Shown piece by piece: positions 1-64,000 of a stretch of DNA of 64,000 nucleotides. Position 1 is the stretch's first letter; every line of letters begins with the position of its first letter. Origin of the DNA: Candidatus Obscuribacteraceae bacterium (lineage in GTDB: Bacteria; Cyanobacteriota; Vampirovibrionia; Obscuribacterales; Obscuribacteraceae); NCBI GenBank assembly GCA_044229845.1, contig JBGASG010000004.1:433827-497826 (forward strand). Direction: 5' to 3'. The position numbers and the translations under genes are program-made. The notes beneath the pieces were generated by a model. It made no database searches and was not told the origin of the DNA. It was given only the letters and a program-made list of their open reading frames with translations.

Positions 1-1
1 G

Positions 2-145
2 GCCGAGCAGCACGGTGGCACGCTGGAAATCCACCCTCACGAGGACGAACATGTTCTGTCCCTGAAAGTGCCGGCCGGCCCGCAAACGCCGTCACCGGCT
101 TTGGTTGTCACCGCCCCGGAAACCACCCCGGTGGTCAGCGACTAA
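2..145 (+). CDS. 3' end of a gene entering the window (possibly a HATPase-containing protein)
   Basis: Open frame from position 2, AEQHGGTLEIHPHEDEHVLSLKVP...VSD, stop TAA 143-145; HGGTLEI resembles the end of histidine kinase HATPase domains. Confidence 0.45.
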   Translation, partial: AEQHGGTLEIHPHEDEHVLSLKVPAGPQTPSPALVVTAPETTPVVSD

Positions 146-318
146 GTACACGAGATATTCACAAACCATTCCGGATTCGTACCCCTGGTTGCCAGTATCT
201 TCTAATCATTCCCCCTCACCCAACAGGCGACACCACAGACGGTGCAAGCGACACGGGCAAGCGGCAATGAGAAGGCGCGAGCCATCGGCATCTGAGGGGC
301 TGACAACAAGTTTGACGA

Positions 319-375
319 ACGGATGGAGCAACGAGCGGTGGTGAAAACCACCGCTTCGCGCATCCGGGCTTTTTT
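319..375 (+). terminator. GC hairpin with T-tract, probable intrinsic terminator
   Basis: GCGGTGGT-GAAA-ACCACCGC stem-loop nested in CGGATG...CATCCG, followed by GGCTTTTTT. Confidence 0.55.
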
Positions 376-378
376 AGT

Positions 379-395
379 TACGACGTTATATAGTT
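379..395. other. ACTA-N7-TAGT family site (variant TACGA-N7-TAGTT)
   Basis: Between convergent genes, right after a terminator T-tract. Confidence 0.6.
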
Positions 396-643
396 GCAAA
401 AACGCACTAAAACACTAAAAAGCCGGGGGAGGGCGAGATGCACTGATCGCCGAGTTGCGTCCGATGCATCTCGCCCTCTGCTGGCCCGGCACAGGGCCGC
501 TCCGGCCTTAGAAACCTGCAAACTCGTCCCTGATGGCCCAGTGAATGGACGGATCATGGCGATTCGGCCCAGCACTGGGCCACGACCTGGACATGAATGA
601 TCCGTCGACGGCATGCGCGCGGTGCTCGGGTGGTACGACCGCC

Positions 644-1309
644 TTACCAGGCAGCCCGGTGCTTGAGCGGTGGTCCGTAAAACCAGCCGATCAACTGCGA
701 AACCTCCGCATCCCGGCAAGCCAGCGCCTCGCTCACGACTTGCTCGCGCCGCAGCAGCGCCGCGTCGTACTGCTCACGGAAAGGCAGCAGGGCAGCCTCC
801 GCCGCGGACAGCAGCACACCAAGGCGATCGACTTCGGTGTTCTGCCGCAGCAGCACCGATTTCATCGCCTGATAGCGGTGCTCCTTCGCGATCTCAACTG
901 CGCGCTGGTCGGCGCCCGCGGCGAGCAGTTTGTTGACCTGCGACTCTTCGCGTGCCGACACCTCCATCACGCAGTCGATCTTCGCTTTGTTGGCATCGGC
1001 GAGGTTAGACTGCGCCTTCTCGAAGGCGGCGCCAACGTCCGCGAACGGACCGATCGCCTCTTCGAACTCGACTCCGGCCGCTCGCACCGCCGACTCGTAA
1101 TTGAGGCTTAGCACCGCGATCGTCCGCAACTTTTCGCAGTCGGGCGAGGGCAGCTCCGTCCGGCAGACCTGGCACTCCTGGCGCAGCGCGGCACAGGACA
1201 TGCAGAGGCGACAGCCCAGCGATGTTTCCGCACTGCATTCGATGCAGGGCGTGGGCAAGGGCAACGGGTGGTCCCGGTGCGCGGCACAGAGAACCTTTTC
1301 TTTGGTCAT
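644..1309 (-). CDS. Hypothetical protein, Cys-rich (Zn-binding) N-terminus plus helical/coiled-coil region
   Basis: CAAH..CIEC..CRLCMSC..CQVC motifs; AAGGA RBS before ATG at 1309. Confidence 0.7.
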   Translation of the reverse strand: MTKEKVLCAAHRDHPLPLPTPCIECSAETSLGCRLCMSCAALRQECQVCRTELPSPDCEKLRTIAVLSLNYESAVRAAGVEFEEAIGPFADVGAAFEKAQSNLADANKAKIDCVMEVSAREESQVNKLLAAGADQRAVEIAKEHRYQAMKSVLLRQNTEVDRLGVLLSAAEAALLPFREQYDAALLRREQVVSEALACRDAEVSQLIGWFYGPPLKHRAAW

Positions 1310-1403
1310 GTCATTCCTTCGTTTTGTGTTCACGAGTCGTTCACAGTTTTTTCCGAACTAATTCCGTCCGGTGCACGTACATTGGCGGCAAGAGGGACGA
1401 GCT

Positions 1404-1688
1404 ATGTCAAACAACCCACCATCTGATACGAGAACCGGCGGAGCCAAAATCGTCGACGCGATTGCCGCCGGCAGTACGCAAGCCTTGCGCGAGGCGCTCA
1501 ACGGTCTGAGTCCTCGCGACCTGCAGCAGATTTATGTCGAGATCAATCAACGCAACGCCGAACGGCAGGCCGATAGCCTGCCTCCTGTGACGGTGATCGT
1601 CAACGATCAAGACCATGACGGAAGGATCGACGCCACCGGCACCAATACCGACAATGGTAGAACCATAGCGGCGGAGGCAGACAGCTAG
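1404..1688 (+). CDS. Hypothetical protein
   Basis: ORF MSNNPPSD... with GAGGG upstream, plausible composition. Confidence 0.6.
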   Translation: MSNNPPSDTRTGGAKIVDAIAAGSTQALREALNGLSPRDLQQIYVEINQRNAERQADSLPPVTVIVNDQDHDGRIDATGTNTDNGRTIAAEADS

Positions 1689-1868
1689 TCAGTCCTGCAG
1701 CGGATCCGCCAGTCCCAAGCGCAGGACATCTTCCGGGCTGAGAAAGAAATCCGCATCACTGCGGCTCTGGTCGCCCGCGCGGCCAGCGTGAACTTCATGC
1801 AGTGGCGCGAACAGCGAGTCGTCGGCGTTGCGCACGAGCAGAAACTTCGCTCGGTCGAGGTTGTGCAT
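1689..1868 (-). CDS. 59-aa small protein with ClpP-C-terminus-like motif
   Basis: Read by hand (below the ORF-track cutoff): GGAG RBS, MHNLDRAKFLLVRNADDSLFAPLHEVHAGRAGDQSRSDADFFLSPEDVLRLGLADPLQD. Confidence 0.5.
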   Translation of the reverse strand: MHNLDRAKFLLVRNADDSLFAPLHEVHAGRAGDQSRSDADFFLSPEDVLRLGLADPLQD

Positions 1869-2169
1869 AGCTTCTCCATTCTCTTGGTGGTTGCGCTAAC
1901 TTCGCACCATGAGTGGTGCATCTCAACGGTCGTCTCACTCACGGAAGTCCGTGAGTGAAGGCATGAAAAACTGGTTGAACTGACTGTTTACGCTGGTTTC
2001 GAGTCGGAAGTGCGGGAGGAAAAGAAGATGACTTCACCCTAACTCTCAAAATGCCGGCACACCAGTTATCCACCGTTTTTATGTACTCATAGTTGCCAAA
2101 TCCGCTTGGCAGCGATAGCGCTAGCGTAGCACCGCATACGGTGGCGTAAACAAGTCGTAAACAAGGCGT

Positions 2170-3285
2170 TCACGACTGACGGGCAATGGTAAACCAGAAG
2201 CGACATCCCTCTCCAGGCTCGCTCTCAACACCAATCGTCCCACCCTGCGCCTCGACGATCGCTTTCGAAATAGCCAGCCCCAGTCCCGTGCCGCCTTCAA
2301 CTCGAGAATCTGATAGTTGCGCCTGCTCGAATCTATTAAACAGACGACTCTGGAAGTCTTTAGGAATACCCCGTCCTTTGTCGCTTACATAAAGTTTGGC
2401 GAACTGCTCCGTCGCCTCGCATGAAATGGTGACCGCGCTGCCGGCGGGCGAAAACTTCACGGCATTGGAGAGCAAGTTGATCAGCACGCGCACTGTGTAA
2501 TCCGTGTCGGCTGTCACCGGCAGCTCGTCTGGAATGTCGTCTACCACCAGCGGCACACCACGACTCTGAGCCCAAGAATCGAGCGATTGCAGCGATTGCG
2601 TCACGATCGAACCCAGTGCCACCACTCGCGGGTGCAGCTTGAGCTTGCCCGCCTCCAGCTTGTGCAGGTCAAGCAGGCTGTTGATCATGTTTATCAATCG
2701 CGTAGTGTCCTGCCCAATGCCCTCGCATTTGGCTTTCAAGTCGTCCGGTCTGTCGTCGTAAACACCCTCGGCAACCAGCTCGAAAAAACACTTGACTGAG
2801 GTGAGCGGCGTTCGCAGATCGTGCGTCATCGTCGATATGAATTCCTGCCTGAGTTGCTCCAAATCATGCCGGGCAGAAACGTCTTCTACCACCAGCAACA
2901 CATTGTCGGAAGCTGATTCCGTGGAGCCGGCGAACGGACTGACTTTGACGGTAGCCGGAAATGTGCTGCCGTCAAATCGTTTGGCTATCGTTTCCACGGC
3001 CGTGTTGGGTGGCGCCGACAATAATTGCTCAGCCGCAGCCTGCTCCAGCTCGAAGACTTCACCGATATGCCGCTGGTGCAGATCAGCGTACGTGCAACGA
3101 AACAGGGCGAGACTGGCTGGACTGGCTGATTGCACGATGCCGGATTTCTCGGCGATCAAAAGTCCCAGCGGTATGGTTTCTATCAAGGTGCGAATGCGCG
3201 CTTCATTATTGCGCAGCTTCTGCTCGTATTTCGTCAGCAACGCCTTCAGCTCGGCAGGACTCTTAGTTTCATCGCGTGAAGTCAT
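2170..3285 (-). CDS. PAS-domain sensor histidine kinase (cytoplasmic)
   Basis: PAS region, H-box THDLRTPL, N-box NLLSNAVKFS, G1 DKGRGI, G2 GGTGLGLAI; start uncertain (3285 or 3330). Confidence 0.95.
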   Translation of the reverse strand: MTSRDETKSPAELKALLTKYEQKLRNNEARIRTLIETIPLGLLIAEKSGIVQSASPASLALFRCTYADLHQRHIGEVFELEQAAAEQLLSAPPNTAVETIAKRFDGSTFPATVKVSPFAGSTESASDNVLLVVEDVSARHDLEQLRQEFISTMTHDLRTPLTSVKCFFELVAEGVYDDRPDDLKAKCEGIGQDTTRLINMINSLLDLHKLEAGKLKLHPRVVALGSIVTQSLQSLDSWAQSRGVPLVVDDIPDELPVTADTDYTVRVLINLLSNAVKFSPAGSAVTISCEATEQFAKLYVSDKGRGIPKDFQSRLFNRFEQAQLSDSRVEGGTGLGLAISKAIVEAQGGTIGVESEPGEGCRFWFTIARQS

Positions 3286-3933
3286 AGAAAATCTTGTGGC
3301 GTTGCCGGACCAGCTCACGGGAATCAGCATTTATATACCCAGATTATGAGCAGACCCCGGGCCGGCGCAGTCGAGCAATTGGCGACGACTGGCGGCAACG
3401 TGAACGGCTGGCGTGAATAACTCGTGAACAAAACTGGCAGGCACCAAATCCGGTATCGAGACCAGATTGGCCGACAGCCGGCAGCATTGCGCAACAGCAG
3501 CCAGGCATGCCAGATCTAGCCGGAGCGACCAGTCCAGAAGATTATCAAAAGGCACCACTAATGGTTGCGCGCACGTGCGCCAGGGCGCAACACAGGTTTC
3601 TTTTAGATAATCTTGCGCAAGCGGCTGCACGCTTGCTTTCGCGCCCCCTTCTTTGCAACCATAAGATACCAACTTTTGTCCAGACAGAAACACCAGATCA
3701 CACCCGCAAGAAACCCCGCAAGCACACGAATTTCAGTCCCGCATCCGGCAGCACATTGCCGAGATGAGGCACCACTCAGCATTCGCAACTAACCGACTTG
3801 CTCCTCTCCCAAAAAACTGGTCTGTCCCCGGCCCCGGTCGCGCAGGTTCGCGCTAGTCGTTGCACCGCAAGCGGTGGCATAAACGGCGGGTGAACGCGAC
3901 TGAAAAAGTTGCCCCACAACACATCACAATCGA

Positions 3934-4800
3934 ATGCACTTGCCACCTGAGAGAGAGGAGTCGGCAGTGCTATCCAAACGTCATACCAAGACCGCGATTT
4001 TCGTCGCGGTCACTGCAGTGCTCCTCTGGCTCGGGCTGTCGCCACGTTCTGCTACCTGGGCGTATGAGCACGTGCTGATGCCGCGAGTGCCGCCCGACAT
4101 GCGACTGCTCAACGCCAACAGCGTCGCGCCCGTGCAGCTTCTGGAGTTTTCGTGCGGCGAGCACACGCTGCAAGGCATGCTCTACAAGCACCCGACCAGC
4201 GGCAGAGTCGTGCTGTTCTACGCCGGGCGCTCCAGCAACCTCGCCAAAATCGTCACGCCTGCGCGCGAGCTTGTGCGCCTGGGAGTCTCGGTGTTCGCCT
4301 TCGAATACGCCGGCTTCGGTACCACCGCTGGACGCCCATCCACCCGGGCACTCCTGGATGACGGACTGGCCGCCTACGCCGCCGTGCTCAATCTCGGCTA
4401 CAAACCGAACGACATCATCCTCTACGGCGAAAGCCTGGGCACAGCTGTTGCCGCCTACGTCGCTAAGCAGCGACCGGCGGCGGGGCTGGTCCTGCAGTCG
4501 GGCTTCAGCTCGCTGGAGCGGCTGGTGAAGGAGATCTCGCCTGTGTTTCGTGTCTATCCGTCGTGGATGTTCTCGCGTCTGAGACTGGACTCGGCCCATG
4601 CGCTGCAAGCCGGTCATCCGCCGCTATTGCTGCTGCACGGCGACCAGGACGACGTCATCGGACACGAGCATTCCGAGCGACTGGCAGCCGCCGCCGGCGA
4701 GCGCACCACGCTCGTCATTCTGGGCGGCGCCGGACACTTCCACGTGCACGAGCGCGAGGACTGGCGCGATGCCATGCGCGAGTTTCTCGCCTCGCTGTGA
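3934..4800 (+). CDS. Alpha/beta hydrolase (BEM46/ABHD17-like)
   Basis: N-terminal TM, FEYAGFG, nucleophile GESLG, HGDQD and GAGH triad motifs. Confidence 0.9.
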   Translation: MHLPPEREESAVLSKRHTKTAIFVAVTAVLLWLGLSPRSATWAYEHVLMPRVPPDMRLLNANSVAPVQLLEFSCGEHTLQGMLYKHPTSGRVVLFYAGRSSNLAKIVTPARELVRLGVSVFAFEYAGFGTTAGRPSTRALLDDGLAAYAAVLNLGYKPNDIILYGESLGTAVAAYVAKQRPAAGLVLQSGFSSLERLVKEISPVFRVYPSWMFSRLRLDSAHALQAGHPPLLLLHGDQDDVIGHEHSERLAAAAGERTTLVILGGAGHFHVHEREDWRDAMREFLASL

Positions 4801-4834
4801 TCGAAATCAAAAAATCGGAACGATAAGGAGAAGC

Positions 4835-4963
4835 ATGGAAGCCCTCAGCTATGTGCTGCTCGTCATCGGACTGGTACTTGGGTTCGGCGTCGGAGGCACA
4901 GCCTGCACGGCTGCCGGCGCCGTACTCATGCTCGTGGCGCTGGTGATGAACATCCACGCCTAG
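4835..4963 (+). CDS. 42-aa hydrophobic membrane peptide
   Basis: AAGGAG RBS; MEALSYVLLVIGLVLGFGVGGTACTAAGAVLMLVALVMNIHA. Confidence 0.55.
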   Translation: MEALSYVLLVIGLVLGFGVGGTACTAAGAVLMLVALVMNIHA

Positions 4964-5110
4964 CGCCCTGGGAGTCGCCCTCCGTTTCCCGGAGCATCGG
5001 CTGCGTTTCACAACCGGGCTCAGACAGCCCCACTTGCTGCAGTCATCCTGCCGCACAAATCCAGCGTGGAATGAAGGACTCCCGCGCTTTCATGGAAGGT
5101 TCTCGGAACA

Positions 5111-5941
5111 TTGATTCCAATCATCCTGGCTGCCGCCACCTGGCTCTTGCTCGTGGCCGCCACCGTCGTCTACGCCCGCCGCCGCTATCACTACTGGCAG
5201 GGGCACGCCCGTCACATGCAGGAGAGCGGTTATCTGGTGCCGCCGGCATCGTTGACCGCGCGGTTGGCTCACCGCCTGGTGACACGAGCGCTCGTCTACC
5301 TGGGCGTCGGTCCGATCAAAGTAAGCGGTCGCCGCGAGCTGATGTTGCCCGGACGCAAGATCTACGTCGCGAATCATCAGTTCAACCTGGACTTCGCCGT
5401 CTGCTCCGTGGCCGCCCGCACATGCTGCCCGGTGATGACCAAGTCTGCCGAGCTGAGGCCGCCCCCGCTGGCACTGCTCAGCGCATGGAGCGGCTCCGCC
5501 ATCCCCGTCAACATCAACGAAGCCGGAGGCGGACAGAAGGCATTCGCCGCCAGTGTTCGCCACCTGCAGCGCCGCCGCGACAGCGAATTCCTGATCTTTC
5601 CGCAGGGCGCGCTGTTCGACAGGCTGCAACTGGAGGACTTCAAGTCCGGCGCCGCGCGCCTGCAGAAAGCGGTGGCAGACGCCACTGACGGTGATCCGGT
5701 CTGGCTGATTCCGATGTACATCGAATACCAGCAAACCGGATCGAGGCCCATCTCCGAGTTCGTCTTCAAGAAGACACGCTCGATCTTCGGCAAGGTCCAG
5801 TACGGCGCAACGGTGCGCATCGGCGAGCCGATCGCCTACAACAGCGCCCGCAGCATCGACGGCACCACCGCCATCATCTACTCGCGCATCGCCAACCTGC
5901 AGCGCGCGTCCTTCGCCCTGTCCCGACGACGATCCCGTTAG
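5111..5941 (+). CDS. Lysophospholipid acyltransferase (PlsC family)
   Basis: NHQFNLD (HX4D) and FPQG motifs, N-terminal TM. Confidence 0.85.
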   Translation: MIPIILAAATWLLLVAATVVYARRRYHYWQGHARHMQESGYLVPPASLTARLAHRLVTRALVYLGVGPIKVSGRRELMLPGRKIYVANHQFNLDFAVCSVAARTCCPVMTKSAELRPPPLALLSAWSGSAIPVNINEAGGGQKAFAASVRHLQRRRDSEFLIFPQGALFDRLQLEDFKSGAARLQKAVADATDGDPVWLIPMYIEYQQTGSRPISEFVFKKTRSIFGKVQYGATVRIGEPIAYNSARSIDGTTAIIYSRIANLQRASFALSRRRSR

Positions 5942-5949
5942 GAACTCTC

Positions 5950-6765
5950 GTGATCAATCTATTCGCCCCGCTGCTGGTCGTCACGGCGCTGGCAGTGTGC
6001 GCTCTTCTCTATTACGGGCGCTACAAACCCTGGGTCGAGAAGAAACAGTCATACATCGCGCGCTACACCAAATGCGGTGCCCTGCCCCCAACTCCGACAC
6101 CGGAAGCGTGGCGGAAGTTCCGGCGCATCGTACGCTTCCTGATCTTCATCCAGGTCGGACGAGTGCGCTTCGAGGGACTGGAACATGCACACATCCCCGG
6201 TCCCAAGCTGATCACCCCGAATCACGGCAGTTCCGCCGATGTGGCGATGGCGCTGGCCTTTCCAACGCCGTTCCGGTCGCTGGCAACGCGCGGTCTCTTC
6301 ACCATCGGCGGCGGTCTGGGCGCACTCATGTTCGGTCCCGTCGGCGCCATTCCGGTGGACCTGACACCCGGACAGGGCGGACCGGCACGCAACACCGCGG
6401 TCGACATCGTCGTCTCCGGAGAGCCGCTGCTCATGTTCCCCGAAGGTTGGGCGTACATGGACGGGCGCATCGGACCGATGAAGAAAGGCGCCGTGCGCAT
6501 CGCCCGGGAAGCGGCACGCGAACTGGGACAACCGGTGCACCTCGTGCCTGCATACATGCGCTACGGCAAGTACCCCGGCAAGTGGATCTTGCGCTTCGTG
6601 CCGCCGGTGCAGTACTTGCTGGCGTTCGTCCTCTTCCCACTCTACCGGCGGGGCTTGACGGTGGTCTTCGCGCCGCCGATCAGCTCCGCCGACCTGCCGG
6701 ATGATGACACGCTCGCGACGCAGATGCTGCGCAACGCAATTCTGGCTGCCGACCCGCAGGGTTAG
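5950..6765 (+). CDS. Lysophospholipid acyltransferase (PlsC family)
   Basis: NHGSSAD (HX4D), FPEG, KKGAVRIA. Confidence 0.9.
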   Translation: MINLFAPLLVVTALAVCALLYYGRYKPWVEKKQSYIARYTKCGALPPTPTPEAWRKFRRIVRFLIFIQVGRVRFEGLEHAHIPGPKLITPNHGSSADVAMALAFPTPFRSLATRGLFTIGGGLGALMFGPVGAIPVDLTPGQGGPARNTAVDIVVSGEPLLMFPEGWAYMDGRIGPMKKGAVRIAREAARELGQPVHLVPAYMRYGKYPGKWILRFVPPVQYLLAFVLFPLYRRGLTVVFAPPISSADLPDDDTLATQMLRNAILAADPQG

Positions 6766-6816
6766 CCGCCGCACAACCAATCCAAATCACCGATCAACCC
6801 GAAGAAAGGGGTTGAA

Positions 6817-8082
6817 ATGACCATCTCACCGAACTGGCATGGATTCGATCTCACCGAGGACCAGTTGACGGTTCTCGACTGGGTGCGCGATTTCTGCCGA
6901 ACCGAAATCCGTCCCGCCGGGCCCCAGTGGCACAAGGCGGAGGCCACCCCGTGGCCGCTCATCCGCAAGGCCGCCAAGTGCGGTCTCTACTCCGAGGACT
7001 TCTTCAAGAAGCTCTTCCTTGACCCGACCGGTATCTTGCCGGCGCTGGTCATCGAAGAGCTGTTCTGGGCCGACGGCGGCAGCGCGCTGGCGCTGTTCGG
7101 CAGCGGACTGCCGGCGGCCGCCATCATGGCCAACGGCACCGGCAACCCCAGCCTGGAGGAACTCGGAATCGAAGGCAAGGGACAGCAGGGCAAGTGGCTG
7201 CCCGAGTGCTTCGGCACGGCCGACAACCCGCGCCTCGCGGCCTTCGCCACCTCCGAGTCCGACGCCGGTTCCGACGTCAGCGGCATGCGCACCACCGCCG
7301 TCTACGACGAGAAGACCGACACCTGGACGCTCAACGGCGTCAAGGACTGGATCACCAACGGCGGCATCGAAGGCGCGCTGCACGTCGTCGTCGCCAGTGT
7401 CGACCGCAAGCTCGCCTCGCGCGGTCAGGCCAGTTTCATCGTGCCCCCGGGCACCAAGGGGCTGAGCCAGGGCACTGTGCACCACAAGCTGGGCTTCCGC
7501 GCATCCGTGACAGCCGAGGTCGTCCTGGACAACGTCGTGGTGCCGGGCGACTGCCTGCTGGGCGGCAAGGACAAGCTCGACAAGCGGCTCGCCAGGGCTC
7601 GCGCCGGCGAATCGGCGGGTGGACAGGCCGCCATGGCCACCTTCGAAGGCACCCGCTGGATGGTGGCAGCCATGGGCGTCGGGCTCGCACGCGCCGCGTA
7701 CGAATACGCCCGTGACTACGCCAAGGAGCGCGAGGCGTTCGGCAAGAAGATCGCCGAACACCAGCAGGTGGCGGAGATGCTGGCCGACATGGCGACCAAG
7801 ATCCACCTGGCTCGCCTCGGTGTCATCGACGCCGCTCGCACGTACCTGACCACCGGCAAGCTCACGCAGGCGCAGGGCTCGATGGTGAAGTACTTCGCCA
7901 CCGAGCTGGCGGTCGAGTGCACCCGCAACGCCGTCCAGATCCTGGGCGGTGCCGGCTACGTCGACGAGCACCCGGTCATGCAGTGGTACGGCGACGCGCC
8001 GTTGCTGACGATCTTCGAGGGCACCTCGCAGATCCAGAAGAATCTGATCGCCAGCACGGTCACCGGTCTGCGCATCCGCTGA
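6817..8082 (+). CDS. Acyl-CoA dehydrogenase
   Basis: ATSESDAGSD, LNGVKDWITNG, QILGGAGY, IFEGTSQIQ. Confidence 0.95.
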   Translation: MTISPNWHGFDLTEDQLTVLDWVRDFCRTEIRPAGPQWHKAEATPWPLIRKAAKCGLYSEDFFKKLFLDPTGILPALVIEELFWADGGSALALFGSGLPAAAIMANGTGNPSLEELGIEGKGQQGKWLPECFGTADNPRLAAFATSESDAGSDVSGMRTTAVYDEKTDTWTLNGVKDWITNGGIEGALHVVVASVDRKLASRGQASFIVPPGTKGLSQGTVHHKLGFRASVTAEVVLDNVVVPGDCLLGGKDKLDKRLARARAGESAGGQAAMATFEGTRWMVAAMGVGLARAAYEYARDYAKEREAFGKKIAEHQQVAEMLADMATKIHLARLGVIDAARTYLTTGKLTQAQGSMVKYFATELAVECTRNAVQILGGAGYVDEHPVMQWYGDAPLLTIFEGTSQIQKNLIASTVTGLRIR

Positions 8083-8133
8083 ACAAGGCGGAACGCAACG
8101 CCACCACATAAGGTGGCGCAAGCAGACCACCTA

Positions 8134-8173
8134 TCGAATGGGGAGCGCTCCTCCGGGGGCGCTCCCCATTCGA
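8134..8173. terminator. Long GC hairpin after the acyl-CoA dehydrogenase
   Basis: TCGAATGGGGAGCGCTCC-TCCG-GGGGCGCTCCCCATTCGA; a second hairpin at 8254-8284. Confidence 0.6.
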
Positions 8174-8310
8174 AGCGAACAAGAAAGAAACTGAAGAGCA
8201 CCTGCTGCAACTGCACGGGCTGCAGTGCAACAACTGAATAAGCGACAGGCGACGAAACGGCAGGGCCTGCACCCCTGCCGTTTCTGTCTCCGAATTTTTC
8301 GCTCACTTTT

Positions 8311-8327
8311 AACTACAGTTGCTAGTA
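8311..8327. other. ACTA-N7-TAGT family site
   Basis: AACTA CAGTTGC TAGTA, between convergent genes. Confidence 0.7.
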
Positions 8328-8421
8328 CTATCAATCCGACTTCACTGCATATGGTGGCAATATGTATTCAACCGGCAAGATAGGCACGCAGCTACGAGAT
8401 AAAATCGCCGCGAACCGGCTC

Positions 8422-9309
8422 TTAATCAAGTGGTCGCGGACTACCACCAAGTGAATCGGGACCGAAGGACCCGGGCAAGAGTTCGTCAAGCGTGGCGGTG
8501 GTCACCGTGCGCCCGACTCCGACCAGAAGTACCTGCGCGCCTTTGCCGCCAAATTCACGCAAAAACTGCAGCGACGAGCCATCGATGACCGCATCCTGCA
8601 GCTCCAGTTTGTCGGCGCTGGCAGCGGCAACAATCACCGTGTCGATGCGATTGTATCCGGCGGACACCGCGGCGGCGATTGCACAACACTCAGCCGAGAT
8701 ACTGGACGGATAGCTGGCATTATCGAGCTGGACGCCCGGGAATTTTTCAAGTTCGCCCTTGTCTCTCGCACCAAATGCGATGGCGGCCCGGCGCCGGCGA
8801 GAATAGGGCACATAGGCATCAGCCAGCATGCCTATGACTTCGTCGACGAGCGTTTGCTCTTCAGAACTCAAATTGTCGTACTGGCGTTTCGTTCGCTTGG
8901 ATGGGGTGGGCAAGAGGCTCCACACCTTGACCCGCCGAACGTTGCAGTCCTTGTCCAGAATCGAGAGGAAAACAGCATCGGTGTCTGCATACTGGCACAA
9001 TGCCTGACGGCAGATGCCGCAAGGAAAACCGCCGGGCGAATCGGGACAGATGACCGCCGCGTGCGTGATAGATCGATAGCCTTCCTGGACAGCGGTTGTA
9101 ATTGCATTCTGCTCACCGCAGACAATCACTGAGAAAGCGTCGTTCGCCACGTTACAACCGCGGAACAGCTTGGCTTCGTCCTGCGCATTCACCGCCCATA
9201 TGGCGCTGCCGACCGGAAAGTGATCCCAGCCGCGCGTCGGTTCCTGAGCCGAAAGATCTGCCTTCTTAACTACCGCGCCGATTAGCGCGGTCTGATTTGT
9301 CTGTTTCAT
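8422..9309 (-). CDS. cdd: Cytidine deaminase with tandem duplicated domain
   Basis: Domain 1 GCNVAN..CGEQNAI..PCGICRQ; domain 2 YVPYS..GVQLDNASY..SAECCAI but lacking PCxxC. Confidence 0.8.
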   Translation of the reverse strand: MKQTNQTALIGAVVKKADLSAQEPTRGWDHFPVGSAIWAVNAQDEAKLFRGCNVANDAFSVIVCGEQNAITTAVQEGYRSITHAAVICPDSPGGFPCGICRQALCQYADTDAVFLSILDKDCNVRRVKVWSLLPTPSKRTKRQYDNLSSEEQTLVDEVIGMLADAYVPYSRRRRAAIAFGARDKGELEKFPGVQLDNASYPSSISAECCAIAAAVSAGYNRIDTVIVAAASADKLELQDAVIDGSSLQFLREFGGKGAQVLLVGVGRTVTTATLDELLPGSFGPDSLGGSPRPLD

Positions 9310-9400
9310 GACGCCCCCAAGCTCGTGCAGTTTACAACGAGTCCGGCGCCTGTGCCACCCTGACTTGCCACCATTAGCCCCTCTTCATTGTTCTCGAACT

Positions 9401-9417
9401 TACTATGTCTTTTAGTT
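9401..9417. other. ACTA-N7-TAGT family site
   Basis: TACTA TGTCTTT TAGTT. Confidence 0.7.
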
Positions 9418-9562
9418 GCAAAACCCAAAAGCGAAATGACGCTGGCGTTTGCCGTCTCGACTGTCTGCCATCGATCGACACAGAGCGCCGATAGCGCCAC
9501 CGTTAATGGTGGCACTACCGGCGCTCTCTGCGTGGAGATCTCGCACTGCGACGGAGCAGGAG

Positions 9563-9877
9563 CTAGAAATCGAGCGCTGCGTAGGGCTCGTGCGGAATGA
9601 AGAACCGACAGTATTTGTGCCGCCCCAAGCACAAATGGAGGTCAGTGATCAAACCGCAACGATCGACGCTCACCTTCTCGATAACCGCCCAGACGCGCTC
9701 GCCGACCGAGAGCGTCTCTCCGCCTTTGAGTTCCATGCGCGGAATGAACGCCTTCACCCAACCGTCCACCGTCACCAGGTAGGCAGTCGGATACTCGGCG
9801 CGCTCCGGGTCAGGAACGGCTGTGCAATAGGCCCGTTTGATAGTGCCCGGTGCAAAGCCTCCAGATGCATGTGTCAT
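9563..9877 (-). CDS. Small S1/OB-fold-like protein
   Basis: YLVTVDGWVKAFIPRMELKGGETLSVGERVWAVIEKV resembles NusA/S1 domains; GGAGAGG RBS. Confidence 0.6.
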   Translation of the reverse strand: MTHASGGFAPGTIKRAYCTAVPDPERAEYPTAYLVTVDGWVKAFIPRMELKGGETLSVGERVWAVIEKVSVDRCGLITDLHLCLGRHKYCRFFIPHEPYAALDF

Positions 9878-9887
9878 TTCCTCTCCT

Positions 9888-10211
9888 TTACAGGTCATTC
9901 AGGAAGCACTTGTCGGTGAGCTCGATGTACGCGTGCTCGATGCCCAGCTCGCAACCCGGCGCGCAGTCGCAGTAGAACGTGAAGTGCAAACGCACACCAG
10001 TTTCGATCGTCTCGATGCCTTCGACCTTTGTCTGATCAGGCCAACAGCGATCTAGGAGCATTTGGCAGCGCTGCTCCGGGTCATTCACTGGTCCGTGCCA
10101 TTCTTCACGCCGCCGGTCCAGCTCCGTCAGCTGGTCCAGTTCACCCGCGGTGAGCATCGGGATCGTCTGGTTCGCAACCCACTCCTCGCGTGAGTGACGG
10201 GGACTGCTCAT
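9888..10211 (-). CDS. Hypothetical protein
   Basis: Co-oriented, tightly packed ORF with RBS. Confidence 0.6.
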   Translation of the reverse strand: MSSPRHSREEWVANQTIPMLTAGELDQLTELDRRREEWHGPVNDPEQRCQMLLDRCWPDQTKVEGIETIETGVRLHFTFYCDCAPGCELGIEHAYIELTDKCFLNDL

Positions 10212-10247
10212 AGTGAGACCGCCTTTCTTCTTCAATCAACTTGCTTG

Positions 10248-10751
10248 TTATGCAAACCGCAGGAGGCGGTGCACCATTGCCACGACCAGCGCCGTAAACA
10301 AGAACACGCAGTGCGTGATCACGTGACGCACCCAGACATCGGTGGGCACCTCAGTCACGATGATGTCCTCCAACAGCTTGGCACTGGAGTATCCGACGAA
10401 TGCAAGTCCAACCTTGACCTTCATGGTCACGATGTTGATGTGCTCGAGCCACTCGGGTCCGTTTGTCCTCACGATTCGCCGGATGTAGATGTGGTGTCCG
10501 CCCATGATCACCGATATCAAAAGCCACTCGGTCATCGCTTCTTCCAGCAGCTCAACCACTGCCAGAACCAGATCATTGCCGCTTCTATCACCAACGACGT
10601 AGGCACCGAAATGGTAGATGAGCTGTGCCGCTTCACTCAGCATGTGCACCAAATAGACAACGGCGCACACCAGCAAAACGAGCTGGACCAAGTAAAGAAT
10701 CCAGCGCGTCCGGTAAATCAAGTCGTCGATCTTCTTGTCGCGCATCTGCAT
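10248..10751 (-). CDS. YqhA/UPF0114-like membrane protein
   Basis: TM helices; LAVVELLE..LLISVIMGG...PEWLEHINIVTMKVKVGLAFVGYSS pattern matches UPF0114. Confidence 0.7.
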   Translation of the reverse strand: MQMRDKKIDDLIYRTRWILYLVQLVLLVCAVVYLVHMLSEAAQLIYHFGAYVVGDRSGNDLVLAVVELLEEAMTEWLLISVIMGGHHIYIRRIVRTNGPEWLEHINIVTMKVKVGLAFVGYSSAKLLEDIIVTEVPTDVWVRHVITHCVFLFTALVVAMVHRLLRFA

Positions 10752-10806
10752 CTCTTTCGACTCGAGTATCTTTCAGTTCTGACTCTGCACGACATTGAGC
10801 AACTGA

Positions 10807-11544
10807 TCAGCAGTTAGGTAGGTTGTACAGCAGCGTCTGCAGCACCTCGTTGCTCGACCACTGGTCGCCGAACTTTTCGGCCCAGTCCAACAACTTCGCA
10901 ACCAGCTGCACCGCCCGCAGATCCTCGGACGGCACCAGCTGGAAAACTGCTGCCCGCGCCGAGTGCTCGATGTTCCTCGCCCCGAGCGCGATCGGGTCGA
11001 AACGCGAATCACACACCGGCAGCAGCTGGGTGAGATTGAAGCCCTCGCGATCGACATCCGCCAGACCCAGGCGAGCCAGGTCGGCCTCCCAGACTGCTTG
11101 CGAAGCCAATTCGACCGCCACGCGCAGCTTGTTGGCCAGCACGAAACGCTTGAGTGACGCCTCCAGCGGTTTTTCCGGCCGGGGCGCCCAGGTGGTGCCC
11201 GGGAACCGAGCACTGTCGTAGAGTCCAGGCGGCTTCTGAATCTGTGCGATTTCGCGCAGCAGCTCCGCGTCGGTGCCGGCGGCCTGCCATGCCCGTCCGT
11301 GAGCCGTCGCGAAAAGCTGGTAAAGACCATCGCGGCAAGCATTGAGCGTGCCGACCCGGTGCGAAACCTGTGCTTTCAGCAAGTCGGTCTCGCGGTGGGT
11401 GAGATGGTTGTTCTGAAAGCACAGTGCTTCCAGACGCCTGCGCGACTCAAGCGTGGCGTCGCGGGCGGCCTTGACCTTGGCGATCGCGGCGACGACAGCC
11501 TCGCAGTAGCGACGAGCGCTGGTAGTCGGCGTTTTGTCTGTCAT
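10807..11544 (-). CDS. Hypothetical helical protein
   Basis: 245-aa ORF in the co-oriented run. Confidence 0.65.
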   Translation of the reverse strand: MTDKTPTTSARRYCEAVVAAIAKVKAARDATLESRRRLEALCFQNNHLTHRETDLLKAQVSHRVGTLNACRDGLYQLFATAHGRAWQAAGTDAELLREIAQIQKPPGLYDSARFPGTTWAPRPEKPLEASLKRFVLANKLRVAVELASQAVWEADLARLGLADVDREGFNLTQLLPVCDSRFDPIALGARNIEHSARAAVFQLVPSEDLRAVQLVAKLLDWAEKFGDQWSSNEVLQTLLYNLPNC

Positions 11545-11597
11545 GGTGATTCCGTTCTTTCGAGTCTGGATTTCGGTTTGAATGAATGCGGCCTACT

Positions 11598-11966
11598 TCA
11601 GTTGCTGCGCCAGCCTCCCTCCTCTCTCACGACCTCCGACAACTCATCCCGGAGGGCCAGTTGGGCAAGAAACTTTCGTTCGAAGACTCTCAGTTCGCGC
11701 CGGTTGGCACGCCGGATGCGCATGGCACCGACCTTTCTTTTGATGTGGGCGAGGGTCTTCGTCGGCAAGCGCGGTCGCTTGCCCTTGGAGGTTACGTCGG
11801 CGGCGATCACTTCCCGCTCTTCGTCGGTGGGCTCGCGGTCGCGGCGCGCCTTGCAGTTGGTGCACCGGAAGCGCAGCATCATGTCGCCTCGAATCAGCCA
11901 GAAACTCTTGCCGCTGGCGGTGACTGTCTTCTTACACTTGGTGCAGTCCCAGATGTCAGTGATCAT
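11598..11966 (-). CDS. Basic zinc-ribbon protein
   Basis: CTKC...CTNC, Arg/Lys-rich C-terminus; start overlaps the upstream gene end. Confidence 0.6.
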   Translation of the reverse strand: MITDIWDCTKCKKTVTASGKSFWLIRGDMMLRFRCTNCKARRDREPTDEEREVIAADVTSKGKRPRLPTKTLAHIKRKVGAMRIRRANRRELRVFERKFLAQLALRDELSEVVREEGGWRSN

Positions 11967-12390
11967 GTTGGTCCCGTCGTTTCTGTTCGTCGGCGGCCAC
12001 CTCCGAGAGCATCCGCAGCCTGTCGAGGTCATGCAGAAAGTCTCGGAGGTACGCTTCCATGATCTTCTGGTTGGCACGCCGCTCTTGACGCACCATCCAT
12101 TTCTCTTTGACCGACCCGCCCGAACTGATCGAACGCTGCGTCGGTCGCCCAAATAACTCCGATTCGTCCGTTGCCACCAGCGTAGCGACCTGCTGGTGCT
12201 GCTCGTGAATCCGGCAGTTACGGCAGCGAGCCGTGTCGGGTCGCGGGTGAGCACTGCGGCTGCCCGCCAGGACACGCTTGCACAAGTCACAGACCAGCGA
12301 GTCCCGATACAGGTTGAGCTTCGGCAGCAGCCAGGCGGCGATCGGCATGGCAACAGCCAGCACGAGCAAACCGCAAATCAAATCACTCAT
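11956..12390 (-). CDS. Membrane-anchored CxxC protein
   Basis: GGAG RBS, N-terminal TM, CDLC..CRNC. Confidence 0.6.
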   Translation of the reverse strand: MSDLICGLLVLAVAMPIAAWLLPKLNLYRDSLVCDLCKRVLAGSRSAHPRPDTARCRNCRIHEQHQQVATLVATDESELFGRPTQRSISSGGSVKEKWMVRQERRANQKIMEAYLRDFLHDLDRLRMLSEVAADEQKRRDQHDH

Positions 12391-12781
12391 CAAACTCTCC
12401 TTGTCTGTCTTCGAAGCCACTATGCAGCAGCGCACAAACGGCAGGGACGCCGCGTGCCACCGTCCTGGGGGGGCAGTTGCGACAGCGGAACGTGTCGGCA
12501 CCGCAGGCGACACCAACCGGTCGTGCCGCACAACGGTTAGTACGCGAACGCACGCCGCCGGCGGCGCACTGCTCACAGGGCACACCGACCGACTTGCCGC
12601 CGCCAGCCAGATCATCTGCGGGCTGCGATGCCAGCAGTGTTATGGCATTATCTCTCTCGGCGCCGGCAGCTTTGAGCCGTTCGTCACGCGCCGCTGCATC
12701 CAGCCCTGGTTGCGACTGAATCTGCGTCACCAAAGCTGCATGCGCTTTCTGAATCGCTGCCATTTTTTGCAAGAAACTCAC
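12383..12781 (-). CDS. Cys-rich hypothetical protein
   Basis: CEQC, CRNC and further Cys; GGAG RBS; overlaps the next start. Confidence 0.6.
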   Translation of the reverse strand: MSFLQKMAAIQKAHAALVTQIQSQPGLDAAARDERLKAAGAERDNAITLLASQPADDLAGGGKSVGVPCEQCAAGGVRSRTNRCAARPVGVACGADTFRCRNCPPRTVARGVPAVCALLHSGFEDRQGEFDE

Positions 12782-12812
12782 GGGAGCTCCTTCCTGTTTC
12801 TCATCTGAAAGC

Positions 12813-13775
12813 TCAGCGTGAACGGCCCTTCAGTACACGCAGAGCCTGTCGCAGCAAGGGATCTTGCTGCACGATACCAAACCGAGATGCATCCAGCTGC
12901 ATCGCAGTGGCGGTGCCCGGCAGGTTCGGCATCACTCCGAAACGTTGCTTCTGCCCATCTCCCAGCCAGTGTCCGCCGGGTGAGTAGTACCGGCTGGCGG
13001 TGATTTGCAGAAGCGCCGCTCCATTGAGCGACACATGCTTCTGCAGATTTCCCTTGCCGACGGTTTGCTCACCCAGGACCAGAGAACCGTTCTCCTGTAA
13101 GAGCCTGGCCAAGATTTCGGCGGCGCTGGCGGTATTGCGGTCAACGAGAACTACAACCTGCTGACCGCGCAACGAGTACACGAGGCGCCGCTTTTCGGAA
13201 ACGACCCGCGTCCGCCACCAGGGCAGAGACGACGATGTACTCACCGTTTCTCGCTGGGCGTTTATGAAATACGCCCGGGTGACCTGTTTCCAGGGATGCA
13301 CGCGCTCGCTGATGCTCCCGAGCGGTCCTTCAGGCAGCATCAGCTGAGCGCAATTGAGCGCCAACTCGACTTGACCGCCAAGATTCGCACGCAAATCGAG
13401 CACCAACCCGTTGAATTTCACGAGCCGCGAGATCGCCCTCTGCAACTGCCAATCGCAGTCGTCGGGCATGAAATCCTCGATGCGAACATAGCCGCCGTCA
13501 CCAATCAGTTGACTGGTGACGGCGACCGGCTGACGGGTGAGCAGGCGAATGCGAGACTGAGCGGAGGCGTCGTACAGGCAGGTAAACTCGTCCTGCAACG
13601 ACGCCACCATCGTCTGCGCATAACCCAGCGCATCGTCGGTCGAATGAATGAGCTTGTCGAAACGATGCTCCCAACCGCGCCAGTTTGACAGCCTGGAGCG
13701 ATCGAAGTACATCTGCCGCACCAGTTTCCAGATGTGATGGTAAATCTGGACGGGCTCAGCGAATCGTATGTTCAT
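12813..13775 (-). CDS. S41-family peptidase lacking a PDZ domain
   Basis: LVLDLRANLGG, TASAAE (catalytic Ser), GEQTVGKG (Lys), YYSPGG. Confidence 0.85.
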   Translation of the reverse strand: MNIRFAEPVQIYHHIWKLVRQMYFDRSRLSNWRGWEHRFDKLIHSTDDALGYAQTMVASLQDEFTCLYDASAQSRIRLLTRQPVAVTSQLIGDGGYVRIEDFMPDDCDWQLQRAISRLVKFNGLVLDLRANLGGQVELALNCAQLMLPEGPLGSISERVHPWKQVTRAYFINAQRETVSTSSSLPWWRTRVVSEKRRLVYSLRGQQVVVLVDRNTASAAEILARLLQENGSLVLGEQTVGKGNLQKHVSLNGAALLQITASRYYSPGGHWLGDGQKQRFGVMPNLPGTATAMQLDASRFGIVQQDPLLRQALRVLKGRSR

Positions 13776-13789
13776 GGCGCTCCTAAGCG

Positions 13790-14239
13790 CTAGTCGGTGG
13801 GGATCACCGGCACCGGCGACGCGGAGAGGATGACGACCCGGTCCTGGAAGCCGACGATGCGCGCCTGCACGCAGTCACCCAGATTGAGGGCTTCGAACTG
13901 CTCGTCGGAGACGTCGTACCAGCTGAGGTATCCCGCCTGACCGCAGGGCAGCACAATCTCGTACTGTCCATTGGAGTTTTCACCGACGATGCGCGCGGAG
14001 ACGACCTCGCCCACGAGGTGTTCCTCCGGTAGCGGATTCATCGACACCGTGAACGGAACGCTCTGCTCCTCCAGCCTGGCGGCGACGTCGGCGACGTTGA
14101 CCGGCTGCTTGCCCTGCTGGAGAAGCTTCACGACCTTAGCCACTTTGCGCGTGCGCCGCCAGATGCGGATGTGCTTGCGCGCGATGACGAAGGTGACGGT
14201 CAGCCCAAGGGCGATGAAAACAATTGCTGCTGCGTTCAT
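13790..14239 (-). CDS. Membrane-anchored S1-like domain protein
   Basis: N-terminal TM; VGEVVSARIV...GYLSWYDVS...LNLGDCVQARIVG..VILS resembles an S1 fold. Confidence 0.65.
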   Translation of the reverse strand: MNAAAIVFIALGLTVTFVIARKHIRIWRRTRKVAKVVKLLQQGKQPVNVADVAARLEEQSVPFTVSMNPLPEEHLVGEVVSARIVGENSNGQYEIVLPCGQAGYLSWYDVSDEQFEALNLGDCVQARIVGFQDRVVILSASPVPVIPTD

Positions 14240-14270
14240 TTCATTCTTCTTTCTGGTCGTTGCGAAACTG

Positions 14271-14690
14271 TTATTTAAATGTGTCGATGCCGGTGCGATT
14301 TGTTCTGCGAACAATCGCAGTGCCGAGTGAAAGCCCAATGGCGAACCAGAGCACGAAGAGCACCAGCCCGCCGGCGGCAGACCATGAGAGCGTCGGCAGA
14401 TTGGCTGTCTCGAACGGGGAGATCAGCGGTGCCGAGATGTTGAGCGGCAGTATGACGAAATACGGCCCCCACATCATTACTTGTCGAGGAGCACCGCGCA
14501 CACACAGCACCACCAAAGCCGCACACAAAGCGATGGCGGCTCCGAGTTCACCGCCACCAATGGCGAGCGCGTGACGATCGGAAGCCATGAACATGAGCGC
14601 AATCGCCGCGTTGCATACGAGCGAACCGACAATCGCCACGGCGATCGCTGTCAGACTTTTCAGCGCGCGGTCCGAATCAGTGCGATTCAT
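14271..14690 (-). CDS. Multi-pass membrane protein
   Basis: Four hydrophobic segments; AGGA RBS. Confidence 0.6.
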   Translation of the reverse strand: MNRTDSDRALKSLTAIAVAIVGSLVCNAAIALMFMASDRHALAIGGGELGAAIALCAALVVLCVRGAPRQVMMWGPYFVILPLNISAPLISPFETANLPTLSWSAAGGLVLFVLWFAIGLSLGTAIVRRTNRTGIDTFK

Positions 14691-14706
14691 TTCTATCCTT
14701 CCTGTG

Positions 14707-15399
14707 TCAGGTGGTCGAAGAGGCGAGCACCGTGCGAAATTCCGCCGGCGGCAAAACCGGCGGCGGCAGTGCTCCGTCGGGCAACACGCCACCGGCGCGC
14801 GCCTGCCAGAACATCCAGACGCCCCAATTGAGACCGGCAGGCGCCGTCCACGCTGCCTTGATCTGACGCACCGACCAGCCGGTCGGCATCGGCACCGAGG
14901 GGATGTAGACGGACATCCACCGCGAGCTGTCGTCCGGGTGGACCCAGTGCTCCTTGACCGGCACCACCGCCCAGGCACCACTGGAGAAAAACCAGACGAC
15001 CTCGGATTCGGCATCCGGCGCCGCCGCACCGTCGGCGGTGGCAACAGCTTGCCTCGGCAGCTTGACCAGATTGCGGACAGCCTTGTAGAGCGAGAAACGG
15101 CCGGCCAGCTGATCGCAAAGCACGATCGCTTTGCGCCCCCGTTTGGTGGCGAAAGCCTGTCCGACGCCCAGCAGCAGCAGGGCAGCCAGCAGCAGGCAAG
15201 AAACTTTCGAGCCGGCCACCGCGGGCGAGATCGAAACCGCTCTGCCGATCAGCACCGCAAACCCACCGAGGAAGGTCTGCACCGGCTCTGCAACCGCCTT
15301 GAGCAGGTAGAGGAGAATCAGCACCGGGGCGATGATTTTCAACGCATTGACCAGCCGCGTGCGCAGCGCTGCGGTGATGTGCGTCCACTTTTCCTTCAC
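14707..15399 (-). CDS. DUF502-like membrane protein
   Basis: IIAPVLILLYL..two TMs..LYKAVRNLV..VYIPSVPMPTGW. Confidence 0.7.
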   Translation of the reverse strand: MKEKWTHITAALRTRLVNALKIIAPVLILLYLLKAVAEPVQTFLGGFAVLIGRAVSISPAVAGSKVSCLLLAALLLLGVGQAFATKRGRKAIVLCDQLAGRFSLYKAVRNLVKLPRQAVATADGAAAPDAESEVVWFFSSGAWAVVPVKEHWVHPDDSSRWMSVYIPSVPMPTGWSVRQIKAAWTAPAGLNWGVWMFWQARAGGVLPDGALPPPVLPPAEFRTVLASSTT

Positions 15400-15545
15400 G
15401 AGCGGGGATCTTTCTTGCGAAGCCTGGCAAGCCAGGCGGTGAACACCTTCGCGATCGGCTTGCCGAGCGGCTCGGCGAAAGCCAGCACACCCAGGAAGGT
15501 TGCCGTGAGGGCGAAAACCGAAATGGTGAAAACGGTATTGGACAT
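15396..15545 (-). CDS. 49-aa membrane peptide
   Basis: MSNTVFTISVFALTATFLGVLAFAEPLGKPIAKVFTAWLARLRKKDPRS; stop overlaps the DUF502 start (GTGA). Confidence 0.55.
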   Translation of the reverse strand: MSNTVFTISVFALTATFLGVLAFAEPLGKPIAKVFTAWLARLRKKDPRS

Positions 15546-15585
15546 TGTTTCTTCTTTCTGTGATTGGGCGCCTGAGGCGCCGGGA

Positions 15586-16062
15586 CTACTGCAGTCCGTG
15601 CAGTTGCAGCAGGTCTTGAGTGGACATCTGGATGAGCGAGTAGCGATGCGCCATGAAGCCGGTGGGGTAGCGCGCCGCTTCGCAGAGACTGGTCAGCCGG
15701 CTCCAGCACTGGTCGTAGCGCTGCCGCGGCAGCTCAAGAGCCTGCGAGAGGCGCGCGCGTTCACGTTCCAGCGCCACCAAAAGCGGGTGTGGGTCGAGGT
15801 GGAGACGCGGGTCGAAGGGTGTCTCCTGGCGCTGCGCCGCCATCGCCCGCTGGAACTCCCAGTACGCCTGAAGGTTCGCAGCCAACAGATCGCGCAACGC
15901 TTCTCGCGTCTCGGTCATCGATGACTCGATCGCCGCGATCTCCTCGGCGGGAATACCGGCCATTTCTGCCAGCGGAGCGAACCCGGTGTTGTCGTTCGCG
16001 AGGATGAAAACTCGCAGGGAGGCAGCCGCTTCCACGATCTGCTCCCGTGTGTATTCGGTCAT
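15586..16062 (-). CDS. Hypothetical protein
   Basis: 158-aa ORF with AAGG RBS. Confidence 0.65.
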   Translation of the reverse strand: MTEYTREQIVEAAASLRVFILANDNTGFAPLAEMAGIPAEEIAAIESSMTETREALRDLLAANLQAYWEFQRAMAAQRQETPFDPRLHLDPHPLLVALERERARLSQALELPRQRYDQCWSRLTSLCEAARYPTGFMAHRYSLIQMSTQDLLQLHGLQ

Positions 16063-16106
16063 GATTGCCTTTCGTTTTCTGGAATGATCTGAACTGTGAT
16101 GTTGCG

Positions 16107-16406
16107 TCAGTACATGGTGCGCTGACCGCGAATGGTGCCGTGCGGCGGTTCGATCAGTCGCACCTGCACGAAGATGGCATCGCCATCCGACACCAGGTCT
16201 GTCATAGCCAGCCGCTTGTCCTTTTGGAACTCGAGAAACTCAACCGCACCTTTCCCGAGGGCAACAAAAATCTCAGGTTCGAAGTCGACGTATAACATCG
16301 CCTCTCCCACCGAGTACGGAAAGCCGCGGGCAGGCAACGTGACGAAGTGAGTTTCATCACTCACGAACGCTACCGAAATGCCCCCAGCTGCAAGTGCATC
16401 AGTCAT
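16107..16406 (-). CDS. Hypothetical protein
   Basis: AGGA RBS before MTDALAAGG. Confidence 0.55.
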   Translation of the reverse strand: MTDALAAGGISVAFVSDETHFVTLPARGFPYSVGEAMLYVDFEPEIFVALGKGAVEFLEFQKDKRLAMTDLVSDGDAIFVQVRLIEPPHGTIRGQRTMY

Positions 16407-16470
16407 GTTTCCTGCCTTGTCTGCCATTGATCGTGGTGGTGCGGGGCGCTCTGTTTCCCTAACGGATGCG

Positions 16471-17439
16471 TCACGAGGCGATGTCCAGCGTGTCCGGCAC
16501 CACCATCTCTGAGTGACCTGTTTGCTTGATCGCCTCATTGATTGTGGAGATCAGGTCCGCGATCAAGCTCTCAACCTGCCCTGCGATGCACTGAGACGGC
16601 GCCTGATTCTCGTTGAGTTCTTCCAGAGCAAAGGAAATGACCGCCACCGATCGCCGCACTGTGTGCAATGCCTGAGCAAGATTCTGCGGCCATTGCGACT
16701 CCGTGCACTTGCGACCGGCAGCGTCGAGCCGGATTTCGAAAGCCTTCAGTGATTCGTCCGTCAGCTGGAGCGTCTGCAATGCAAAGCCCAACTGCTGCAG
16801 CATTGTCACTGCAACCTGTTGTGACGAGGCAGCGAGAATGGCTCTCTGCGCGTCCTGATGCCCATCCTGCACTGCCGCGGACTGGAGTTGCAGGCAGTTG
16901 CTGCCCGTCATCTCCTCCCATGTAGCAAATCTCCGCAGACGGCCGGGTTTTTCTGTCGTGACCGTGACGCTGCTGTGCTCAGAACTTTCACCGTCCTTGA
17001 AGCGCTGCCATTTCGACCGACGCGTGGTGACAATTCTGAAGGAGTCGCCCATTTCCAGCTGCACCATCAACGTCGTGGTGCCCGTGGAAGCGTCCGTGAG
17101 CGAGGACAGGACCTGACACGTCCCAGGCTCTACCGTGACGCTCTTTTTCTCGCCCCTGGACAAGCCAGTGACTATGACGATGGTGGCGGTATCTGAGCCG
17201 CTTCCTGAAACGAATCGCAGACCTTGCAGGGTCTGTTCCAGGCGGACTTGACCGCCCAAAACCCTGAAGCGCCGCATGTCCTCGTACTTAAATGTGACCG
17301 CGGCATCGGGGACGATCACTCTTTGATTGCCGAACATTATGTAACTGTGATTGCACTGATCGACCCGCGGAGAGGTGTCTGTCGCCCTGTACTGGAATAG
17401 GCTTCCGTACTCCGGTGCGTGAATTTGTCGGATTAACAT
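16471..17439 (-). CDS. Hypothetical protein; N-terminal beta domain shared with 20541..21233
   Basis: AAGGA RBS; YIMFGNQRVIVPD and LEMGDSFRIV motifs. Confidence 0.7.
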   Translation of the reverse strand: MLIRQIHAPEYGSLFQYRATDTSPRVDQCNHSYIMFGNQRVIVPDAAVTFKYEDMRRFRVLGGQVRLEQTLQGLRFVSGSGSDTATIVIVTGLSRGEKKSVTVEPGTCQVLSSLTDASTGTTTLMVQLEMGDSFRIVTTRRSKWQRFKDGESSEHSSVTVTTEKPGRLRRFATWEEMTGSNCLQLQSAAVQDGHQDAQRAILAASSQQVAVTMLQQLGFALQTLQLTDESLKAFEIRLDAAGRKCTESQWPQNLAQALHTVRRSVAVISFALEELNENQAPSQCIAGQVESLIADLISTINEAIKQTGHSEMVVPDTLDIAS

Positions 17440-18088
17440 GTTGTTTCCTTTCTTGCTGAAGCGCTCGTCGACTGCTCGTGATTGACGAGTTAGCTGAGAC
17501 TGAAAAAGCAAAGTCAGGCTTGCTGCTGGGTGCTTTGATATCGGAAATTGCGGGGTTGTCGAGAGGATTCAACTGTAGCGCTGCCGGTGCGTATATCAAA
17601 GACATGCAAATCTTTTTTCTAGAGATTCGGTGATACTGCGTTAGCTCAACACGCGCTAGGCAGAAACCGAATGGCAGAAAAACCCAGACACAGCAAGGCT
17701 TTACGCAACCAACAGGATATCCGACACGACACCGCCCGTGATGGCGTAAACAAGTTCTGAAATGCGCGTATAAAACTTGTGAAAAACAGACGATACTACC
17801 GGTGGTGCCTGTTCTGGACTGGCAATAATGAGTAAATCTGGCACGGAGTTAGCGCACCTGTGCATAGTTTGACGAGCACCTTGCATATATTCAATGTCGC
17901 GCCTCTTCGCTCTGCGCCATCTCAAATCGTAAGGTGAAGTCATCATCTAATCGCTTCTCTGCACTTCAACCAAAACCCGCACATTTCCATAGCTAGCCTC
18001 AAACCGAGTCCATCTCGCAGTACGAGTCGTGTCGGCACATCTTCAGTCCGTCTCGATGACCGTCAGCGCGTGACGACAGAAAGGAGTC

Positions 18089-19237
18089 ATGATGGACACT
18101 CAATTCACAATCAAGCGCTGCCGGTCCGTGCTCGAATCAGCATGGAAGTCGCAGCCCGGCTACACCAGTCCCAACCCCAAGCAATACCCCTGGCAGTGGC
18201 TCTGGGACTCATGTTTCCACGCCATCGCCTGGGCCGCCCTCGGCGACCGCCGCGCCGTCATCGAGATGGAGAGCCTGTTCAGCAAGCTCTTGCCCTCAGG
18301 CTTCTTGCCCAACATGCTCTACCACACAAGCCCCTACAACGGCTTCTGGATGTGGCGCCGGCGCGGGCACTCGACCATCACGCAGCCGCCGATGTACGGA
18401 CACACGCTGCGCGTGCTGCATGAGAGCGGCTTCGACATCAATCACTTGCTGGCACCGGCCACGAAGGCGCTGCACTACCTGATCGACTCGCGTCTGGACC
18501 CGCGCACCGGATTGGTGAAGATCTACCATCCGTGGGAAAGCGGCTGCGACGACTCACCGCGCTGGGACCGCTGGATGCTGGGCGGTGCGTATAATCGCGC
18601 GCGCTGGAACCTCACCAAGTTCGCCCTCACGCAAACCATGAAGGTGCGCGGCGGCGGTGCGGTGGGCAACCGGTCGTTCCGAGTCTGCTCGTCGATGTTC
18701 AACGCGCTGGTGGCATTCAACGCCTTCGAGCTGGCCCGCCTCACCGGCGACGAACACCTGGTGCGGAAAGCGCGCGGCATTGCCGGTGCCCTGGAGAAGA
18801 CCTGGAGCAGCGAGCATGGCACCTGGGTCGATCTGCTTCCTGGGTCTGCCCGCGTCAGTTCGTCGGTGGCGACGCACGAAGCGTTTCTTCCCCTCCTGGT
18901 CGTCGAGAACGAAGAGCAACGCAATGAAGCGTGGTCGCATCTGACCTCGCAAGCGTTTCTTCGCCCGCACGGCATCGCCGGCGTCTCGACCCAGGAACCG
19001 TCCTATAACCCGGACGGCTACTGGCGCGGTGGATGCTGGCCGCAGATCTGCTACCTGCTCTGGGTGGCGGCAGTGCGGCAGCAACGGGACGAACGAACGC
19101 TGATCGAACCGCTGATCGTGCGCGGAATTCTGGGCTCGGACTTCGCCGAGTACTGGAACCCGGAGACTGGTGCTCCGCTGGGAGCCCAGCCGCAGTCGTG
19201 GTCGCCGGTGGTGATGCACATCGCAAGCGCGGAATAG
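18089..19237 (+). CDS. MGH1/GH63-like (alpha/alpha)6 glycoside hydrolase
   Basis: YPWQWLWDSCF, TQPP, HPWESGCDDSPRWD, YWRGGCWP, FAEYWNP. Confidence 0.85.
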   Translation: MMDTQFTIKRCRSVLESAWKSQPGYTSPNPKQYPWQWLWDSCFHAIAWAALGDRRAVIEMESLFSKLLPSGFLPNMLYHTSPYNGFWMWRRRGHSTITQPPMYGHTLRVLHESGFDINHLLAPATKALHYLIDSRLDPRTGLVKIYHPWESGCDDSPRWDRWMLGGAYNRARWNLTKFALTQTMKVRGGGAVGNRSFRVCSSMFNALVAFNAFELARLTGDEHLVRKARGIAGALEKTWSSEHGTWVDLLPGSARVSSSVATHEAFLPLLVVENEEQRNEAWSHLTSQAFLRPHGIAGVSTQEPSYNPDGYWRGGCWPQICYLLWVAAVRQQRDERTLIEPLIVRGILGSDFAEYWNPETGAPLGAQPQSWSPVVMHIASAE

Positions 19238-19318
19238 GTCGGATTTCTTCGGGCACAGTTTGTGCGGACTGTGCCCGAAGAACCCGCCTTACTAGCATCA
19301 TTTCAAAAACCGTTGCCG

Positions 19319-19335
19319 TACTATACCTCTTCGTA
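19319..19335. other. ACTA-N7-TAGT family site (variant)
   Basis: TACTA TACCTCT TCGTA, between convergent genes. Confidence 0.6.
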
Positions 19336-19457
19336 GCACGAAAGAACAAAAAACACTCGCGGGGTGTTTGATGCGTACGCCATGGAGCACCGAAAGGCGG
19401 AATGCGGCAGCACACCGCCCTTCGGTACATCGTTAAGTTGTTACCGGCGCGGTGCGG

Positions 19458-19811
19458 CTAGCACCACTCGTCGACGTCGTCGTCACCCTCACCATCGACC
19501 TCGATGGTGACGGTAAACGTCTTGATGACAGCGTTGCCGTTGCCGGGCGTCTGCTTGCGCTCGAGTTTCAGGGTCTCGGATCCGGATGCGGCAGCCTGAA
19601 ACTGCAAGCGCTGCACTCCCGTCTCCACCTGCTCGTCGCCGTAGAAGTAGATGGCCTGGCTCTGGCTGGGGTCGTACGGCCACTCGAAGCCCCACTTATC
19701 GACTGACGAGTGCGGCAACGTGATCCAGACCAGTTCGCCGGCGGCGACCGTCACGGTCTGACCGTCATGCGACTCATCCAGATTGTGGACTTTTCCTCGA
19801 CGCCACCACAT
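19458..19811 (-). CDS. Protease inhibitor I42 (chagasin)-like protein
   Basis: DGQTVTVAAGELVWITL..GFEW..FQAAASGSETLKL..FTVTIEV; canonical NPTTG loop absent. Confidence 0.65.
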   Translation of the reverse strand: MWWRRGKVHNLDESHDGQTVTVAAGELVWITLPHSSVDKWGFEWPYDPSQSQAIYFYGDEQVETGVQRLQFQAAASGSETLKLERKQTPGNGNAVIKTFTVTIEVDGEGDDDVDEWC

Positions 19812-19900
19812 AGTTTTCTCCTGTGGGTCTGGCACCAATGGTGCAAAGTTGAAGCAAGGAGCTGCCTGCCCAGCTCCTTACTCGGCGATGTCAGCGACAG

Positions 19901-20131
19901 TCAGTGCTGACCGGCGTGACGGCTGTTGCCGTTGCCGCCGCGGTGACGCGGATCCGGCGAGAACTTGCAGTACAGCCGGCCGTTGAGGTCGCGGGTCAGC
20001 TTGTAGTGGATGCCGCAGTGGAGCGTGGCGCCGGTCGGAGCCGGTGCCGGGGCGGCGGCGGCAGTTGCGGTGCCACCGAAGAGGCAGCCGAGCGCGACAG
20101 CGGAGGCGATCAATGCATTGCGAACCTTCAT
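19901..20131 (-). CDS. Small secreted protein
   Basis: AAGGAG RBS, signal peptide MKVRNALIASAVALG..ATA, two Cys in the mature part. Confidence 0.65.
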   Translation of the reverse strand: MKVRNALIASAVALGCLFGGTATAAAAPAPAPTGATLHCGIHYKLTRDLNGRLYCKFSPDPRHRGGNGNSRHAGQH

Positions 20132-20540
20132 GAGAACTCCTTCGATCGGTTACTGACTTAGTTGGTTGGTATTCAGTTGTTGTGAATGCGCGAAGCAGTG
20201 GCAGGACTGCGCCGCTATCTTTCCCTCCAAGCCTTCTGACTCAAAGTGAGAACACACTCGCTGACGGACACCGGCACCACTATCGGTGCTTAGACAAAAC
20301 ATCTCCAACTCGCTGTGGCGAGATGAAACAGGAGAGATGTGGCGTCGCTGGCGTAGTTGTTGTTCGGTTTCAGGATTGGCATTGGTGCGGGAAAGAATGC
20401 CACGACCGTACCTTGACAGCCCGGTATTTCACAAGCCCTGGGCATCGTGACGCAACAAATTCACCTGCGCCAGCTAGCACCACATATGATGGCATAAACA
20501 GCCTGTGAACGAGGGCGAAAAATCTTGTAAAACAGCACAG

Positions 20541-21233
20541 CTAGGGTGCCGCCACTGCCGGCGGTGCCGCCAGGCGCTGGCTGGTCGGATAGTTGCGCAG
20601 TTCATCTGCCGACCACTGAATCGTGCGGCTCCAGCGTCGACCATTCCAGCGGCGACCTTCCACGCGAATGGAGTCGCCGTGCCGTAGCCGCACCAGCACA
20701 TCCGGTCCGCGCCAGGCAGAAACGTTCGATTGGACGATAATCTGATCGGGTCGTTCGGCGACGATGCGGTAGCCGGGCTTCTTGTCGCTGGCTTGAATCA
20801 ACACCAGAATGTCCTCGCTGGCAGTCAGCGATTCCGCAATGTCGACGCAACTCAAGCCCGCCGCGGTCGGCACTACTGCCACCGCAGCGCCCAAGTGGGG
20901 AGTCCCCGCCCGACTGACGAAGTGGTCCGGCACAACCACTCGCTGATCGCCGACCGCGATGTACATCACGTTCGCCGATTCCAGATCGATGTTCTTGCGC
21001 ATGAAGAGGCTGTCCGCCTCCACAACGAGCACGGTGAACACCGCGCCATCGACCTTGATCGCCGGACCACCTGGGCGGTATTTCGGCGGCGGCTTGGGAC
21101 CGCGACCCCTGAGGTCGACACCCCCACCTTGACCAACAAGTGGCTCCAGATCGATCCAGACGGGCTCAGAAGACCGCTCAGGCGGACCTTCTTCGACCGT
21201 TCCGCCTTCACCTTGACCTATGTAGTGCACCAT
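20541..21233 (-). CDS. Hypothetical protein, paralog of the 16471..17439 N-terminal domain
   Basis: YIAVGDQRVVVPD and LRHGDSIRV motifs. Confidence 0.65.
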   Translation of the reverse strand: MVHYIGQGEGGTVEEGPPERSSEPVWIDLEPLVGQGGGVDLRGRGPKPPPKYRPGGPAIKVDGAVFTVLVVEADSLFMRKNIDLESANVMYIAVGDQRVVVPDHFVSRAGTPHLGAAVAVVPTAAGLSCVDIAESLTASEDILVLIQASDKKPGYRIVAERPDQIIVQSNVSAWRGPDVLVRLRHGDSIRVEGRRWNGRRWSRTIQWSADELRNYPTSQRLAAPPAVAAP

Positions 21234-22119
21234 GCTCTTTCCTTCCTGTTCGCCGTGCCTCGGTGCGAGCCACCTCCGAGTAGTTTGCGGTGCTCGACCC
21301 GCGCAGCAGAACCGACGGAACGAACGTGCGCGAGATGCGACTGCCGAGAGCCATCGACTGGAACGCCGCACTCAAAGCCGGGCTCCAGGGCAACCGATAC
21401 ATCCGGCGCACCCGCGACGGCAGAAGTCCCAGAACCGCAAAGTTGATAGCCGGCAGTGCGGGCAACTGATACAGCGGCACCGGCACCTGAAATGCCACAT
21501 GCCGCCCCAACTCGCGCGCCTCGTCGGTGACGAAGAGTTCCGGACTGCCCAGCATCAGATGCATGTAGTGACGGAAGTCTTCGTATGTTGCCGGCATCGT
21601 ATCCGGTGCCAGCCCGAACAGCTGCCCGACCTGCCGGTATTCCTGCCAGAACTGCTGCAACTGCGGGCGAGAGAGCGTCCCGACGAAGGCTTTGTAGGTC
21701 GCCAGCGAAGAGTCAGCCAGACAGGCGAGAATCCACAGAGCCAGGTGCGCGTCGTTGGCACTGAAATGACTGCCGGCTTTGAAAGGCCCGGCGTCGCGAT
21801 CGATTGTGCCTTCTACCCTCGCATGCATACGACGCACCTTCGCAGTGACGCGATCAGCCTCGGCGCAAGTGCCGAAGTAGACCGTCTCCATGCTCTGAGC
21901 CGTGCGCGCCAGTCGGCGGAAAGGTGCGTCCAGTCCCGTTGTCGAGTCGATCAATCCGGTAAAAGCCAGCGGGTGGGTCGCCTGCATGAGCAGAGAGCGC
22001 TGACCATACAGCGCTCCCACAACCCGCTCTTCATGGACCTTACGCAAAATCGACGCGCCGACCGGGAAGTAGCCGCGGTCTGACGGACAGCGCTTGCCGC
22101 GCCGTTTTGGAGTGGACAC
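21208..22119 (-). CDS. MpaB/DUF2236 oxygenase-family protein
   Basis: YFP..SILRKVH..GQRSLLMQATHP..RLART..VRRMHARVEG. Confidence 0.85.
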   Translation of the reverse strand: MSTPKRRGKRCPSDRGYFPVGASILRKVHEERVVGALYGQRSLLMQATHPLAFTGLIDSTTGLDAPFRRLARTAQSMETVYFGTCAEADRVTAKVRRMHARVEGTIDRDAGPFKAGSHFSANDAHLALWILACLADSSLATYKAFVGTLSRPQLQQFWQEYRQVGQLFGLAPDTMPATYEDFRHYMHLMLGSPELFVTDEARELGRHVAFQVPVPLYQLPALPAINFAVLGLLPSRVRRMYRLPWSPALSAAFQSMALGSRISRTFVPSVLLRGSSTANYSEVARTEARRTGRKEHGALHRSR

Positions 22120-22144
22120 GGGTCCCTCCTTTCTGTTTCTCAAC

Positions 22145-22426
22145 TCAGAATCGAGCGATCAGTTCGCTGAAAGCGTCGTCGACGTACTGGCGCGTCAGCC
22201 GGGGCGGCGAATATCGCGTCGACTTCTTCGCGAGTCGATCCAGTTCGTCGGTCACCGCAGTCAGCTCGTTGCCCGTCGCATCGATCTGGCGACTGAGTGA
22301 TCGTGCCCGCGCAGGCTCGCAGCCCATGCGGACGGCGAACTGCTCGAACTCGAGGTCGCCGAGGCTGTCTTGCAGCTCTTGCTGTCGCGAGCGCAGCTCA
22401 GCTGCACTTATTTGTGTGTTGGACAT
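22145..22426 (-). CDS. Small coiled-coil protein
   Basis: AAGGA RBS; MSNTQISAAE. Confidence 0.6.
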   Translation of the reverse strand: MSNTQISAAELRSRQQELQDSLGDLEFEQFAVRMGCEPARARSLSRQIDATGNELTAVTDELDRLAKKSTRYSPPRLTRQYVDDAFSELIARF

Positions 22427-22463
22427 TGCCGTTTCCTTAAGTAGTCGTGCTGTAGATACTGAG

Positions 22464-22931
22464 CTAGACGCGGCGTGCCGAGCGAAGATTGCGCCACAGA
22501 TAACCACTGGCAGTGGCAAGCATGGAAGCCGGTACGAACGCGCTGACAAACGTGACGATTAGCAAAAACATGAGGTTGATTCCGCTCACCTGCAGAAGCA
22601 GTGCGGACAACAGAGCGACGCCGGTCGCGAAGGATGCGACGCCAAAGCCGACGACGCTGGACCTGAGCCCGAAGTAGCCCCGCGTGCGGGTGATGCCGAG
22701 CGCTTCCGACAGTGGGCTTTCGGGTCTGAGCAGCGCGAAGATGAGAATCGCCGCAGCGGTGGTGAGCAAGCTCGACCCAGCTATGCAAAGTCCGGTTGCC
22801 ACCGCCAACACTGCGCCATCGCCGATTGCATTTTGTGCCCAGGCGTAGAACAAGACGGTGACGGCAGCGGCGACGAGGTTACCGGCGACAATTCCGCCCA
22901 GGGCAGCCTTGCCGATGAGATTTGCGAACAT
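22464..22931 (-). CDS. Multi-pass membrane protein
   Basis: About four TM segments. Confidence 0.6.
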   Translation of the reverse strand: MFANLIGKAALGGIVAGNLVAAAVTVLFYAWAQNAIGDGAVLAVATGLCIAGSSLLTTAAAILIFALLRPESPLSEALGITRTRGYFGLRSSVVGFGVASFATGVALLSALLLQVSGINLMFLLIVTFVSAFVPASMLATASGYLWRNLRSARRV

Positions 22932-23586
22932 TGATGTGCCTTTCAGGAGTCGCAACAGTCGGATCGACTCGCCGCTGAGCGAGAAGATTCGGTTTTGATA
23001 AGCCAATGATGTTCGGCTTTAGCTGTTTCTGTTGCGGGATTTAGAAGATAACAAGGGACTTGACCTTACGCCTGCATCCCGCCAATCAGCAATGTTTCCA
23101 CAAGACTTTTTCTGCATGTCGCCGAAATCAAGCTTGCGCGCAATGCGCTAACTCGTAGTATTTATGCGGCTTTCACTGGTTTTTCACAAGCTGGAAACAA
23201 AGCGCACCATCGGCAAGCTGCATACGATTGGATGTCCGAATGTTACGCGCATAGCGTGTTGGACGCAGGCAACAAAATACGCTTCTCGTTCGCCAACGCA
23301 AACCGAGCCGGTGTTCCGAAACCCCAACCCTGAGGCTGGTTCAGCTCAGGCAGCCTCGCGAGAAGCGAGATGTAAACAGAACGGTTAACCATAACCGCAA
23401 CAAAATTTCTCTGAATAGAAGTCTCTAAAAGCCATAGGTTCAGGTCCTGCTTCTCTTGACCTATTCGACGTATCGGAATTCACCACAAACAACTGGTTCC
23501 CGTACCTAGTTTCAAAAACCAGTAGCGATGCTTCGAAGAAGTGTCTCCAGAGGCAGACCAACTTGAGCTGAAAAGGAAAAGCTTCA

Positions 23587-24063
23587 ATGACCGATACCCA
23601 AAATCTCTGCGACCGCTGGCAAGCTCTGCTCGCTCACGCGAACCGTGCCGAAGCGGTTTTGCAGCGCATCACGAATGGACTGCCGGGACAGCTTCCCTCC
23701 GACCAGACGCGCCGCGCGCGCTGCTACGTCGCCGTCGAGCTGGTCCAGTCGGCCTTCCAGTCGATGAGCACGCTGCTGCAGCTCGAATCGCCTGAGGCGA
23801 TTGCTGTCGTGCTCTCCAAAGACCCCGAGGAACGCCAGAAGGAGCTTGCGCGCAAGCTGCAGTACAACGGTTTCGTCCTGCAGTGCAAGTACGGCATGTC
23901 CGACACCGCCTGGCTTTTCGCCGCGCTCGACAAGATCGACGTCGCTCTCACCAGCGCCGAAACGTCTCTCGACCGTGCCGACAAGCTCGTCCATGAGAAC
24001 AACGCCAAGGATGGCGAGGCATCCTTCGCGACGCTCCAGTCCTTCATCAAGCTCGGCGAGTGA
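23587..24063 (+). CDS. Hypothetical helical protein
   Basis: AAGGA RBS, strong C/G third-position bias. Confidence 0.7.
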   Translation: MTDTQNLCDRWQALLAHANRAEAVLQRITNGLPGQLPSDQTRRARCYVAVELVQSAFQSMSTLLQLESPEAIAVVLSKDPEERQKELARKLQYNGFVLQCKYGMSDTAWLFAALDKIDVALTSAETSLDRADKLVHENNAKDGEASFATLQSFIKLGE

Positions 24064-24183
24064 GCTGACCGGGGGATGAAACTGCGCTAGTTTGCGCCCA
24101 AATAATCGACGCGCCGCTGCGGTGGCGCGTCACCGAAATTACACCACTGGCGATGGCAAGGGTTTTGTTTTTTTGTTTTATTT

Positions 24184-24200
24184 TACTATTCGCCTTAGTA
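24184..24200. other. ACTA-N7-TAGT family site
   Basis: TACTA TTCGCCT TAGTA, between convergent genes. Confidence 0.75.
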
Positions 24201-24319
24201 TCTTGGAGCAATAAACAAAATGAGGAAGCCTCGCGGACGCCTCTCCTTCGGTGTCCATGCACGTGGACGGACGAGCCACGCACATGGACACCGACGAATC
24301 ATAGGTCAGCGCGCCACGC

Positions 24320-24997
24320 TCAGCGCATTACCGCCACGACCTTGTACGCCAGCCCCCCACCATCAGGATGGTTGGCATAGCGCAAGTCACTCGTCACCTG
24401 AATGCCCAAGCCTTGCTTGCGCAAGTACTCGACTATCTGCTTCACCGGTCCCGAGTAGGTGACGCCGTAGTCACCATCGTCTCGGCGATAGATCCCTGAC
24501 GGCATCTGAACATGCCCCAACCGCGGGTGCTCACCATACTCGAACGCGCCGATCAAGACAGCCTGGTAGCCGTTGCTCCGCGCCTGCACCAACTCTCGTT
24601 CGATCCGCTGCACCTCGGCCGCCGCCACCGGTCCCAGACTTTTTGTCCCTTCCTGCCGGCTCAAGCGCTGCTGCAGCGTCTGCAACTCGGGGCCGATAGG
24701 AAGTTTGCCCTGCAACAGAGTCCTGGCGGACTCGACCACCTTGTCCTGAACCATGCCCTCGCCACGGGCGACGGAGAGCAGGGTGACCAGATCGTGCGGC
24801 AGTGCCTTGAGCGGTGACACCAGACCGTTGAGTCGCGCGTTCTCGCCGTTGAGTCGCGTGTTCTCGCTGGCCAGCCGTGATTTTTCCTGAGCCAGGCGAG
24901 CGTTACGCTGCGTCAACAGACTCACCGCCACGACAAGACCGATGGCGGCCGCGATCAAGAGACAGCCCCCCACTGCGACGACATACGCAAGTTCCAT
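24320..24997 (-). CDS. Membrane-anchored coiled-coil protein
   Basis: N-terminal TM, ENTRLNG/ENARLNG heptad repeat, GGGAG RBS. Confidence 0.7.
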   Translation of the reverse strand: MELAYVVAVGGCLLIAAAIGLVVAVSLLTQRNARLAQEKSRLASENTRLNGENARLNGLVSPLKALPHDLVTLLSVARGEGMVQDKVVESARTLLQGKLPIGPELQTLQQRLSRQEGTKSLGPVAAAEVQRIERELVQARSNGYQAVLIGAFEYGEHPRLGHVQMPSGIYRRDDGDYGVTYSGPVKQIVEYLRKQGLGIQVTSDLRYANHPDGGGLAYKVVAVMR

Positions 24998-25385
24998 AGC
25001 GGCTCCCTTCTGCGACGATGCACGTCGCCGGCGCGTTCCAGATCAAGACACTCCATTCACGAGTTGCAACTCGTGGCGTGGCAAATCGCAGATGCGACTG
25101 CCTGCTAAAAGTCGGGAGCAAAGCGGCGCGCGGTGCTGCTGCGGTTGTGCAAGACCTCCAGAAAAAATTTGGTGCGGGTTGGGATATGGATATGTGTGCA
25201 ACTTAAGACTTGCTGCCGGCTTACCGCAATGCAAGGCATCAGTCTTGTCACTAACTGCGCGTGGCGCACCTGACTCAGTGGACCGCGCCTTCGCACCGCA
25301 TCAGTCCGCTCCGCAAAGCGCAGCCCGTTGGCGGCAAAAGCAGAGCGGCGACGGTGCCACTCTGCTTTTGCCCCGGTTCCGCCGA

Positions 25386-26111
25386 TCAGCTGTTCAGATG
25401 ACCGGCAGCGATACGCGCCTGCAAGGCATCAAAGCGCTGCTGCGTGCGTTCGGCAATGCGAGCAAACCTCAGCTCGGTGTCCGCATTGATGCTAGCAAAC
25501 GCTACGTCGAGGCGCTCCAGCGCACGCGCTTCCACCTCGTCGCAAATCGCGTCGACCTGGCGGAACAACTCCTGCGTCGCCGGGTCCCTGTCCATCTCTT
25601 CGTCGGCCATGCGCAGCATGATCCGGCGACTGACATTTTCGGCGTTCGACTCAGCGAGGTTGAGCCGGTGCAGGCACTCGCCCAGGCTCTGCGCATCCAA
25701 TTGCAGAAGCGACAGACGGACGACCAGATCGGTGACGTCACCGGCGATTTTCTGAGCCCAGCGATATCCGAGTATCCCGGACAGCTTGCGCAAGTATTCA
25801 GGATCGCCCAGTCGGTGCCGCTCGAGCGGGATGTAGCAGCGCTGATGATCGGGTCCCACCGGCTTCAGCAACTGCCTGGCGATCTGCTGCCGGTAGCGCC
25901 GGTCGTGGTGTAACCGGTCGACATCAATCTCAGGCAGATTGCTTTTCCGTTCTACCGGAACCGCGACCGAGAGCAGCCCATGTCGGCGAATTCCCTCAGC
26001 AGTCTTCTTCCAGGTTGTGTCGTCCGCGCAGGTAGACACCAGAAGTTCCTCGAATGAAACAACCGCCCGCTCCAGAAGAGCATCATTGAAGGGGCTGATT
26101 ACTCGGGGCAT
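25386..26111 (-). CDS. Hypothetical helical protein
   Basis: AAGGAG RBS before MPRVISP. Confidence 0.65.
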   Translation of the reverse strand: MPRVISPFNDALLERAVVSFEELLVSTCADDTTWKKTAEGIRRHGLLSVAVPVERKSNLPEIDVDRLHHDRRYRQQIARQLLKPVGPDHQRCYIPLERHRLGDPEYLRKLSGILGYRWAQKIAGDVTDLVVRLSLLQLDAQSLGECLHRLNLAESNAENVSRRIMLRMADEEMDRDPATQELFRQVDAICDEVEARALERLDVAFASINADTELRFARIAERTQQRFDALQARIAAGHLNS

Positions 26112-26148
26112 TTCTTCTCCTTTTCGTAGTTTGGGGGATTGCCGCGCT

Positions 26149-26277
26149 TCAGCGGCGCTTGCGCCGATTGGCGATGGCGACAATCGGATGCGAGATTTGA
26201 TAGATGAAGTAGCCCATCACCAACGACAGTTTAATAGTGGCGAACGACACGATGGCGCCGTAAAGGAGAGCGTTCAT
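26149..26277 (-). CDS. 42-aa membrane peptide with basic tail
   Basis: AAGGA RBS; MNALLYGAIVSFATIKLSLVMGYFIYQISHPIVAIANRRKRR. Confidence 0.5.
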   Translation of the reverse strand: MNALLYGAIVSFATIKLSLVMGYFIYQISHPIVAIANRRKRR

Positions 26278-26725
26278 GAGGATCCTTTCTTAAAGTCGGG
26301 TCGCCTGATGCAACACGACTGCATGAGTTTGATGGCACTTTAAAGTTGCTGTTCAGTTATGTCGTTCCAATAACGAATGAAACTCTCCCTTCTGTCGGGG
26401 CGGCGCTTCAAGGGCAGCCGGAGCTGTCGGGAAGAAACCTTGAATTTGTGGCGCGGGAACGATTTAGTAGATTGGATGCCTGGTCGAGTTGATGCAAAAG
26501 ATGATGTCTATGATTCTCCCGCGCAGGGCAAAACACAAGCCCTGTGATGCTCCGTGACTCACTTTCGCGGTGACATGAACAGCGCACTCGACAATCATGC
26601 TCTAGTGCGCCTAGCGCGATGCCACCGCAGACGGTGCTACCACTTGACGGACCACTTCTTGTCTGACAGACAAGAAGTGACGAGCGGCGCAGATTGTGAA
26701 AAACTCGGGTATACAATTTCGAGTC

Positions 26726-26742
26726 TACTATTGCTTTTAATA
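26726..26742. other. ACTA-N7-TAGT family site (variant)
   Basis: TACTA TTGCTTT TAATA. Confidence 0.6.
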
Positions 26743-26873
26743 TTTCAAATCAAAGAAGAAACAGCAAGAACCGAGACGCCTTCAAGAAGCGGCGACACAG
26801 CCGCGGAGGAACCATAGAAATGGTTCCTCCGCCGGATGAATGGAAGCATTGCCGTCAGGCAATGCCCTTGCTG

Positions 26874-27638
26874 TCACGTTTCTTCCTGATGCCGCGACGA
26901 TTGGTTCGCCTGGCGTCCGACTTTCTTGAGTCGTTTGCTGTACGACTTCTTCGCCCAGCGCAGTTTCTTCCTGCCGACCTTGTGCAGTTTCTTCTTCGTC
27001 ACTTTGCCGTGAGACCAGGTCTGCATCAGCATCTTGCGGTAGCTGATCTTGGTGGGACGCTTCTCAGACAGAAGGCTCTCAGCCAGCTGTCCGATCACAT
27101 GCAGTGCCTTGCGGACTGCCTTGCGCTTGCTGCCCACAGGCAGGATGGTTTCGATCTCGATGTAATAGCCGGAGTACTTGCCCAGCCCGACAGCATGATC
27201 GAGGGCGATGGTCATCCCCAGCCCCTGATAGACGCCGGTGAAGTGCCGGCGAGTCTTGCTGTAGAACGGGATAGGCGCACCCAGCCTGGCGATGGCTTTC
27301 ATCATGTACCGGAGAGCGGCGGAGGGCTTGACGCATTCCTCCAGCTCTTTGCGCACGTGCTTGCCGTCCCGCCCTTTGATCGGGTGGTTCTTGAAGCAAC
27401 GAATGCAGTGCACACCTTCGTGTCCATCAGCCGACTTCTTGATGCGCTCGATGCGCATGCGACGCGTGACCTCGCCCTTCGTAGGAACGACGAAGTCGGT
27501 AATCAGAGACTTCTTCTGGAACGCAAATCCGAGCAGCGGCAAAACCAGCCTGAGCAGCTTGTACTCAGCTCTGGTCAGCCGATACCCTTTCTCCGTTTCC
27601 AGATGTGCCCCTTTGAAGCAGCATTTGGTCTTCTTCAT
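26874..27638 (-). CDS. CYTH-domain protein (CyaB/triphosphate tunnel family), very basic
   Basis: LETEKGYRL (ExExK), KTRRHF, IALDH..GLG..YIEIE. Confidence 0.75.
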   Translation of the reverse strand: MKKTKCCFKGAHLETEKGYRLTRAEYKLLRLVLPLLGFAFQKKSLITDFVVPTKGEVTRRMRIERIKKSADGHEGVHCIRCFKNHPIKGRDGKHVRKELEECVKPSAALRYMMKAIARLGAPIPFYSKTRRHFTGVYQGLGMTIALDHAVGLGKYSGYYIEIETILPVGSKRKAVRKALHVIGQLAESLLSEKRPTKISYRKMLMQTWSHGKVTKKKLHKVGRKKLRWAKKSYSKRLKKVGRQANQSSRHQEET

Positions 27639-27768
27639 CGGTGCCTCCTGTTCGGAGTTGGTGTTGAGTTAGAACACGGGCGACCTGCGCACTGCTGCCG
27701 GTGGCACAAGGGCCACGGGCACACAGCACTGCAGATCGCATCCGCAACGAGGACGGGGGCACGCAGCC

Positions 27769-29232
27769 TCAGTCCTCGATCTCGATTTTGTTGGCGGCTG
27801 CCAGTGCCGCAAACCACTCGCCGCTCGCTTTCACGAGCCGCGGCAGTTTTGGGTCATCGAAGTCCACATGTACAAGTCCGAATCGGCGGGAATATCCTTC
27901 CGCCCACTCGAAATTGTCCATGAGTGACCAGGCGAAGTAGCCGCGCACGTCAACGCCGTCCTGCATGGCCAGAGCCACTTGCTTGATATGCTCGCGAAAG
28001 TAAGCGAGCCGTTTGACGTCGTTGACGGACTTGCGGCCGGCACCAGCACCATTGGCGGTGTCGACCACAACGTCGTCGTAGGCGGCGCCGTTCTCGCTGA
28101 CGTACAGCGACGGCGCCTCCGGATACTCGCGCGAAATGCGGTTGAGCAGGCTGCGCAGCGCGCGCGGCGAGACTTCCCAACCCATAGCCGTGTAGTCCAC
28201 ACCCGGTATCGGATGTATCGGAGCCTCCTGCGCGGAGACCACGTTGCGCGAGTAATAGTTGATGCCCAGGAAATCCATCGGCTGAGAGATCAGCTTCAGG
28301 TCACCGGGGCGCAGATCGGCGATGCGATCCGCCACTTCTTGCGAGTAGTGCCCGCGAAACAGCGGGTCCAGATACGAGCCGCAATCCCAGCGCCAGGCTT
28401 TGCGAGCCAGTTCCACGTCTTCCTTGACGTCGGGGCGCAGAGGCTCCGTGATCGTCAGGTTGAGCACGATACCGGCTTCGATGTCGGCGCGAGCGGCAGC
28501 CCGCAAGGCTTGCATGCCCATACCGTGACTGACAAGCAGATGGTGCGCAACCTGCGCAGCCGTCCGCTCATCCTTCACACCGGGAGCATGGTAGCCAATC
28601 TGATAACCAAGAAACGACGTGCACCACGGTTCGTTGAACGTGGTCCACGACCTGACTCGGTCGCTGTACCGCTGCGCGCAGCGAGCGGCGTAGTCGGCGA
28701 AGTAGCGGCAGACATCGCGATGCGCCCAGCCACCCAGTTCCTGCTGCAAGGCTTGCGGCAGGTCCCAGTGGTAGAGCGTCACGAAGGGCTCGATACCGGC
28801 TTGCAGCAGGTTATCGATCAACCGATCGTAGTAGTCCAGTCCAGCGCTGTTGAAGGCGCCGCGTCCACGTGGTTGGACGCGCGGCCAGGCAATTGAAAAA
28901 CGGTAGCTGTTCAGGTTCAGCCGCCGCGCCAGCTCCACGTCTTGAGCAAGACGATGGTAGTGGTCGCAGGCAACATCGCCGGTGTCACCATTTTTGATCA
29001 TGCCTGGGGTGTGACTGAATCTGTCCCAGATCGATTCGCCCTTGCCGTCTAGGTTCCAGGCGCCTTCCACCTGATAGGCGGAGGTGCCGGTGCCCCAGAC
29101 GAAGTCGGCCGGGAAGGCAAACTTGCGCATGTCCGCGATGCACTGGCGATCGCCAAGGCACCACAGCCATCGCCAGATGTCTTTCCAGCTCATCTTCTCA
29201 GTAGGTTTCTTCTCTTGGTCTGCAGCCGTCAT
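27769..29232 (-). CDS. GH1 beta-glucosidase
   Basis: FVWGTGTSAYQVEG, TFNEP, YVSENG, WSLMDNFEW; ATGA overlap with the ABC gene. Confidence 0.95.
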   Translation of the reverse strand: MTAADQEKKPTEKMSWKDIWRWLWCLGDRQCIADMRKFAFPADFVWGTGTSAYQVEGAWNLDGKGESIWDRFSHTPGMIKNGDTGDVACDHYHRLAQDVELARRLNLNSYRFSIAWPRVQPRGRGAFNSAGLDYYDRLIDNLLQAGIEPFVTLYHWDLPQALQQELGGWAHRDVCRYFADYAARCAQRYSDRVRSWTTFNEPWCTSFLGYQIGYHAPGVKDERTAAQVAHHLLVSHGMGMQALRAAARADIEAGIVLNLTITEPLRPDVKEDVELARKAWRWDCGSYLDPLFRGHYSQEVADRIADLRPGDLKLISQPMDFLGINYYSRNVVSAQEAPIHPIPGVDYTAMGWEVSPRALRSLLNRISREYPEAPSLYVSENGAAYDDVVVDTANGAGAGRKSVNDVKRLAYFREHIKQVALAMQDGVDVRGYFAWSLMDNFEWAEGYSRRFGLVHVDFDDPKLPRLVKASGEWFAALAAANKIEIED

Positions 29233-31004
29233 TTCCTGCGCTCCGTCGTGAAGGCCTTCAGGTGTTGCGCATTCGGTTCGCCACCGGTGCCTGTCGGCCG
29301 CGGTGTGTACTGGCTGGCCGGAACCAGCTTCCACTGCCCGTCACCGAGCAGCTCCAGCACATCGGTGTGGTACTTGACCGGGCGCGTACTGCCACCGGCA
29401 GTCAGCACCGTGGTGCCCACACCAGCCAGCACCGAGAAGAGAAGACGTTCGTTGTCTTCCTCGAGCTGCAGGCTGTCGAGCAGCACGTACCGCGGCTTGC
29501 GCCAGATGATACGAGCCAACCCGAGGCGTTGCAGTTCGCTGGAATTGACAAACTCCTTCCAGTTCTGCGGCGTGTCCAGCCCACCGGCTCGCGCCGAGAG
29601 GTCGGACAGTCCCACCAGTGCCAGCACCTGTTGCAGGCGTGCACTGTCGGGACAGGCTTTGCCGTCCACATCCTCATAGCAGAGCACCTGCCGCAAGGTC
29701 ATGGTAGGCAGCACGAACAGCGTGGCGTTCAGGTACATCATCTGGTCGGGACTGGGGATAGTGACCTTGCCGCTACCGGTAACCCAAACGCCGAGAATCG
29801 TGTTGATGACCGCCGACTTGCCGGTGCCTTCGGCGCCGGTAATGTAGATGCTGCGACCTGGCGGCACGACCAGATTGAGATCGAAGATCACCGGCTTCAC
29901 CATATCCGGTGTCATGATCGTCGCGTTATCGAAGGCAATCTGGTCGCCGTGGACGTACTCGATATGCTGTCCGGGCGGCAGTCTTTTGATCTCGCCCTCC
30001 TCGACGGCTTCACGGAAGCCTCCGAGACGGTTGATGATCGCCACATAGTTGGCGATACCGCCGAACTGCCCGATCAGAATCGTCGCCCCACCAAAGACCC
30101 ATCCGAAGGCGATGGTCGCCTGCGTGATCTGTCCCCACTCGACCGAGTGGCTGAAGTAGAGCGGCGCCATGAGCGCTGCCGGGATGAGCGGCACGAGCGC
30201 ATTGTACGGGTTGGTGAAGAGCTGCAATTTGACGTTCAACCACATGATGGAAAGAAGCGTGTCGATTACATCCTTCAACTTGCGCTTGGACTGCGAAAGC
30301 ATCAAAGATTCGGCTCGGTAGAGCGCGATCATGAGCGCCTCGCGGCGGGCTTCAGCGGCAGTGAAGCGCAAATCACCCTCGGTTTGCATCTGCCGAAAGT
30401 TGAGCGCCGCCATGTTGTGACCGATCAACAGCACGGCAACACAACCGAGCACCGCATAGCCGTACACTGCACCGGTGAGAATCGGTGACAGGTGCCAGAG
30501 AACGATCGAGAAGATGATGACGTTGACGACCGAATCGAGGATGGCGAAGAAAAGACCGACCGACGTATTGGCGAACGAGTCGGGGTCCTGGGTCATGCGC
30601 TGATCCGGATTGTCGATGCTGGGATTGCGGATCATCCAGAGATAGGTGCGGTTGGTGAAGTAACCGCGGAACATATCTGCAGACAACCACTGTCGCCAGA
30701 TGAGCGCCAGACGAGTGCGTGTCGCCGCGTACGCTACCTCCAGAGGCGGAATGGCGAGCACAAGCAGCGCCACGTAAATCAACAGGTGGTGGTAGAAGAT
30801 ATCTTCATGCCGCTTCTCGAAGGCCGTCATGAATTGAGCGGCGACCTCCGATGTGTACTTGGCGAGATGAGCGCGTGCGTAAAGCAGCGCGAGAAGCGCG
30901 GCCAGGTGCCCGAGCCCGACCCATTTCTGGTCGGATACCCAGAACGGCTGACCGATCTTGTACAGCCTTTTCCACGGAAGGCCGGTAAGAGAGTTTATTT
31001 TCAT
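29229..31004 (-). CDS. YddA/BacA(ABCD)-type fused ABC transporter with degenerate ATPase motifs
   Basis: WRQWLS, IDNPDQRMTQD, EGDLRF, Walker A GAEGTGKS; signature and Walker B are degenerate. Confidence 0.85.
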   Translation of the reverse strand: MKINSLTGLPWKRLYKIGQPFWVSDQKWVGLGHLAALLALLYARAHLAKYTSEVAAQFMTAFEKRHEDIFYHHLLIYVALLVLAIPPLEVAYAATRTRLALIWRQWLSADMFRGYFTNRTYLWMIRNPSIDNPDQRMTQDPDSFANTSVGLFFAILDSVVNVIIFSIVLWHLSPILTGAVYGYAVLGCVAVLLIGHNMAALNFRQMQTEGDLRFTAAEARREALMIALYRAESLMLSQSKRKLKDVIDTLLSIMWLNVKLQLFTNPYNALVPLIPAALMAPLYFSHSVEWGQITQATIAFGWVFGGATILIGQFGGIANYVAIINRLGGFREAVEEGEIKRLPPGQHIEYVHGDQIAFDNATIMTPDMVKPVIFDLNLVVPPGRSIYITGAEGTGKSAVINTILGVWVTGSGKVTIPSPDQMMYLNATLFVLPTMTLRQVLCYEDVDGKACPDSARLQQVLALVGLSDLSARAGGLDTPQNWKEFVNSSELQRLGLARIIWRKPRYVLLDSLQLEEDNERLLFSVLAGVGTTVLTAGGSTRPVKYHTDVLELLGDGQWKLVPASQYTPRPTGTGGEPNAQHLKAFTTERRK

Positions 31005-31230
31005 GACATGGCTCCGTTTGAGGGAGGACGGGAGTGCCCTCCCAGAGGGGTTTAGTCAGGAAATCCACTCAGATGCGTGCCACCGCCGAAGATGCCTGAG
31101 CACCCCCGGTGGTGGCAAACGCCGAGTCCTGAGCCTCCATGCATTGGCAGGGGTGGAACCTGCCCGGAGCCCAATCAGTCACCACGCAAGTCAGGCGACC
31201 GCAATGCCGCCTGCTGGGGCGACACCGCGA

Positions 31231-32730
31231 TCACCAGATCAAAGTGGTGACCGAGTTGGGTTCGAGATGCACTTCGGCAAACTGTTCCGTCACGTTCAGC
31301 GTCACCGTGCGCGGCTTGTCGGAGCCGTTGGTGATGACGAGAACGCACTGGCCGTCAGGATTCTTGAAAGCCACATGGAACAGGTCTTGATGGTCCCCGT
31401 CGGAGGCAATGCGCACGGCACCGCGCTTGACGAAGCTGGAGAACTGGGCCATAGCCCAGAACTGACCGCTGTAGGAGATGGCGTTCGACTGCGAGTCGAC
31501 AGTCACCAGTCCGCCACACGGGAAGGGTCCGATGTTCGGATTGCCTTTGTCGTCCAGCGCCAGGTTCCAGGCGGTCACCGCCCGGCACCAGTTGCGCAGG
31601 TTGCCCGTGAACGTCTTGCCCCAGCGCACCCAGTCGGTTGCGTAGTTGGGGTCGGTGATGTCCGGACCACCTTCGGTCCAGTACATGCCGATTTGCGGAT
31701 ACGCCTCGTGCACTTGCGTGACGCGAGCGGCGTCGCCGACGTAGCCGTGCCAGGCGATGCCCTGGCAGTGCTCGAGCATGCCGGGTTCAGCCAGAGACGC
31801 GAGCGCGCGTCCCCACAGGTTGTAGTTGTGGTCGAGCATCCAGACCTGGGTGTCGAGAGACGCGGCTTTCAGAGCCGGTCCCAGATGCCCACGAATGAAG
31901 TCGACCTCGTACTCCTGCGGCCACGCGCAGGCGGGCATGCGCCCGTCCTGATCCGTGTCGACCTCGTTGTTGACCGTGACGGCGTGGACGGGAATCCCTT
32001 CCTTGCCGTAGTCCTGAACGAAGCGCACGAAATACTGCGCATGCGCGTCCATATAGCGACGCTGCATGTTGCCGCCCAGCATCGACCCGTTGGACTTCAT
32101 CCAGCCGGGCGGACTCCAGGGCGAGCCGAAGATGAACATCTCCGGGTTCTGAGCGCGTGCCTCGCGAAGCATGGGCAGAATCCACTGCCGGTCATGATCG
32201 ATGGAGAAACGCTTCAGCTCCGGATCCGGTTCAGCTCCGTCGCAGTAGCTGTAGACCTTGGTGGCGTAGTCGGACGCACCCATGCAGACGCGGTTGACAT
32301 TGAGACCGAGCTGCGAAGGGTGGAACAGCTGATGAAACAGCTTGGCGCGCGCGTTCGGATCGAGACGATTGAACGTGAACGCCGCCGCGTCAGTCATGGC
32401 GCCGCCGAACCCGAGGATGCTCTGATAACCCTGGCGAGGGTCGATCTTGATCATCTCGGAAACAGAGCCGGCAGCGACAGAACCGCCGCGGTGAGCGGGT
32501 TTGCCGTCACAGTCTTCGTCCCACCGCCACGAGATCGCGGATTGGGCGGTCAGACGACCCGTCGCGCTGGTCGAAACCGGCTTGAGCGGGCGATCGCGAA
32601 GCGGAAAGCAGGGCGCTTTCAGGGGCCCATCGCAGGGCGTGCTTCGCGGCGGACGGCGAGAAATGAAGGCTCCCAGCATGGCGACAAGCACCACACCGGC
32701 AACCCCTGCGAGTAACTTCAGGTCAACCAT
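31231..32730 (-). CDS. GH30 glycoside hydrolase (glucosylceramidase-like)
   Basis: YQSILGFGGAMTD, SPWSPPGWMK, TVNNE, WTEG, WNLALD..GNPN. Confidence 0.92.
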   Translation of the reverse strand: MVDLKLLAGVAGVVLVAMLGAFISRRPPRSTPCDGPLKAPCFPLRDRPLKPVSTSATGRLTAQSAISWRWDEDCDGKPAHRGGSVAAGSVSEMIKIDPRQGYQSILGFGGAMTDAAAFTFNRLDPNARAKLFHQLFHPSQLGLNVNRVCMGASDYATKVYSYCDGAEPDPELKRFSIDHDRQWILPMLREARAQNPEMFIFGSPWSPPGWMKSNGSMLGGNMQRRYMDAHAQYFVRFVQDYGKEGIPVHAVTVNNEVDTDQDGRMPACAWPQEYEVDFIRGHLGPALKAASLDTQVWMLDHNYNLWGRALASLAEPGMLEHCQGIAWHGYVGDAARVTQVHEAYPQIGMYWTEGGPDITDPNYATDWVRWGKTFTGNLRNWCRAVTAWNLALDDKGNPNIGPFPCGGLVTVDSQSNAISYSGQFWAMAQFSSFVKRGAVRIASDGDHQDLFHVAFKNPDGQCVLVITNGSDKPRTVTLNVTEQFAEVHLEPNSVTTLIW

Positions 32731-32946
32731 GGTATGACCTCGTTTGGTTGATTCTGATTGAGATTTGCCGCCCGCCGGGCAGCCGCCGAAGCGGTGCGCA
32801 GCCCCAATCGGACCGTTTCGCTTTCGATGCGAATCCGGTTTCTTCCGATCGGCGGCTGGGCACCATATTCGGTGCTGTCCCAGGCAGGCGACGCGAAAAC
32901 TCGGGCAGATTAGATTAGTTGCTCAGCCCGAGCTATTTCGGGGGGG

Positions 32947-33396
32947 TTAGTGACCCCGAAACTTGTTGCCGGCGCGCATCGGCAGCCAGGTGCGTCCCCG
33001 GGTGGGAATGACACCGCTGATGATGCCGACGCCGAACCCGGCGATGGCGGTGGTCACCGTCAATGCCAGGTAGTTGGTGATGGCCACATACGGCACGATC
33101 AACGTGGACAGCCAGAAGCCCACGCAGAGCGTCACCGCGAAGGCGAGCCACTGAATGAAGCGACCGGTCTGAAACCAGTTGAACAGCGAACGCATGCCGC
33201 CGGTGATGGCGACGCCACCGAAGACGCCGACGACACCGGTGATCACAGCCGTGGCCAGCACGCCGACCCAGCTGGCGATGGTGTGCGTCGAGCCCCAGGT
33301 GAGGGCGAGCGCCAGAAACGCAGCCGCCGAGAAGATGGCGACTGTGTTGAACGTGTGCCGACCGGCGAAGCCGTGCGGCGTTTTGATGTTGAACAT
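32947..33396 (-). CDS. Multi-pass membrane protein
   Basis: Four TM segments, GGAG RBS. Confidence 0.7.
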   Translation of the reverse strand: MFNIKTPHGFAGRHTFNTVAIFSAAAFLALALTWGSTHTIASWVGVLATAVITGVVGVFGGVAITGGMRSLFNWFQTGRFIQWLAFAVTLCVGFWLSTLIVPYVAITNYLALTVTTAIAGFGVGIISGVIPTRGRTWLPMRAGNKFRGH

Positions 33397-34106
33397 AGAG
33401 CAACTCCGTGTTCTCGACGACATCGGCTCTGCATACCGATTCGTCGCGTGATGCGGTTGACGAGTCGACACCACCATGGCGGCGACCACTCTTCTCTCGT
33501 TCGCGGAATCAGGTGAGTTGACCTTGAGAACCCAGCCTGAGTCGCCCTCCACTGGACGTGAAGTCAGTGTTATCTGGAGAGCTAATTAGCCAGGGGTATG
33601 GGCTGTTTCCGTGGACGGAGTGCAGAAAGAAAGAGACAGGTCAGAGTACGAAACTAGAACCAGCCAGGGCTATCCTCCAGTTTCAGATCTGATTGAAAAC
33701 TAATCGATTTCAGCATCTCGTCGCTGTCAGAACTCGCACAGCGACAGGTGAATGTTTGTAATCAAACTTGGTGCGTTTGTAATCAGATCCTTAATTCTGA
33801 CCACTAACAAATCTTGATACACAACTTATCTCTGAATATTTGAGATCCAGCACCGTTTCTTGATAGAGAAAGGCGTCTTCCTCACATTTTCTTTTCCAGT
33901 TCGTTCCCCGGCCAAAAACCAGCATTAGTCACGACCTTTGCACGTCGCCTTCCGACTCCTCATCGGTAATGGGCGGCCGCGTTGTCGGTTTGACTGGTCG
34001 TTGGCGCTGCGGAGCGGAGTTTCGAATTGGAAGAGTGACTGCGAGAGAGGCACTAAATCCGGTGTCAAGCCGGGCTTTTTTCAGCCTTGTTTTAGAGAGG
34101 AAAAGC

Positions 34107-34454
34107 ATGAAGAAACTCTACGTTCCCGTCACCGTGGATCAAGGTGTCGCCGTCCTGCGCCGTCAGATTCCCCTGGAGAATGCCGCGCGCACGGACAAGC
34201 ACACAGTGATCGCCTACACAGACCGCGCGGTGGCGGTTCTGGAGGGGCGACGCGCCGACAGCGATCTCACCGAGATCGGTCTTTTGGCCGTCGAAATCGA
34301 AGAGCATCTGTTCGAGACGCTGCTCGTCGGCGACTGGATCCATCACGGACCTGTCGCTCACTGGCTCTCGGATCAGAGCTTGGAACTGGAGCACGGCGCC
34401 TACGGCCGGTTCAGCCATGAGGCGCACTTCAGCCTGGAAGTGGTGAAAAAGTAA
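34107..34454 (+). CDS. Hypothetical protein
   Basis: GAGG RBS, MKKLYVPVTV. Confidence 0.65.
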   Translation: MKKLYVPVTVDQGVAVLRRQIPLENAARTDKHTVIAYTDRAVAVLEGRRADSDLTEIGLLAVEIEEHLFETLLVGDWIHHGPVAHWLSDQSLELEHGAYGRFSHEAHFSLEVVKK

Positions 34455-34519
34455 ACGACACGCTTCCAGTCAGGACACAGACCCTAAACCAAACCTCCTT
34501 GTTAGGAAAGGGAAAGTCC

Positions 34520-34999
34520 ATGACGACCCCGCGTTACGAGCCGGAAGCGACGGCTCTTTCAGTCGCAACCGTCTCACCCGCGCGTGGCGCCGGCGATGCT
34601 TCGACCCTCAGGGTTGGAGCTACCGCCAGCTTCACTCGCACCATCACGCAAGCAGACATCGATGCGTTCGCCGAAGTCTCAGGCGACGATCAGCCGTTGC
34701 ATCTGGATCCGGCAGTCGCCGCCCAGAGCATCTTCGGCGGTATCGTCGCCCACGGCATGCTGTCCGGAGCCATCTGGTCGGCAGTCCTCGGCAAGCACAT
34801 CCCCGGTCCCGGCACCATCCTCACGGGCTGGGACGAGATGCGCTTCGTGAAGCCCGTTCGCCCGGGGGACGAAGTCACCTTCCACGGTGAAATCGTCGAA
34901 ATCGGCGAGCGCGGCAAGATGAAGGTCAAACTCACGGCGGTGAAAGCCAACGGTGAGCTGACTGCCTACGGCACGGCCTGCGTCGTCTACCGGCGCTGA
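34520..34999 (+). CDS. MaoC/PhaJ-like (R)-hydratase, hotdog fold
   Basis: FAEVSGDDQPLHLD..FGGIVAHGML..PGPGTI..RFVKPV. Confidence 0.92.
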   Translation: MTTPRYEPEATALSVATVSPARGAGDASTLRVGATASFTRTITQADIDAFAEVSGDDQPLHLDPAVAAQSIFGGIVAHGMLSGAIWSAVLGKHIPGPGTILTGWDEMRFVKPVRPGDEVTFHGEIVEIGERGKMKVKLTAVKANGELTAYGTACVVYRR

Positions 35000-35177
35000 C
35001 CGCTTACGGCATTGGTCTGCGCCAGCCGGCGCTGACCGCCGCGAAAACGAGACGGGCCTGCATCACTCGGGGCCGTCTCACCAATACAGCAAACCGGGGC
35101 TCGCACAAAGCCCCCAACTTCACGCCAACGAAGCGGAAAGCGGCTTGCCGCTTTCCGTTTCTTCAGGAGATACAACC

Positions 35178-35828
35178 ATGACACGCCACCACAGACAGGG
35201 GCGCGGACGAAACCGCCGCCGGCGCGACACCACGACCCTGGTCCTGAGCGGCGCGGACTGGGTCAACCAGTTTCCCACATCGCGCGACGTGGAGGACCTG
35301 GCATCGCCGTTTCGCGAGAACGTCAGATCGTTCATCGCCGCCCTGCAAACCGCAGGCGCTACAGTCTCCATCGCCGCCACGTACAGGCCGGCGGAACGGG
35401 CTTACCTCATGCACTATGCGTACCGCATTGCTCGGGAAGGTCTGAATCCGCGCGACGTGCCTGCACGCAACGGCGTCGACATCGAGTGGGTTCATCGCAA
35501 GGCGAACAACCAGGTCGACCTGGTCGCCTCGAAGAATGCCGCCGAAGACATGGTGCTCGCATACGGCATCGTCTATCGCCCGGCTCTCAACTCGCAGCAC
35601 ACGCGGCGACTGGCCATCGACATGACCATCACCTGGTCGGGCACGCTGTCCATCAAGAATGGCAGAGACAGGACGGTGGACATCACATCCTCACCACGCA
35701 CAGGTCAGAACGGCGAATTGCACGCCGTCGGACAGACCTACAACGTGGTGAAGCTGGTTTCCGACCCGCCGCACTGGTCGGCTGACGGCACGCTGCGCAC
35801 CCGCAGCCGGCGCCGCGGCACGCGCTAG
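35178..35828 (+). CDS. M15-like (Hedgehog/DD-peptidase fold) peptidoglycan peptidase
   Basis: TYRP, SQHTRRLAIDM (HxxxxxxD) and DPPHWS metal-ligand pattern; AGGAG RBS. Confidence 0.65.
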   Translation: MTRHHRQGRGRNRRRRDTTTLVLSGADWVNQFPTSRDVEDLASPFRENVRSFIAALQTAGATVSIAATYRPAERAYLMHYAYRIAREGLNPRDVPARNGVDIEWVHRKANNQVDLVASKNAAEDMVLAYGIVYRPALNSQHTRRLAIDMTITWSGTLSIKNGRDRTVDITSSPRTGQNGELHAVGQTYNVVKLVSDPPHWSADGTLRTRSRRRGTR

Positions 35829-35956
35829 GCGGTTTTTTCCGCACCCTCCCTTAGCGACGCACGGTTCTTGCGGATTGCTGCAGGCAAAGCTTCGGCAATG
35901 TCTGTATCCGCAGGAACCGTCGTCTTTTCCTCCCAAAATTTTTTCCACACACCGCC

Positions 35957-35973
35957 TACGATGCTATATCGTA
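35957..35973. other. ACTA-N7-TAGT family site (symmetric variant)
   Basis: TACGA TGCTATA TCGTA. Confidence 0.6.
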
Positions 35974-36296
35974 TATCCACGAATCTCCCACGGGGTGCCC
36001 AATTACGGTACACCGTAAAAATCCACTCCAGAAATTCGGTATACCGGAAACGGACCCGGCTCGCGAAGCGGACTGCGTGCCGCAGCACTTCCGGACCACC
36101 TTAAGATAATTTCTGATGTTTCATACACCATATCTGGTGCAGGGTGAGGTTATCCCTCGTTTCCTCCCGCACCCCGCACTTCCCGCACCACACAACCTCC
36201 CGCAGAGCCACATCTCATACCCGCGCCCGCGACGAATTGTCGTACACCGATCTGTTTTCCCGTCAGGGGAAATTCGGTTTTAGCCAGGAGGCTGCC

Positions 36297-37403
36297 ATGC
36301 CCCGTTTCTTCTTCTTCGTGCATCCTGATTTGCATCTGACGCCGCGCGGCGTCCTGCGCTCCGTTCTGAGCAGCCGTGATCTGCCGCCTTTGCTAGGCTC
36401 GCTGGCTGTCATCGGCGTCGTAGTCGGGGCTCTGCTTTTCGCCTGGCGCCCCGCCCCGCCACCGCCGCACACAACCAACACGAATGTGACGTACGAGCTG
36501 GGCGCCGCGAGCTCCGGGATCTACATGCAGAAACACCTGCGGCGCGCCGACGGCACCGTGCGACAGACGCTGATCGATTACACCAACGGCGCTCTCGGCA
36601 CCATCAACTACCGCCTCAACGGCACCGCGCAAGACTTCGCCATCGTGGCAGCGGACGGCACCCACACGCTGGAGGCGATTTACGCCGCGGACGGCAAGAC
36701 TGTGGTGCAGGGCTTCGAGCTGCGCGGCGACCGCACGCTCGCCTGGAAGACCGACAGGCTTGTCGACGGCAGCCTGCGCACAGTCAGCTACTGGAGCGAC
36801 GGGCGGCAGCCCTTCTCCATCAGCATCACCAACGACAAGGCGGTCACCGCCGACTTCGTCTACTTCCGGGCAGACGGCAAACCGTGGGCGCACCAGTGGT
36901 TCAAGGGTCTCGACAGCAAGGGCATTTTGCTCGGCGAAGACCTCTACTCGGCGCGCACCGGGCTGATCGAACGCTCGATTCGGCATATCACCGACGGACG
37001 CCCCAGCGATACGGCGACCTACTACCGGATCGACGGCACAGCGCGCCTGCGGCTGGTCTGGCTGGGTCGGGGGTCGCATGAGGGTTTCTACATGGAGCTG
37101 GACAGCACCACCCTCTTCGCCGCTGACGGGCAAACGCAAACACTGCTGATTTCCTGGTCGGAGCTGGCGCCCTGGGCAATCACCACCTACAACGGCGACG
37201 GCACCAGCGTCGTCAACCGCTATCTCAACGGCGCACCGCGCAACCGCAAGGTGGTGGCAGCCGACGGCACCACGATCAGCGACACCGCCGATGGTGCCGA
37301 CCCGACTTTGCCGGCGCAGATTCTGCCTGAATATCGAGCCGCCTCGGCGCCCAAACAGGCTGATCCGCCAGCCGAGCGCCAGGCAGCCGAAACCCGTCCG
37401 TAG
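36297..37403 (+). CDS. Membrane-anchored MORN/YwqK-like beta-repeat protein (paralog 1)
   Basis: TM followed by repeated Y/F-x-x-DG turns; AGGAGG RBS. Confidence 0.7.
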   Translation: MPRFFFFVHPDLHLTPRGVLRSVLSSRDLPPLLGSLAVIGVVVGALLFAWRPAPPPPHTTNTNVTYELGAASSGIYMQKHLRRADGTVRQTLIDYTNGALGTINYRLNGTAQDFAIVAADGTHTLEAIYAADGKTVVQGFELRGDRTLAWKTDRLVDGSLRTVSYWSDGRQPFSISITNDKAVTADFVYFRADGKPWAHQWFKGLDSKGILLGEDLYSARTGLIERSIRHITDGRPSDTATYYRIDGTARLRLVWLGRGSHEGFYMELDSTTLFAADGQTQTLLISWSELAPWAITTYNGDGTSVVNRYLNGAPRNRKVVAADGTTISDTADGADPTLPAQILPEYRAASAPKQADPPAERQAAETRP

Positions 37404-37811
37404 GCGGCAATGGACCCTCGGGCATCTTGCACATGTCCGAGGGTCCGTATCCGGCCAGTGCGCACGCTTGCGCGAGCCATTCAGCGCACCCAGCTAGCGC
37501 GAGTGCGCGCCAGCGTGCAAGCGGCGTGGAAACCAAGCCCGCTGCCACTCTCGCTGATTGTAAAGAGGCGCGCAAACAAACCGCATAACAATAGTTTTCG
37601 TGATCATCACACCACAGGTGGTGCAGGTTCTTCTTATCACTTCTTTTTTCTCGCGATTCTCAAGCACGACTCTCGAAACCAATAACAAAAGCGCCAGCAC
37701 CACATTCGCAAGACAACATCCTGCTCACGCACGGCTGGTGTCCCGTCTCTGGCTCGCGAGAGAAGAGAAGTTTCCTCACTCACTCAACCCAATCACCTGA
37801 TGGAGGTTCTC

Positions 37812-38915
37812 GTGCAGAACACCAATCCTAAGTCCAGCAGGCTGCGCGCCGTGCTGTCCAATGCTATCCCCATCCTCGGCAAGAGCTGGGAACTGCCGGT
37901 TCTGGCAGTCACCGTCGCGGTCATGGTCGGCGTCATCGTGCTTTTCGGCATGCTCTGGCGCGACCCGCAACCGCTGCACAACGACACCAACCCGCTCGTC
38001 ACCTACGAACTCGGCGACGAACGCATCGGCGAGTACATGCGCCAGCACTTCCGGCGCAACGACCGCTCGATGCTGAAGACCCTGATCACCTATCGCAACG
38101 GCGACCTCGGCACGGTCAACTACCGCACCGACAGCACGTTCCGCGACTTCACGGTGGTGGCACAGGACGGCACGCACGTCCGCGAAACCAGCTACGACAT
38201 CACCGGCAAGAAGGTGGTCAAAGGCTTCGAGCTGCGCTCCGATCGGACGCGGCTCTGGCAGACCGAGACGCTCGCCAACGGCACCGTGAAGACTGTCGTC
38301 TTCTGGCGCGACGGTAAGCAGCCTTTCTCCGTGCGCCTGGTCAACGAGAAAGACAACACCACCGACTTCACCTACTTCCGCCAGGACGGCAAGATGTGGG
38401 TGCACCAGTGGTTCGTCGGCTCGTACTACCGGCAGGGCGAAGACCTGTACTCGGAGAAGACCGGACTTCTCGAGCGCACCTACCGGCGCCCGAAAGACCG
38501 CAGCAGCGCCGAGGAAGTAACTTACTACGGCGCCAATGGCGTTCCGGCCTTCAAGCTCACCTGGGTGACCACCTCCAGCGAGCACTCGTATTCGGTCGAC
38601 CTCTCCAACACGGTCGTGTTCAACGCGGACGGCCAGACGCCCGCGCTGACCATCTCCTGGGTCTGGGGATCGAAACCGGATTCGATCATGGTGCCCAATC
38701 CCGACGGAACGCGCGTCGTCAACCACTACGGCACCAAGGGCGAACCGCTGGCACAACGGCTGGTCGCCAAAGACGGCACGCAAATCTCGTCCACCGAGAA
38801 GGGCGCCGACCTGAGCTTGCTGGCTCGCGTCAAGCCGGAATACTACGTTCAGACAAGACCGGAACCAGTCGACCCGGTGCCGGTCTGGAAGGAAGCGGAA
38901 GCGAAGTCGCCCTAG
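37812..38915 (+). CDS. Membrane-anchored MORN/YwqK-like beta-repeat protein (paralog 2)
   Basis: Colinear with 36297..37403 (VTYELG, GFELRxDRT, YFRxDGK, GEDLYS); GGAGG before GTG. Confidence 0.75.
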   Translation: MQNTNPKSSRLRAVLSNAIPILGKSWELPVLAVTVAVMVGVIVLFGMLWRDPQPLHNDTNPLVTYELGDERIGEYMRQHFRRNDRSMLKTLITYRNGDLGTVNYRTDSTFRDFTVVAQDGTHVRETSYDITGKKVVKGFELRSDRTRLWQTETLANGTVKTVVFWRDGKQPFSVRLVNEKDNTTDFTYFRQDGKMWVHQWFVGSYYRQGEDLYSEKTGLLERTYRRPKDRSSAEEVTYYGANGVPAFKLTWVTTSSEHSYSVDLSNTVVFNADGQTPALTISWVWGSKPDSIMVPNPDGTRVVNHYGTKGEPLAQRLVAKDGTQISSTEKGADLSLLARVKPEYYVQTRPEPVDPVPVWKEAEAKSP

Positions 38916-38965
38916 CGGTTGACTTAGCTGCGCGCTGACTTCCATCTGAGTGAGAAGCGACTGCA

Positions 38966-39022
38966 CGGTTCCTCCCGCGACAAGGCGCAAGCCAAGGCGC
39001 AGCGGAGGAACCGTTTCTTTTT
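38966..39022 (+). terminator. Intrinsic terminator
   Basis: CGGTTCCTCC...GGAGGAACCG stem followed by TTTCTTTTT. Confidence 0.6.
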
Positions 39023-39031
39023 GACCTTATT

Positions 39032-39048
39032 TACTATTTGCAATAGTT
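39032..39048. other. ACTA-N7-TAGT family site
   Basis: TACTA TTTGCAA TAGTT, after a terminator, between convergent genes. Confidence 0.72.
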
Positions 39049-39160
39049 TCTCCAGGCAAAAAACCTTCTCTGCAAGAAACAGGAGGCGGAGAAGGGAGCC
39101 GTCGCACTCGGCTCCTCTTCTCTCGGTCTCGTGGGCGGCGACTCGTCTGACTGCCTTGCC

Positions 39161-39955
39161 TCAGTGAGCGTCGCTCGGCATGGGAATGCCGGTCAAGTCC
39201 GGCTTTTCCAACCAGGCGGGCGGCACCGCTTCCGCGTGCACAGTCGCATCGGCACGTGCAGTCGAGCGCAGTTCTTCACCGGCGCGGTCGACAGTGCCGG
39301 TCTGCACCAGATTGCCGTCCCCATCGTAGATGGACACGTCATACCGGTCGTCGTCGGCGTGGCGCTGGTCGACTCGCTGCGGCGTCTTGCCGTCGGCAGC
39401 CAGCAGGATGCCTTTGGCGACGCGCAGGTTGCGGTAGTAGTCGACGCTCTTCAGCCGCATGTTTTCCGGCTGTCCGTTCACCACATCGAACACCCACACC
39501 TGGACGATCGTGTCCAGAATGTCCGGCTGCGCGATGCTGATCACCAGCTCCCAGCGGTCGCGCTGCGTGTCAATGCCGTGCCTCCAGATGGTGAAGCTGT
39601 ACTTCGTCCAGCCGCGTTCATCACGCGTCAGGCCGTTGACCGACGACCCGTGATTGATGGCGAAAAGACGCAGCTTGCCGTCGGCGTAGCAGTCCTTCGT
39701 CACCGGGTCCTTCGCGTGCTTGGCGTTGTACTTCTCGTACTCCGCCTCCAGCGAGGAGGGCGCCACGACACACCCGACCGGGGCGGCAGTGGCATCGCCG
39801 GCAGTGGCATCGCCGGGTTCGGAAGGCGCCACCGCGATCAGCACCGAATCGGCATCAGACGGCGTTGTTCCGTGCTGCAAGTGCGGCACGCCAAAGGCAA
39901 GACCGGCGGCGACGATCAAAGCCGCGGCGCCCAACCAAAACGTTCTCTTTATCAT
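39161..39955 (-). CDS. Exported protein with MORN-like turns
   Basis: Signal/TM MIKRTFWLGAAALIV; CYADGK, AADGK, IYDGDG. Confidence 0.65.
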   Translation of the reverse strand: MIKRTFWLGAAALIVAAGLAFGVPHLQHGTTPSDADSVLIAVAPSEPGDATAGDATAAPVGCVVAPSSLEAEYEKYNAKHAKDPVTKDCYADGKLRLFAINHGSSVNGLTRDERGWTKYSFTIWRHGIDTQRDRWELVISIAQPDILDTIVQVWVFDVVNGQPENMRLKSVDYYRNLRVAKGILLAADGKTPQRVDQRHADDDRYDVSIYDGDGNLVQTGTVDRAGEELRSTARADATVHAEAVPPAWLEKPDLTGIPMPSDAH

Positions 39956-40075
39956 GGTGATGTTCCCTTGTTGGCATATCAAAGCAAACAAGCCGAGTGC
40001 ATGATGCGCGCCCTGCCTCAACGACGCGGTGCGTCGCGCAGGCAGAGCACACACCGTGCACTCAACTCGTCAAGT

Positions 40076-40720
40076 TCAGGCAACCGGCCAGGTGACCTTG
40101 GCGCGGAACCGGAAGCTCTCCTTATGAGACGCGCGATGCATCTCGAAGTAAGCCCAGTTGACGCTCTTGTCCCCGCTACGCTGCGTGCAGCCGAAGCCCT
40201 GGTAGGTCATCACGTCGACAGCCAGCTTGATCAGATACGGCAGCGTTTCCGATCGCAGCTCGCTCTCGTTTCTTACCGTCACCGGCACCGCTTGCCGTTC
40301 GTCGATGGGCATGAAGCTCAATTCCACCGTGAACTGCGGATGGGTGCTGCACGAAAGCGCCACCGTCGTTTCCGGACGGGCATCTTCGCCTTCGCCGTGC
40401 ACGCGTTTCGACCAGCCGTCGATCTGGAAATGGTTTCTTGCCAGGTCCAGCTCATGACGCTTCGGTCCTTCCAGACTGGCGCCGTCGGTGTTCTTCAACA
40501 GCAGTGTGCCGAGCATGTCCGTCAGCGGTCCCTTGGGCACTTGGCAGTGCTCGTCGAACTTGAGAGTGCCGCGGCAGCAGCCGCAGGACAGACCGCGGAA
40601 ACGATGCAGCATGGCATCGGAATCATGCGAGTAGCTGCCGAAGTGCTGCTCGTCGATGCCGATCACCGGCGTCGATTGGCTGTGACAGTTCGGGCAGTAG
40701 GGGAATCGAAAGAGTCTCAT
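40076..40720 (-). CDS. Hypothetical protein with CxxC motifs
   Basis: CPNC..CGCC; GGAG RBS. Confidence 0.6.
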   Translation of the reverse strand: MRLFRFPYCPNCHSQSTPVIGIDEQHFGSYSHDSDAMLHRFRGLSCGCCRGTLKFDEHCQVPKGPLTDMLGTLLLKNTDGASLEGPKRHELDLARNHFQIDGWSKRVHGEGEDARPETTVALSCSTHPQFTVELSFMPIDERQAVPVTVRNESELRSETLPYLIKLAVDVMTYQGFGCTQRSGDKSVNWAYFEMHRASHKESFRFRAKVTWPVA

Positions 40721-40898
40721 TGGGTTGCTCCATTGTTCGCCGTAGCGAATTACCCCCGTAGAGGCGCGGAAGCGCACCGCACCGCAGATGGTGCTCGTGA
40801 GCACCGGGCGCGCCGCACTGAGAAACGTGAGAGGCACGACCACCGAACACGGCTTTTCAGCTGCATTCCAGGGACATGCCTCTCGTTAGTCGAACAAC

Positions 40899-41168
40899 TC
40901 AGCGGTCTGAATACCGGCGAACGCGTACGTTGCCGGCCTTGCAGCCCACTGAGTTGAACCTGGTCGGAATGGCTTCGTAGCCTTCCAACTGCAGGATTTT
41001 GACGGCATCGTCGATGACGAAGTCGGCTTCGGGATAACCGTCGTCGATCATGACGTTGACGGCGGGGTCGAACTGACCGGGCTGATAGAGAGCAGCGTGC
41101 TTCTCCTTCAGCAGGTCGGCGAACGCCCGTCCGGCGACGTCATTGTTGACTGCGAGTTTGACCGACAT
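40899..41168 (-). CDS. Hypothetical protein
   Basis: AAGGA RBS, biased codons. Confidence 0.65.
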   Translation of the reverse strand: MSVKLAVNNDVAGRAFADLLKEKHAALYQPGQFDPAVNVMIDDGYPEADFVIDDAVKILQLEGYEAIPTRFNSVGCKAGNVRVRRYSDR

Positions 41169-41239
41169 GCTAGTCGTTCCTTCTCGGTTTTTGGTTGGTG
41201 GTGGTTGGTCGGATTAAGTAGACGCAGTGACGCGCAGCC

Positions 41240-41452
41240 TCAGCTGCAGCGGTAGTGCGCGAACGCGGTCTCGCTGTCGCCCAGCAGGACCTCGGTGGTG
41301 CCGGAGAACGGCACGCCCAGGTCACGCAAGAAAAGCTCGACCTCACCCTCGTGCACCTTGTCGTAGTGAACGGTGCCGGCGTTGCGGAAGCGCAAGCGGG
41401 TGGGCTTCTTGAACGTCGAACTGAATCGACGCTGGTCGCTGTTGTCCGCCAT
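41240..41452 (-). CDS. Hypothetical small protein
   Basis: GGAG RBS, MADNSDQRR. Confidence 0.55.
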   Translation of the reverse strand: MADNSDQRRFSSTFKKPTRLRFRNAGTVHYDKVHEGEVELFLRDLGVPFSGTTEVLLGDSETAFAHYRCS

Positions 41453-41854
41453 GTGGATCTCTCCGTAGGTTTGGCGTTGATGGGCTTCTCCGTCGCCTTC
41501 GTATAACCGACCGCCCATCTGGTGATGGTGGAACCTCAATGAGACTAGCTGTGTGCTGGTCTGAAAAAGTTTCGCGTCGGTTTCCGGGAATCAGGGTCGG
41601 GAGAAGTAGTCAGATGCAATCAGATCTCCAGCGCGTTTCTCGCTCGCGAGCGGGTTATGATTTATGACTGCGTGTTTTGAGGATTGTAAAGAGAGATCGC
41701 AGAAACCAGCATAGTAGGCTGTTTCACAAAGCTGCCACGCGTGCGCCATCCGCGCCAGCGGTGACTGGACTGATTGCCGATCAGCGCGCCGGCCACTGGC
41801 GCCGCCCGCGCTAGCCGGTCACACCTGGGCACTACCTGTGATACCGCTTCTCGA

Positions 41855-42649
41855 TCAGCGGGGACCCATAACCCCATCGAATGCTTTTTGAATTTCCAGG
41901 TCTTTCGGACGCAGCGTCTTGGCCATGCCATAGCAGGCCAACGCCGCCGGAAAGTCACCGGCCGCCTGCCGGCAGATGCCCAGGTTGTACCAGGCGATCG
42001 CATCACCAGGATGTTGTTTGACCATCGCATCAAGAAGCGGCGATGCCTCCGACCACTTTTGCGCATCGAGCAGCGCTTCGATTTCTTTGATCTTCGCCGC
42101 CTTCTGCGGATCGGAATTAGGCACCGCAGCAGTGTTCGGCGAGAAATCTTCTTTAAGCGCGGCTGCCAGCCTGGCTCCTACATCCGCGTCCGGCTTGATG
42201 TTGAGCGCTGCGCGATATTCGACGACCGCTCCGTAAATACGCTTTTCATTGAAAGCTTGATCGCCCAGCTTGACGCGGTCTTCGAAGCTGGCGGGATCTA
42301 GCCCCAGCCTGCGCATGATGCCGTCCAGGTTAGCCGCCGTGGTCTTGTTGCCCGAGCTGTAAAAAAGCGCTCGCTCAAACCATTTAATCGCCTGCTTCGG
42401 CTCGCTCTCCAGAGTCAGCCCCTTGTTGTTGCAGGCAATTCCCATGTTGTCCCGCGCCAGGCTGTAGAGCGGATCGCCCGCCAGCGCTTCTTCGAATTTG
42501 GCGATCGCGGTGTCGTAGTCTTTGTCGTTGAGAGCCTTGACGCCTTGATTATTCAGCCCGATCACCACCGGTGGTGTTTCCGCGACGGCCGACAGCGCCA
42601 CCGTCAGCAGTGGCAGCGTCAGAATCAGCAGCTTCTTGTAGTTCATCAT
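41855..42649 (-). CDS. Exported tetratricopeptide-repeat protein
   Basis: Signal peptide; LNNQGVKAL..AIAKFEEAL; AWYNLGIC. Confidence 0.85.
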   Translation of the reverse strand: MMNYKKLLILTLPLLTVALSAVAETPPVVIGLNNQGVKALNDKDYDTAIAKFEEALAGDPLYSLARDNMGIACNNKGLTLESEPKQAIKWFERALFYSSGNKTTAANLDGIMRRLGLDPASFEDRVKLGDQAFNEKRIYGAVVEYRAALNIKPDADVGARLAAALKEDFSPNTAAVPNSDPQKAAKIKEIEALLDAQKWSEASPLLDAMVKQHPGDAIAWYNLGICRQAAGDFPAALACYGMAKTLRPKDLEIQKAFDGVMGPR

Positions 42650-43413
42650 TATTTGCTGCCTCCGGCGGTTTGACCTTTCGGTTTCTCATGAACGTTGTAG
42701 TCAAAGGTGAATTGAATATCGACGGAATCGGGAGAGCCCGCCGGCAGAGGCGGCAACTTGCCGACAGCGCGCACCGCCGCCAGAGCCTTTTCGTTGGCGG
42801 TCTCGTCATCAGCCGTCGTCGTCAAATGGAGATCGGAGATGTTGCCCAGATAGTCGATTTTGAACTGCGCCTGCACATGCTTGCTGGTGTCCTTCTTCGG
42901 CGGCATCCAGTTGCTCTTGATGGCGCGTTGCATGCCCGCCATATAAGGGCCGAAATCAACAGTCGGCGCCCGATCTTCGACCTTAACGCTGCCGTCGGCT
43001 TTAAAAGTGACGTGCCAGGGGAGGCTTTTGTCAGTCCACTTTTGAGCGCTCGCCTCCTTGAGCAAAAGCGCCTTGGCCGCCTCGTCATATTCGGAACTAG
43101 TCGACGAGTTGTAGATGGAGACCTGAAACTTCGCTACTGGTTTCGCCGGGTCGAACGTGAACGATACGAACCCGCGACCAGGTTTGGAGGGCGGCTTCCA
43201 CTCTTTCCGCAAGCGCGCACTCAGGTCACTCATCTCACCGGTGGCGGTGGCACCGGTTGCCTGTCCGGCGGCTGCCTGCCCACTGTCCCAGTGCCTGGGC
43301 TTGGGAAGCGGCGGATCGGCGTGCGCCCAATTCGCAGCCGGTCCGATGATAAGGAAACCAGCCAGGGCAGCCAAAACCGCTGCCCGCATCGCGCCAGAAC
43401 GTGCGTTTTGCAT
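42649..43413 (-). CDS. TonB C-terminal domain protein
   Basis: DFGPYMAGMQRAIKSNWMPP..ALAAVR..LPPLP..VDIQFTFDY. Confidence 0.8.
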   Translation of the reverse strand: MQNARSGAMRAAVLAALAGFLIIGPAANWAHADPPLPKPRHWDSGQAAAGQATGATATGEMSDLSARLRKEWKPPSKPGRGFVSFTFDPAKPVAKFQVSIYNSSTSSEYDEAAKALLLKEASAQKWTDKSLPWHVTFKADGSVKVEDRAPTVDFGPYMAGMQRAIKSNWMPPKKDTSKHVQAQFKIDYLGNISDLHLTTTADDETANEKALAAVRAVGKLPPLPAGSPDSVDIQFTFDYNVHEKPKGQTAGGSK

Positions 43414-43540
43414 AGCAATAAACCTGTTAACCGATTGAGCGCATAGTATAGACCACAGGCGCGATTGCACGGGGAGAAACCGGCTGTCAGTGGCCGGCTT
43501 TCTCCCTTATGCTGACGATTGAGATCAGGCAGGAAACCCC

Positions 43541-44827
43541 ATGTTCGCGCGCTTCAAACAGTTTCTTCCAGCCGCAGAAAAATTCGCGGGCAGCATCAAA
43601 CCGGCACCGATTGGCAAGCTTGCCGGCACACTGACCGCCGCCATTCCAGTCGCCGGATTTGTTGTCTGCGCCATCGCCTGCCCGTCTCCACAGCTGGTGG
43701 GCGCTGTCTGCCTGGAAGTGGGAGGACTGGCTTTTCTGGTCTACTGGCGCCACCTGCGGCGCCCGCGCCCGCTCGCACACACGCGCCTGCAATCATGTCT
43801 GGACTGGTGGCGCCGGCGCTACCGCCGGCAGTTTCGTGTCGGATCCGCTGTACAAAGCGCGAGCGCTCTGCTGACGATCGCCGCCGCATTGGCTCTGACT
43901 GTCGAGTTTGCTGGTTTCTTCCTGGCGTTTTGCGGGCAAGAAACCGCTGCGCGCACGCTGTTCGTCAACCTGCCGGTCTCGCGCTGGCTCACGGGACATC
44001 CGGCGCACTCGCTGGAGTTTCTTGCCGGAGCCTATGCCGATGCAGGCAATTACCGTCGCGCTCATCCCCTCTACACGGACCTGGCACGCATCCGCACCGC
44101 CAGCCTGCCTCCCGGCGACGAACTGGTGCCCGCCATCTGGACCGATATCGGCATGCTCTACATGCGCGAGAAACAATTTGCTCAGGCAGAAACGGCGTTC
44201 CGCCGGTCGCTTTCCATGGCAGAGCGCGCGCAGGCAGACCTGATGGCCGGGCGTTTGCTGACCGGGTTGGGAAATGCGTTGCGCGAACAGGGACGATACG
44301 GAGAAGCTGACACCGTTTACCGCCAAGCGATTGCGATGCGCTCGCAGAAATTTGGCGCGGGCAGCCTCAAAGTGGCGGAGTCGCTCAGTGAATATGCTGT
44401 CTGTCTCGAACGCGCCGGGCGCGCTCACGAAGCCGCCGACTGCCGAGCGCGGGTCGCGCAAATTATCGCGAGCCTCAAACGCGCGGGCGGCGCTCGTGCC
44501 GCCGTTTCGCCGGCATTGCTTGCCGCCGGCACAATTTTCACTCTGGTGATTTCACTGCTTGCCTTCGCAGGTGATACCATTCTCATCCAACTCACGCGGC
44601 TGATTCTAAGACGCAAAGCCGCATCCCAACCGCTTTCCACCGAAGAAGTCGAGCTGCTCGCTCTGCTCTCCACACTCGGACGGACGGTGACCACTGATGC
44701 ATCCACCCGTTTGTCACAAACCAAACCTGCCGATGTGACAAAACCCGCTCCGCGCCGCGGATGTGTCAACCTGCCGCCCTATAAACTTGACAAACCGGCT
44801 CCGCACCTCGGTTTTGTCAAGTTTTGA
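43541..44827 (+). CDS. Membrane TPR protein; 3' end runs into the repeat array
   Basis: TMs; LGNALREQGRYGEA..YRQAIA..KVAESL kinesin-light-chain-like TPRs. Confidence 0.75.
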   Translation: MFARFKQFLPAAEKFAGSIKPAPIGKLAGTLTAAIPVAGFVVCAIACPSPQLVGAVCLEVGGLAFLVYWRHLRRPRPLAHTRLQSCLDWWRRRYRRQFRVGSAVQSASALLTIAAALALTVEFAGFFLAFCGQETAARTLFVNLPVSRWLTGHPAHSLEFLAGAYADAGNYRRAHPLYTDLARIRTASLPPGDELVPAIWTDIGMLYMREKQFAQAETAFRRSLSMAERAQADLMAGRLLTGLGNALREQGRYGEADTVYRQAIAMRSQKFGAGSLKVAESLSEYAVCLERAGRAHEAADCRARVAQIIASLKRAGGARAAVSPALLAAGTIFTLVISLLAFAGDTILIQLTRLILRRKAASQPLSTEEVELLALLSTLGRTVTTDASTRLSQTKPADVTKPAPRRGCVNLPPYKLDKPAPHLGFVKF

Positions 44828-45104
44828 ATCCGATAAGTTGACAAAACCCGCTCCTCACCCCTGATTTGTCAACCACGAGACCGAAAAACTTGACAAAACA
44901 GGCTCCGCACCTCGGTTTTGTCAACCTGCGAGACCGAAAACTTGACAGAAGCATCTTCGAACCTCAGCTTTGTAATCAAAACAGGCATTTCAATTACAAA
45001 ACAGGCTTAAGGCTTCGGTTTTGTAATTAAAACCGGCTGTTTCAGTTACAAATTGGGCTGGAGATCGTGTTTTTGTAATCAAAACAAGCAGTTTCAATTA
45101 CAAA
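44710..45104. repeat. Array of 8 palindromic units with a 51-52 bp period
   Basis: Arms TTTGTCAA/TTGACAAA (units 1-5) or TTTGTAAT/ATTACAAA (units 6-8); inner spacer 16-17 bp, outer 18-19 bp. Confidence 0.9.
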
Positions 45105-45109
45105 TCGAC

Positions 45110-45380
45110 GGGTGCGCGCGGGTGCGGGTGCGCGGATGCGCGGGTGCGCGCGGGTGCGGGTGCGCGGATGCGCGGGTGCGCGCGGGTGCGGGTGCGCGGA
45201 TGCGCGGGTGCGCGGATGCGGGTGCGGGTGCGGGTGCGCGGATGCGGGTGCGCGGGTGCGGGTGCGCGGATGCGGGTGCGGGTGCGGGTGCGGATGCGGA
45301 TGTGGGTGTGGGTGCGCGCGAGCCGGGTGTGGGTGCGCGCGAGCCGGGTGTGGGTGCGCGCGAGCCGGGTGCGGGTGCGG
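45110..45380 (+). repeat. Irregular G-rich simple repeat GG(G/A)T(GC)1-3
   Basis: Three 32-bp units at 45110-45205, irregular 6-8-mers, then three 21-bp GGGTGTGGGTGCGCGCGAGCC units. Confidence 0.9.
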
Positions 45381-46021
45381 CGCTAGCTGCGTGAGGTGCG
45401 CAGCCGGCTGACACGCCTTATGCACGCGAGGCGCGAAAGCGCCGCCTGTCCGCGTCCCGCCTAGCGTAGAGGCACTAGATGCGGTTGTAATGAGAATCTG
45501 TAAAGGTCCTCTTGACTAGCAAATTCTCAACCAGATCTGATACCCAATTGAGTATCTCTTTTCTTTCCCTGTCCACGTGTAATCAGCGAGCTAACAAGCA
45601 ATACCTGCGGCTCAATGGAAGTTTCTTCCTGGAACCTGTTGTTCCGCGGGAGCGCACGCGCGTCAAGGCAACATCAACAACCATCACCACCGGCGAGCAC
45701 CGCAACCACGGCAGCCGCACGGTGACACCACCAACCACCCGAACCCCAGAAAAGTACGCAGTCTCGATATGGCGCCGGTTCGCTCGGACCCGCGCTATAC
45801 CGAAGCTGCGTATTCGACGTACAAGCAAAAGCAAGGCATCGCTCCATGAAGGGGCGAATCAATCAGCAGTCCGATCGGCTCCAACCTGCCTGACTGCACG
45901 TTAGTGAAACTCGACGACCGCCATGAGGCAGTCGCCGCAACCCACAACATCCTAACCCGCGCACGTGACACCTCGCCCAGAGCAGGCGAGCGGTCACGCT
46001 GCGCATCCAGGAGACAGTGCT

Positions 46022-47611
46022 ATGCCTGACTCACACAATATCGTTCTCTACGCACTGGATGTCGCCCGCTCCCTGGGAGCGAGTTACGCCGATGCGCGAT
46101 TCGTCGCTCAGAAGAGCGAAGGAATCGACACGTTCATGGAGCGCCTCACCGGAGCCGGCGTCGACGAGACTTTCTCGGTCGGCGTGCGGGTTCTGTACAA
46201 GGGCGCCTTCGGCTTCGCCTCCGCCGCAGGGCTGGGCAAGCGCGCCGTCGAAACCGCCGTCCGCAAAGCCATCGAGATCGCCAAGATCAGCGCCAAGGTC
46301 AACAAGCACCCCATCGAACTGGCTCCCGAGCCGGCTCACCGGGGCAGCTGGTCGGCTCCGTGCTTGATCGATCCGTTCTCGATTCCGACCGAGACCAAGG
46401 TCGCTCTGCTTCTCGAAGCGGAGAAGATCATGACCAAGCAACGCGGCGTCAAGATCACCAGCGGATCCATGTGCTTCACTCGCGAGCACAAGATCTTCGG
46501 CAACACCGATGGCACGCTCGTCGAACAGACGTTCATCACCACCGGGGTCGGCATGGACGCCACGGCGTTCGACGACCAGGGCCTGCACCAAGTTCGTTCC
46601 TGGCCGAACTCGTTCGGCGGGCAGTACGAGCTGGGTGGCTGGGAAGTCGTGCAGAAGTGGGACCTCTTGGGCAACGCCGCGCGCGTCGCCGAGGAAGCGG
46701 TCATGGTGTCGCGGGCGCCCCTGTGCCCCGAGATGACCACTGACCTGATCATCGGTGCGTCGCAGGTGTCCCTGCAGATCCACGAGAGCATCGGCCATGC
46801 TCTCGAGTCGGATCGCGTGCTTGGTCGCGAGATCAACTACGCGGGCGGCAGCTTCGCTCAGCCGCACATGCTGGGCAACTTCCGCTACGGCTCCAAGCTC
46901 GTCAACGTCGCCGCCGATGCCACCATTCCCGGTGCGCTGGGCAGCTACAAGTGGGACGACGAGGGTGTCCTCGGTCAGCGCATCCCGCTGATCGAAAACG
47001 GCATCCTGACCGGCTACCTCACCTCCAGGCAGACCGCCCACGAGTTGAGACTGGCCCGTTCCGGCGGCATGATGCGTGCGCAGTCGGGAGAGTACACCCC
47101 GATGATCCGCATGACCAACGTGTCCCTTGCCCCCGGGCAGGACGGCACGCTGGAAGACATCATCGCCAACACCAAGAGCGGCATCTACCTGGACATGAAC
47201 TACTCCTGGTCGATCGACGACCTGCGGCACAACTTCCAGTTTGGCTGCGAGGTCGGTTGGTTGATCAAGAACGGCAAGCGCGCCGGCGTCGTGCGGAATC
47301 CGAACTACTGGGGCATCACCCAGGACTTCTGGAGGAAGTGCGTGGCGGTGGGCTCGTCGTCGGATTGGCTCGTCTGGGGCATTCCGTCGTGCGGCAAGGG
47401 GCAACCCTCGCAGGACGGTCATGTCGGTCACGGTGCTTCGCCGTGCAAGTTCCGCAACGTGCAGGTGGGACTCGCCATCCCGCCGGACCTCGCGAATTCG
47501 AACAGAGGTGGCAGCCGCAAGCGGCGTTCCGGAAGGAACAACGTCAGCGCGCGGTCCAACCGGTTCGTTCACCATCACCACGGCCACAACGGCTCCAAAC
47601 ACTGCTGCTGA
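46022..47611 (+). CDS. tldD: TldD metalloprotease
   Basis: ASYADAR, QIHESIGHALE (HExxxH), DDEGV, IRMTN, CGKGQP..VGHG. Confidence 0.92.
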   Translation: MPDSHNIVLYALDVARSLGASYADARFVAQKSEGIDTFMERLTGAGVDETFSVGVRVLYKGAFGFASAAGLGKRAVETAVRKAIEIAKISAKVNKHPIELAPEPAHRGSWSAPCLIDPFSIPTETKVALLLEAEKIMTKQRGVKITSGSMCFTREHKIFGNTDGTLVEQTFITTGVGMDATAFDDQGLHQVRSWPNSFGGQYELGGWEVVQKWDLLGNAARVAEEAVMVSRAPLCPEMTTDLIIGASQVSLQIHESIGHALESDRVLGREINYAGGSFAQPHMLGNFRYGSKLVNVAADATIPGALGSYKWDDEGVLGQRIPLIENGILTGYLTSRQTAHELRLARSGGMMRAQSGEYTPMIRMTNVSLAPGQDGTLEDIIANTKSGIYLDMNYSWSIDDLRHNFQFGCEVGWLIKNGKRAGVVRNPNYWGITQDFWRKCVAVGSSSDWLVWGIPSCGKGQPSQDGHVGHGASPCKFRNVQVGLAIPPDLANSNRGGSRKRRSGRNNVSARSNRFVHHHHGHNGSKHCC

Positions 47612-47627
47612 GGAAGGAGGCACGATC

Positions 47628-48995
47628 ATGATTAATCGAAGACAGTGTCAACGTATCTCCGACTTCATCATCACGTACGCGGGCGATCGCGTCCGTGGTA
47701 TCGAGGTCCTGATCAACGGGCTGGACGAAGCCAGTTCGCGGTTCGCCAACAACGAGCTGACCGACCATCTGCATGGCACGGCGGCCTCCGTCACCATCGG
47801 CGTGCAGCTCAAGGGCCGCACGGCGGTGTTCAGCGGCGACGACCTGACACGTGCCGGGTTGCGTCGTCTCGTGGACGGTGCCATCGCGTATGCGGAACAT
47901 CTGCCCCACGACAACACGACCCTGGCGCTCATCAAGCCGTCGGATCGCACCAGCGACTCGGCGGTGAAGGCGGCGCTGCGGCACTACGACGACCGTGTCG
48001 AGCGGCTGATCAAGAACGAAGCGGCGCGCGTCAAGCACGTCCAGGCCGTTCTCGACGTCGCTCGGCGCTACCGCCAGAAGGCCGCCGGCATCTACCAGGT
48101 GACGACCAGTGCCTTCTCGACCGCCAACTCCAACGGCGTCTTCCGGTTCGACCGGCAGACCGACGTGGAGTGTTCGGTGACCATGACCAGCCGGACCGCA
48201 TCCGGTTGGCAGAAAGAGTGCGGCAACACGGTGAAGTCGGTGAATGTGACGGCCCTGGCTGAGCGCGCTGCTCAGATCGCGGTCAAGTCGCGCGACCCGA
48301 TTTACGTTCGCCCCGGCGAATACACCGTGATCTTGACACCGGCAGCGGTGCTGGACCTGATCGGGTTCCTCTTCGAGGACCTGGAAGGGTCGGGGCACTG
48401 GGACGAGAGCTCCTCGTTCGCCGGCAAGATCGGCAAGCGGATTCTGGGACGCAACATCACCATCCGTGATGACGTGTACCACCCGCTGCAGTTCGGCTGC
48501 CCCTTCGACGACGAGGGCTTGAATCGGGAAGCTGTGACGCTCGTGGAAAACGGCGTCATTCGCAACCCGGTCAAGTCGCGGCGTTCGGTCATCGAGCTGG
48601 GCGGACATGCCACCGGTCACGGTGTCGGTCCGTCGGCAGGCGAAGGTGAAGGTGCGGTCAACATCGTCATGGACGGCGGCGATTCGAGCCTGGAGGAGAT
48701 GATTGCCTCCACGAAGCGTGGCCTGCTCATGACGCGCGTCTGGTACGTGCGCGATGTGGACCCCAACACGAAGCTGCTCACGGGGATGACTCGTGACGGC
48801 ACCTTCCTGATCGAGGACGGCAAGTTGAAGCGCGGTGTGAAGAACATGCGTTTCAACCAGAGCGCCATCCAGATGCTCAGGCACGCCGTCGAACTGGGCA
48901 AACCGGTTCTGGCGGCCGGCGAGGAGTGCTTCCCGGCGGTTGTGCCACCGATGAAGGTGGAAAACTTCCGCTTCTCCTCCCGCACCAGGGGATAA
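47628..48995 (+). CDS. pmbA: TldE/PmbA partner subunit
   Basis: RFANN, PGEYTVIL, PFDDEG, TGMTRDGTFLIEDG; no HExxxH; directly follows tldD. Confidence 0.88.
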   Translation: MINRRQCQRISDFIITYAGDRVRGIEVLINGLDEASSRFANNELTDHLHGTAASVTIGVQLKGRTAVFSGDDLTRAGLRRLVDGAIAYAEHLPHDNTTLALIKPSDRTSDSAVKAALRHYDDRVERLIKNEAARVKHVQAVLDVARRYRQKAAGIYQVTTSAFSTANSNGVFRFDRQTDVECSVTMTSRTASGWQKECGNTVKSVNVTALAERAAQIAVKSRDPIYVRPGEYTVILTPAAVLDLIGFLFEDLEGSGHWDESSSFAGKIGKRILGRNITIRDDVYHPLQFGCPFDDEGLNREAVTLVENGVIRNPVKSRRSVIELGGHATGHGVGPSAGEGEGAVNIVMDGGDSSLEEMIASTKRGLLMTRVWYVRDVDPNTKLLTGMTRDGTFLIEDGKLKRGVKNMRFNQSAIQMLRHAVELGKPVLAAGEECFPAVVPPMKVENFRFSSRTRG

Positions 48996-49148
48996 GACGG
49001 GCTGCCAGTCAGGCTGTGACGGCATGGGCATCCGGTGGCGATTCGTCGCCGCCGTGTCCCATCGCCGTCGCCGCTTGAGTGACGAACCTGAAACCCAACC
49101 CGCCTCGCAATGAGTCGCGGGGCCGATTGAGTTACGGAGAACAAGACA

Positions 49149-50129
49149 ATGAACCAATACCTGCATTTCGCAGCCCCGGAGATTCTCTGGGGACTGCTTG
49201 CACTGCCCGTCATCCTGTTGGTGCTCGGAACCTGGCGCACCCCCTTCGAGGGGCGCACCCGTTTCGCGATCGCTTCCTCGATGCTGGGCGCGTGGCTGTT
49301 CCTGGTGCTGGCGTTCGCGCTTCCGCAGCAGCTCACCACGACCGTCACCCAGCACTGGGTGACGCGCACGATCAGCGCAGCGCTGGATGATTCGGGCTCG
49401 ATGACTCGCAGCTGGCCGCAAGGCAGCAACGGGTCGACGCTGCTCGACAGCTTCCGAAAGGAGCTGGCTGCCTTCATCCGCACCCGCACGCACGACACGG
49501 TCGGTGCCACGGTCATCGGCGACGATGCCGTGACGCTCGGTCCGATCACGCAGTCCGCCGACGTTGCCGCTAAGCAGGTCGAGGACTACAAGCCGCGCAC
49601 CGGCAACACCAACGCCACGCCCGGCTTGCACACGGCTGTCGAACAGTTCAAGGGCACCGCCGAGAAGGGGCGCGTGCTCGTGATCATGAGCGACGGCGAA
49701 GACGTGGAGATAACGCCCGCAAAGGCGAAGCAGCTCACCGACGAGCTGATCGCTTCCAAGGCGCGCATCTACATGGTCGTCAACGAACGCCCGATCGGCA
49801 CCATGTTCGACAAGGACCTGGTCGCCATCGTCAAGAACGCCGGCGGCAAGGTTCTCGTGGTCTCCAACCCCGAAGAGCTGTCGCAGGCGATGACCACCAT
49901 CGGCGGTGCCGAGGCTTCCGTTCAGGAGCCGCAGTCGACGTCGGTGGCCAAAGACGTGTCGGAAGTGCCGGCATGGGCGGCAGTCATCTGCCTGTTCATC
50001 CTGGCCGGCAGCCTGGCCTGGGGCTTCTACAGCACCCGGCCGCATTGCCCACCCGCCCCGGCTCGCCGCAAGAAGTGCGGCAAGTGCGGTGGCAAGTGCG
50101 GCGACGGCGGTGGCATCGGTCCCTACTGA
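49149..50129 (+). CDS. VWA-domain membrane protein (BatA-like)
   Basis: FAAPEILWGL N-terminus, MIDAS DDSGS, SDGE, C-terminal TM. Confidence 0.85.
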   Translation: MNQYLHFAAPEILWGLLALPVILLVLGTWRTPFEGRTRFAIASSMLGAWLFLVLAFALPQQLTTTVTQHWVTRTISAALDDSGSMTRSWPQGSNGSTLLDSFRKELAAFIRTRTHDTVGATVIGDDAVTLGPITQSADVAAKQVEDYKPRTGNTNATPGLHTAVEQFKGTAEKGRVLVIMSDGEDVEITPAKAKQLTDELIASKARIYMVVNERPIGTMFDKDLVAIVKNAGGKVLVVSNPEELSQAMTTIGGAEASVQEPQSTSVAKDVSEVPAWAAVICLFILAGSLAWGFYSTRPHCPPAPARRKKCGKCGGKCGDGGGIGPY

Positions 50130-50351
50130 CGAACCCGCCGACAATCGGTACGTTATGCGGCGACGGGCATCCACACCGGGTGCCCGTCGCGCGCATGCGG
50201 AGCCTCTCAGTTGAGTAAGCTCCGGCCAGTCACCTTCTGATTGGTCTCAACAAATACACGGTGCGGCTACTCCCGGACCGTGCAACCATCTCAAATCCCA
50301 CCCCTTGCGGACGCACAAACCAGACAGTCCGCGCATTTGATGGAGACTTGC

Positions 50352-50594
50352 ATGTTCGTTTCACCCGCCGCCGCCAGCTACATCGAGCGCCTCATTGCGG
50401 CCACGAAGCTGGTACCCGCCAAAGAGGCTTGCGCCGTGCTGACGCGCCTGTCCTCCTACCGCGCCGCCTTCGACAAACGCGAATTCGTGACGCCGGAAGA
50501 CATCAAGGAGATGTTTCCGTATGTCCTCGGTCGCGACGGCGCTGCCACCGAAGCCGGCACCATTCTCTCCACCGTGCCGATCTTGACGGCCTGA
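50352..50594 (+). CDS. Stand-alone MoxR AAA+ lid-domain-like protein
   Basis: GGAG RBS; FVSPAAASYIERLIAAT..REFVTPEDIKEMFPYVL aligns to the C-terminus of the MoxR at 54697..55743. Confidence 0.65.
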   Translation: MFVSPAAASYIERLIAATKLVPAKEACAVLTRLSSYRAAFDKREFVTPEDIKEMFPYVLGRDGAATEAGTILSTVPILTA

Positions 50595-50688
50595 CCGATT
50601 ACACCAACACCGCCCAAATGGCGGGAGTCGATCGCGCAAATGCGGTCGCTCCCTCGAGTACGAACACGTGTTTTTTTGGCCCTTATCT

Positions 50689-50705
50689 TACTACGCCATT
50701 TAATA
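50689..50705. other. ACTA-N7-TAGT family site (variant)
   Basis: TACTA CGCCATT TAATA, between convergent genes. Confidence 0.6.
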
Positions 50706-50729
50706 TATTTAGAGCGCAAAAAAGGCGGT

Positions 50730-50882
50730 CTTGGGGGTGCTGATTTTGGCCTTAGGGCAAATCAACAGAAGTGTTGATTTTCGAGATGAAACCCTCTCCC
50801 TGTGGCACTTTCATTAGCCTGCGAGCGCAGCGATCAACAGAAGTGTTGATTTGCCCTAAGGCCGATCAAGAGCACCCCCAAG
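50730..50882. repeat. MITE-like element with about 38-bp imperfect terminal inverted repeats
   Basis: CTTGGGGGTGCT..GGCCTTAGGGCAAATCAACA ... TGTTGATTTGCCCTAAGGCC..AGCACCCCCAAG; internal 20-bp direct repeat. Confidence 0.7.
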
Positions 50883-50951
50883 CAACCAGTCAGGAAGAAA
50901 CGGGGAGCGAATTCGCGCAGAATTCGCCCCCCGCAGTCAGTCCATAAAGTT

Positions 50952-52523
50952 TCAACCTTTCTTTTTTTCGTTGCCGCGGAAAAGCAGTCTGCGTCCGCGG
51001 TTGCTGATCAGCAGGTAGCCGACGACAAGGACAACTGCCGCGACGATGTTGAAGAACGTCGGGAAGAAACCCTGCTCAGCCGCCTGCGAGCCGAAGTCGT
51101 GCTCCAGCTCTTGATGCGACTTGCCGGCAATGTTGCGACCGTCCTGCACTTGATTGAAACGCTGCGTAGCCAGCTTGACGATGTACTCGTGCGCGGCTTT
51201 CAGCGCCAGATCTTCGGTGCTGCCCTGACGCGGTTGCACGACGACTTGATCGGGCGTGATGCCCTTGTCGAGTATGTCGCGACCGGACGGCGTCAGGTAC
51301 TTCATCGTGGTGATCTGCAGGATTGCCCGATTGGGCAGCTCAGTGTCACGGAACCCGACCGACTTGCCAAAGGACTGCTCTCCGATCACGAAGGCGCGCT
51401 TGTTGTCTTGAAGAGCGCCGGTCGTGACCTCAGACGCGCTGGCACTGCTGCCATTGATCAACACCACCAGGGGCGTGTTGTGCGCCCAGTTGATGAAGTC
51501 GACCATATGCGGATCCGTCATCAGTCTTTTGGCAAACGGCGGCATCGCCGTGACGTTGTATTCGATGACCTTTTCAGAGATACCGTCGCGCTCTGTCGTC
51601 TTGGTGATGTTGCCAGACTCGAGAAACAGCGACGTCACTTTCAGAGCCATGTCGAACAGCCCGCCGGAGTTGTTGCGCAGATCAAACACGACGCCCGTTA
51701 CCTCGCCCTTCTGCTGCATGTAAACACGCCGCAGCTGGTTGAGGAAATCTTCGACGACTCTGACGTCGACGAAGGTGGGCAGCCGGATGTAGAGGACGTT
51801 GCTGGGCAACATCCTGAGCGTGACGCGCTCTTGAATCGGCGGCGTCAAAGTCATCTGCACCTGGTGCTCTTGCCCGTCATAAACGGCGGTCACCATCATG
51901 GTGTCACCGGGTTGTCCGAGGAAGATGTCCCAGGCTTGATACTCGTCCAGCTTGTTGCCAACGGGCTTGCCGTTGACTGCGACCACGACGTCACCCTCCT
52001 TGAGCCCCGACACGAATGCCGGCGAACCCCAGGTGATGTTGTCGATATGCCATTTGCCGTCAGCATGACGGCGGATGATCACACCGGCCTGCACCATGCC
52101 CTGGGCTTCCATCTGCTTGTGAGCGATGGTCGTCTTCAGGCTCTGGTACTTGGTCCAGCGGTCACCGACCGTTTGCACAAGTTCGGTGATGGCAGCGTCG
52201 AGGTCTTCGTCGCTGTTCAGCTTGCCATTGTATTTGGTGGCGAGCTTGTCCCAATCTTGAAGCTTGGACGGGTCGATGTATTCGTCGGCGATCTGCTGCC
52301 AGACTTTGTGGTAGAGCGCCTCGCGCATGGCAGGCGTCGGTTCCACCACTTGCTGCCCGTTCGGACCGGCAAACGGGGTGCCGGCAGGCACCGCATCACC
52401 GGGCGGAAGGGTTGATTGGGAAGCGGGCGCCTGGGGAGGCGGCGCTTCCTGGGCGGTGGCCACAGCCAGCCAGCTCGCCGTGAGCAGCACCAGCAGCGCC
52501 ACCAGAGTTTTGGTCAGTTTCAT
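50952..52523 (-). CDS. Carboxyl-terminal processing protease (S41A, PDZ)
   Basis: Signal peptide, PDZ (GSPAFVSGLKEGD), DLRNNSGG, SASASE, GEQSFGKS, C-terminal TM. Confidence 0.92.
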   Translation of the reverse strand: MKLTKTLVALLVLLTASWLAVATAQEAPPPQAPASQSTLPPGDAVPAGTPFAGPNGQQVVEPTPAMREALYHKVWQQIADEYIDPSKLQDWDKLATKYNGKLNSDEDLDAAITELVQTVGDRWTKYQSLKTTIAHKQMEAQGMVQAGVIIRRHADGKWHIDNITWGSPAFVSGLKEGDVVVAVNGKPVGNKLDEYQAWDIFLGQPGDTMMVTAVYDGQEHQVQMTLTPPIQERVTLRMLPSNVLYIRLPTFVDVRVVEDFLNQLRRVYMQQKGEVTGVVFDLRNNSGGLFDMALKVTSLFLESGNITKTTERDGISEKVIEYNVTAMPPFAKRLMTDPHMVDFINWAHNTPLVVLINGSSASASEVTTGALQDNKRAFVIGEQSFGKSVGFRDTELPNRAILQITTMKYLTPSGRDILDKGITPDQVVVQPRQGSTEDLALKAAHEYIVKLATQRFNQVQDGRNIAGKSHQELEHDFGSQAAEQGFFPTFFNIVAAVVLVVGYLLISNRGRRLLFRGNEKKKG

Positions 52524-52615
52524 GTTTCTCTCATGCGAGAACGACGGGCGCGTAGTCCCGTCGTTTCTCCTTGGTTAGGTCTCGCCTCAGTGGGCGAGAG
52601 GCTGCTACATGTGAC

Positions 52616-53662
52616 TCACTGGGAAAGCCGGGGAATGATGCGCGCCAACTCTTGCAGCAGCGCAGCGGTTTCCTGGCCGGTCAAACGCGACTGTCCATAG
52701 ATCGAACGGTCCAGCTTGGCCAGGGCACTGAGGCTCAACTCAATGAGCTCGATGCCCAACTCGTGCGAGTCGAAGAAACGCTCCAGTGGCTGGCGAGCAA
52801 ACTGGGTGGCAATCGATTCGATCTCCAGATATTCACGCAACGCCGCCGAAATGAGCTTCAGCTGCGTGGGCGTAAATTCATCGGCACCGGCGCTTCCGCG
52901 CTGATCCATGACGTGGTCGATTACTTTCCAGGCACGCTCCGCGCGCGAGAGTTTCCTCTCTTCGCGGAAGTTGCACCAGAGCAGGTAGAGCATCCAGAGG
53001 GGGATGCAGAGCATGACGGCGCCGCCGGTGTATTCCAGTGGTTGTGACCACCAGACACGCGGGGTTACCTTCACGCTCATGTCACCGTTGAGCAGCTCTT
53101 TGCTGCTTTCGGTGGCGGTGCGCGACGTCGTGATCACGAAGTCGGGCGTCGTTGCCAGTTTCCACGCCGGGGTCGTGCCGTCAGGCAAAAGTCCTGTCGC
53201 GTAGTGAAACTGACAGTTGAACGTCAGCACCGTGTCCATCATCCAGCTGCGAACTACCAGCTGAATGATGGTGATGTGCTTGCCGTTGAGATCCCTGGTT
53301 GTCACCACCGGCGGCGCCACCATTTCGAATTTGGAGCCGTCTTTGTTGAGCGTCTTGTTGGCCAGGGCGCCCGTGTCCACCACGATCTCAGGGTCCGCGG
53401 ATATCACGATGGTAATCGGGATCGACTGACCCGTGCGATAGCCATAGTTGACGGAAGGTCCGTCTGCGAACCGCCGCGTGGTGGCGACAGTGATGATCAA
53501 CCGTCCCGCCTCCAGAACGCCCGTCACTGGATTTTCCAGGGCCGGCGCAGCTGGTGCGGGTTCAGTCGGGTAGGGTGGGCTGACATCAGCCAGCGCCGGG
53601 GAAGAAACGCCCAGCGCTAGAATAACTGCTGATGCCGCCACCAACAGGATTTTTCTGGTCAT
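52616..53662 (-). CDS. MxaA/BatD-like exported accessory protein
   Basis: Signal peptide, NYGYRTGQSI, TM and helical C-terminus; position after DUF58. Confidence 0.55.
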   Translation of the reverse strand: MTRKILLVAASAVILALGVSSPALADVSPPYPTEPAPAAPALENPVTGVLEAGRLIITVATTRRFADGPSVNYGYRTGQSIPITIVISADPEIVVDTGALANKTLNKDGSKFEMVAPPVVTTRDLNGKHITIIQLVVRSWMMDTVLTFNCQFHYATGLLPDGTTPAWKLATTPDFVITTSRTATESSKELLNGDMSVKVTPRVWWSQPLEYTGGAVMLCIPLWMLYLLWCNFREERKLSRAERAWKVIDHVMDQRGSAGADEFTPTQLKLISAALREYLEIESIATQFARQPLERFFDSHELGIELIELSLSALAKLDRSIYGQSRLTGQETAALLQELARIIPRLSQ

Positions 53663-53696
53663 CTAACCAGTCCTTTCTGTTGCTTGGTAGCCGTTG

Positions 53697-54653
53697 CTAC
53701 AAGGCACCGTGACCAGCAAATAGGTCTAGAACCCGCTCGATGGCGCTCTCCTCTTCCTCAGTGCTGAGGGCGATGAGGTCGCAACCACAGGCTTCGATGG
53801 CGGAGCGCACGGCAGCTTCATGAGCTTGCCAGTTCTCCGTCCACCTCTGCCTGGTGCGCGGGTTGTTCCACACCCATTTGCTTTCTCCACTGGCGTCCTC
53901 GATCCGGTAGAAATAACCCAGTCGTGCCAACCAGCCTTTGCCCTCAGAGCCCGGCAATTCACGCTCGCGACGGTCTTGCACGTAAATGCAGAGAACATCG
54001 TGGGTGAGGGACAGATTGCTGAGAGACTCCCAGTCTTGCGCGCTCATGTTCAGAAAGTCACTGATCACAAACACCAGGTGCCGAGAGTTGGGCAGGATGG
54101 AAACCGCCTTGGTCAGTCCATCTCCGGGGTGCGCGTCCAGGTGGGACGACGCGGAGACATCCGCTTCCAGAATTTCGACCAGGCTCGGTATGAGATTGAG
54201 CCGTGCCGGTCGCGTGGGCAGCGTTTCGTGCACAGTGTCACGCGTGAAGAGCGTGCATCCCACCTTGTCCCTGGTCTTATCCAGAGCGTAGTGAATCGAT
54301 GCAGCGACTTCGGCGGCGACACCACGTTTGGTGCTGCGTTCCGTGCCATAGTCCATAGACAGGCTGACATCAACGAAGATGTGCGCCTTGATTTCCTTGC
54401 GCTGGCGATAGATCGTCTTGTAGATCTCATCGTCGTCGCCGGCTTGGGCAGTGGCAACCCAGTTGATATGGCGTTCGTCGTCACCGTCTTGGAAGAGAGT
54501 GGTGCCGAGAAAGTCCAATCCGGGTCCGCGGCGCGTACCTTTGCGATTGCCGACGCCGGGAAACGGGTTGTCCGTCCGCCACGACACAGGTATCGCACAG
54601 TAAGCCACACGCTGGAGAATTGCTTCGATCTCCTGTTCAGTTTCTGCTTTCAT
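53697..54653 (-). CDS. DUF58 (MxaS-like) protein
   Basis: GPGLDF..GDDERHINWVATA, DVSLSMDYG, VISDF. Confidence 0.9.
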   Translation of the reverse strand: MKAETEQEIEAILQRVAYCAIPVSWRTDNPFPGVGNRKGTRRGPGLDFLGTTLFQDGDDERHINWVATAQAGDDDEIYKTIYRQRKEIKAHIFVDVSLSMDYGTERSTKRGVAAEVAASIHYALDKTRDKVGCTLFTRDTVHETLPTRPARLNLIPSLVEILEADVSASSHLDAHPGDGLTKAVSILPNSRHLVFVISDFLNMSAQDWESLSNLSLTHDVLCIYVQDRRERELPGSEGKGWLARLGYFYRIEDASGESKWVWNNPRTRQRWTENWQAHEAAVRSAIEACGCDLIALSTEEEESAIERVLDLFAGHGAL

Positions 54654-54696
54654 GGAAAACTCCTCCTTTGCAGACAGGAACCAGTCCCACTGCGGT

Positions 54697-55743
54697 TTAC
54701 GACTTCTGAGGGGCGTAGTCGCTCTCGTTGGTCGTCAGAAGAGGAATCCCACGCAGAGCAGTGATAATCAGCTTGTCGGGCGTAGTCGCCTTGCGCTGAA
54801 TAGCCCGCTGATGCAGGAAGAGCCGATGCCGAATGACGTCCTTGTAGACGTACTGGATGTGCTCCGGCAGAACATAACCCTTGCCCATGTGAAAGGCACG
54901 GATCTGCGCTGCCGCCATCATGCTTTGCAGGGCACGCGGGCCGCCGCCAATCTCGATGGCATCTTTGTAGACGAGACCCTCGTCGCCCGTGCGGGAAACG
55001 ATCAGGTCGAAGTGCTTGTCGCCGGGACGTGTTCCGCGAACCAGTGCCCTGATGTAGGCACGAGCGGCATCGGACACGAACGTCTCGCTGCCGATGCGTT
55101 GGCGCAGAGCCAGAATATCGGCGACGGTGACATGCGGCTGGATATCCTTGAACGGATCACCGCTTTTCAGCACTTGCTGATTGCGCATCAGCCGGTCCTC
55201 ATCCTCTTCCGACACGTAGCCCATGTCGATTTTGAAGAGAAAGCGGTCCAGCTGCGGTTCCGGAAGCGGGTAGGTACCTTCGCTCTGGCGCGGGTTCTGC
55301 GTGGCAAGCACACAGAAAAGGTCCGGCACACGGAAGGTCTGCCCGGCTATGGATACCGAGTTTTCAGCCATCGGCTCCAAGAGCGCAGACTGAGTCTGCG
55401 GCGTGGTGCGGTTGATCTCGTCGGCGAGCACGATGTTGTTGAACACCGGTCCTTTGACGATTTCGTACTGGCTCTTTTCGCGGTTGTAGATGCGGTTGCC
55501 TTTGATGTCGGCCGGCATCATATCCGGTGTCATCTGGAACCGCGCCCACGATGCGTCTTTGATGGCCCGCCCGAAGGCATTGGCCGTGACGCTCTTGGCG
55601 AGACCCCAGACAGCCTCCAGAAGCACATGTCCGCCCGGCGCGAAGAGGGTGTAAGCCACCTTCTCCGTCATCTCGGGATAACCGACGACAACCTTGCGAA
55701 CTTCAGTCAGAATCCCCTCGATGGGGTTGATAGTTTGAGACAT
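54697..55743 (-). CDS. moxR: MoxR-family AAA+ ATPase
   Basis: RFQMTPDMMPADI, LADEINRTTPQTQSALLE, ATQNP, GTYPLPEPQLDRF. Confidence 0.95.
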   Translation of the reverse strand: MSQTINPIEGILTEVRKVVVGYPEMTEKVAYTLFAPGGHVLLEAVWGLAKSVTANAFGRAIKDASWARFQMTPDMMPADIKGNRIYNREKSQYEIVKGPVFNNIVLADEINRTTPQTQSALLEPMAENSVSIAGQTFRVPDLFCVLATQNPRQSEGTYPLPEPQLDRFLFKIDMGYVSEEDEDRLMRNQQVLKSGDPFKDIQPHVTVADILALRQRIGSETFVSDAARAYIRALVRGTRPGDKHFDLIVSRTGDEGLVYKDAIEIGGGPRALQSMMAAAQIRAFHMGKGYVLPEHIQYVYKDVIRHRLFLHQRAIQRKATTPDKLIITALRGIPLLTTNESDYAPQKS

Positions 55744-55782
55744 TGTTTTGTCTCCTGTTGCTATTGCTGCGACTAGCAGACG

Positions 55783-56868
55783 TCATTTCGAATTGCTTCG
55801 AGTGGCGCGTCTGCGGGATAAGAAGCCGGTCGAGACCAGCAGGCAGATGAGGGCGTAAGCGGCGCCGGCCAGATATCTGTCCAGCAGGCGGCGTTCGAAA
55901 ACGACTTTCGAACCGCTGATTTCCGTCATCCAATCGACTTGCACCACCTGCGACTGCGCATCCAGTTCGATGTGCTTGTAAGTGGCGTTCGTCATTGCTT
56001 TCAGGTTGCGGATGGCGTCTTCTTCGTAGGACGTGGTCAAAACCTTCCCGTCTACGACCATCTCGCCCTTGCGGGCTCCATCGACGTAGAGAGGAATAGC
56101 ATTCTCGCCGGGCATACCGATGCCGACGATGACCAGTTTTACGTTTTCAGACTGGAGCCGCTCCACTGTTTTAGCAATGCCCTCCTGGTCGCCGGTGTAG
56201 CCACCATCGGTCAGGAGCACGATTACCTGCTGTTTGCCTTTGCTATCCGCCTGCTTGAGCAGATCTAGCGCCATCTCAATACCTTTGGCGTAATTCGATC
56301 CGTCACCAGGGGCGGTGCCGATGTCGACCCAGTGCTTGAGCACAAAACGCAGCGCAGCAAAATCTTTGCTGAGCACGCCTTGCGCGAAGCCCTGTCCGGT
56401 GTAGGTCACCAGACCTACCTCGTTGCCGGCGATGGCATCCATTATCTTGCCCATCTGGTACTTGGCCATTTGCAGGCGGTTTCCCCAGGGCGAGTTCAGG
56501 TCAGGCACAGGACCTGCATCTGTCGGCATGTTCTGCCGGTAGTCTTCGGCCGCCATCGAACGCGAGACGTCCACGACGAACACCGCTTGCACCGGTCCTT
56601 CCGGCACGGTGCTGGGCTTGTCGTTTTGATATGGCTGGGCCGTCGCCACGATCAGCATAGTGACGGCGACCAAAAGTCCACCGTTGTATGTGATCTCGGC
56701 GAATGCGGATGATGCTTTGCCGGCGTTTCGTCCATCCCGGCGTCGAAAGCGCGCGGGACGAAACTCCAGACTGGCAGCTCTCCTTGCGCGGTAAGCCGCG
56801 AAAAGAAGCAACGCCAGGATGGGAACGCCAAGCAACATCCACAGGTATTCTTGATGAGCAAAACCCAT
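55783..56868 (-). CDS. VWA-domain membrane protein (BatB/MxaL-like)
   Basis: DVSRSM MIDAS, RLQMAK, LLTDG, terminal TMs. Confidence 0.88.
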   Translation of the reverse strand: MGFAHQEYLWMLLGVPILALLLFAAYRARRAASLEFRPARFRRRDGRNAGKASSAFAEITYNGGLLVAVTMLIVATAQPYQNDKPSTVPEGPVQAVFVVDVSRSMAAEDYRQNMPTDAGPVPDLNSPWGNRLQMAKYQMGKIMDAIAGNEVGLVTYTGQGFAQGVLSKDFAALRFVLKHWVDIGTAPGDGSNYAKGIEMALDLLKQADSKGKQQVIVLLTDGGYTGDQEGIAKTVERLQSENVKLVIVGIGMPGENAIPLYVDGARKGEMVVDGKVLTTSYEEDAIRNLKAMTNATYKHIELDAQSQVVQVDWMTEISGSKVVFERRLLDRYLAGAAYALICLLVSTGFLSRRRATRSNSK

Positions 56869-56895
56869 GGGCTTGTCCTTTCTCCGTGGTTTCAA

Positions 56896-57534
56896 CTAGA
56901 TGGCGTTAGGATCGCCACCTTTGCCGGAGCCATCGGTGGGTTTCTCGCCCGGAGCTTGCTTGGGATCGTGCCCACCGCCTTTGCCGTTGTTGCCCTGCGA
57001 TTGGGCAAGTTCCGGACTTTGCTTAAACAGCATCTCCAGATTGTGGATGGCGACATAGGCTTGATCAGCCAGGCGCGCAATGTCCTCCGGTGAGAGGTTT
57101 TGCACTTCGCCGGGCATGGTGAGCGCGATCAAAGCTGGATCGAGAGCGCCGGGGTTCAAGCTGATAGACTCTTTGAAAGCTTTCACTGCATCTTCCGGCT
57201 TTTGCTTGAGAAGAAACAGGACAGCTTTCTTGCTGAGCGCCAGAGCGGCGATCTCGCTTGATCGGGGCGGGTAGATGAGCGACTCCAACCAGCCGGGGTT
57301 AGCGGCGGCGTTGTACTCGTCGAGGCTCTTGTCTAAGTCGAGCATCGCTTCGTCGAGTGCTTTGGGATCGTTACCCTGGTGCGCCTTTTCGAAGAGGTCC
57401 CGTCCCTGATTGTAGTACCGGACCTGCGGAGACTCGTAGTTCTCCACATAGTATCCGGCGCCAAACATACTGATACCCAGCTTGGCGATCATGAATGGAA
57501 CGAGCAGCTGGCGCCAGTTTTTAATCGGTTTCAT
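56896..57534 (-). CDS. TPR-like protein (MxaK/BatC-like)
   Basis: TM, YYNQG, AVKAFKESISLNP, AIHNLEML and Gly/Pro-rich tail. Confidence 0.65.
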   Translation of the reverse strand: MKPIKNWRQLLVPFMIAKLGISMFGAGYYVENYESPQVRYYNQGRDLFEKAHQGNDPKALDEAMLDLDKSLDEYNAAANPGWLESLIYPPRSSEIAALALSKKAVLFLLKQKPEDAVKAFKESISLNPGALDPALIALTMPGEVQNLSPEDIARLADQAYVAIHNLEMLFKQSPELAQSQGNNGKGGGHDPKQAPGEKPTDGSGKGGDPNAI

Positions 57535-57551
57535 TTTGGACTCCTTCCATT

Positions 57552-58559
57552 TCAGACGCGCTCTCGGGTGAAAGCAACGCTGACTATGAAGAGGGAGAAG
57601 AACAGGCAGGCCGCCAGACCGAAGTAGAACGAAACGTCGTGAAACGTCTCAGCCAGCTCGGTATGAACGGTCGACTTCTCCAGCTTGTCGATGGTGGCAA
57701 CCGCGGCGAGCATCTGCTGCTCGTCGGCAACCGCGAAGATCTGCCCGCCTAGACCGGCGACCAGTTGCTTGAGCGGTTGCAGCCTTTCCGCAGATGATTT
57801 CTCCGGATCGGTCCAGGTTTCGCCAACGCCAAGCAGGTATAGCTTGCCGCCCAGCGCTTTCATCTCGGCAGTCAACTCGGCGATGCGCTCCGCGGAGAGC
57901 GGTGCGTCGCCGTCGCTGATGAGAATCAAGACTTTGGTGTCTGCCTTTCCATACTCCTTCCAGTGATCGATTACCGACTGGATAGGTCCGGTCGGACCTT
58001 CGAAGTTGGTGCCACCACCCACGGTAGAACCGCCGATCAGCCGGATCTTTTGCAGAATGATGCGCAGATCGTCGGTCATCGGCCAGTGCATGTAGGTGTT
58101 GTCGTCGAAAATGGCAAGCCCAACTCGATCTCCCTGTCGGTGAGAAACAAAGAAGGCGGCCGCGCGGGCGGCGGCGTCGATGCGCCGGCCCTGCGCTTTT
58201 CCGTCGGCTCCGATAATCTGCGTGTCCATCGAACCCGAGCTGTCGACGGCGATGAAAATATCGCGCGTCAGCATGCTGCGGGTCTCGTGAACCAGCGGAA
58301 TCACCGGCTGCGCCAACCAGAGGTTGATTGAGAGCATCGCCAACAGAAACAGTCCCTGCGGGACCAGGCTGAGTGCCGGCAATCCCGGCAAGTTCTTCTG
58401 CACTTTCACCGTCGTCACCAGCTCCGCCGGCTGACGCCGGCGCCTGATGTACGTGACGGCAAGCGAGAGCACGCTCAGCCACAACATAGTCTTCGCCAGG
58501 AGCTGCACGCTCAAGATGAGCGTCGCCAGCTCGAGAAGACTCGTATAAAAGTGGTGCAT
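57552..58559 (-). CDS. VWA-domain membrane protein (BatA/MxaC-like)
   Basis: DSSGSM, RQGDRVGLAIF, GGTN, ISDG. Confidence 0.9.
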   Translation of the reverse strand: MHHFYTSLLELATLILSVQLLAKTMLWLSVLSLAVTYIRRRRQPAELVTTVKVQKNLPGLPALSLVPQGLFLLAMLSINLWLAQPVIPLVHETRSMLTRDIFIAVDSSGSMDTQIIGADGKAQGRRIDAAARAAAFFVSHRQGDRVGLAIFDDNTYMHWPMTDDLRIILQKIRLIGGSTVGGGTNFEGPTGPIQSVIDHWKEYGKADTKVLILISDGDAPLSAERIAELTAEMKALGGKLYLLGVGETWTDPEKSSAERLQPLKQLVAGLGGQIFAVADEQQMLAAVATIDKLEKSTVHTELAETFHDVSFYFGLAACLFFSLFIVSVAFTRERV

Positions 58560-58576
58560 TGTCGCACTCCTTCTAC

Positions 58577-59692
58577 TTATTTTGGCTTCGTCGAAGCCGA
58601 CTCGCGCCCACTTTCGTTGGCGTTGAACCGGCTCATAGGGACATCCTTATCCAGTAGCGGCACCAGATAGCGGCTGTCGATCGGCGATGCTTTGCCGAAC
58701 CCGCCTTCAAAGTCGTAGCGGGTAGAAACGCCCGAGGGCGTGATCGTGTCAATCTGCGTGATGCTGCCGTTGCTTTGCACGCGCATCCGCTCGATGGTGC
58801 CACTGGCGTCGATCAGGTCGATAGACTTGATTCTTTGATCGCTCGTCAGCGTGATCTCGGTAGTCAGCCTGCCGTCGGTGTAAATGCCGACGCGCCTGAC
58901 AAAGATCTTGTTGGGATTGGGCTGTCCGCTTTCCGGATCCCAGTTATGGAGCGCCTCGTAGGCAAACCACTGTTCGAAGTCCGGACGTCCGTCCGCTTGA
59001 AAGTAAACGACCCGGATGAACGGTCGAAAGTAGTTTTGCCGGTACATTTCAGCACCGACCGGCGCTCCGGTCTCCGGATCGCTGAGTTGCAGAAAGAGGC
59101 GCAGGCGTCCTGTTTCGTCATACGATTTGCGCATGACCAAAAGGTCGTCCTGGTACTCGGTTTCCTGCCAGCGACTGCCGTCGACGCGGTAGAAAGTCGA
59201 TTGACTGATCTTTGATTGGCGTTCGTATCCGCGCTCAAGAAAAACCTGTCCGCCGGGCCAGAAGACCAGGGTGACGGTTTTGCTTTGGTCGGAAGAGAGC
59301 GCCGTAGTCCAGATGGGCGTGCGATCGCTGCGGTATTCATAACCGGAGATCAGCACGCCGTCGGCGTCGTATACAGCGTCCTTGCGATCGGTGCCGTCCG
59401 GAAAAGCGCGGTGCTCGTGCACCGTTTTTCCATGCGAACCGAGCTTGAGGAAACCATCAGAGCCGTCCTTGTATTTGATGCGCACCTCCGTCTCCGCGCC
59501 GGCAGCATTCAAAATATGAATCCGGTAGGACTCTTCAGATGAAGACGGCATGGGCTCGGTGTAGGAGGTGGGCGCTTGGGGAATATCGGATTTCGCGGTC
59601 TCGACGGTAATCGGTCGATGCATGAAAAACCCGATGGAAACTACGAGAGATACGCCCGCCAGGGAATATCCAAGAATCGATTGCAGGTTCAT
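58577..59692 (-). CDS. Membrane-anchored MORN/YwqK-like beta-repeat protein (paralog 3)
   Basis: GAGGAG RBS; TM; GYEYRSDRTPIW, FWPGG, FYRVDGSRW match paralogs 1 and 2. Confidence 0.72.
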   Translation of the reverse strand: MNLQSILGYSLAGVSLVVSIGFFMHRPITVETAKSDIPQAPTSYTEPMPSSSEESYRIHILNAAGAETEVRIKYKDGSDGFLKLGSHGKTVHEHRAFPDGTDRKDAVYDADGVLISGYEYRSDRTPIWTTALSSDQSKTVTLVFWPGGQVFLERGYERQSKISQSTFYRVDGSRWQETEYQDDLLVMRKSYDETGRLRLFLQLSDPETGAPVGAEMYRQNYFRPFIRVVYFQADGRPDFEQWFAYEALHNWDPESGQPNPNKIFVRRVGIYTDGRLTTEITLTSDQRIKSIDLIDASGTIERMRVQSNGSITQIDTITPSGVSTRYDFEGGFGKASPIDSRYLVPLLDKDVPMSRFNANESGRESASTKPK

Positions 59693-61030
59693 GGGCAATC
59701 TCCTCAGGTTCAGGTTGAAGATTCGGCAGAAACAGGGGCGCCAGTCGTCTTCGCCTTCCACACACTTAGCGCAACGCGCTAAAGAGCGACGCGAAAAGGT
59801 GTGAGGCAGTCGCTGCCGGAGGCAGCTGGCTGGGGCGGCGAAAAGCTTGATGGGGACGGTGGCTTGAGTGCAGTGAACCCTGTTTCGAAAGAATCGATTT
59901 GTTTGCTTTTTCAACCTATTCCCGCGCCGGCCGCAGACCTAGTTATAGCGAGATAATCTAGTGCCGCCGCGAGAACCGGATGGAAAGCCGCAAATAGGCA
60001 TCATCAGCGGAATTGCTAAGGAATTGTGATCGCAACCTAGCACACCACTGGATAGTTGTATCGACCAGAAGTTTTCTCTTTGACCTATCCACATTGGCGC
60101 AGCTCGCAGGCAGGGCCCGCACCACCTATAGTGGCGATGTCGCCTGGCGGTGATTGCCGATATCCGGTGCCGTGAGAGCGTTTAGGGTTTCGCGATTGAT
60201 TCAGTCGGCAGCAGTTTTTCGTTGCGCTCTCATCCTGACTGTCACGCGAGTCGTTAAGCAGCTGGAAATTGGTCAGGCTAACCTCGTAACAACTTATAAA
60301 GCAGCATTACCAATTGTAAAGCGCAAAGACATCATAAGCGCCACCGCCGGCGACATTAAAGTGGTAAGGCGTATTTTGCCAAAATAGATAAAATCGTATT
60401 ACCAGTGGGGTAATCACGATTGCCCGTCGCCGGACCCCACCTTACCATGCACTCATCTCCCCAGTTCGTCCAGAGAGGTCGCTCCCATGACATGTTTATT
60501 CTGGCGATTCTGGCGAACTGGAGAATTGCTCCGTCTGTCGAGCTTATCGATGACGAACATGCTCGCTTTACCCTGGTGCGGCGCCGGCAGGGAGACTCGA
60601 ACCCAGCCGTCTCACTGACTACAGGCGTCTGCCGCCACCGTCAGGAAGTGAAGTCGACCGCAAAGCAGCACGAATAGATTTGGACTGAACACACCAACCC
60701 GCAGCCGGAAAGACTCGCCCATCTTTCCGGCTGTTTCCTTTGCATGCCTTCTTCGTTTCTTGCCGGCGGCCGGAGAAAGGTGTTGCACCGTACCACTGAG
60801 AAAAGTGCGCCAGGTGGGGTTTCTTCATGGTTGTAAATAGGAATTGTGCGGACCTCGCGGCCCCTGGTAGAACGAAGACCTGGCGCTCTCACGTTCAAAC
60901 AGGAATTTCTCCTGCACGGACAACCTCCGAAATTGAATTTCCGTCGGTCACAACAAGCTCAAAAGTCGCTGTTCAGCGATGCGGACCCGACTGCCGAGAG
61001 CGCGCTCTCCAGCTGGAAGGACATCTGAAG

Positions 61031-61549
61031 ATGGCTGCTATCTCTGAGGAAGCAATTGTGCACGCGATCGTTGCCCACCTCAAAAAGCGCGTACAGGCTA
61101 TCGATGTTGCTTACTACTCAGCCCTGGGACAGAGGGTAGACAGAGAAAAGGTCACCCATGTGCGAATCGATGCGCACATCTATCTAGAGCAAGCGAAAAC
61201 ACTAATCGAGGTCAACTCGATCAACCAACTGCTTGACTGCATCGACCCGATCCCGAACATGTTCAAGCACTTTGTCGTGGCCCGCCGATTGTCAGCTCGC
61301 AGTCCAGTGTTTGCGCTGGCAGAGATGCTGCTGACCCGATACTTCGATCAGCAAAACGGCGACGACGCTAGTGGGGACCCCATGCAGTCCGTCGACCCGG
61401 CGCACATGATGATCGACTTTGCCGACCAGGTGGTGCGCGCCGCCGAAACGCTGGTGGGGAGAGCGACGGAACTGCTCAAACCTAAAGGTTCACGCGCCGC
61501 GATGCGCCGAGCACTACAAGCCCTGCGCAACGCCTTCAGACCAGCCTGA
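61031..61549 (+). CDS. Hypothetical protein
   Basis: GGAAGGA upstream of MAAISEE; start uncertain. Confidence 0.55.
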   Translation: MAAISEEAIVHAIVAHLKKRVQAIDVAYYSALGQRVDREKVTHVRIDAHIYLEQAKTLIEVNSINQLLDCIDPIPNMFKHFVVARRLSARSPVFALAEMLLTRYFDQQNGDDASGDPMQSVDPAHMMIDFADQVVRAAETLVGRATELLKPKGSRAAMRRALQALRNAFRPA

Positions 61550-61618
61550 TTTTCCTGCGGCAGGTGGCACCATAACTGGTGCCCCTGCACGCTCGCGAAC
61601 TTTTTCTTTCACCCCGCA

Positions 61619-61635
61619 TACTACCTCACTTAGTA
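61619..61635. other. ACTA-N7-TAGT family site
   Basis: TACTA CCTCACT TAGTA, upstream of dinB. Confidence 0.75.
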
Positions 61636-61659
61636 CGCCCAGGGGAAGAAACTCCGCGG

Positions 61660-62817
61660 TTGCCTGCCGCGATCGGAAACGCTATCTTTTTCCAAGCGCA
61701 GGCGCATCGGAAAAAAGCCATCCAGGACAATCAAACCCCACCAGCGGTACGCAAGATCATCCACGTAGATATGGATGCCTTTTACGCATCGGTTGAATGT
61801 CGCGACGAGCCCAGCTACCGGGGCAAACCGCTCGTGGTGGGCGGCATGCCCGAAGAGCGCGGCGTGGTCTGCACAGCCAGCTACGAAGCGCGCCAGTACG
61901 GCATCCATTCGGCCATGCCGGCGCGCCTGGCGGCGCAGAAGTGCCCGCATCTGATTTTTGTCCGCCCGCGCTTCCACGTATACAAAGAAGTGTCCGACCA
62001 GATTCGCGAGATATTCCTTGAATATACCGATCTCATGGAACCACTCTCGCTAGATGAAGCTTATCTGGACGTCACCGAAAACAAGAAAGGCATGCCGTCG
62101 GCATCACTTCTGGCCAAAGAGCTGCAAGACCGCATTTATGAAACCACTGCTTTGACGGCATCGGCGGGAGTTTCCTGCAACAAGTTTCTGGCCAAAACCG
62201 CTTCCGGATACCGCAAGCCCGCCGGTCTGTATCTGATACCACCGGCGGCGGCAGAGTCGTTTGTGGCGGAACTGGCAATCGACAGATTCTACGGCATCGG
62301 ACCGGTGACCGCCGAGAAGATGCGCGCCCTGGGCGTACACAACGGCGCCGACCTGCGCCATTGGAGCGAAGCCGACTTGATCAAAAACTTCGGCAAAGCC
62401 GGTTCCTATTACTATCAGATTGCCCGCGGCATCGATGATCGACCGGTGGAACCCAATCGCATCAGAAAATCACTGGGCGCTGAAGAGAGTTTCGCGCGCG
62501 ATCTTATTGATGTTTCTTCCATGCTGAATGCGCTGCAAGAGATCGCAGCCACGCTGGAGAGGCGCATGCTGGCTAACAATGCGGCGGGCAAAACTCTCAC
62601 GCTGAAAGTCAAATATGCCGACTATGTGCAGGTGACACGCTCACGTACATTGACTATTTCTATTGCGAAAGCTGACGAAATGTTGCCGATTGCTGCGGAA
62701 TTGTTGCGCACCACCGAAGTTGAACAAAGACACGCAAGGCTCTTGGGGCTTGCGATTACGCAATTGGATGGCGAGAAGGATACAGATTTTCTGCAACTGA
62801 CCTTGGAATTCTCCTGA
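61660..62817 (+). CDS. dinB: DNA polymerase IV
   Basis: RKIIHVDMDAFYASVE, SYEARQYG, SLDEAYLD, NKFLAK; start uncertain (TTG at 61660 chosen). Confidence 0.95.
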   Translation: MPAAIGNAIFFQAQAHRKKAIQDNQTPPAVRKIIHVDMDAFYASVECRDEPSYRGKPLVVGGMPEERGVVCTASYEARQYGIHSAMPARLAAQKCPHLIFVRPRFHVYKEVSDQIREIFLEYTDLMEPLSLDEAYLDVTENKKGMPSASLLAKELQDRIYETTALTASAGVSCNKFLAKTASGYRKPAGLYLIPPAAAESFVAELAIDRFYGIGPVTAEKMRALGVHNGADLRHWSEADLIKNFGKAGSYYYQIARGIDDRPVEPNRIRKSLGAEESFARDLIDVSSMLNALQEIAATLERRMLANNAAGKTLTLKVKYADYVQVTRSRTLTISIAKADEMLPIAAELLRTTEVEQRHARLLGLAITQLDGEKDTDFLQLTLEFS

Positions 62818-63012
62818 CTTTTTCACGCACCAGCTATAGTGAAAATACAGTTGGCTACTAACGAGTTGCGGGGATAGTCTCAGACCGCTCTCGTAGAACC
62901 CGCATGACCGCAGCGTTTTAGCAAGCGCTTGGCGCCGCCGTGCGCGCGTTCATACATACACGCATAAATTTGGTGTTGGACTTGTCGTGCCCAACCAGGG
63001 CAGGGAGAACCC

Positions 63013-63570
63013 ATGAAGATTGATTTGCCTTACTTGCCCCTGTCGGGCGCCATGTTGAATTTCGGCATCGGAAGATGCGCCACCGGCTGGATGATTGAAG
63101 AACTTGTCGGACATCGCCAGTTCATGAAACACTGCCTGTCCGCCGGTAACACCACGCAACCGGTGTCGCTGCTGGCCTTCATCGCCGTGCGGGCGCCCTA
63201 CGTCGACCTGGTCAACGACATAAATCACATTGTTTGCTGCAACGACGCCGGCGCCAAGAATCCGGTTTATTTCTCGACCGCCTTCCGCATGCTGCCTGAC
63301 TTGCTCGAGAAACACCGGGAGTACTTCGAGTGCATATCGAGCCCGGTGCGCGTCCTGGCCACCATAGCCAAGATCCAGGGCATCATCGACCGCAGCGAGC
63401 CGGATGGCGGTGAACTGGACGCGTTTCGCGGGCGGCTCTGCTTCAAGCAGTGCAAGCTCTTCGCACCGGCGGTGCCGATCTGTCAGAAAAAACCACCGGC
63501 GTTCAAGATACTGCGCAAGCTGGCTCTCTCCCGGGTCAGCCGTGCGCTATCTTCCCATCAGCAGCAGTAA
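63013..63570 (+). CDS. Hypothetical protein
   Basis: GGGAG RBS, 185 aa. Confidence 0.55.
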   Translation: MKIDLPYLPLSGAMLNFGIGRCATGWMIEELVGHRQFMKHCLSAGNTTQPVSLLAFIAVRAPYVDLVNDINHIVCCNDAGAKNPVYFSTAFRMLPDLLEKHREYFECISSPVRVLATIAKIQGIIDRSEPDGGELDAFRGRLCFKQCKLFAPAVPICQKKPPAFKILRKLALSRVSRALSSHQQQ

Positions 63571-63829
63571 TTCCGGTAACCAAGCAAGTTTGATTTGGCG
63601 CACGAAAAGCGGCCCCGCTGCCACCACTAACGGTGACAGCGGGCGTCCGCTTGAGTAAGAAACCGCACAATCAGCCCGCCGGCCCGGAGCTGGGCCGAAT
63701 CTCTATCTACTGTCCATGCTCCGGGCCGGAGTCGTCTTTTTAGCTCATTTGCTGGACGTTGCCGGCCCAGTAGCGGGCCACACGACCTGCCCGCAATTCC
63801 TTCTTATGTCGAGGCGACATCGTCGTATA

Positions 63830-63846
63830 TACTATCACTTCTAGTA
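63830..63846. other. ACTA-N7-TAGT family site
   Basis: TACTA TCACTTC TAGTA. Confidence 0.75.
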
Positions 63847-64000
63847 TTTACCCAACAAAACCGGCCTATCGGCGCAGTTCAGCATAGGTCACAGGAAGCC
63901 CAAGGGCACACGCTTTCAGGAGACTAAGGTACACGGGTTCTTTGGAGTTTCGCCGGTTGAATCGGAACGTGAATTCGTCCAGGAATGGCTGCAGATAACG

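Follow-up and report, generated by a model that had tools for sequence, protein, structure and literature searches.

A 17-bp palindrome with the consensus TACTA-N7-TAGTA occurs order-wide in Ca. Obscuribacterales (the order assignment is inferred), where it is centred on the replication origin, lies behind intrinsic transcription terminators, is under selection on its arms and has IS1380-type and IS1595-type elements inserted beside it at fixed offsets. The explanation that we favour, and regard as reasonably probable, is that a host DNA-binding protein recognises the motif and through it marks and organises the origin-proximal 13–21% of the chromosome in a ram/RacA- or ricS/RicO-like manner. 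A preliminary description of this DNA had proposed either that a chromosome-organising protein binds the sites or that a tyrosine recombinase which shuffles cassettes uses them for attachment or has left them as scars; the former gained support from an origin-centred domain in several genomes and from the avoidance of genes and divergent promoter gaps, and the evidence on breaks, joints and recombinases leaves the latter weak at best.

In the 64,000-nucleotide stretch that was analysed (the window), the 11 intergenic copies of that description, six of them with a perfect ACTA-N7-TAGT core, were all recovered at the same positions. They are listed here with the basis of each call, and no strand is assigned to any of them:

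379–395: motif copy with a TACGA arm variant in a convergent gap (pattern and PWM)
8311–8327: motif copy in the convergent gap between the 3′ ends of acyl-CoA dehydrogenase and cytidine deaminase genes (perfect core)
9401–9417: motif copy in a tandem gap, 145 bp behind a minus-strand gene (perfect core)
19319–19335: motif copy with a TCGTA arm in a convergent gap (one-mismatch pattern)
24184–24200: motif copy in a convergent gap (perfect core)
26726–26742: motif copy with a TAATA arm in a tandem gap, 131 bp behind a minus-strand gene (one-mismatch pattern)
35957–35973: motif copy with TACGA/TCGTA arms in a tandem gap, 128 bp behind a plus-strand gene (PWM)
39032–39048: motif copy in a convergent gap (perfect core)
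50689–50705: motif copy with a TAATA arm in a convergent gap (one-mismatch pattern)
61619–61635: motif copy that follows a plus-strand gene at 69 bp and precedes a DinB/IMS-family gene at 135 bp (perfect core)
63830–63846: motif copy serving the adjoining IS1595-type insertion as target mark (perfect core and insertion geometry)

The six perfect cores compare with a mean of 0.08 in shuffled sequence (six or more in none of 100 shuffles), in agreement with the earlier estimate of fewer than one by chance. Allowing one mismatch, WACTA-N7-TAGTW gave 10 matches in the window against a shuffle mean of 0.40, the eleventh site, at 35957, having two mismatches. A PWM score of at least 8 was reached by exactly the 11 sites and no others, the matrix being pooled from three genomes and trained with the 11 window sites included; as our PWMs were trained on domain sites, separate untrained checks of domain, enrichment and spacer were also made. 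The same six sites as described before (379, 8311, 19319, 24184, 39032 and 50689) lie between convergent genes, four are in tandem gaps and 63830 stands behind a plus-strand gene at the contig end; every site lies 69–259 bp past a called 3′ end, against the roughly 70–260 bp first given. The constancy of the 7-bp spacer is a property of the domain only: inside the G000 domain the relaxed arm pattern had 39 matches at N7 versus 9–22 at nine other spacers, and outside it 487 at N7 versus 465–528. AT content does not explain the motif, because intergenic DNA is less AT-rich in the G000 domain (45.9%) than elsewhere (48.6%).

The motif is not genome-wide: the 5.16-Mb assembly has 15 perfect cores, six of which lie in the window and 13 on contigs C19 and C21. 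Across genomes it was confined to a 0.6–1.4 Mb domain around dnaA and the GC-skew minimum. In the single-contig genome G095, 40 of 41 strict loci fell at 2.41–3.06 Mb, with dnaA at 2.833 Mb and the skew minimum at 2.82–2.84 Mb; G010 carried 60 PWM sites at 1.75–2.32 Mb (dnaA and skew minimum at 1.88 Mb), G006 had all 27 of its sites on C1 at 147–1182 kb (dnaA at 581 kb) and G204 had 17 of 19 at 1.66–3.09 Mb (dnaA at 2.58 Mb). In G000, dnaA is missing from the assembly and the sites extend to the ends of contigs C19 and C21. Our data suggest that many assemblies of the order lack dnaA because contigs break at IS insertions and the domain differs in GC content. Against a reversed control, the motif counted 487 to 152 in the 34 genomes with the candidate protein described below and 800 to 1166 in 151 genomes of other orders. 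With the strict pattern 16 of the 34 fell below the enrichment threshold, and a very strict pattern run over 81 class genomes was too insensitive, giving no match even in G000; G187 was an exception, showing no excess even with the relaxed pattern (12 versus 31). Polarity of the sites along the replichores, clean in G006 and G201, was absent in G010 and G095 and was not upheld as a general rule. Orthologous sites are kept between G000 and G001, with mismatches at 5 of 100 arm positions, 10 of 70 spacer positions and 52 of 200 flanking positions; arms being more conserved than spacer or flanks, selection on the arms is indicated.

Within the domain the sites are placed behind gene ends. In G000 they occupy 12 of 20 convergent and 0 of 28 divergent gaps of the domain, and none of 291 convergent gaps elsewhere; in G095, 66 of 118 sites are convergent, six divergent and three coding, and divergent gaps were depleted in two counts (1 and 6 sites, the 6 from G095, versus 116 and 122 gaps). 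This favouring of convergent and avoidance of divergent promoter gaps does not support a plain promoter regulon. Sites track upstream 3′ ends and not downstream starts: among 265 sides examined, 186 had a terminator, and in 110 of these its stem lay 13–24 bp from the motif, with the edge-to-stem distance peaking at 17–19 bp and rarely below 13. This peak is about where a protein roadblock would stall RNA polymerase on the U-tract, and wide convergent gaps often have one site per terminator, so it might be supposed that a host protein on the motif insulates transcription in the high-dosage origin region, tightening termination and blocking read-through or antisense transcription, with no role in segregation. 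We consider this unlikely: sites accompany 8 of 30 G000 terminators inside the domain versus 0 of 55 sampled outside it, so that ordinary terminators work without the motif, and the same spacing is expected if sites merely avoid transcribed DNA. Under the origin-organising explanation, the position behind terminators would arise because sites are retained outside the path of RNA polymerase.

Gene order is scrambled inside the domain, 37 of 76 orthologue adjacencies being broken between G095 and G010, although 70 of 77 orthologues remain within it. This, and the suitability of 5-bp arms around a fixed 7-bp spacer for a recombinase, could be read as crossover sites of a tyrosine recombinase that moves gene blocks in the origin region only, in a pdif- or integron-like way. 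G001 indeed carries a 730-bp single-gene insert between two sites where G000 has one site, and one synteny break lies at most 5 bp from a site. However, in the alignment of relatives called for earlier, only two of 20 G000/G001 breaks fell at a site and two more within about 70 bp, the other 16 having no site nearby. Orthologous sites keep related flanks on both sides in at least nine of ten cases, with an identical spacer in four of ten, and spacers differ between sites, which homology-dependent recombinases disfavour. No site-to-site joint occurred among the 15 joints listed, out of 18, for four runs over window positions 44001–64000, in contigs that drop rare variants. The four do not include RNA runs, which had only 5–7% of the words. 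The search of the genome for a tyrosine recombinase found no conserved one accompanying the domain: a FimB-like gene on C21 was rejected as partner, having no site beside it, a Xer-like pair near the G010 oriC has altered catalytic motifs (read by eye), and no integrase was found among 121 domain orthologues, 77 of them scanned with Pfam. Integron attC sites have RYYYAAC..GTTRRRY ends with a long bottom-strand hairpin; such ends were not found, site sequences and flank logos showing only the 17-bp core and terminator T/A tracts. A precedent for IS elements that target recombination sites exists in the IS1202 family, which, in the part of the source available, abuts XerCD sites at 5 bp (10.1101/2022.12.17.520857). 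On balance we hold a recombinase site to be improbable.

Mobile elements do insert beside the motif. For the IS1380-type element (DDE_Tnp_1_4 transposase, PF13701, 410 bits; CC...GG ends; 4-bp target duplications), 18 of 23 elements (14 genomes) had the left end 10–12 bp away from the motif, and the IS1595-type element (zinc ribbon and ISXO2-like DDE domain, PF12760 and PF12762 on the G095 copy) had its end 13–14 bp from it in all nine elements examined; a site would occupy one of three fixed positions by chance at a rate of about 0.0013. Of the five G095 copies of the IS1595-type element, four visibly have 8-bp duplications, and an IS1380 interrupts the fifth. One such insertion closes the window:

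63852–63859, no strand: what is probably the 8-bp target-site duplication, with 5 bp between it and the edge of the motif (the call follows the insertion geometry of five G095 copies; the partner copy is beyond the contig)
63860–64000, minus strand: element end with the 3′ end of an IS1595-type transposase, matched by tblastx to the G095 element at E 5e-5

The 44-residue piece of this transposase in the window has by itself no Pfam match. The contig of run X6 stops at 63860, and record 22 of run X17 aligns to 63860 and then continues for about 5.8 kb unlike the window; the IS1595-type insertion at 63860 is the cause of the contig break of the window, and it is absent in the strain of run X17. 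The earlier suggestion that the sites are boundaries of mobility thus stands in that IS elements insert at fixed offsets and gene order is scrambled, and has weak support at best as regards cassette shuffling.

It could be argued that transposons made the motif, their ends carrying it, their transposases reading it directly and decayed ends having seeded the copies. The G095 IS1595 contains a copy some 60 bp in from one end (score 15.6) and the G095 IS1380 a copy 7 bp in from its right end (score 13.4); the right ends of two further IS1380-type elements score 11.7 and 14.0, and a copy internal to an IS1595 was the target of an IS1380. Most other right ends tested have no internal copy, though, and most of the 118 sites of G095 and 60 of G010 have no IS nearby; furthermore, two unrelated transposase families share the same offset between duplication centre and motif, the arms are more conserved than their surroundings, and confinement to the origin domain is left unexplained. 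We therefore judge this origin quite improbable. Least credible, and very unlikely, is that the palindrome is a back-to-back pair of sigma-70 −10 elements, giving an antisense or bidirectional promoter, or else that it is the operator of an ordinary regulon, for instance a LexA box. In favour, TATAGT is similar to a −10 hexamer, 6.5–8.7% of 356 site-strands have a −35-like hexamer at spacer 15–18 versus 2.5–4.5% at other spacers, and one window site precedes dinB; but the sites avoid divergent gaps, are tied to upstream 3′ ends and occupy one chromosomal domain, and the paired starts would be about 28 bp apart, beyond the 7–25 bp by which, in the accessible part of the source, bidirectional promoters are defined (PMC10268837). 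A LexA box was rejected, five of five lexA upstream regions scoring at most 4.8 and having a different box.

For the host protein, the best candidate would be an order-restricted MerR-type HTH/coiled-coil protein, its candidacy being based on co-occurrence, location and the 5-7-5 geometry. It was picked from among the orthologues common to two origin domains. It is single-copy, encoded inside the origin domain, and present in 33 of 47 family genomes, one of two sister-family genomes and none of 151 genomes of other orders; six genomes have dnaA but no match to it, and its gene was not found in the G000 assembly. Sites surround the gene at 54 of 68 loci (79 sites versus 12 in reversed sequence). 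A nearly invariant N-terminal HTH of MerR/TnrA/RacA type (Pfam MerR_1, E 1.3e-14) is followed by a 48-residue coiled-coil helix (residues 92–139 in the predicted model), a variable acidic linker and a C-terminal three-helix domain; G095, G010 and G204 have two to three MerR_1 matches each. Foldseek ranked the RacA DNA-binding domain first (E 2.4e-3, rmsd 1.1), as did VIA (Z 11.2, rmsd 1.2 over 67 aligned residues), the match being limited to the HTH and within one Z unit of MerR, GlnR, TnrA and TipA (TnrA/GlnR Z 10.3–10.6). The C-terminal domain matched the lambda Red-beta CTD with a middling Z of 7.0 (rmsd 1.9, 58 aligned). The candidate is not a member of the RacA family by the NCBIfam model, scoring 13.4–15.2 bits over the HTH only against a cut-off of 170, and CarH outscores the RacA model on it; in the ESM Atlas its own cluster stands at 0.97 and RacA clusters at 0.80, which is no more than a lead. 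In 19 of 30 loci a site stands upstream of the gene, and none does in the four with deoB directly divergent; autoregulation was dropped, the upstream site being the usual post-terminator site of an intervening gene. The Xer-like pair near the G010 oriC was discarded as binder, occurring in 19 of 151 genomes in 1–15 copies and not tied to the origin.

ParB (PF02195) was found in only 2 of 31 class genomes, many of which are incomplete MAGs, near-complete ones also being without it; ScpA was present in five of five genomes checked. The other orders, in which motif excess and candidate protein are both lacking, likewise yielded no ParB, so ParB loss does not require the motif system.

We propose that a dimeric protein would bind the 5-7-5 palindrome, and that this binder may be the single-copy candidate encoded in the domain. 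It would bridge or anchor the origin region by pole tethering, SMC help or replisome contact via its C-terminal domain. The bound protein, bending DNA or contacting transposases, would set insertion about 9 bp (duplication centre) from the motif edge, and IS copies so placed would drive the scrambling of gene order. More tentatively, as a possibility that we hold somewhat short of probable, Obscuribacterales would have a dispersed centromere in place of ParB/parS, with up to about 120 palindromes of TnrA geometry placed behind terminators over the origin 13–21% of the chromosome, a RacA-like binder, a Red-beta-like C-terminus linking the domain to SSB, replisome or pole, and at least two unrelated IS families independently evolved to land by this nucleoprotein, making the origin a GC-rich, fast-shuffling domain.

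The system offers a testable answer, one motif and one small candidate protein that are both readily assayed in vitro, to how the origin is organised in an order without detected ParB. A ram/ricS-like origin-domain system outside Firmicutes, used as an IS landing mark, is probable and, if true, extends RacA/RicO-like systems beyond that phylum, within which alone the RicO study looked (10.64898/2026.03.06.710092). Insertion of IS1380 and IS1595 elements guided by a host motif is documented here, and the convergence of two families on a shared mark suggests a general mechanism for safe landing with possible use for targeted integration. Neither the motif, the candidate protein nor this targeting was found described in the literature searched, mostly non-subscription journals without supplements.

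Like parS/ParB and matS/MatP, the motif is a repeated palindrome restricted to a domain; matS, however, marks the terminus, the parS and matS consensus sequences differ from the motif, and ParB was not found in 29 of the 31 class genomes. The accessible text of PMC4914108 mentions matS/MatP as such a domain-restricted system. RacA/ram shares the many palindromic sites around oriC (in Bacillus subtilis, 25 ram sites spread over some 600 kb, according to the part available of 10.64898/2026.03.06.710092), the superposable HTH, the coiled coil and the disordered linker. In contrast, ram, a GC-rich palindrome of 14 bp, lies within coding sequences, and our motif, an AT-rich 5-7-5 palindrome of 17 bp, lies behind terminators in up to 118 copies; the candidate runs HTH, coiled coil, linker and an extra three-helix domain, and RacA is sporulation-specific and works beside ParB. 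RicO/ricS of Staphylococcus aureus (10.64898/2026.03.06.710092) and RocS of Streptococcus pneumoniae likewise have intergenic sites within about 700 kb flanking oriC and an HTH and coiled-coil protein with its gene near the sites, but ricS is non-palindromic, 18 bp long and in nine copies, and the last element of RicO and RocS is an amphipathic membrane helix, that of the candidate a Red-beta-CTD-like bundle. As far as the available account of the IS1202 (ISAba32) group on XerCD xrs/pdif sites goes, those elements, too, keep a short constant distance to the site of a host protein and a single orientation when they insert; here two families, IS1380- and IS1595-type, share one mark, and this mark is an origin-domain motif unlike dif. 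TnrA/GlnR operators come closest in geometry, with a 17-bp site, 5-bp half-sites, an obligatory 7-bp spacing (TGTNA-N7-TNACA, spacing essential, in the part available of PMC4335299) and the same HTH fold, whereas these nitrogen regulators act at promoters and our motif avoids divergent promoter gaps and is restricted to the origin domain.

All 11 intergenic copies of the TACTA-N7-TAGTA palindrome (two 5-bp arms and a 7-bp spacer) listed in the preliminary description are present in the window as described, and a scan with a pooled weight matrix (PWM) returned exactly these sites. Six perfect ACTA-N7-TAGT cores, for which less than one had been estimated by chance, were counted against 0.08 expected, and allowing one mismatch in the 17-mer gave 10 matches versus 0.40 expected. 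With gene ends defined by our own hexamer gene caller, the distance from each copy to a called 3′ end is 69-259 bp, in agreement with the value of about 70-260 bp first noted, and 6/11 copies fall in convergent gaps, as had been claimed. The T and A tracts flanking the sites are parts of terminators and lie outside the site proper: a hairpin with a U-tract was found in 186/265 gene-end sides, 110 of these 186 being 13-24 bp from the motif. Comparison of ten orthologous sites between the assembly containing the window (G000) and the related genome G001 gave mismatches at 5/100 arm, 10/70 spacer and 52/200 flank positions.

The window is the terminal part of contig C19 of G000 (5.16 Mb, 88% complete), where 13 of the 15 perfect cores of the assembly fall on C19 and C21 and the sites cluster from ~C19:370 kb and ~C21:42 kb out to both contig ends. 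In these site-rich ends GC rises from 0.555 to 0.58-0.60 and GC3 to 0.71-0.78. Using a PWM trained on these same sites, we found a site in 20/147 gaps of this domain versus 5/2,600 elsewhere, and in 12/20 convergent gaps of the domain versus 0/291 elsewhere; none of its 28 divergent gaps had one. AT content does not account for the enrichment, the domain gaps being less AT-rich than the others. An untrained spacer test gave 39 matches at N7 in the domain versus 9-22 at other spacer lengths, and no N7 excess outside it. As dnaA had no match in the G000 assembly, relatives were examined for the position of the origin.

The origin-domain motif is real and order-wide. In G010, dnaA and the GC-skew minimum lie together at 1.88 Mb, and 60 sites are spread across 1.75-2.32 Mb. 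The single contig of G095 holds 40 of its 41 strict loci at 2.41-3.06 Mb, with dnaA at 2.833 Mb, and an iterated PWM over 800 kb of it gave 118 sites (66 convergent, 43 tandem, six divergent and three coding). Clustering at the origin was also seen in G006 (27/27), G204 (17/19) and G201 (21/29 on the dnaA contig); G187 had no motif excess. In the survey of 201 class genomes, the strict pattern outnumbered its reversed control in the 50 genomes of the order (582 vs 220) and had no excess in the 151 genomes of other orders (800 vs 1,166). We infer that the motif-bearing lineage is Ca. Obscuribacterales; among the 68 records that encode the candidate binder (see below), 56 have titles naming Ca. 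Obscuribacter(-ales, -aceae) or Melainabacteria and 12 carry other labels. The strand polarity of the sites switches at dnaA in G006 and G201, and no such switch was seen in G010 or G095. ParB was found in 2/31 class genomes and ScpA in 5/5 genomes.

GC also steps up within the motif domain of several genomes (0.555 to 0.60 in G000, 0.50 to 0.52 in G010, 0.43 to 0.47-0.53 in G095), which suggests a different mutation or conversion regime. dnaA was not found in many family MAGs otherwise 82-92% complete (G000, G001, G003, G016, G031 and 7/36 in one check); the likely cause is that contigs of the origin domain end at insertion sequence (IS) copies and that the domain bins poorly. In the sampled other orders of the class ParB was likewise not found, nor were a motif excess or the candidate protein, and these orders may use yet another system.

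A rule of IS targeting beside the motif is well supported. The repeats within the G095 domain are IS elements, among them five identical IS1595-type copies, each ending 13 bp from a site (8-bp duplication plus 5), and a whole-genome search found none outside the domain or its edge. A site stands 13-14 bp from every one of the nine distinct IS1595-type 3′ ends in the sequences examined from G095, G010 and the window, a biased sample of mostly origin-domain DNA. The IS1380 type is represented by five copies, which have 4-bp duplications and begin 11 bp from a site; both types thus centre ~9 bp off the motif edge. In an independent IS1380-type test, 30 of 42 transposase matches from 61 family genomes represented 29 distinct elements, with a left end recognisable in 23; a site scoring ≥9 stood 10-12 bp away in 18 of these (14 genomes) and a weak one 11 bp away in another, while the remaining four had none. 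The chance rate is ~0.0013 per element. C19 and C21 of G000 both terminate in such insertions, and one contig of sequencing run X17 matches the window up to 63860 and then runs on without the element, as an empty allele. A third G095 repeat, a 1.6-kb integrase-core element in two copies (L129-L130 and L153; 2.561 and 3.032 Mb), has no fixed distance from the motif.

The palindromes are probably not cassette or attachment sites. Synteny between G000 and G001 breaks at 20 points, two of them at sites and two more within ~70 bp; one of the former is a 730-bp insert flanked by two sites (G001:C9:104104-104851), absent from G000 and carrying one small zinc-finger gene, presumably TraR/DksA-like. 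The other 16 breaks have no site. When four sequencing runs were compared with window positions 44001-64000, no site-to-site joint was present among the 15 of 18 joints listed. Between G095 and G010, counting the domain alone, 70/77 orthologues remain inside it and 37/76 adjacencies are broken; we infer that targeted IS copies could cause this scrambling without a dedicated recombinase.

Several recombinase genes and other elements were recorded. Xer-sized tyrosine-recombinase paralogues in G010 (L037:3509-4396 and 5100-5996) have altered catalytic motifs as read by eye, and these recombinases occur in 1-15 copies in 19/151 genomes, all belonging to the bacterial family studied here. G000 has a recombinase gene at L003:1471-2181 (C21, ~83.7 kb), which we take to be FimB/FimE-like, and three tandem tyrosine recombinases at C22:46.9-49.3 kb, assumed to be RIT-like. 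It also carries a tight tandem array of four tRNA-Leu genes, with anticodons all different (C8:153905-154220), and 1,265 evenly distributed copies of CACCR-N4-YGGTG versus 166 expected, a HIP-like or methyltransferase-linked word. An ACTTAC(G/A)TATGT-like box adjoining a likely -10 element is conserved in 5/5 lexA upstream regions (L269-L273; G204, G006, G000, G010, G095) and probably serves as the order's LexA operator. In the window, a ~155-bp REP/MITE-like element with long inverted arms (50733-50888) adjoins the site at 50689 and has short matches at many G001 places; ~450 bp from that site, 43 bases (50196-50240) are replaced by 1,097 other letters in run X17. At 44700-45400, units of 30-40 bp that resemble one another and are rich in TTGACAAAAC/TTTGTAAT form an array ahead of a GGGTGC-type microsatellite, and akin units occur near the C21 end and in G001.

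A search for a binder covered 121 reciprocal best hits between two origin domains (77 Pfam-scanned, 15 inspected by eye), among which one truncated gene call concealed a MerR-type HTH. We hypothesise that this protein, encoded at L171:1498-2343, binds the motif. It has one locus per genome in 33/47 family and 1/2 sister-family genomes, with no match in 151 other genomes; 16 order genomes lack it, 10 of them also lacking dnaA. The HTH is nearly invariant and the linker differs in length by hundreds of residues. In the predicted structure (pLDDT 74), a helix of 48 residues and a disordered linker lead from the HTH to a bundle of three helices. Two fold searches with the modelled HTH both placed the RacA DBD on top, tied with MerR, GlnR and TnrA, and the predicted C-terminal bundle matched the Red-beta CTD, for which structures with lambda exonuclease and with the SSB tail exist, at middling Z (6.8-7.0). 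The score for RacA family membership was far under the family cut-off. A site lies ≤320 bp upstream of the candidate gene in 19/30 loci; it follows the terminator of an intervening gene and therefore gives no independent support for the candidate as binder. Chromosome anchoring, with the candidate as binder, is the most likely reading, and we favour it with modest confidence.

The consensus forms of parS, matS and attC and roadblock geometry served as comparison. A literature search found no description of the motif, the candidate protein or the IS targeting, with supplements, which could bear on novelty, outside its reach. The TnrA/GlnR operator TGTNA-N7-TNACA has an essential 7-bp spacing (PMC4335299), insertions of the IS1202 subgroup lie 5 bp from XerCD sites (10.1101/2022.12.17.520857), and bidirectional promoter spacing is covered by PMC10268837. 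The RicO preprint reports that ricS has nine intergenic, non-palindromic copies in ~700 kb around oriC and that RacA has 25 ram sites, and it limits its survey of the RicO family to Firmicutes (10.64898/2026.03.06.710092); PMC4914108 describes the RacA DBD as similar to TnrA/GlnR. The candidate differs from RacA in not being a member of that family, and by analogy the motif system would work in a way similar to ram and ricS.
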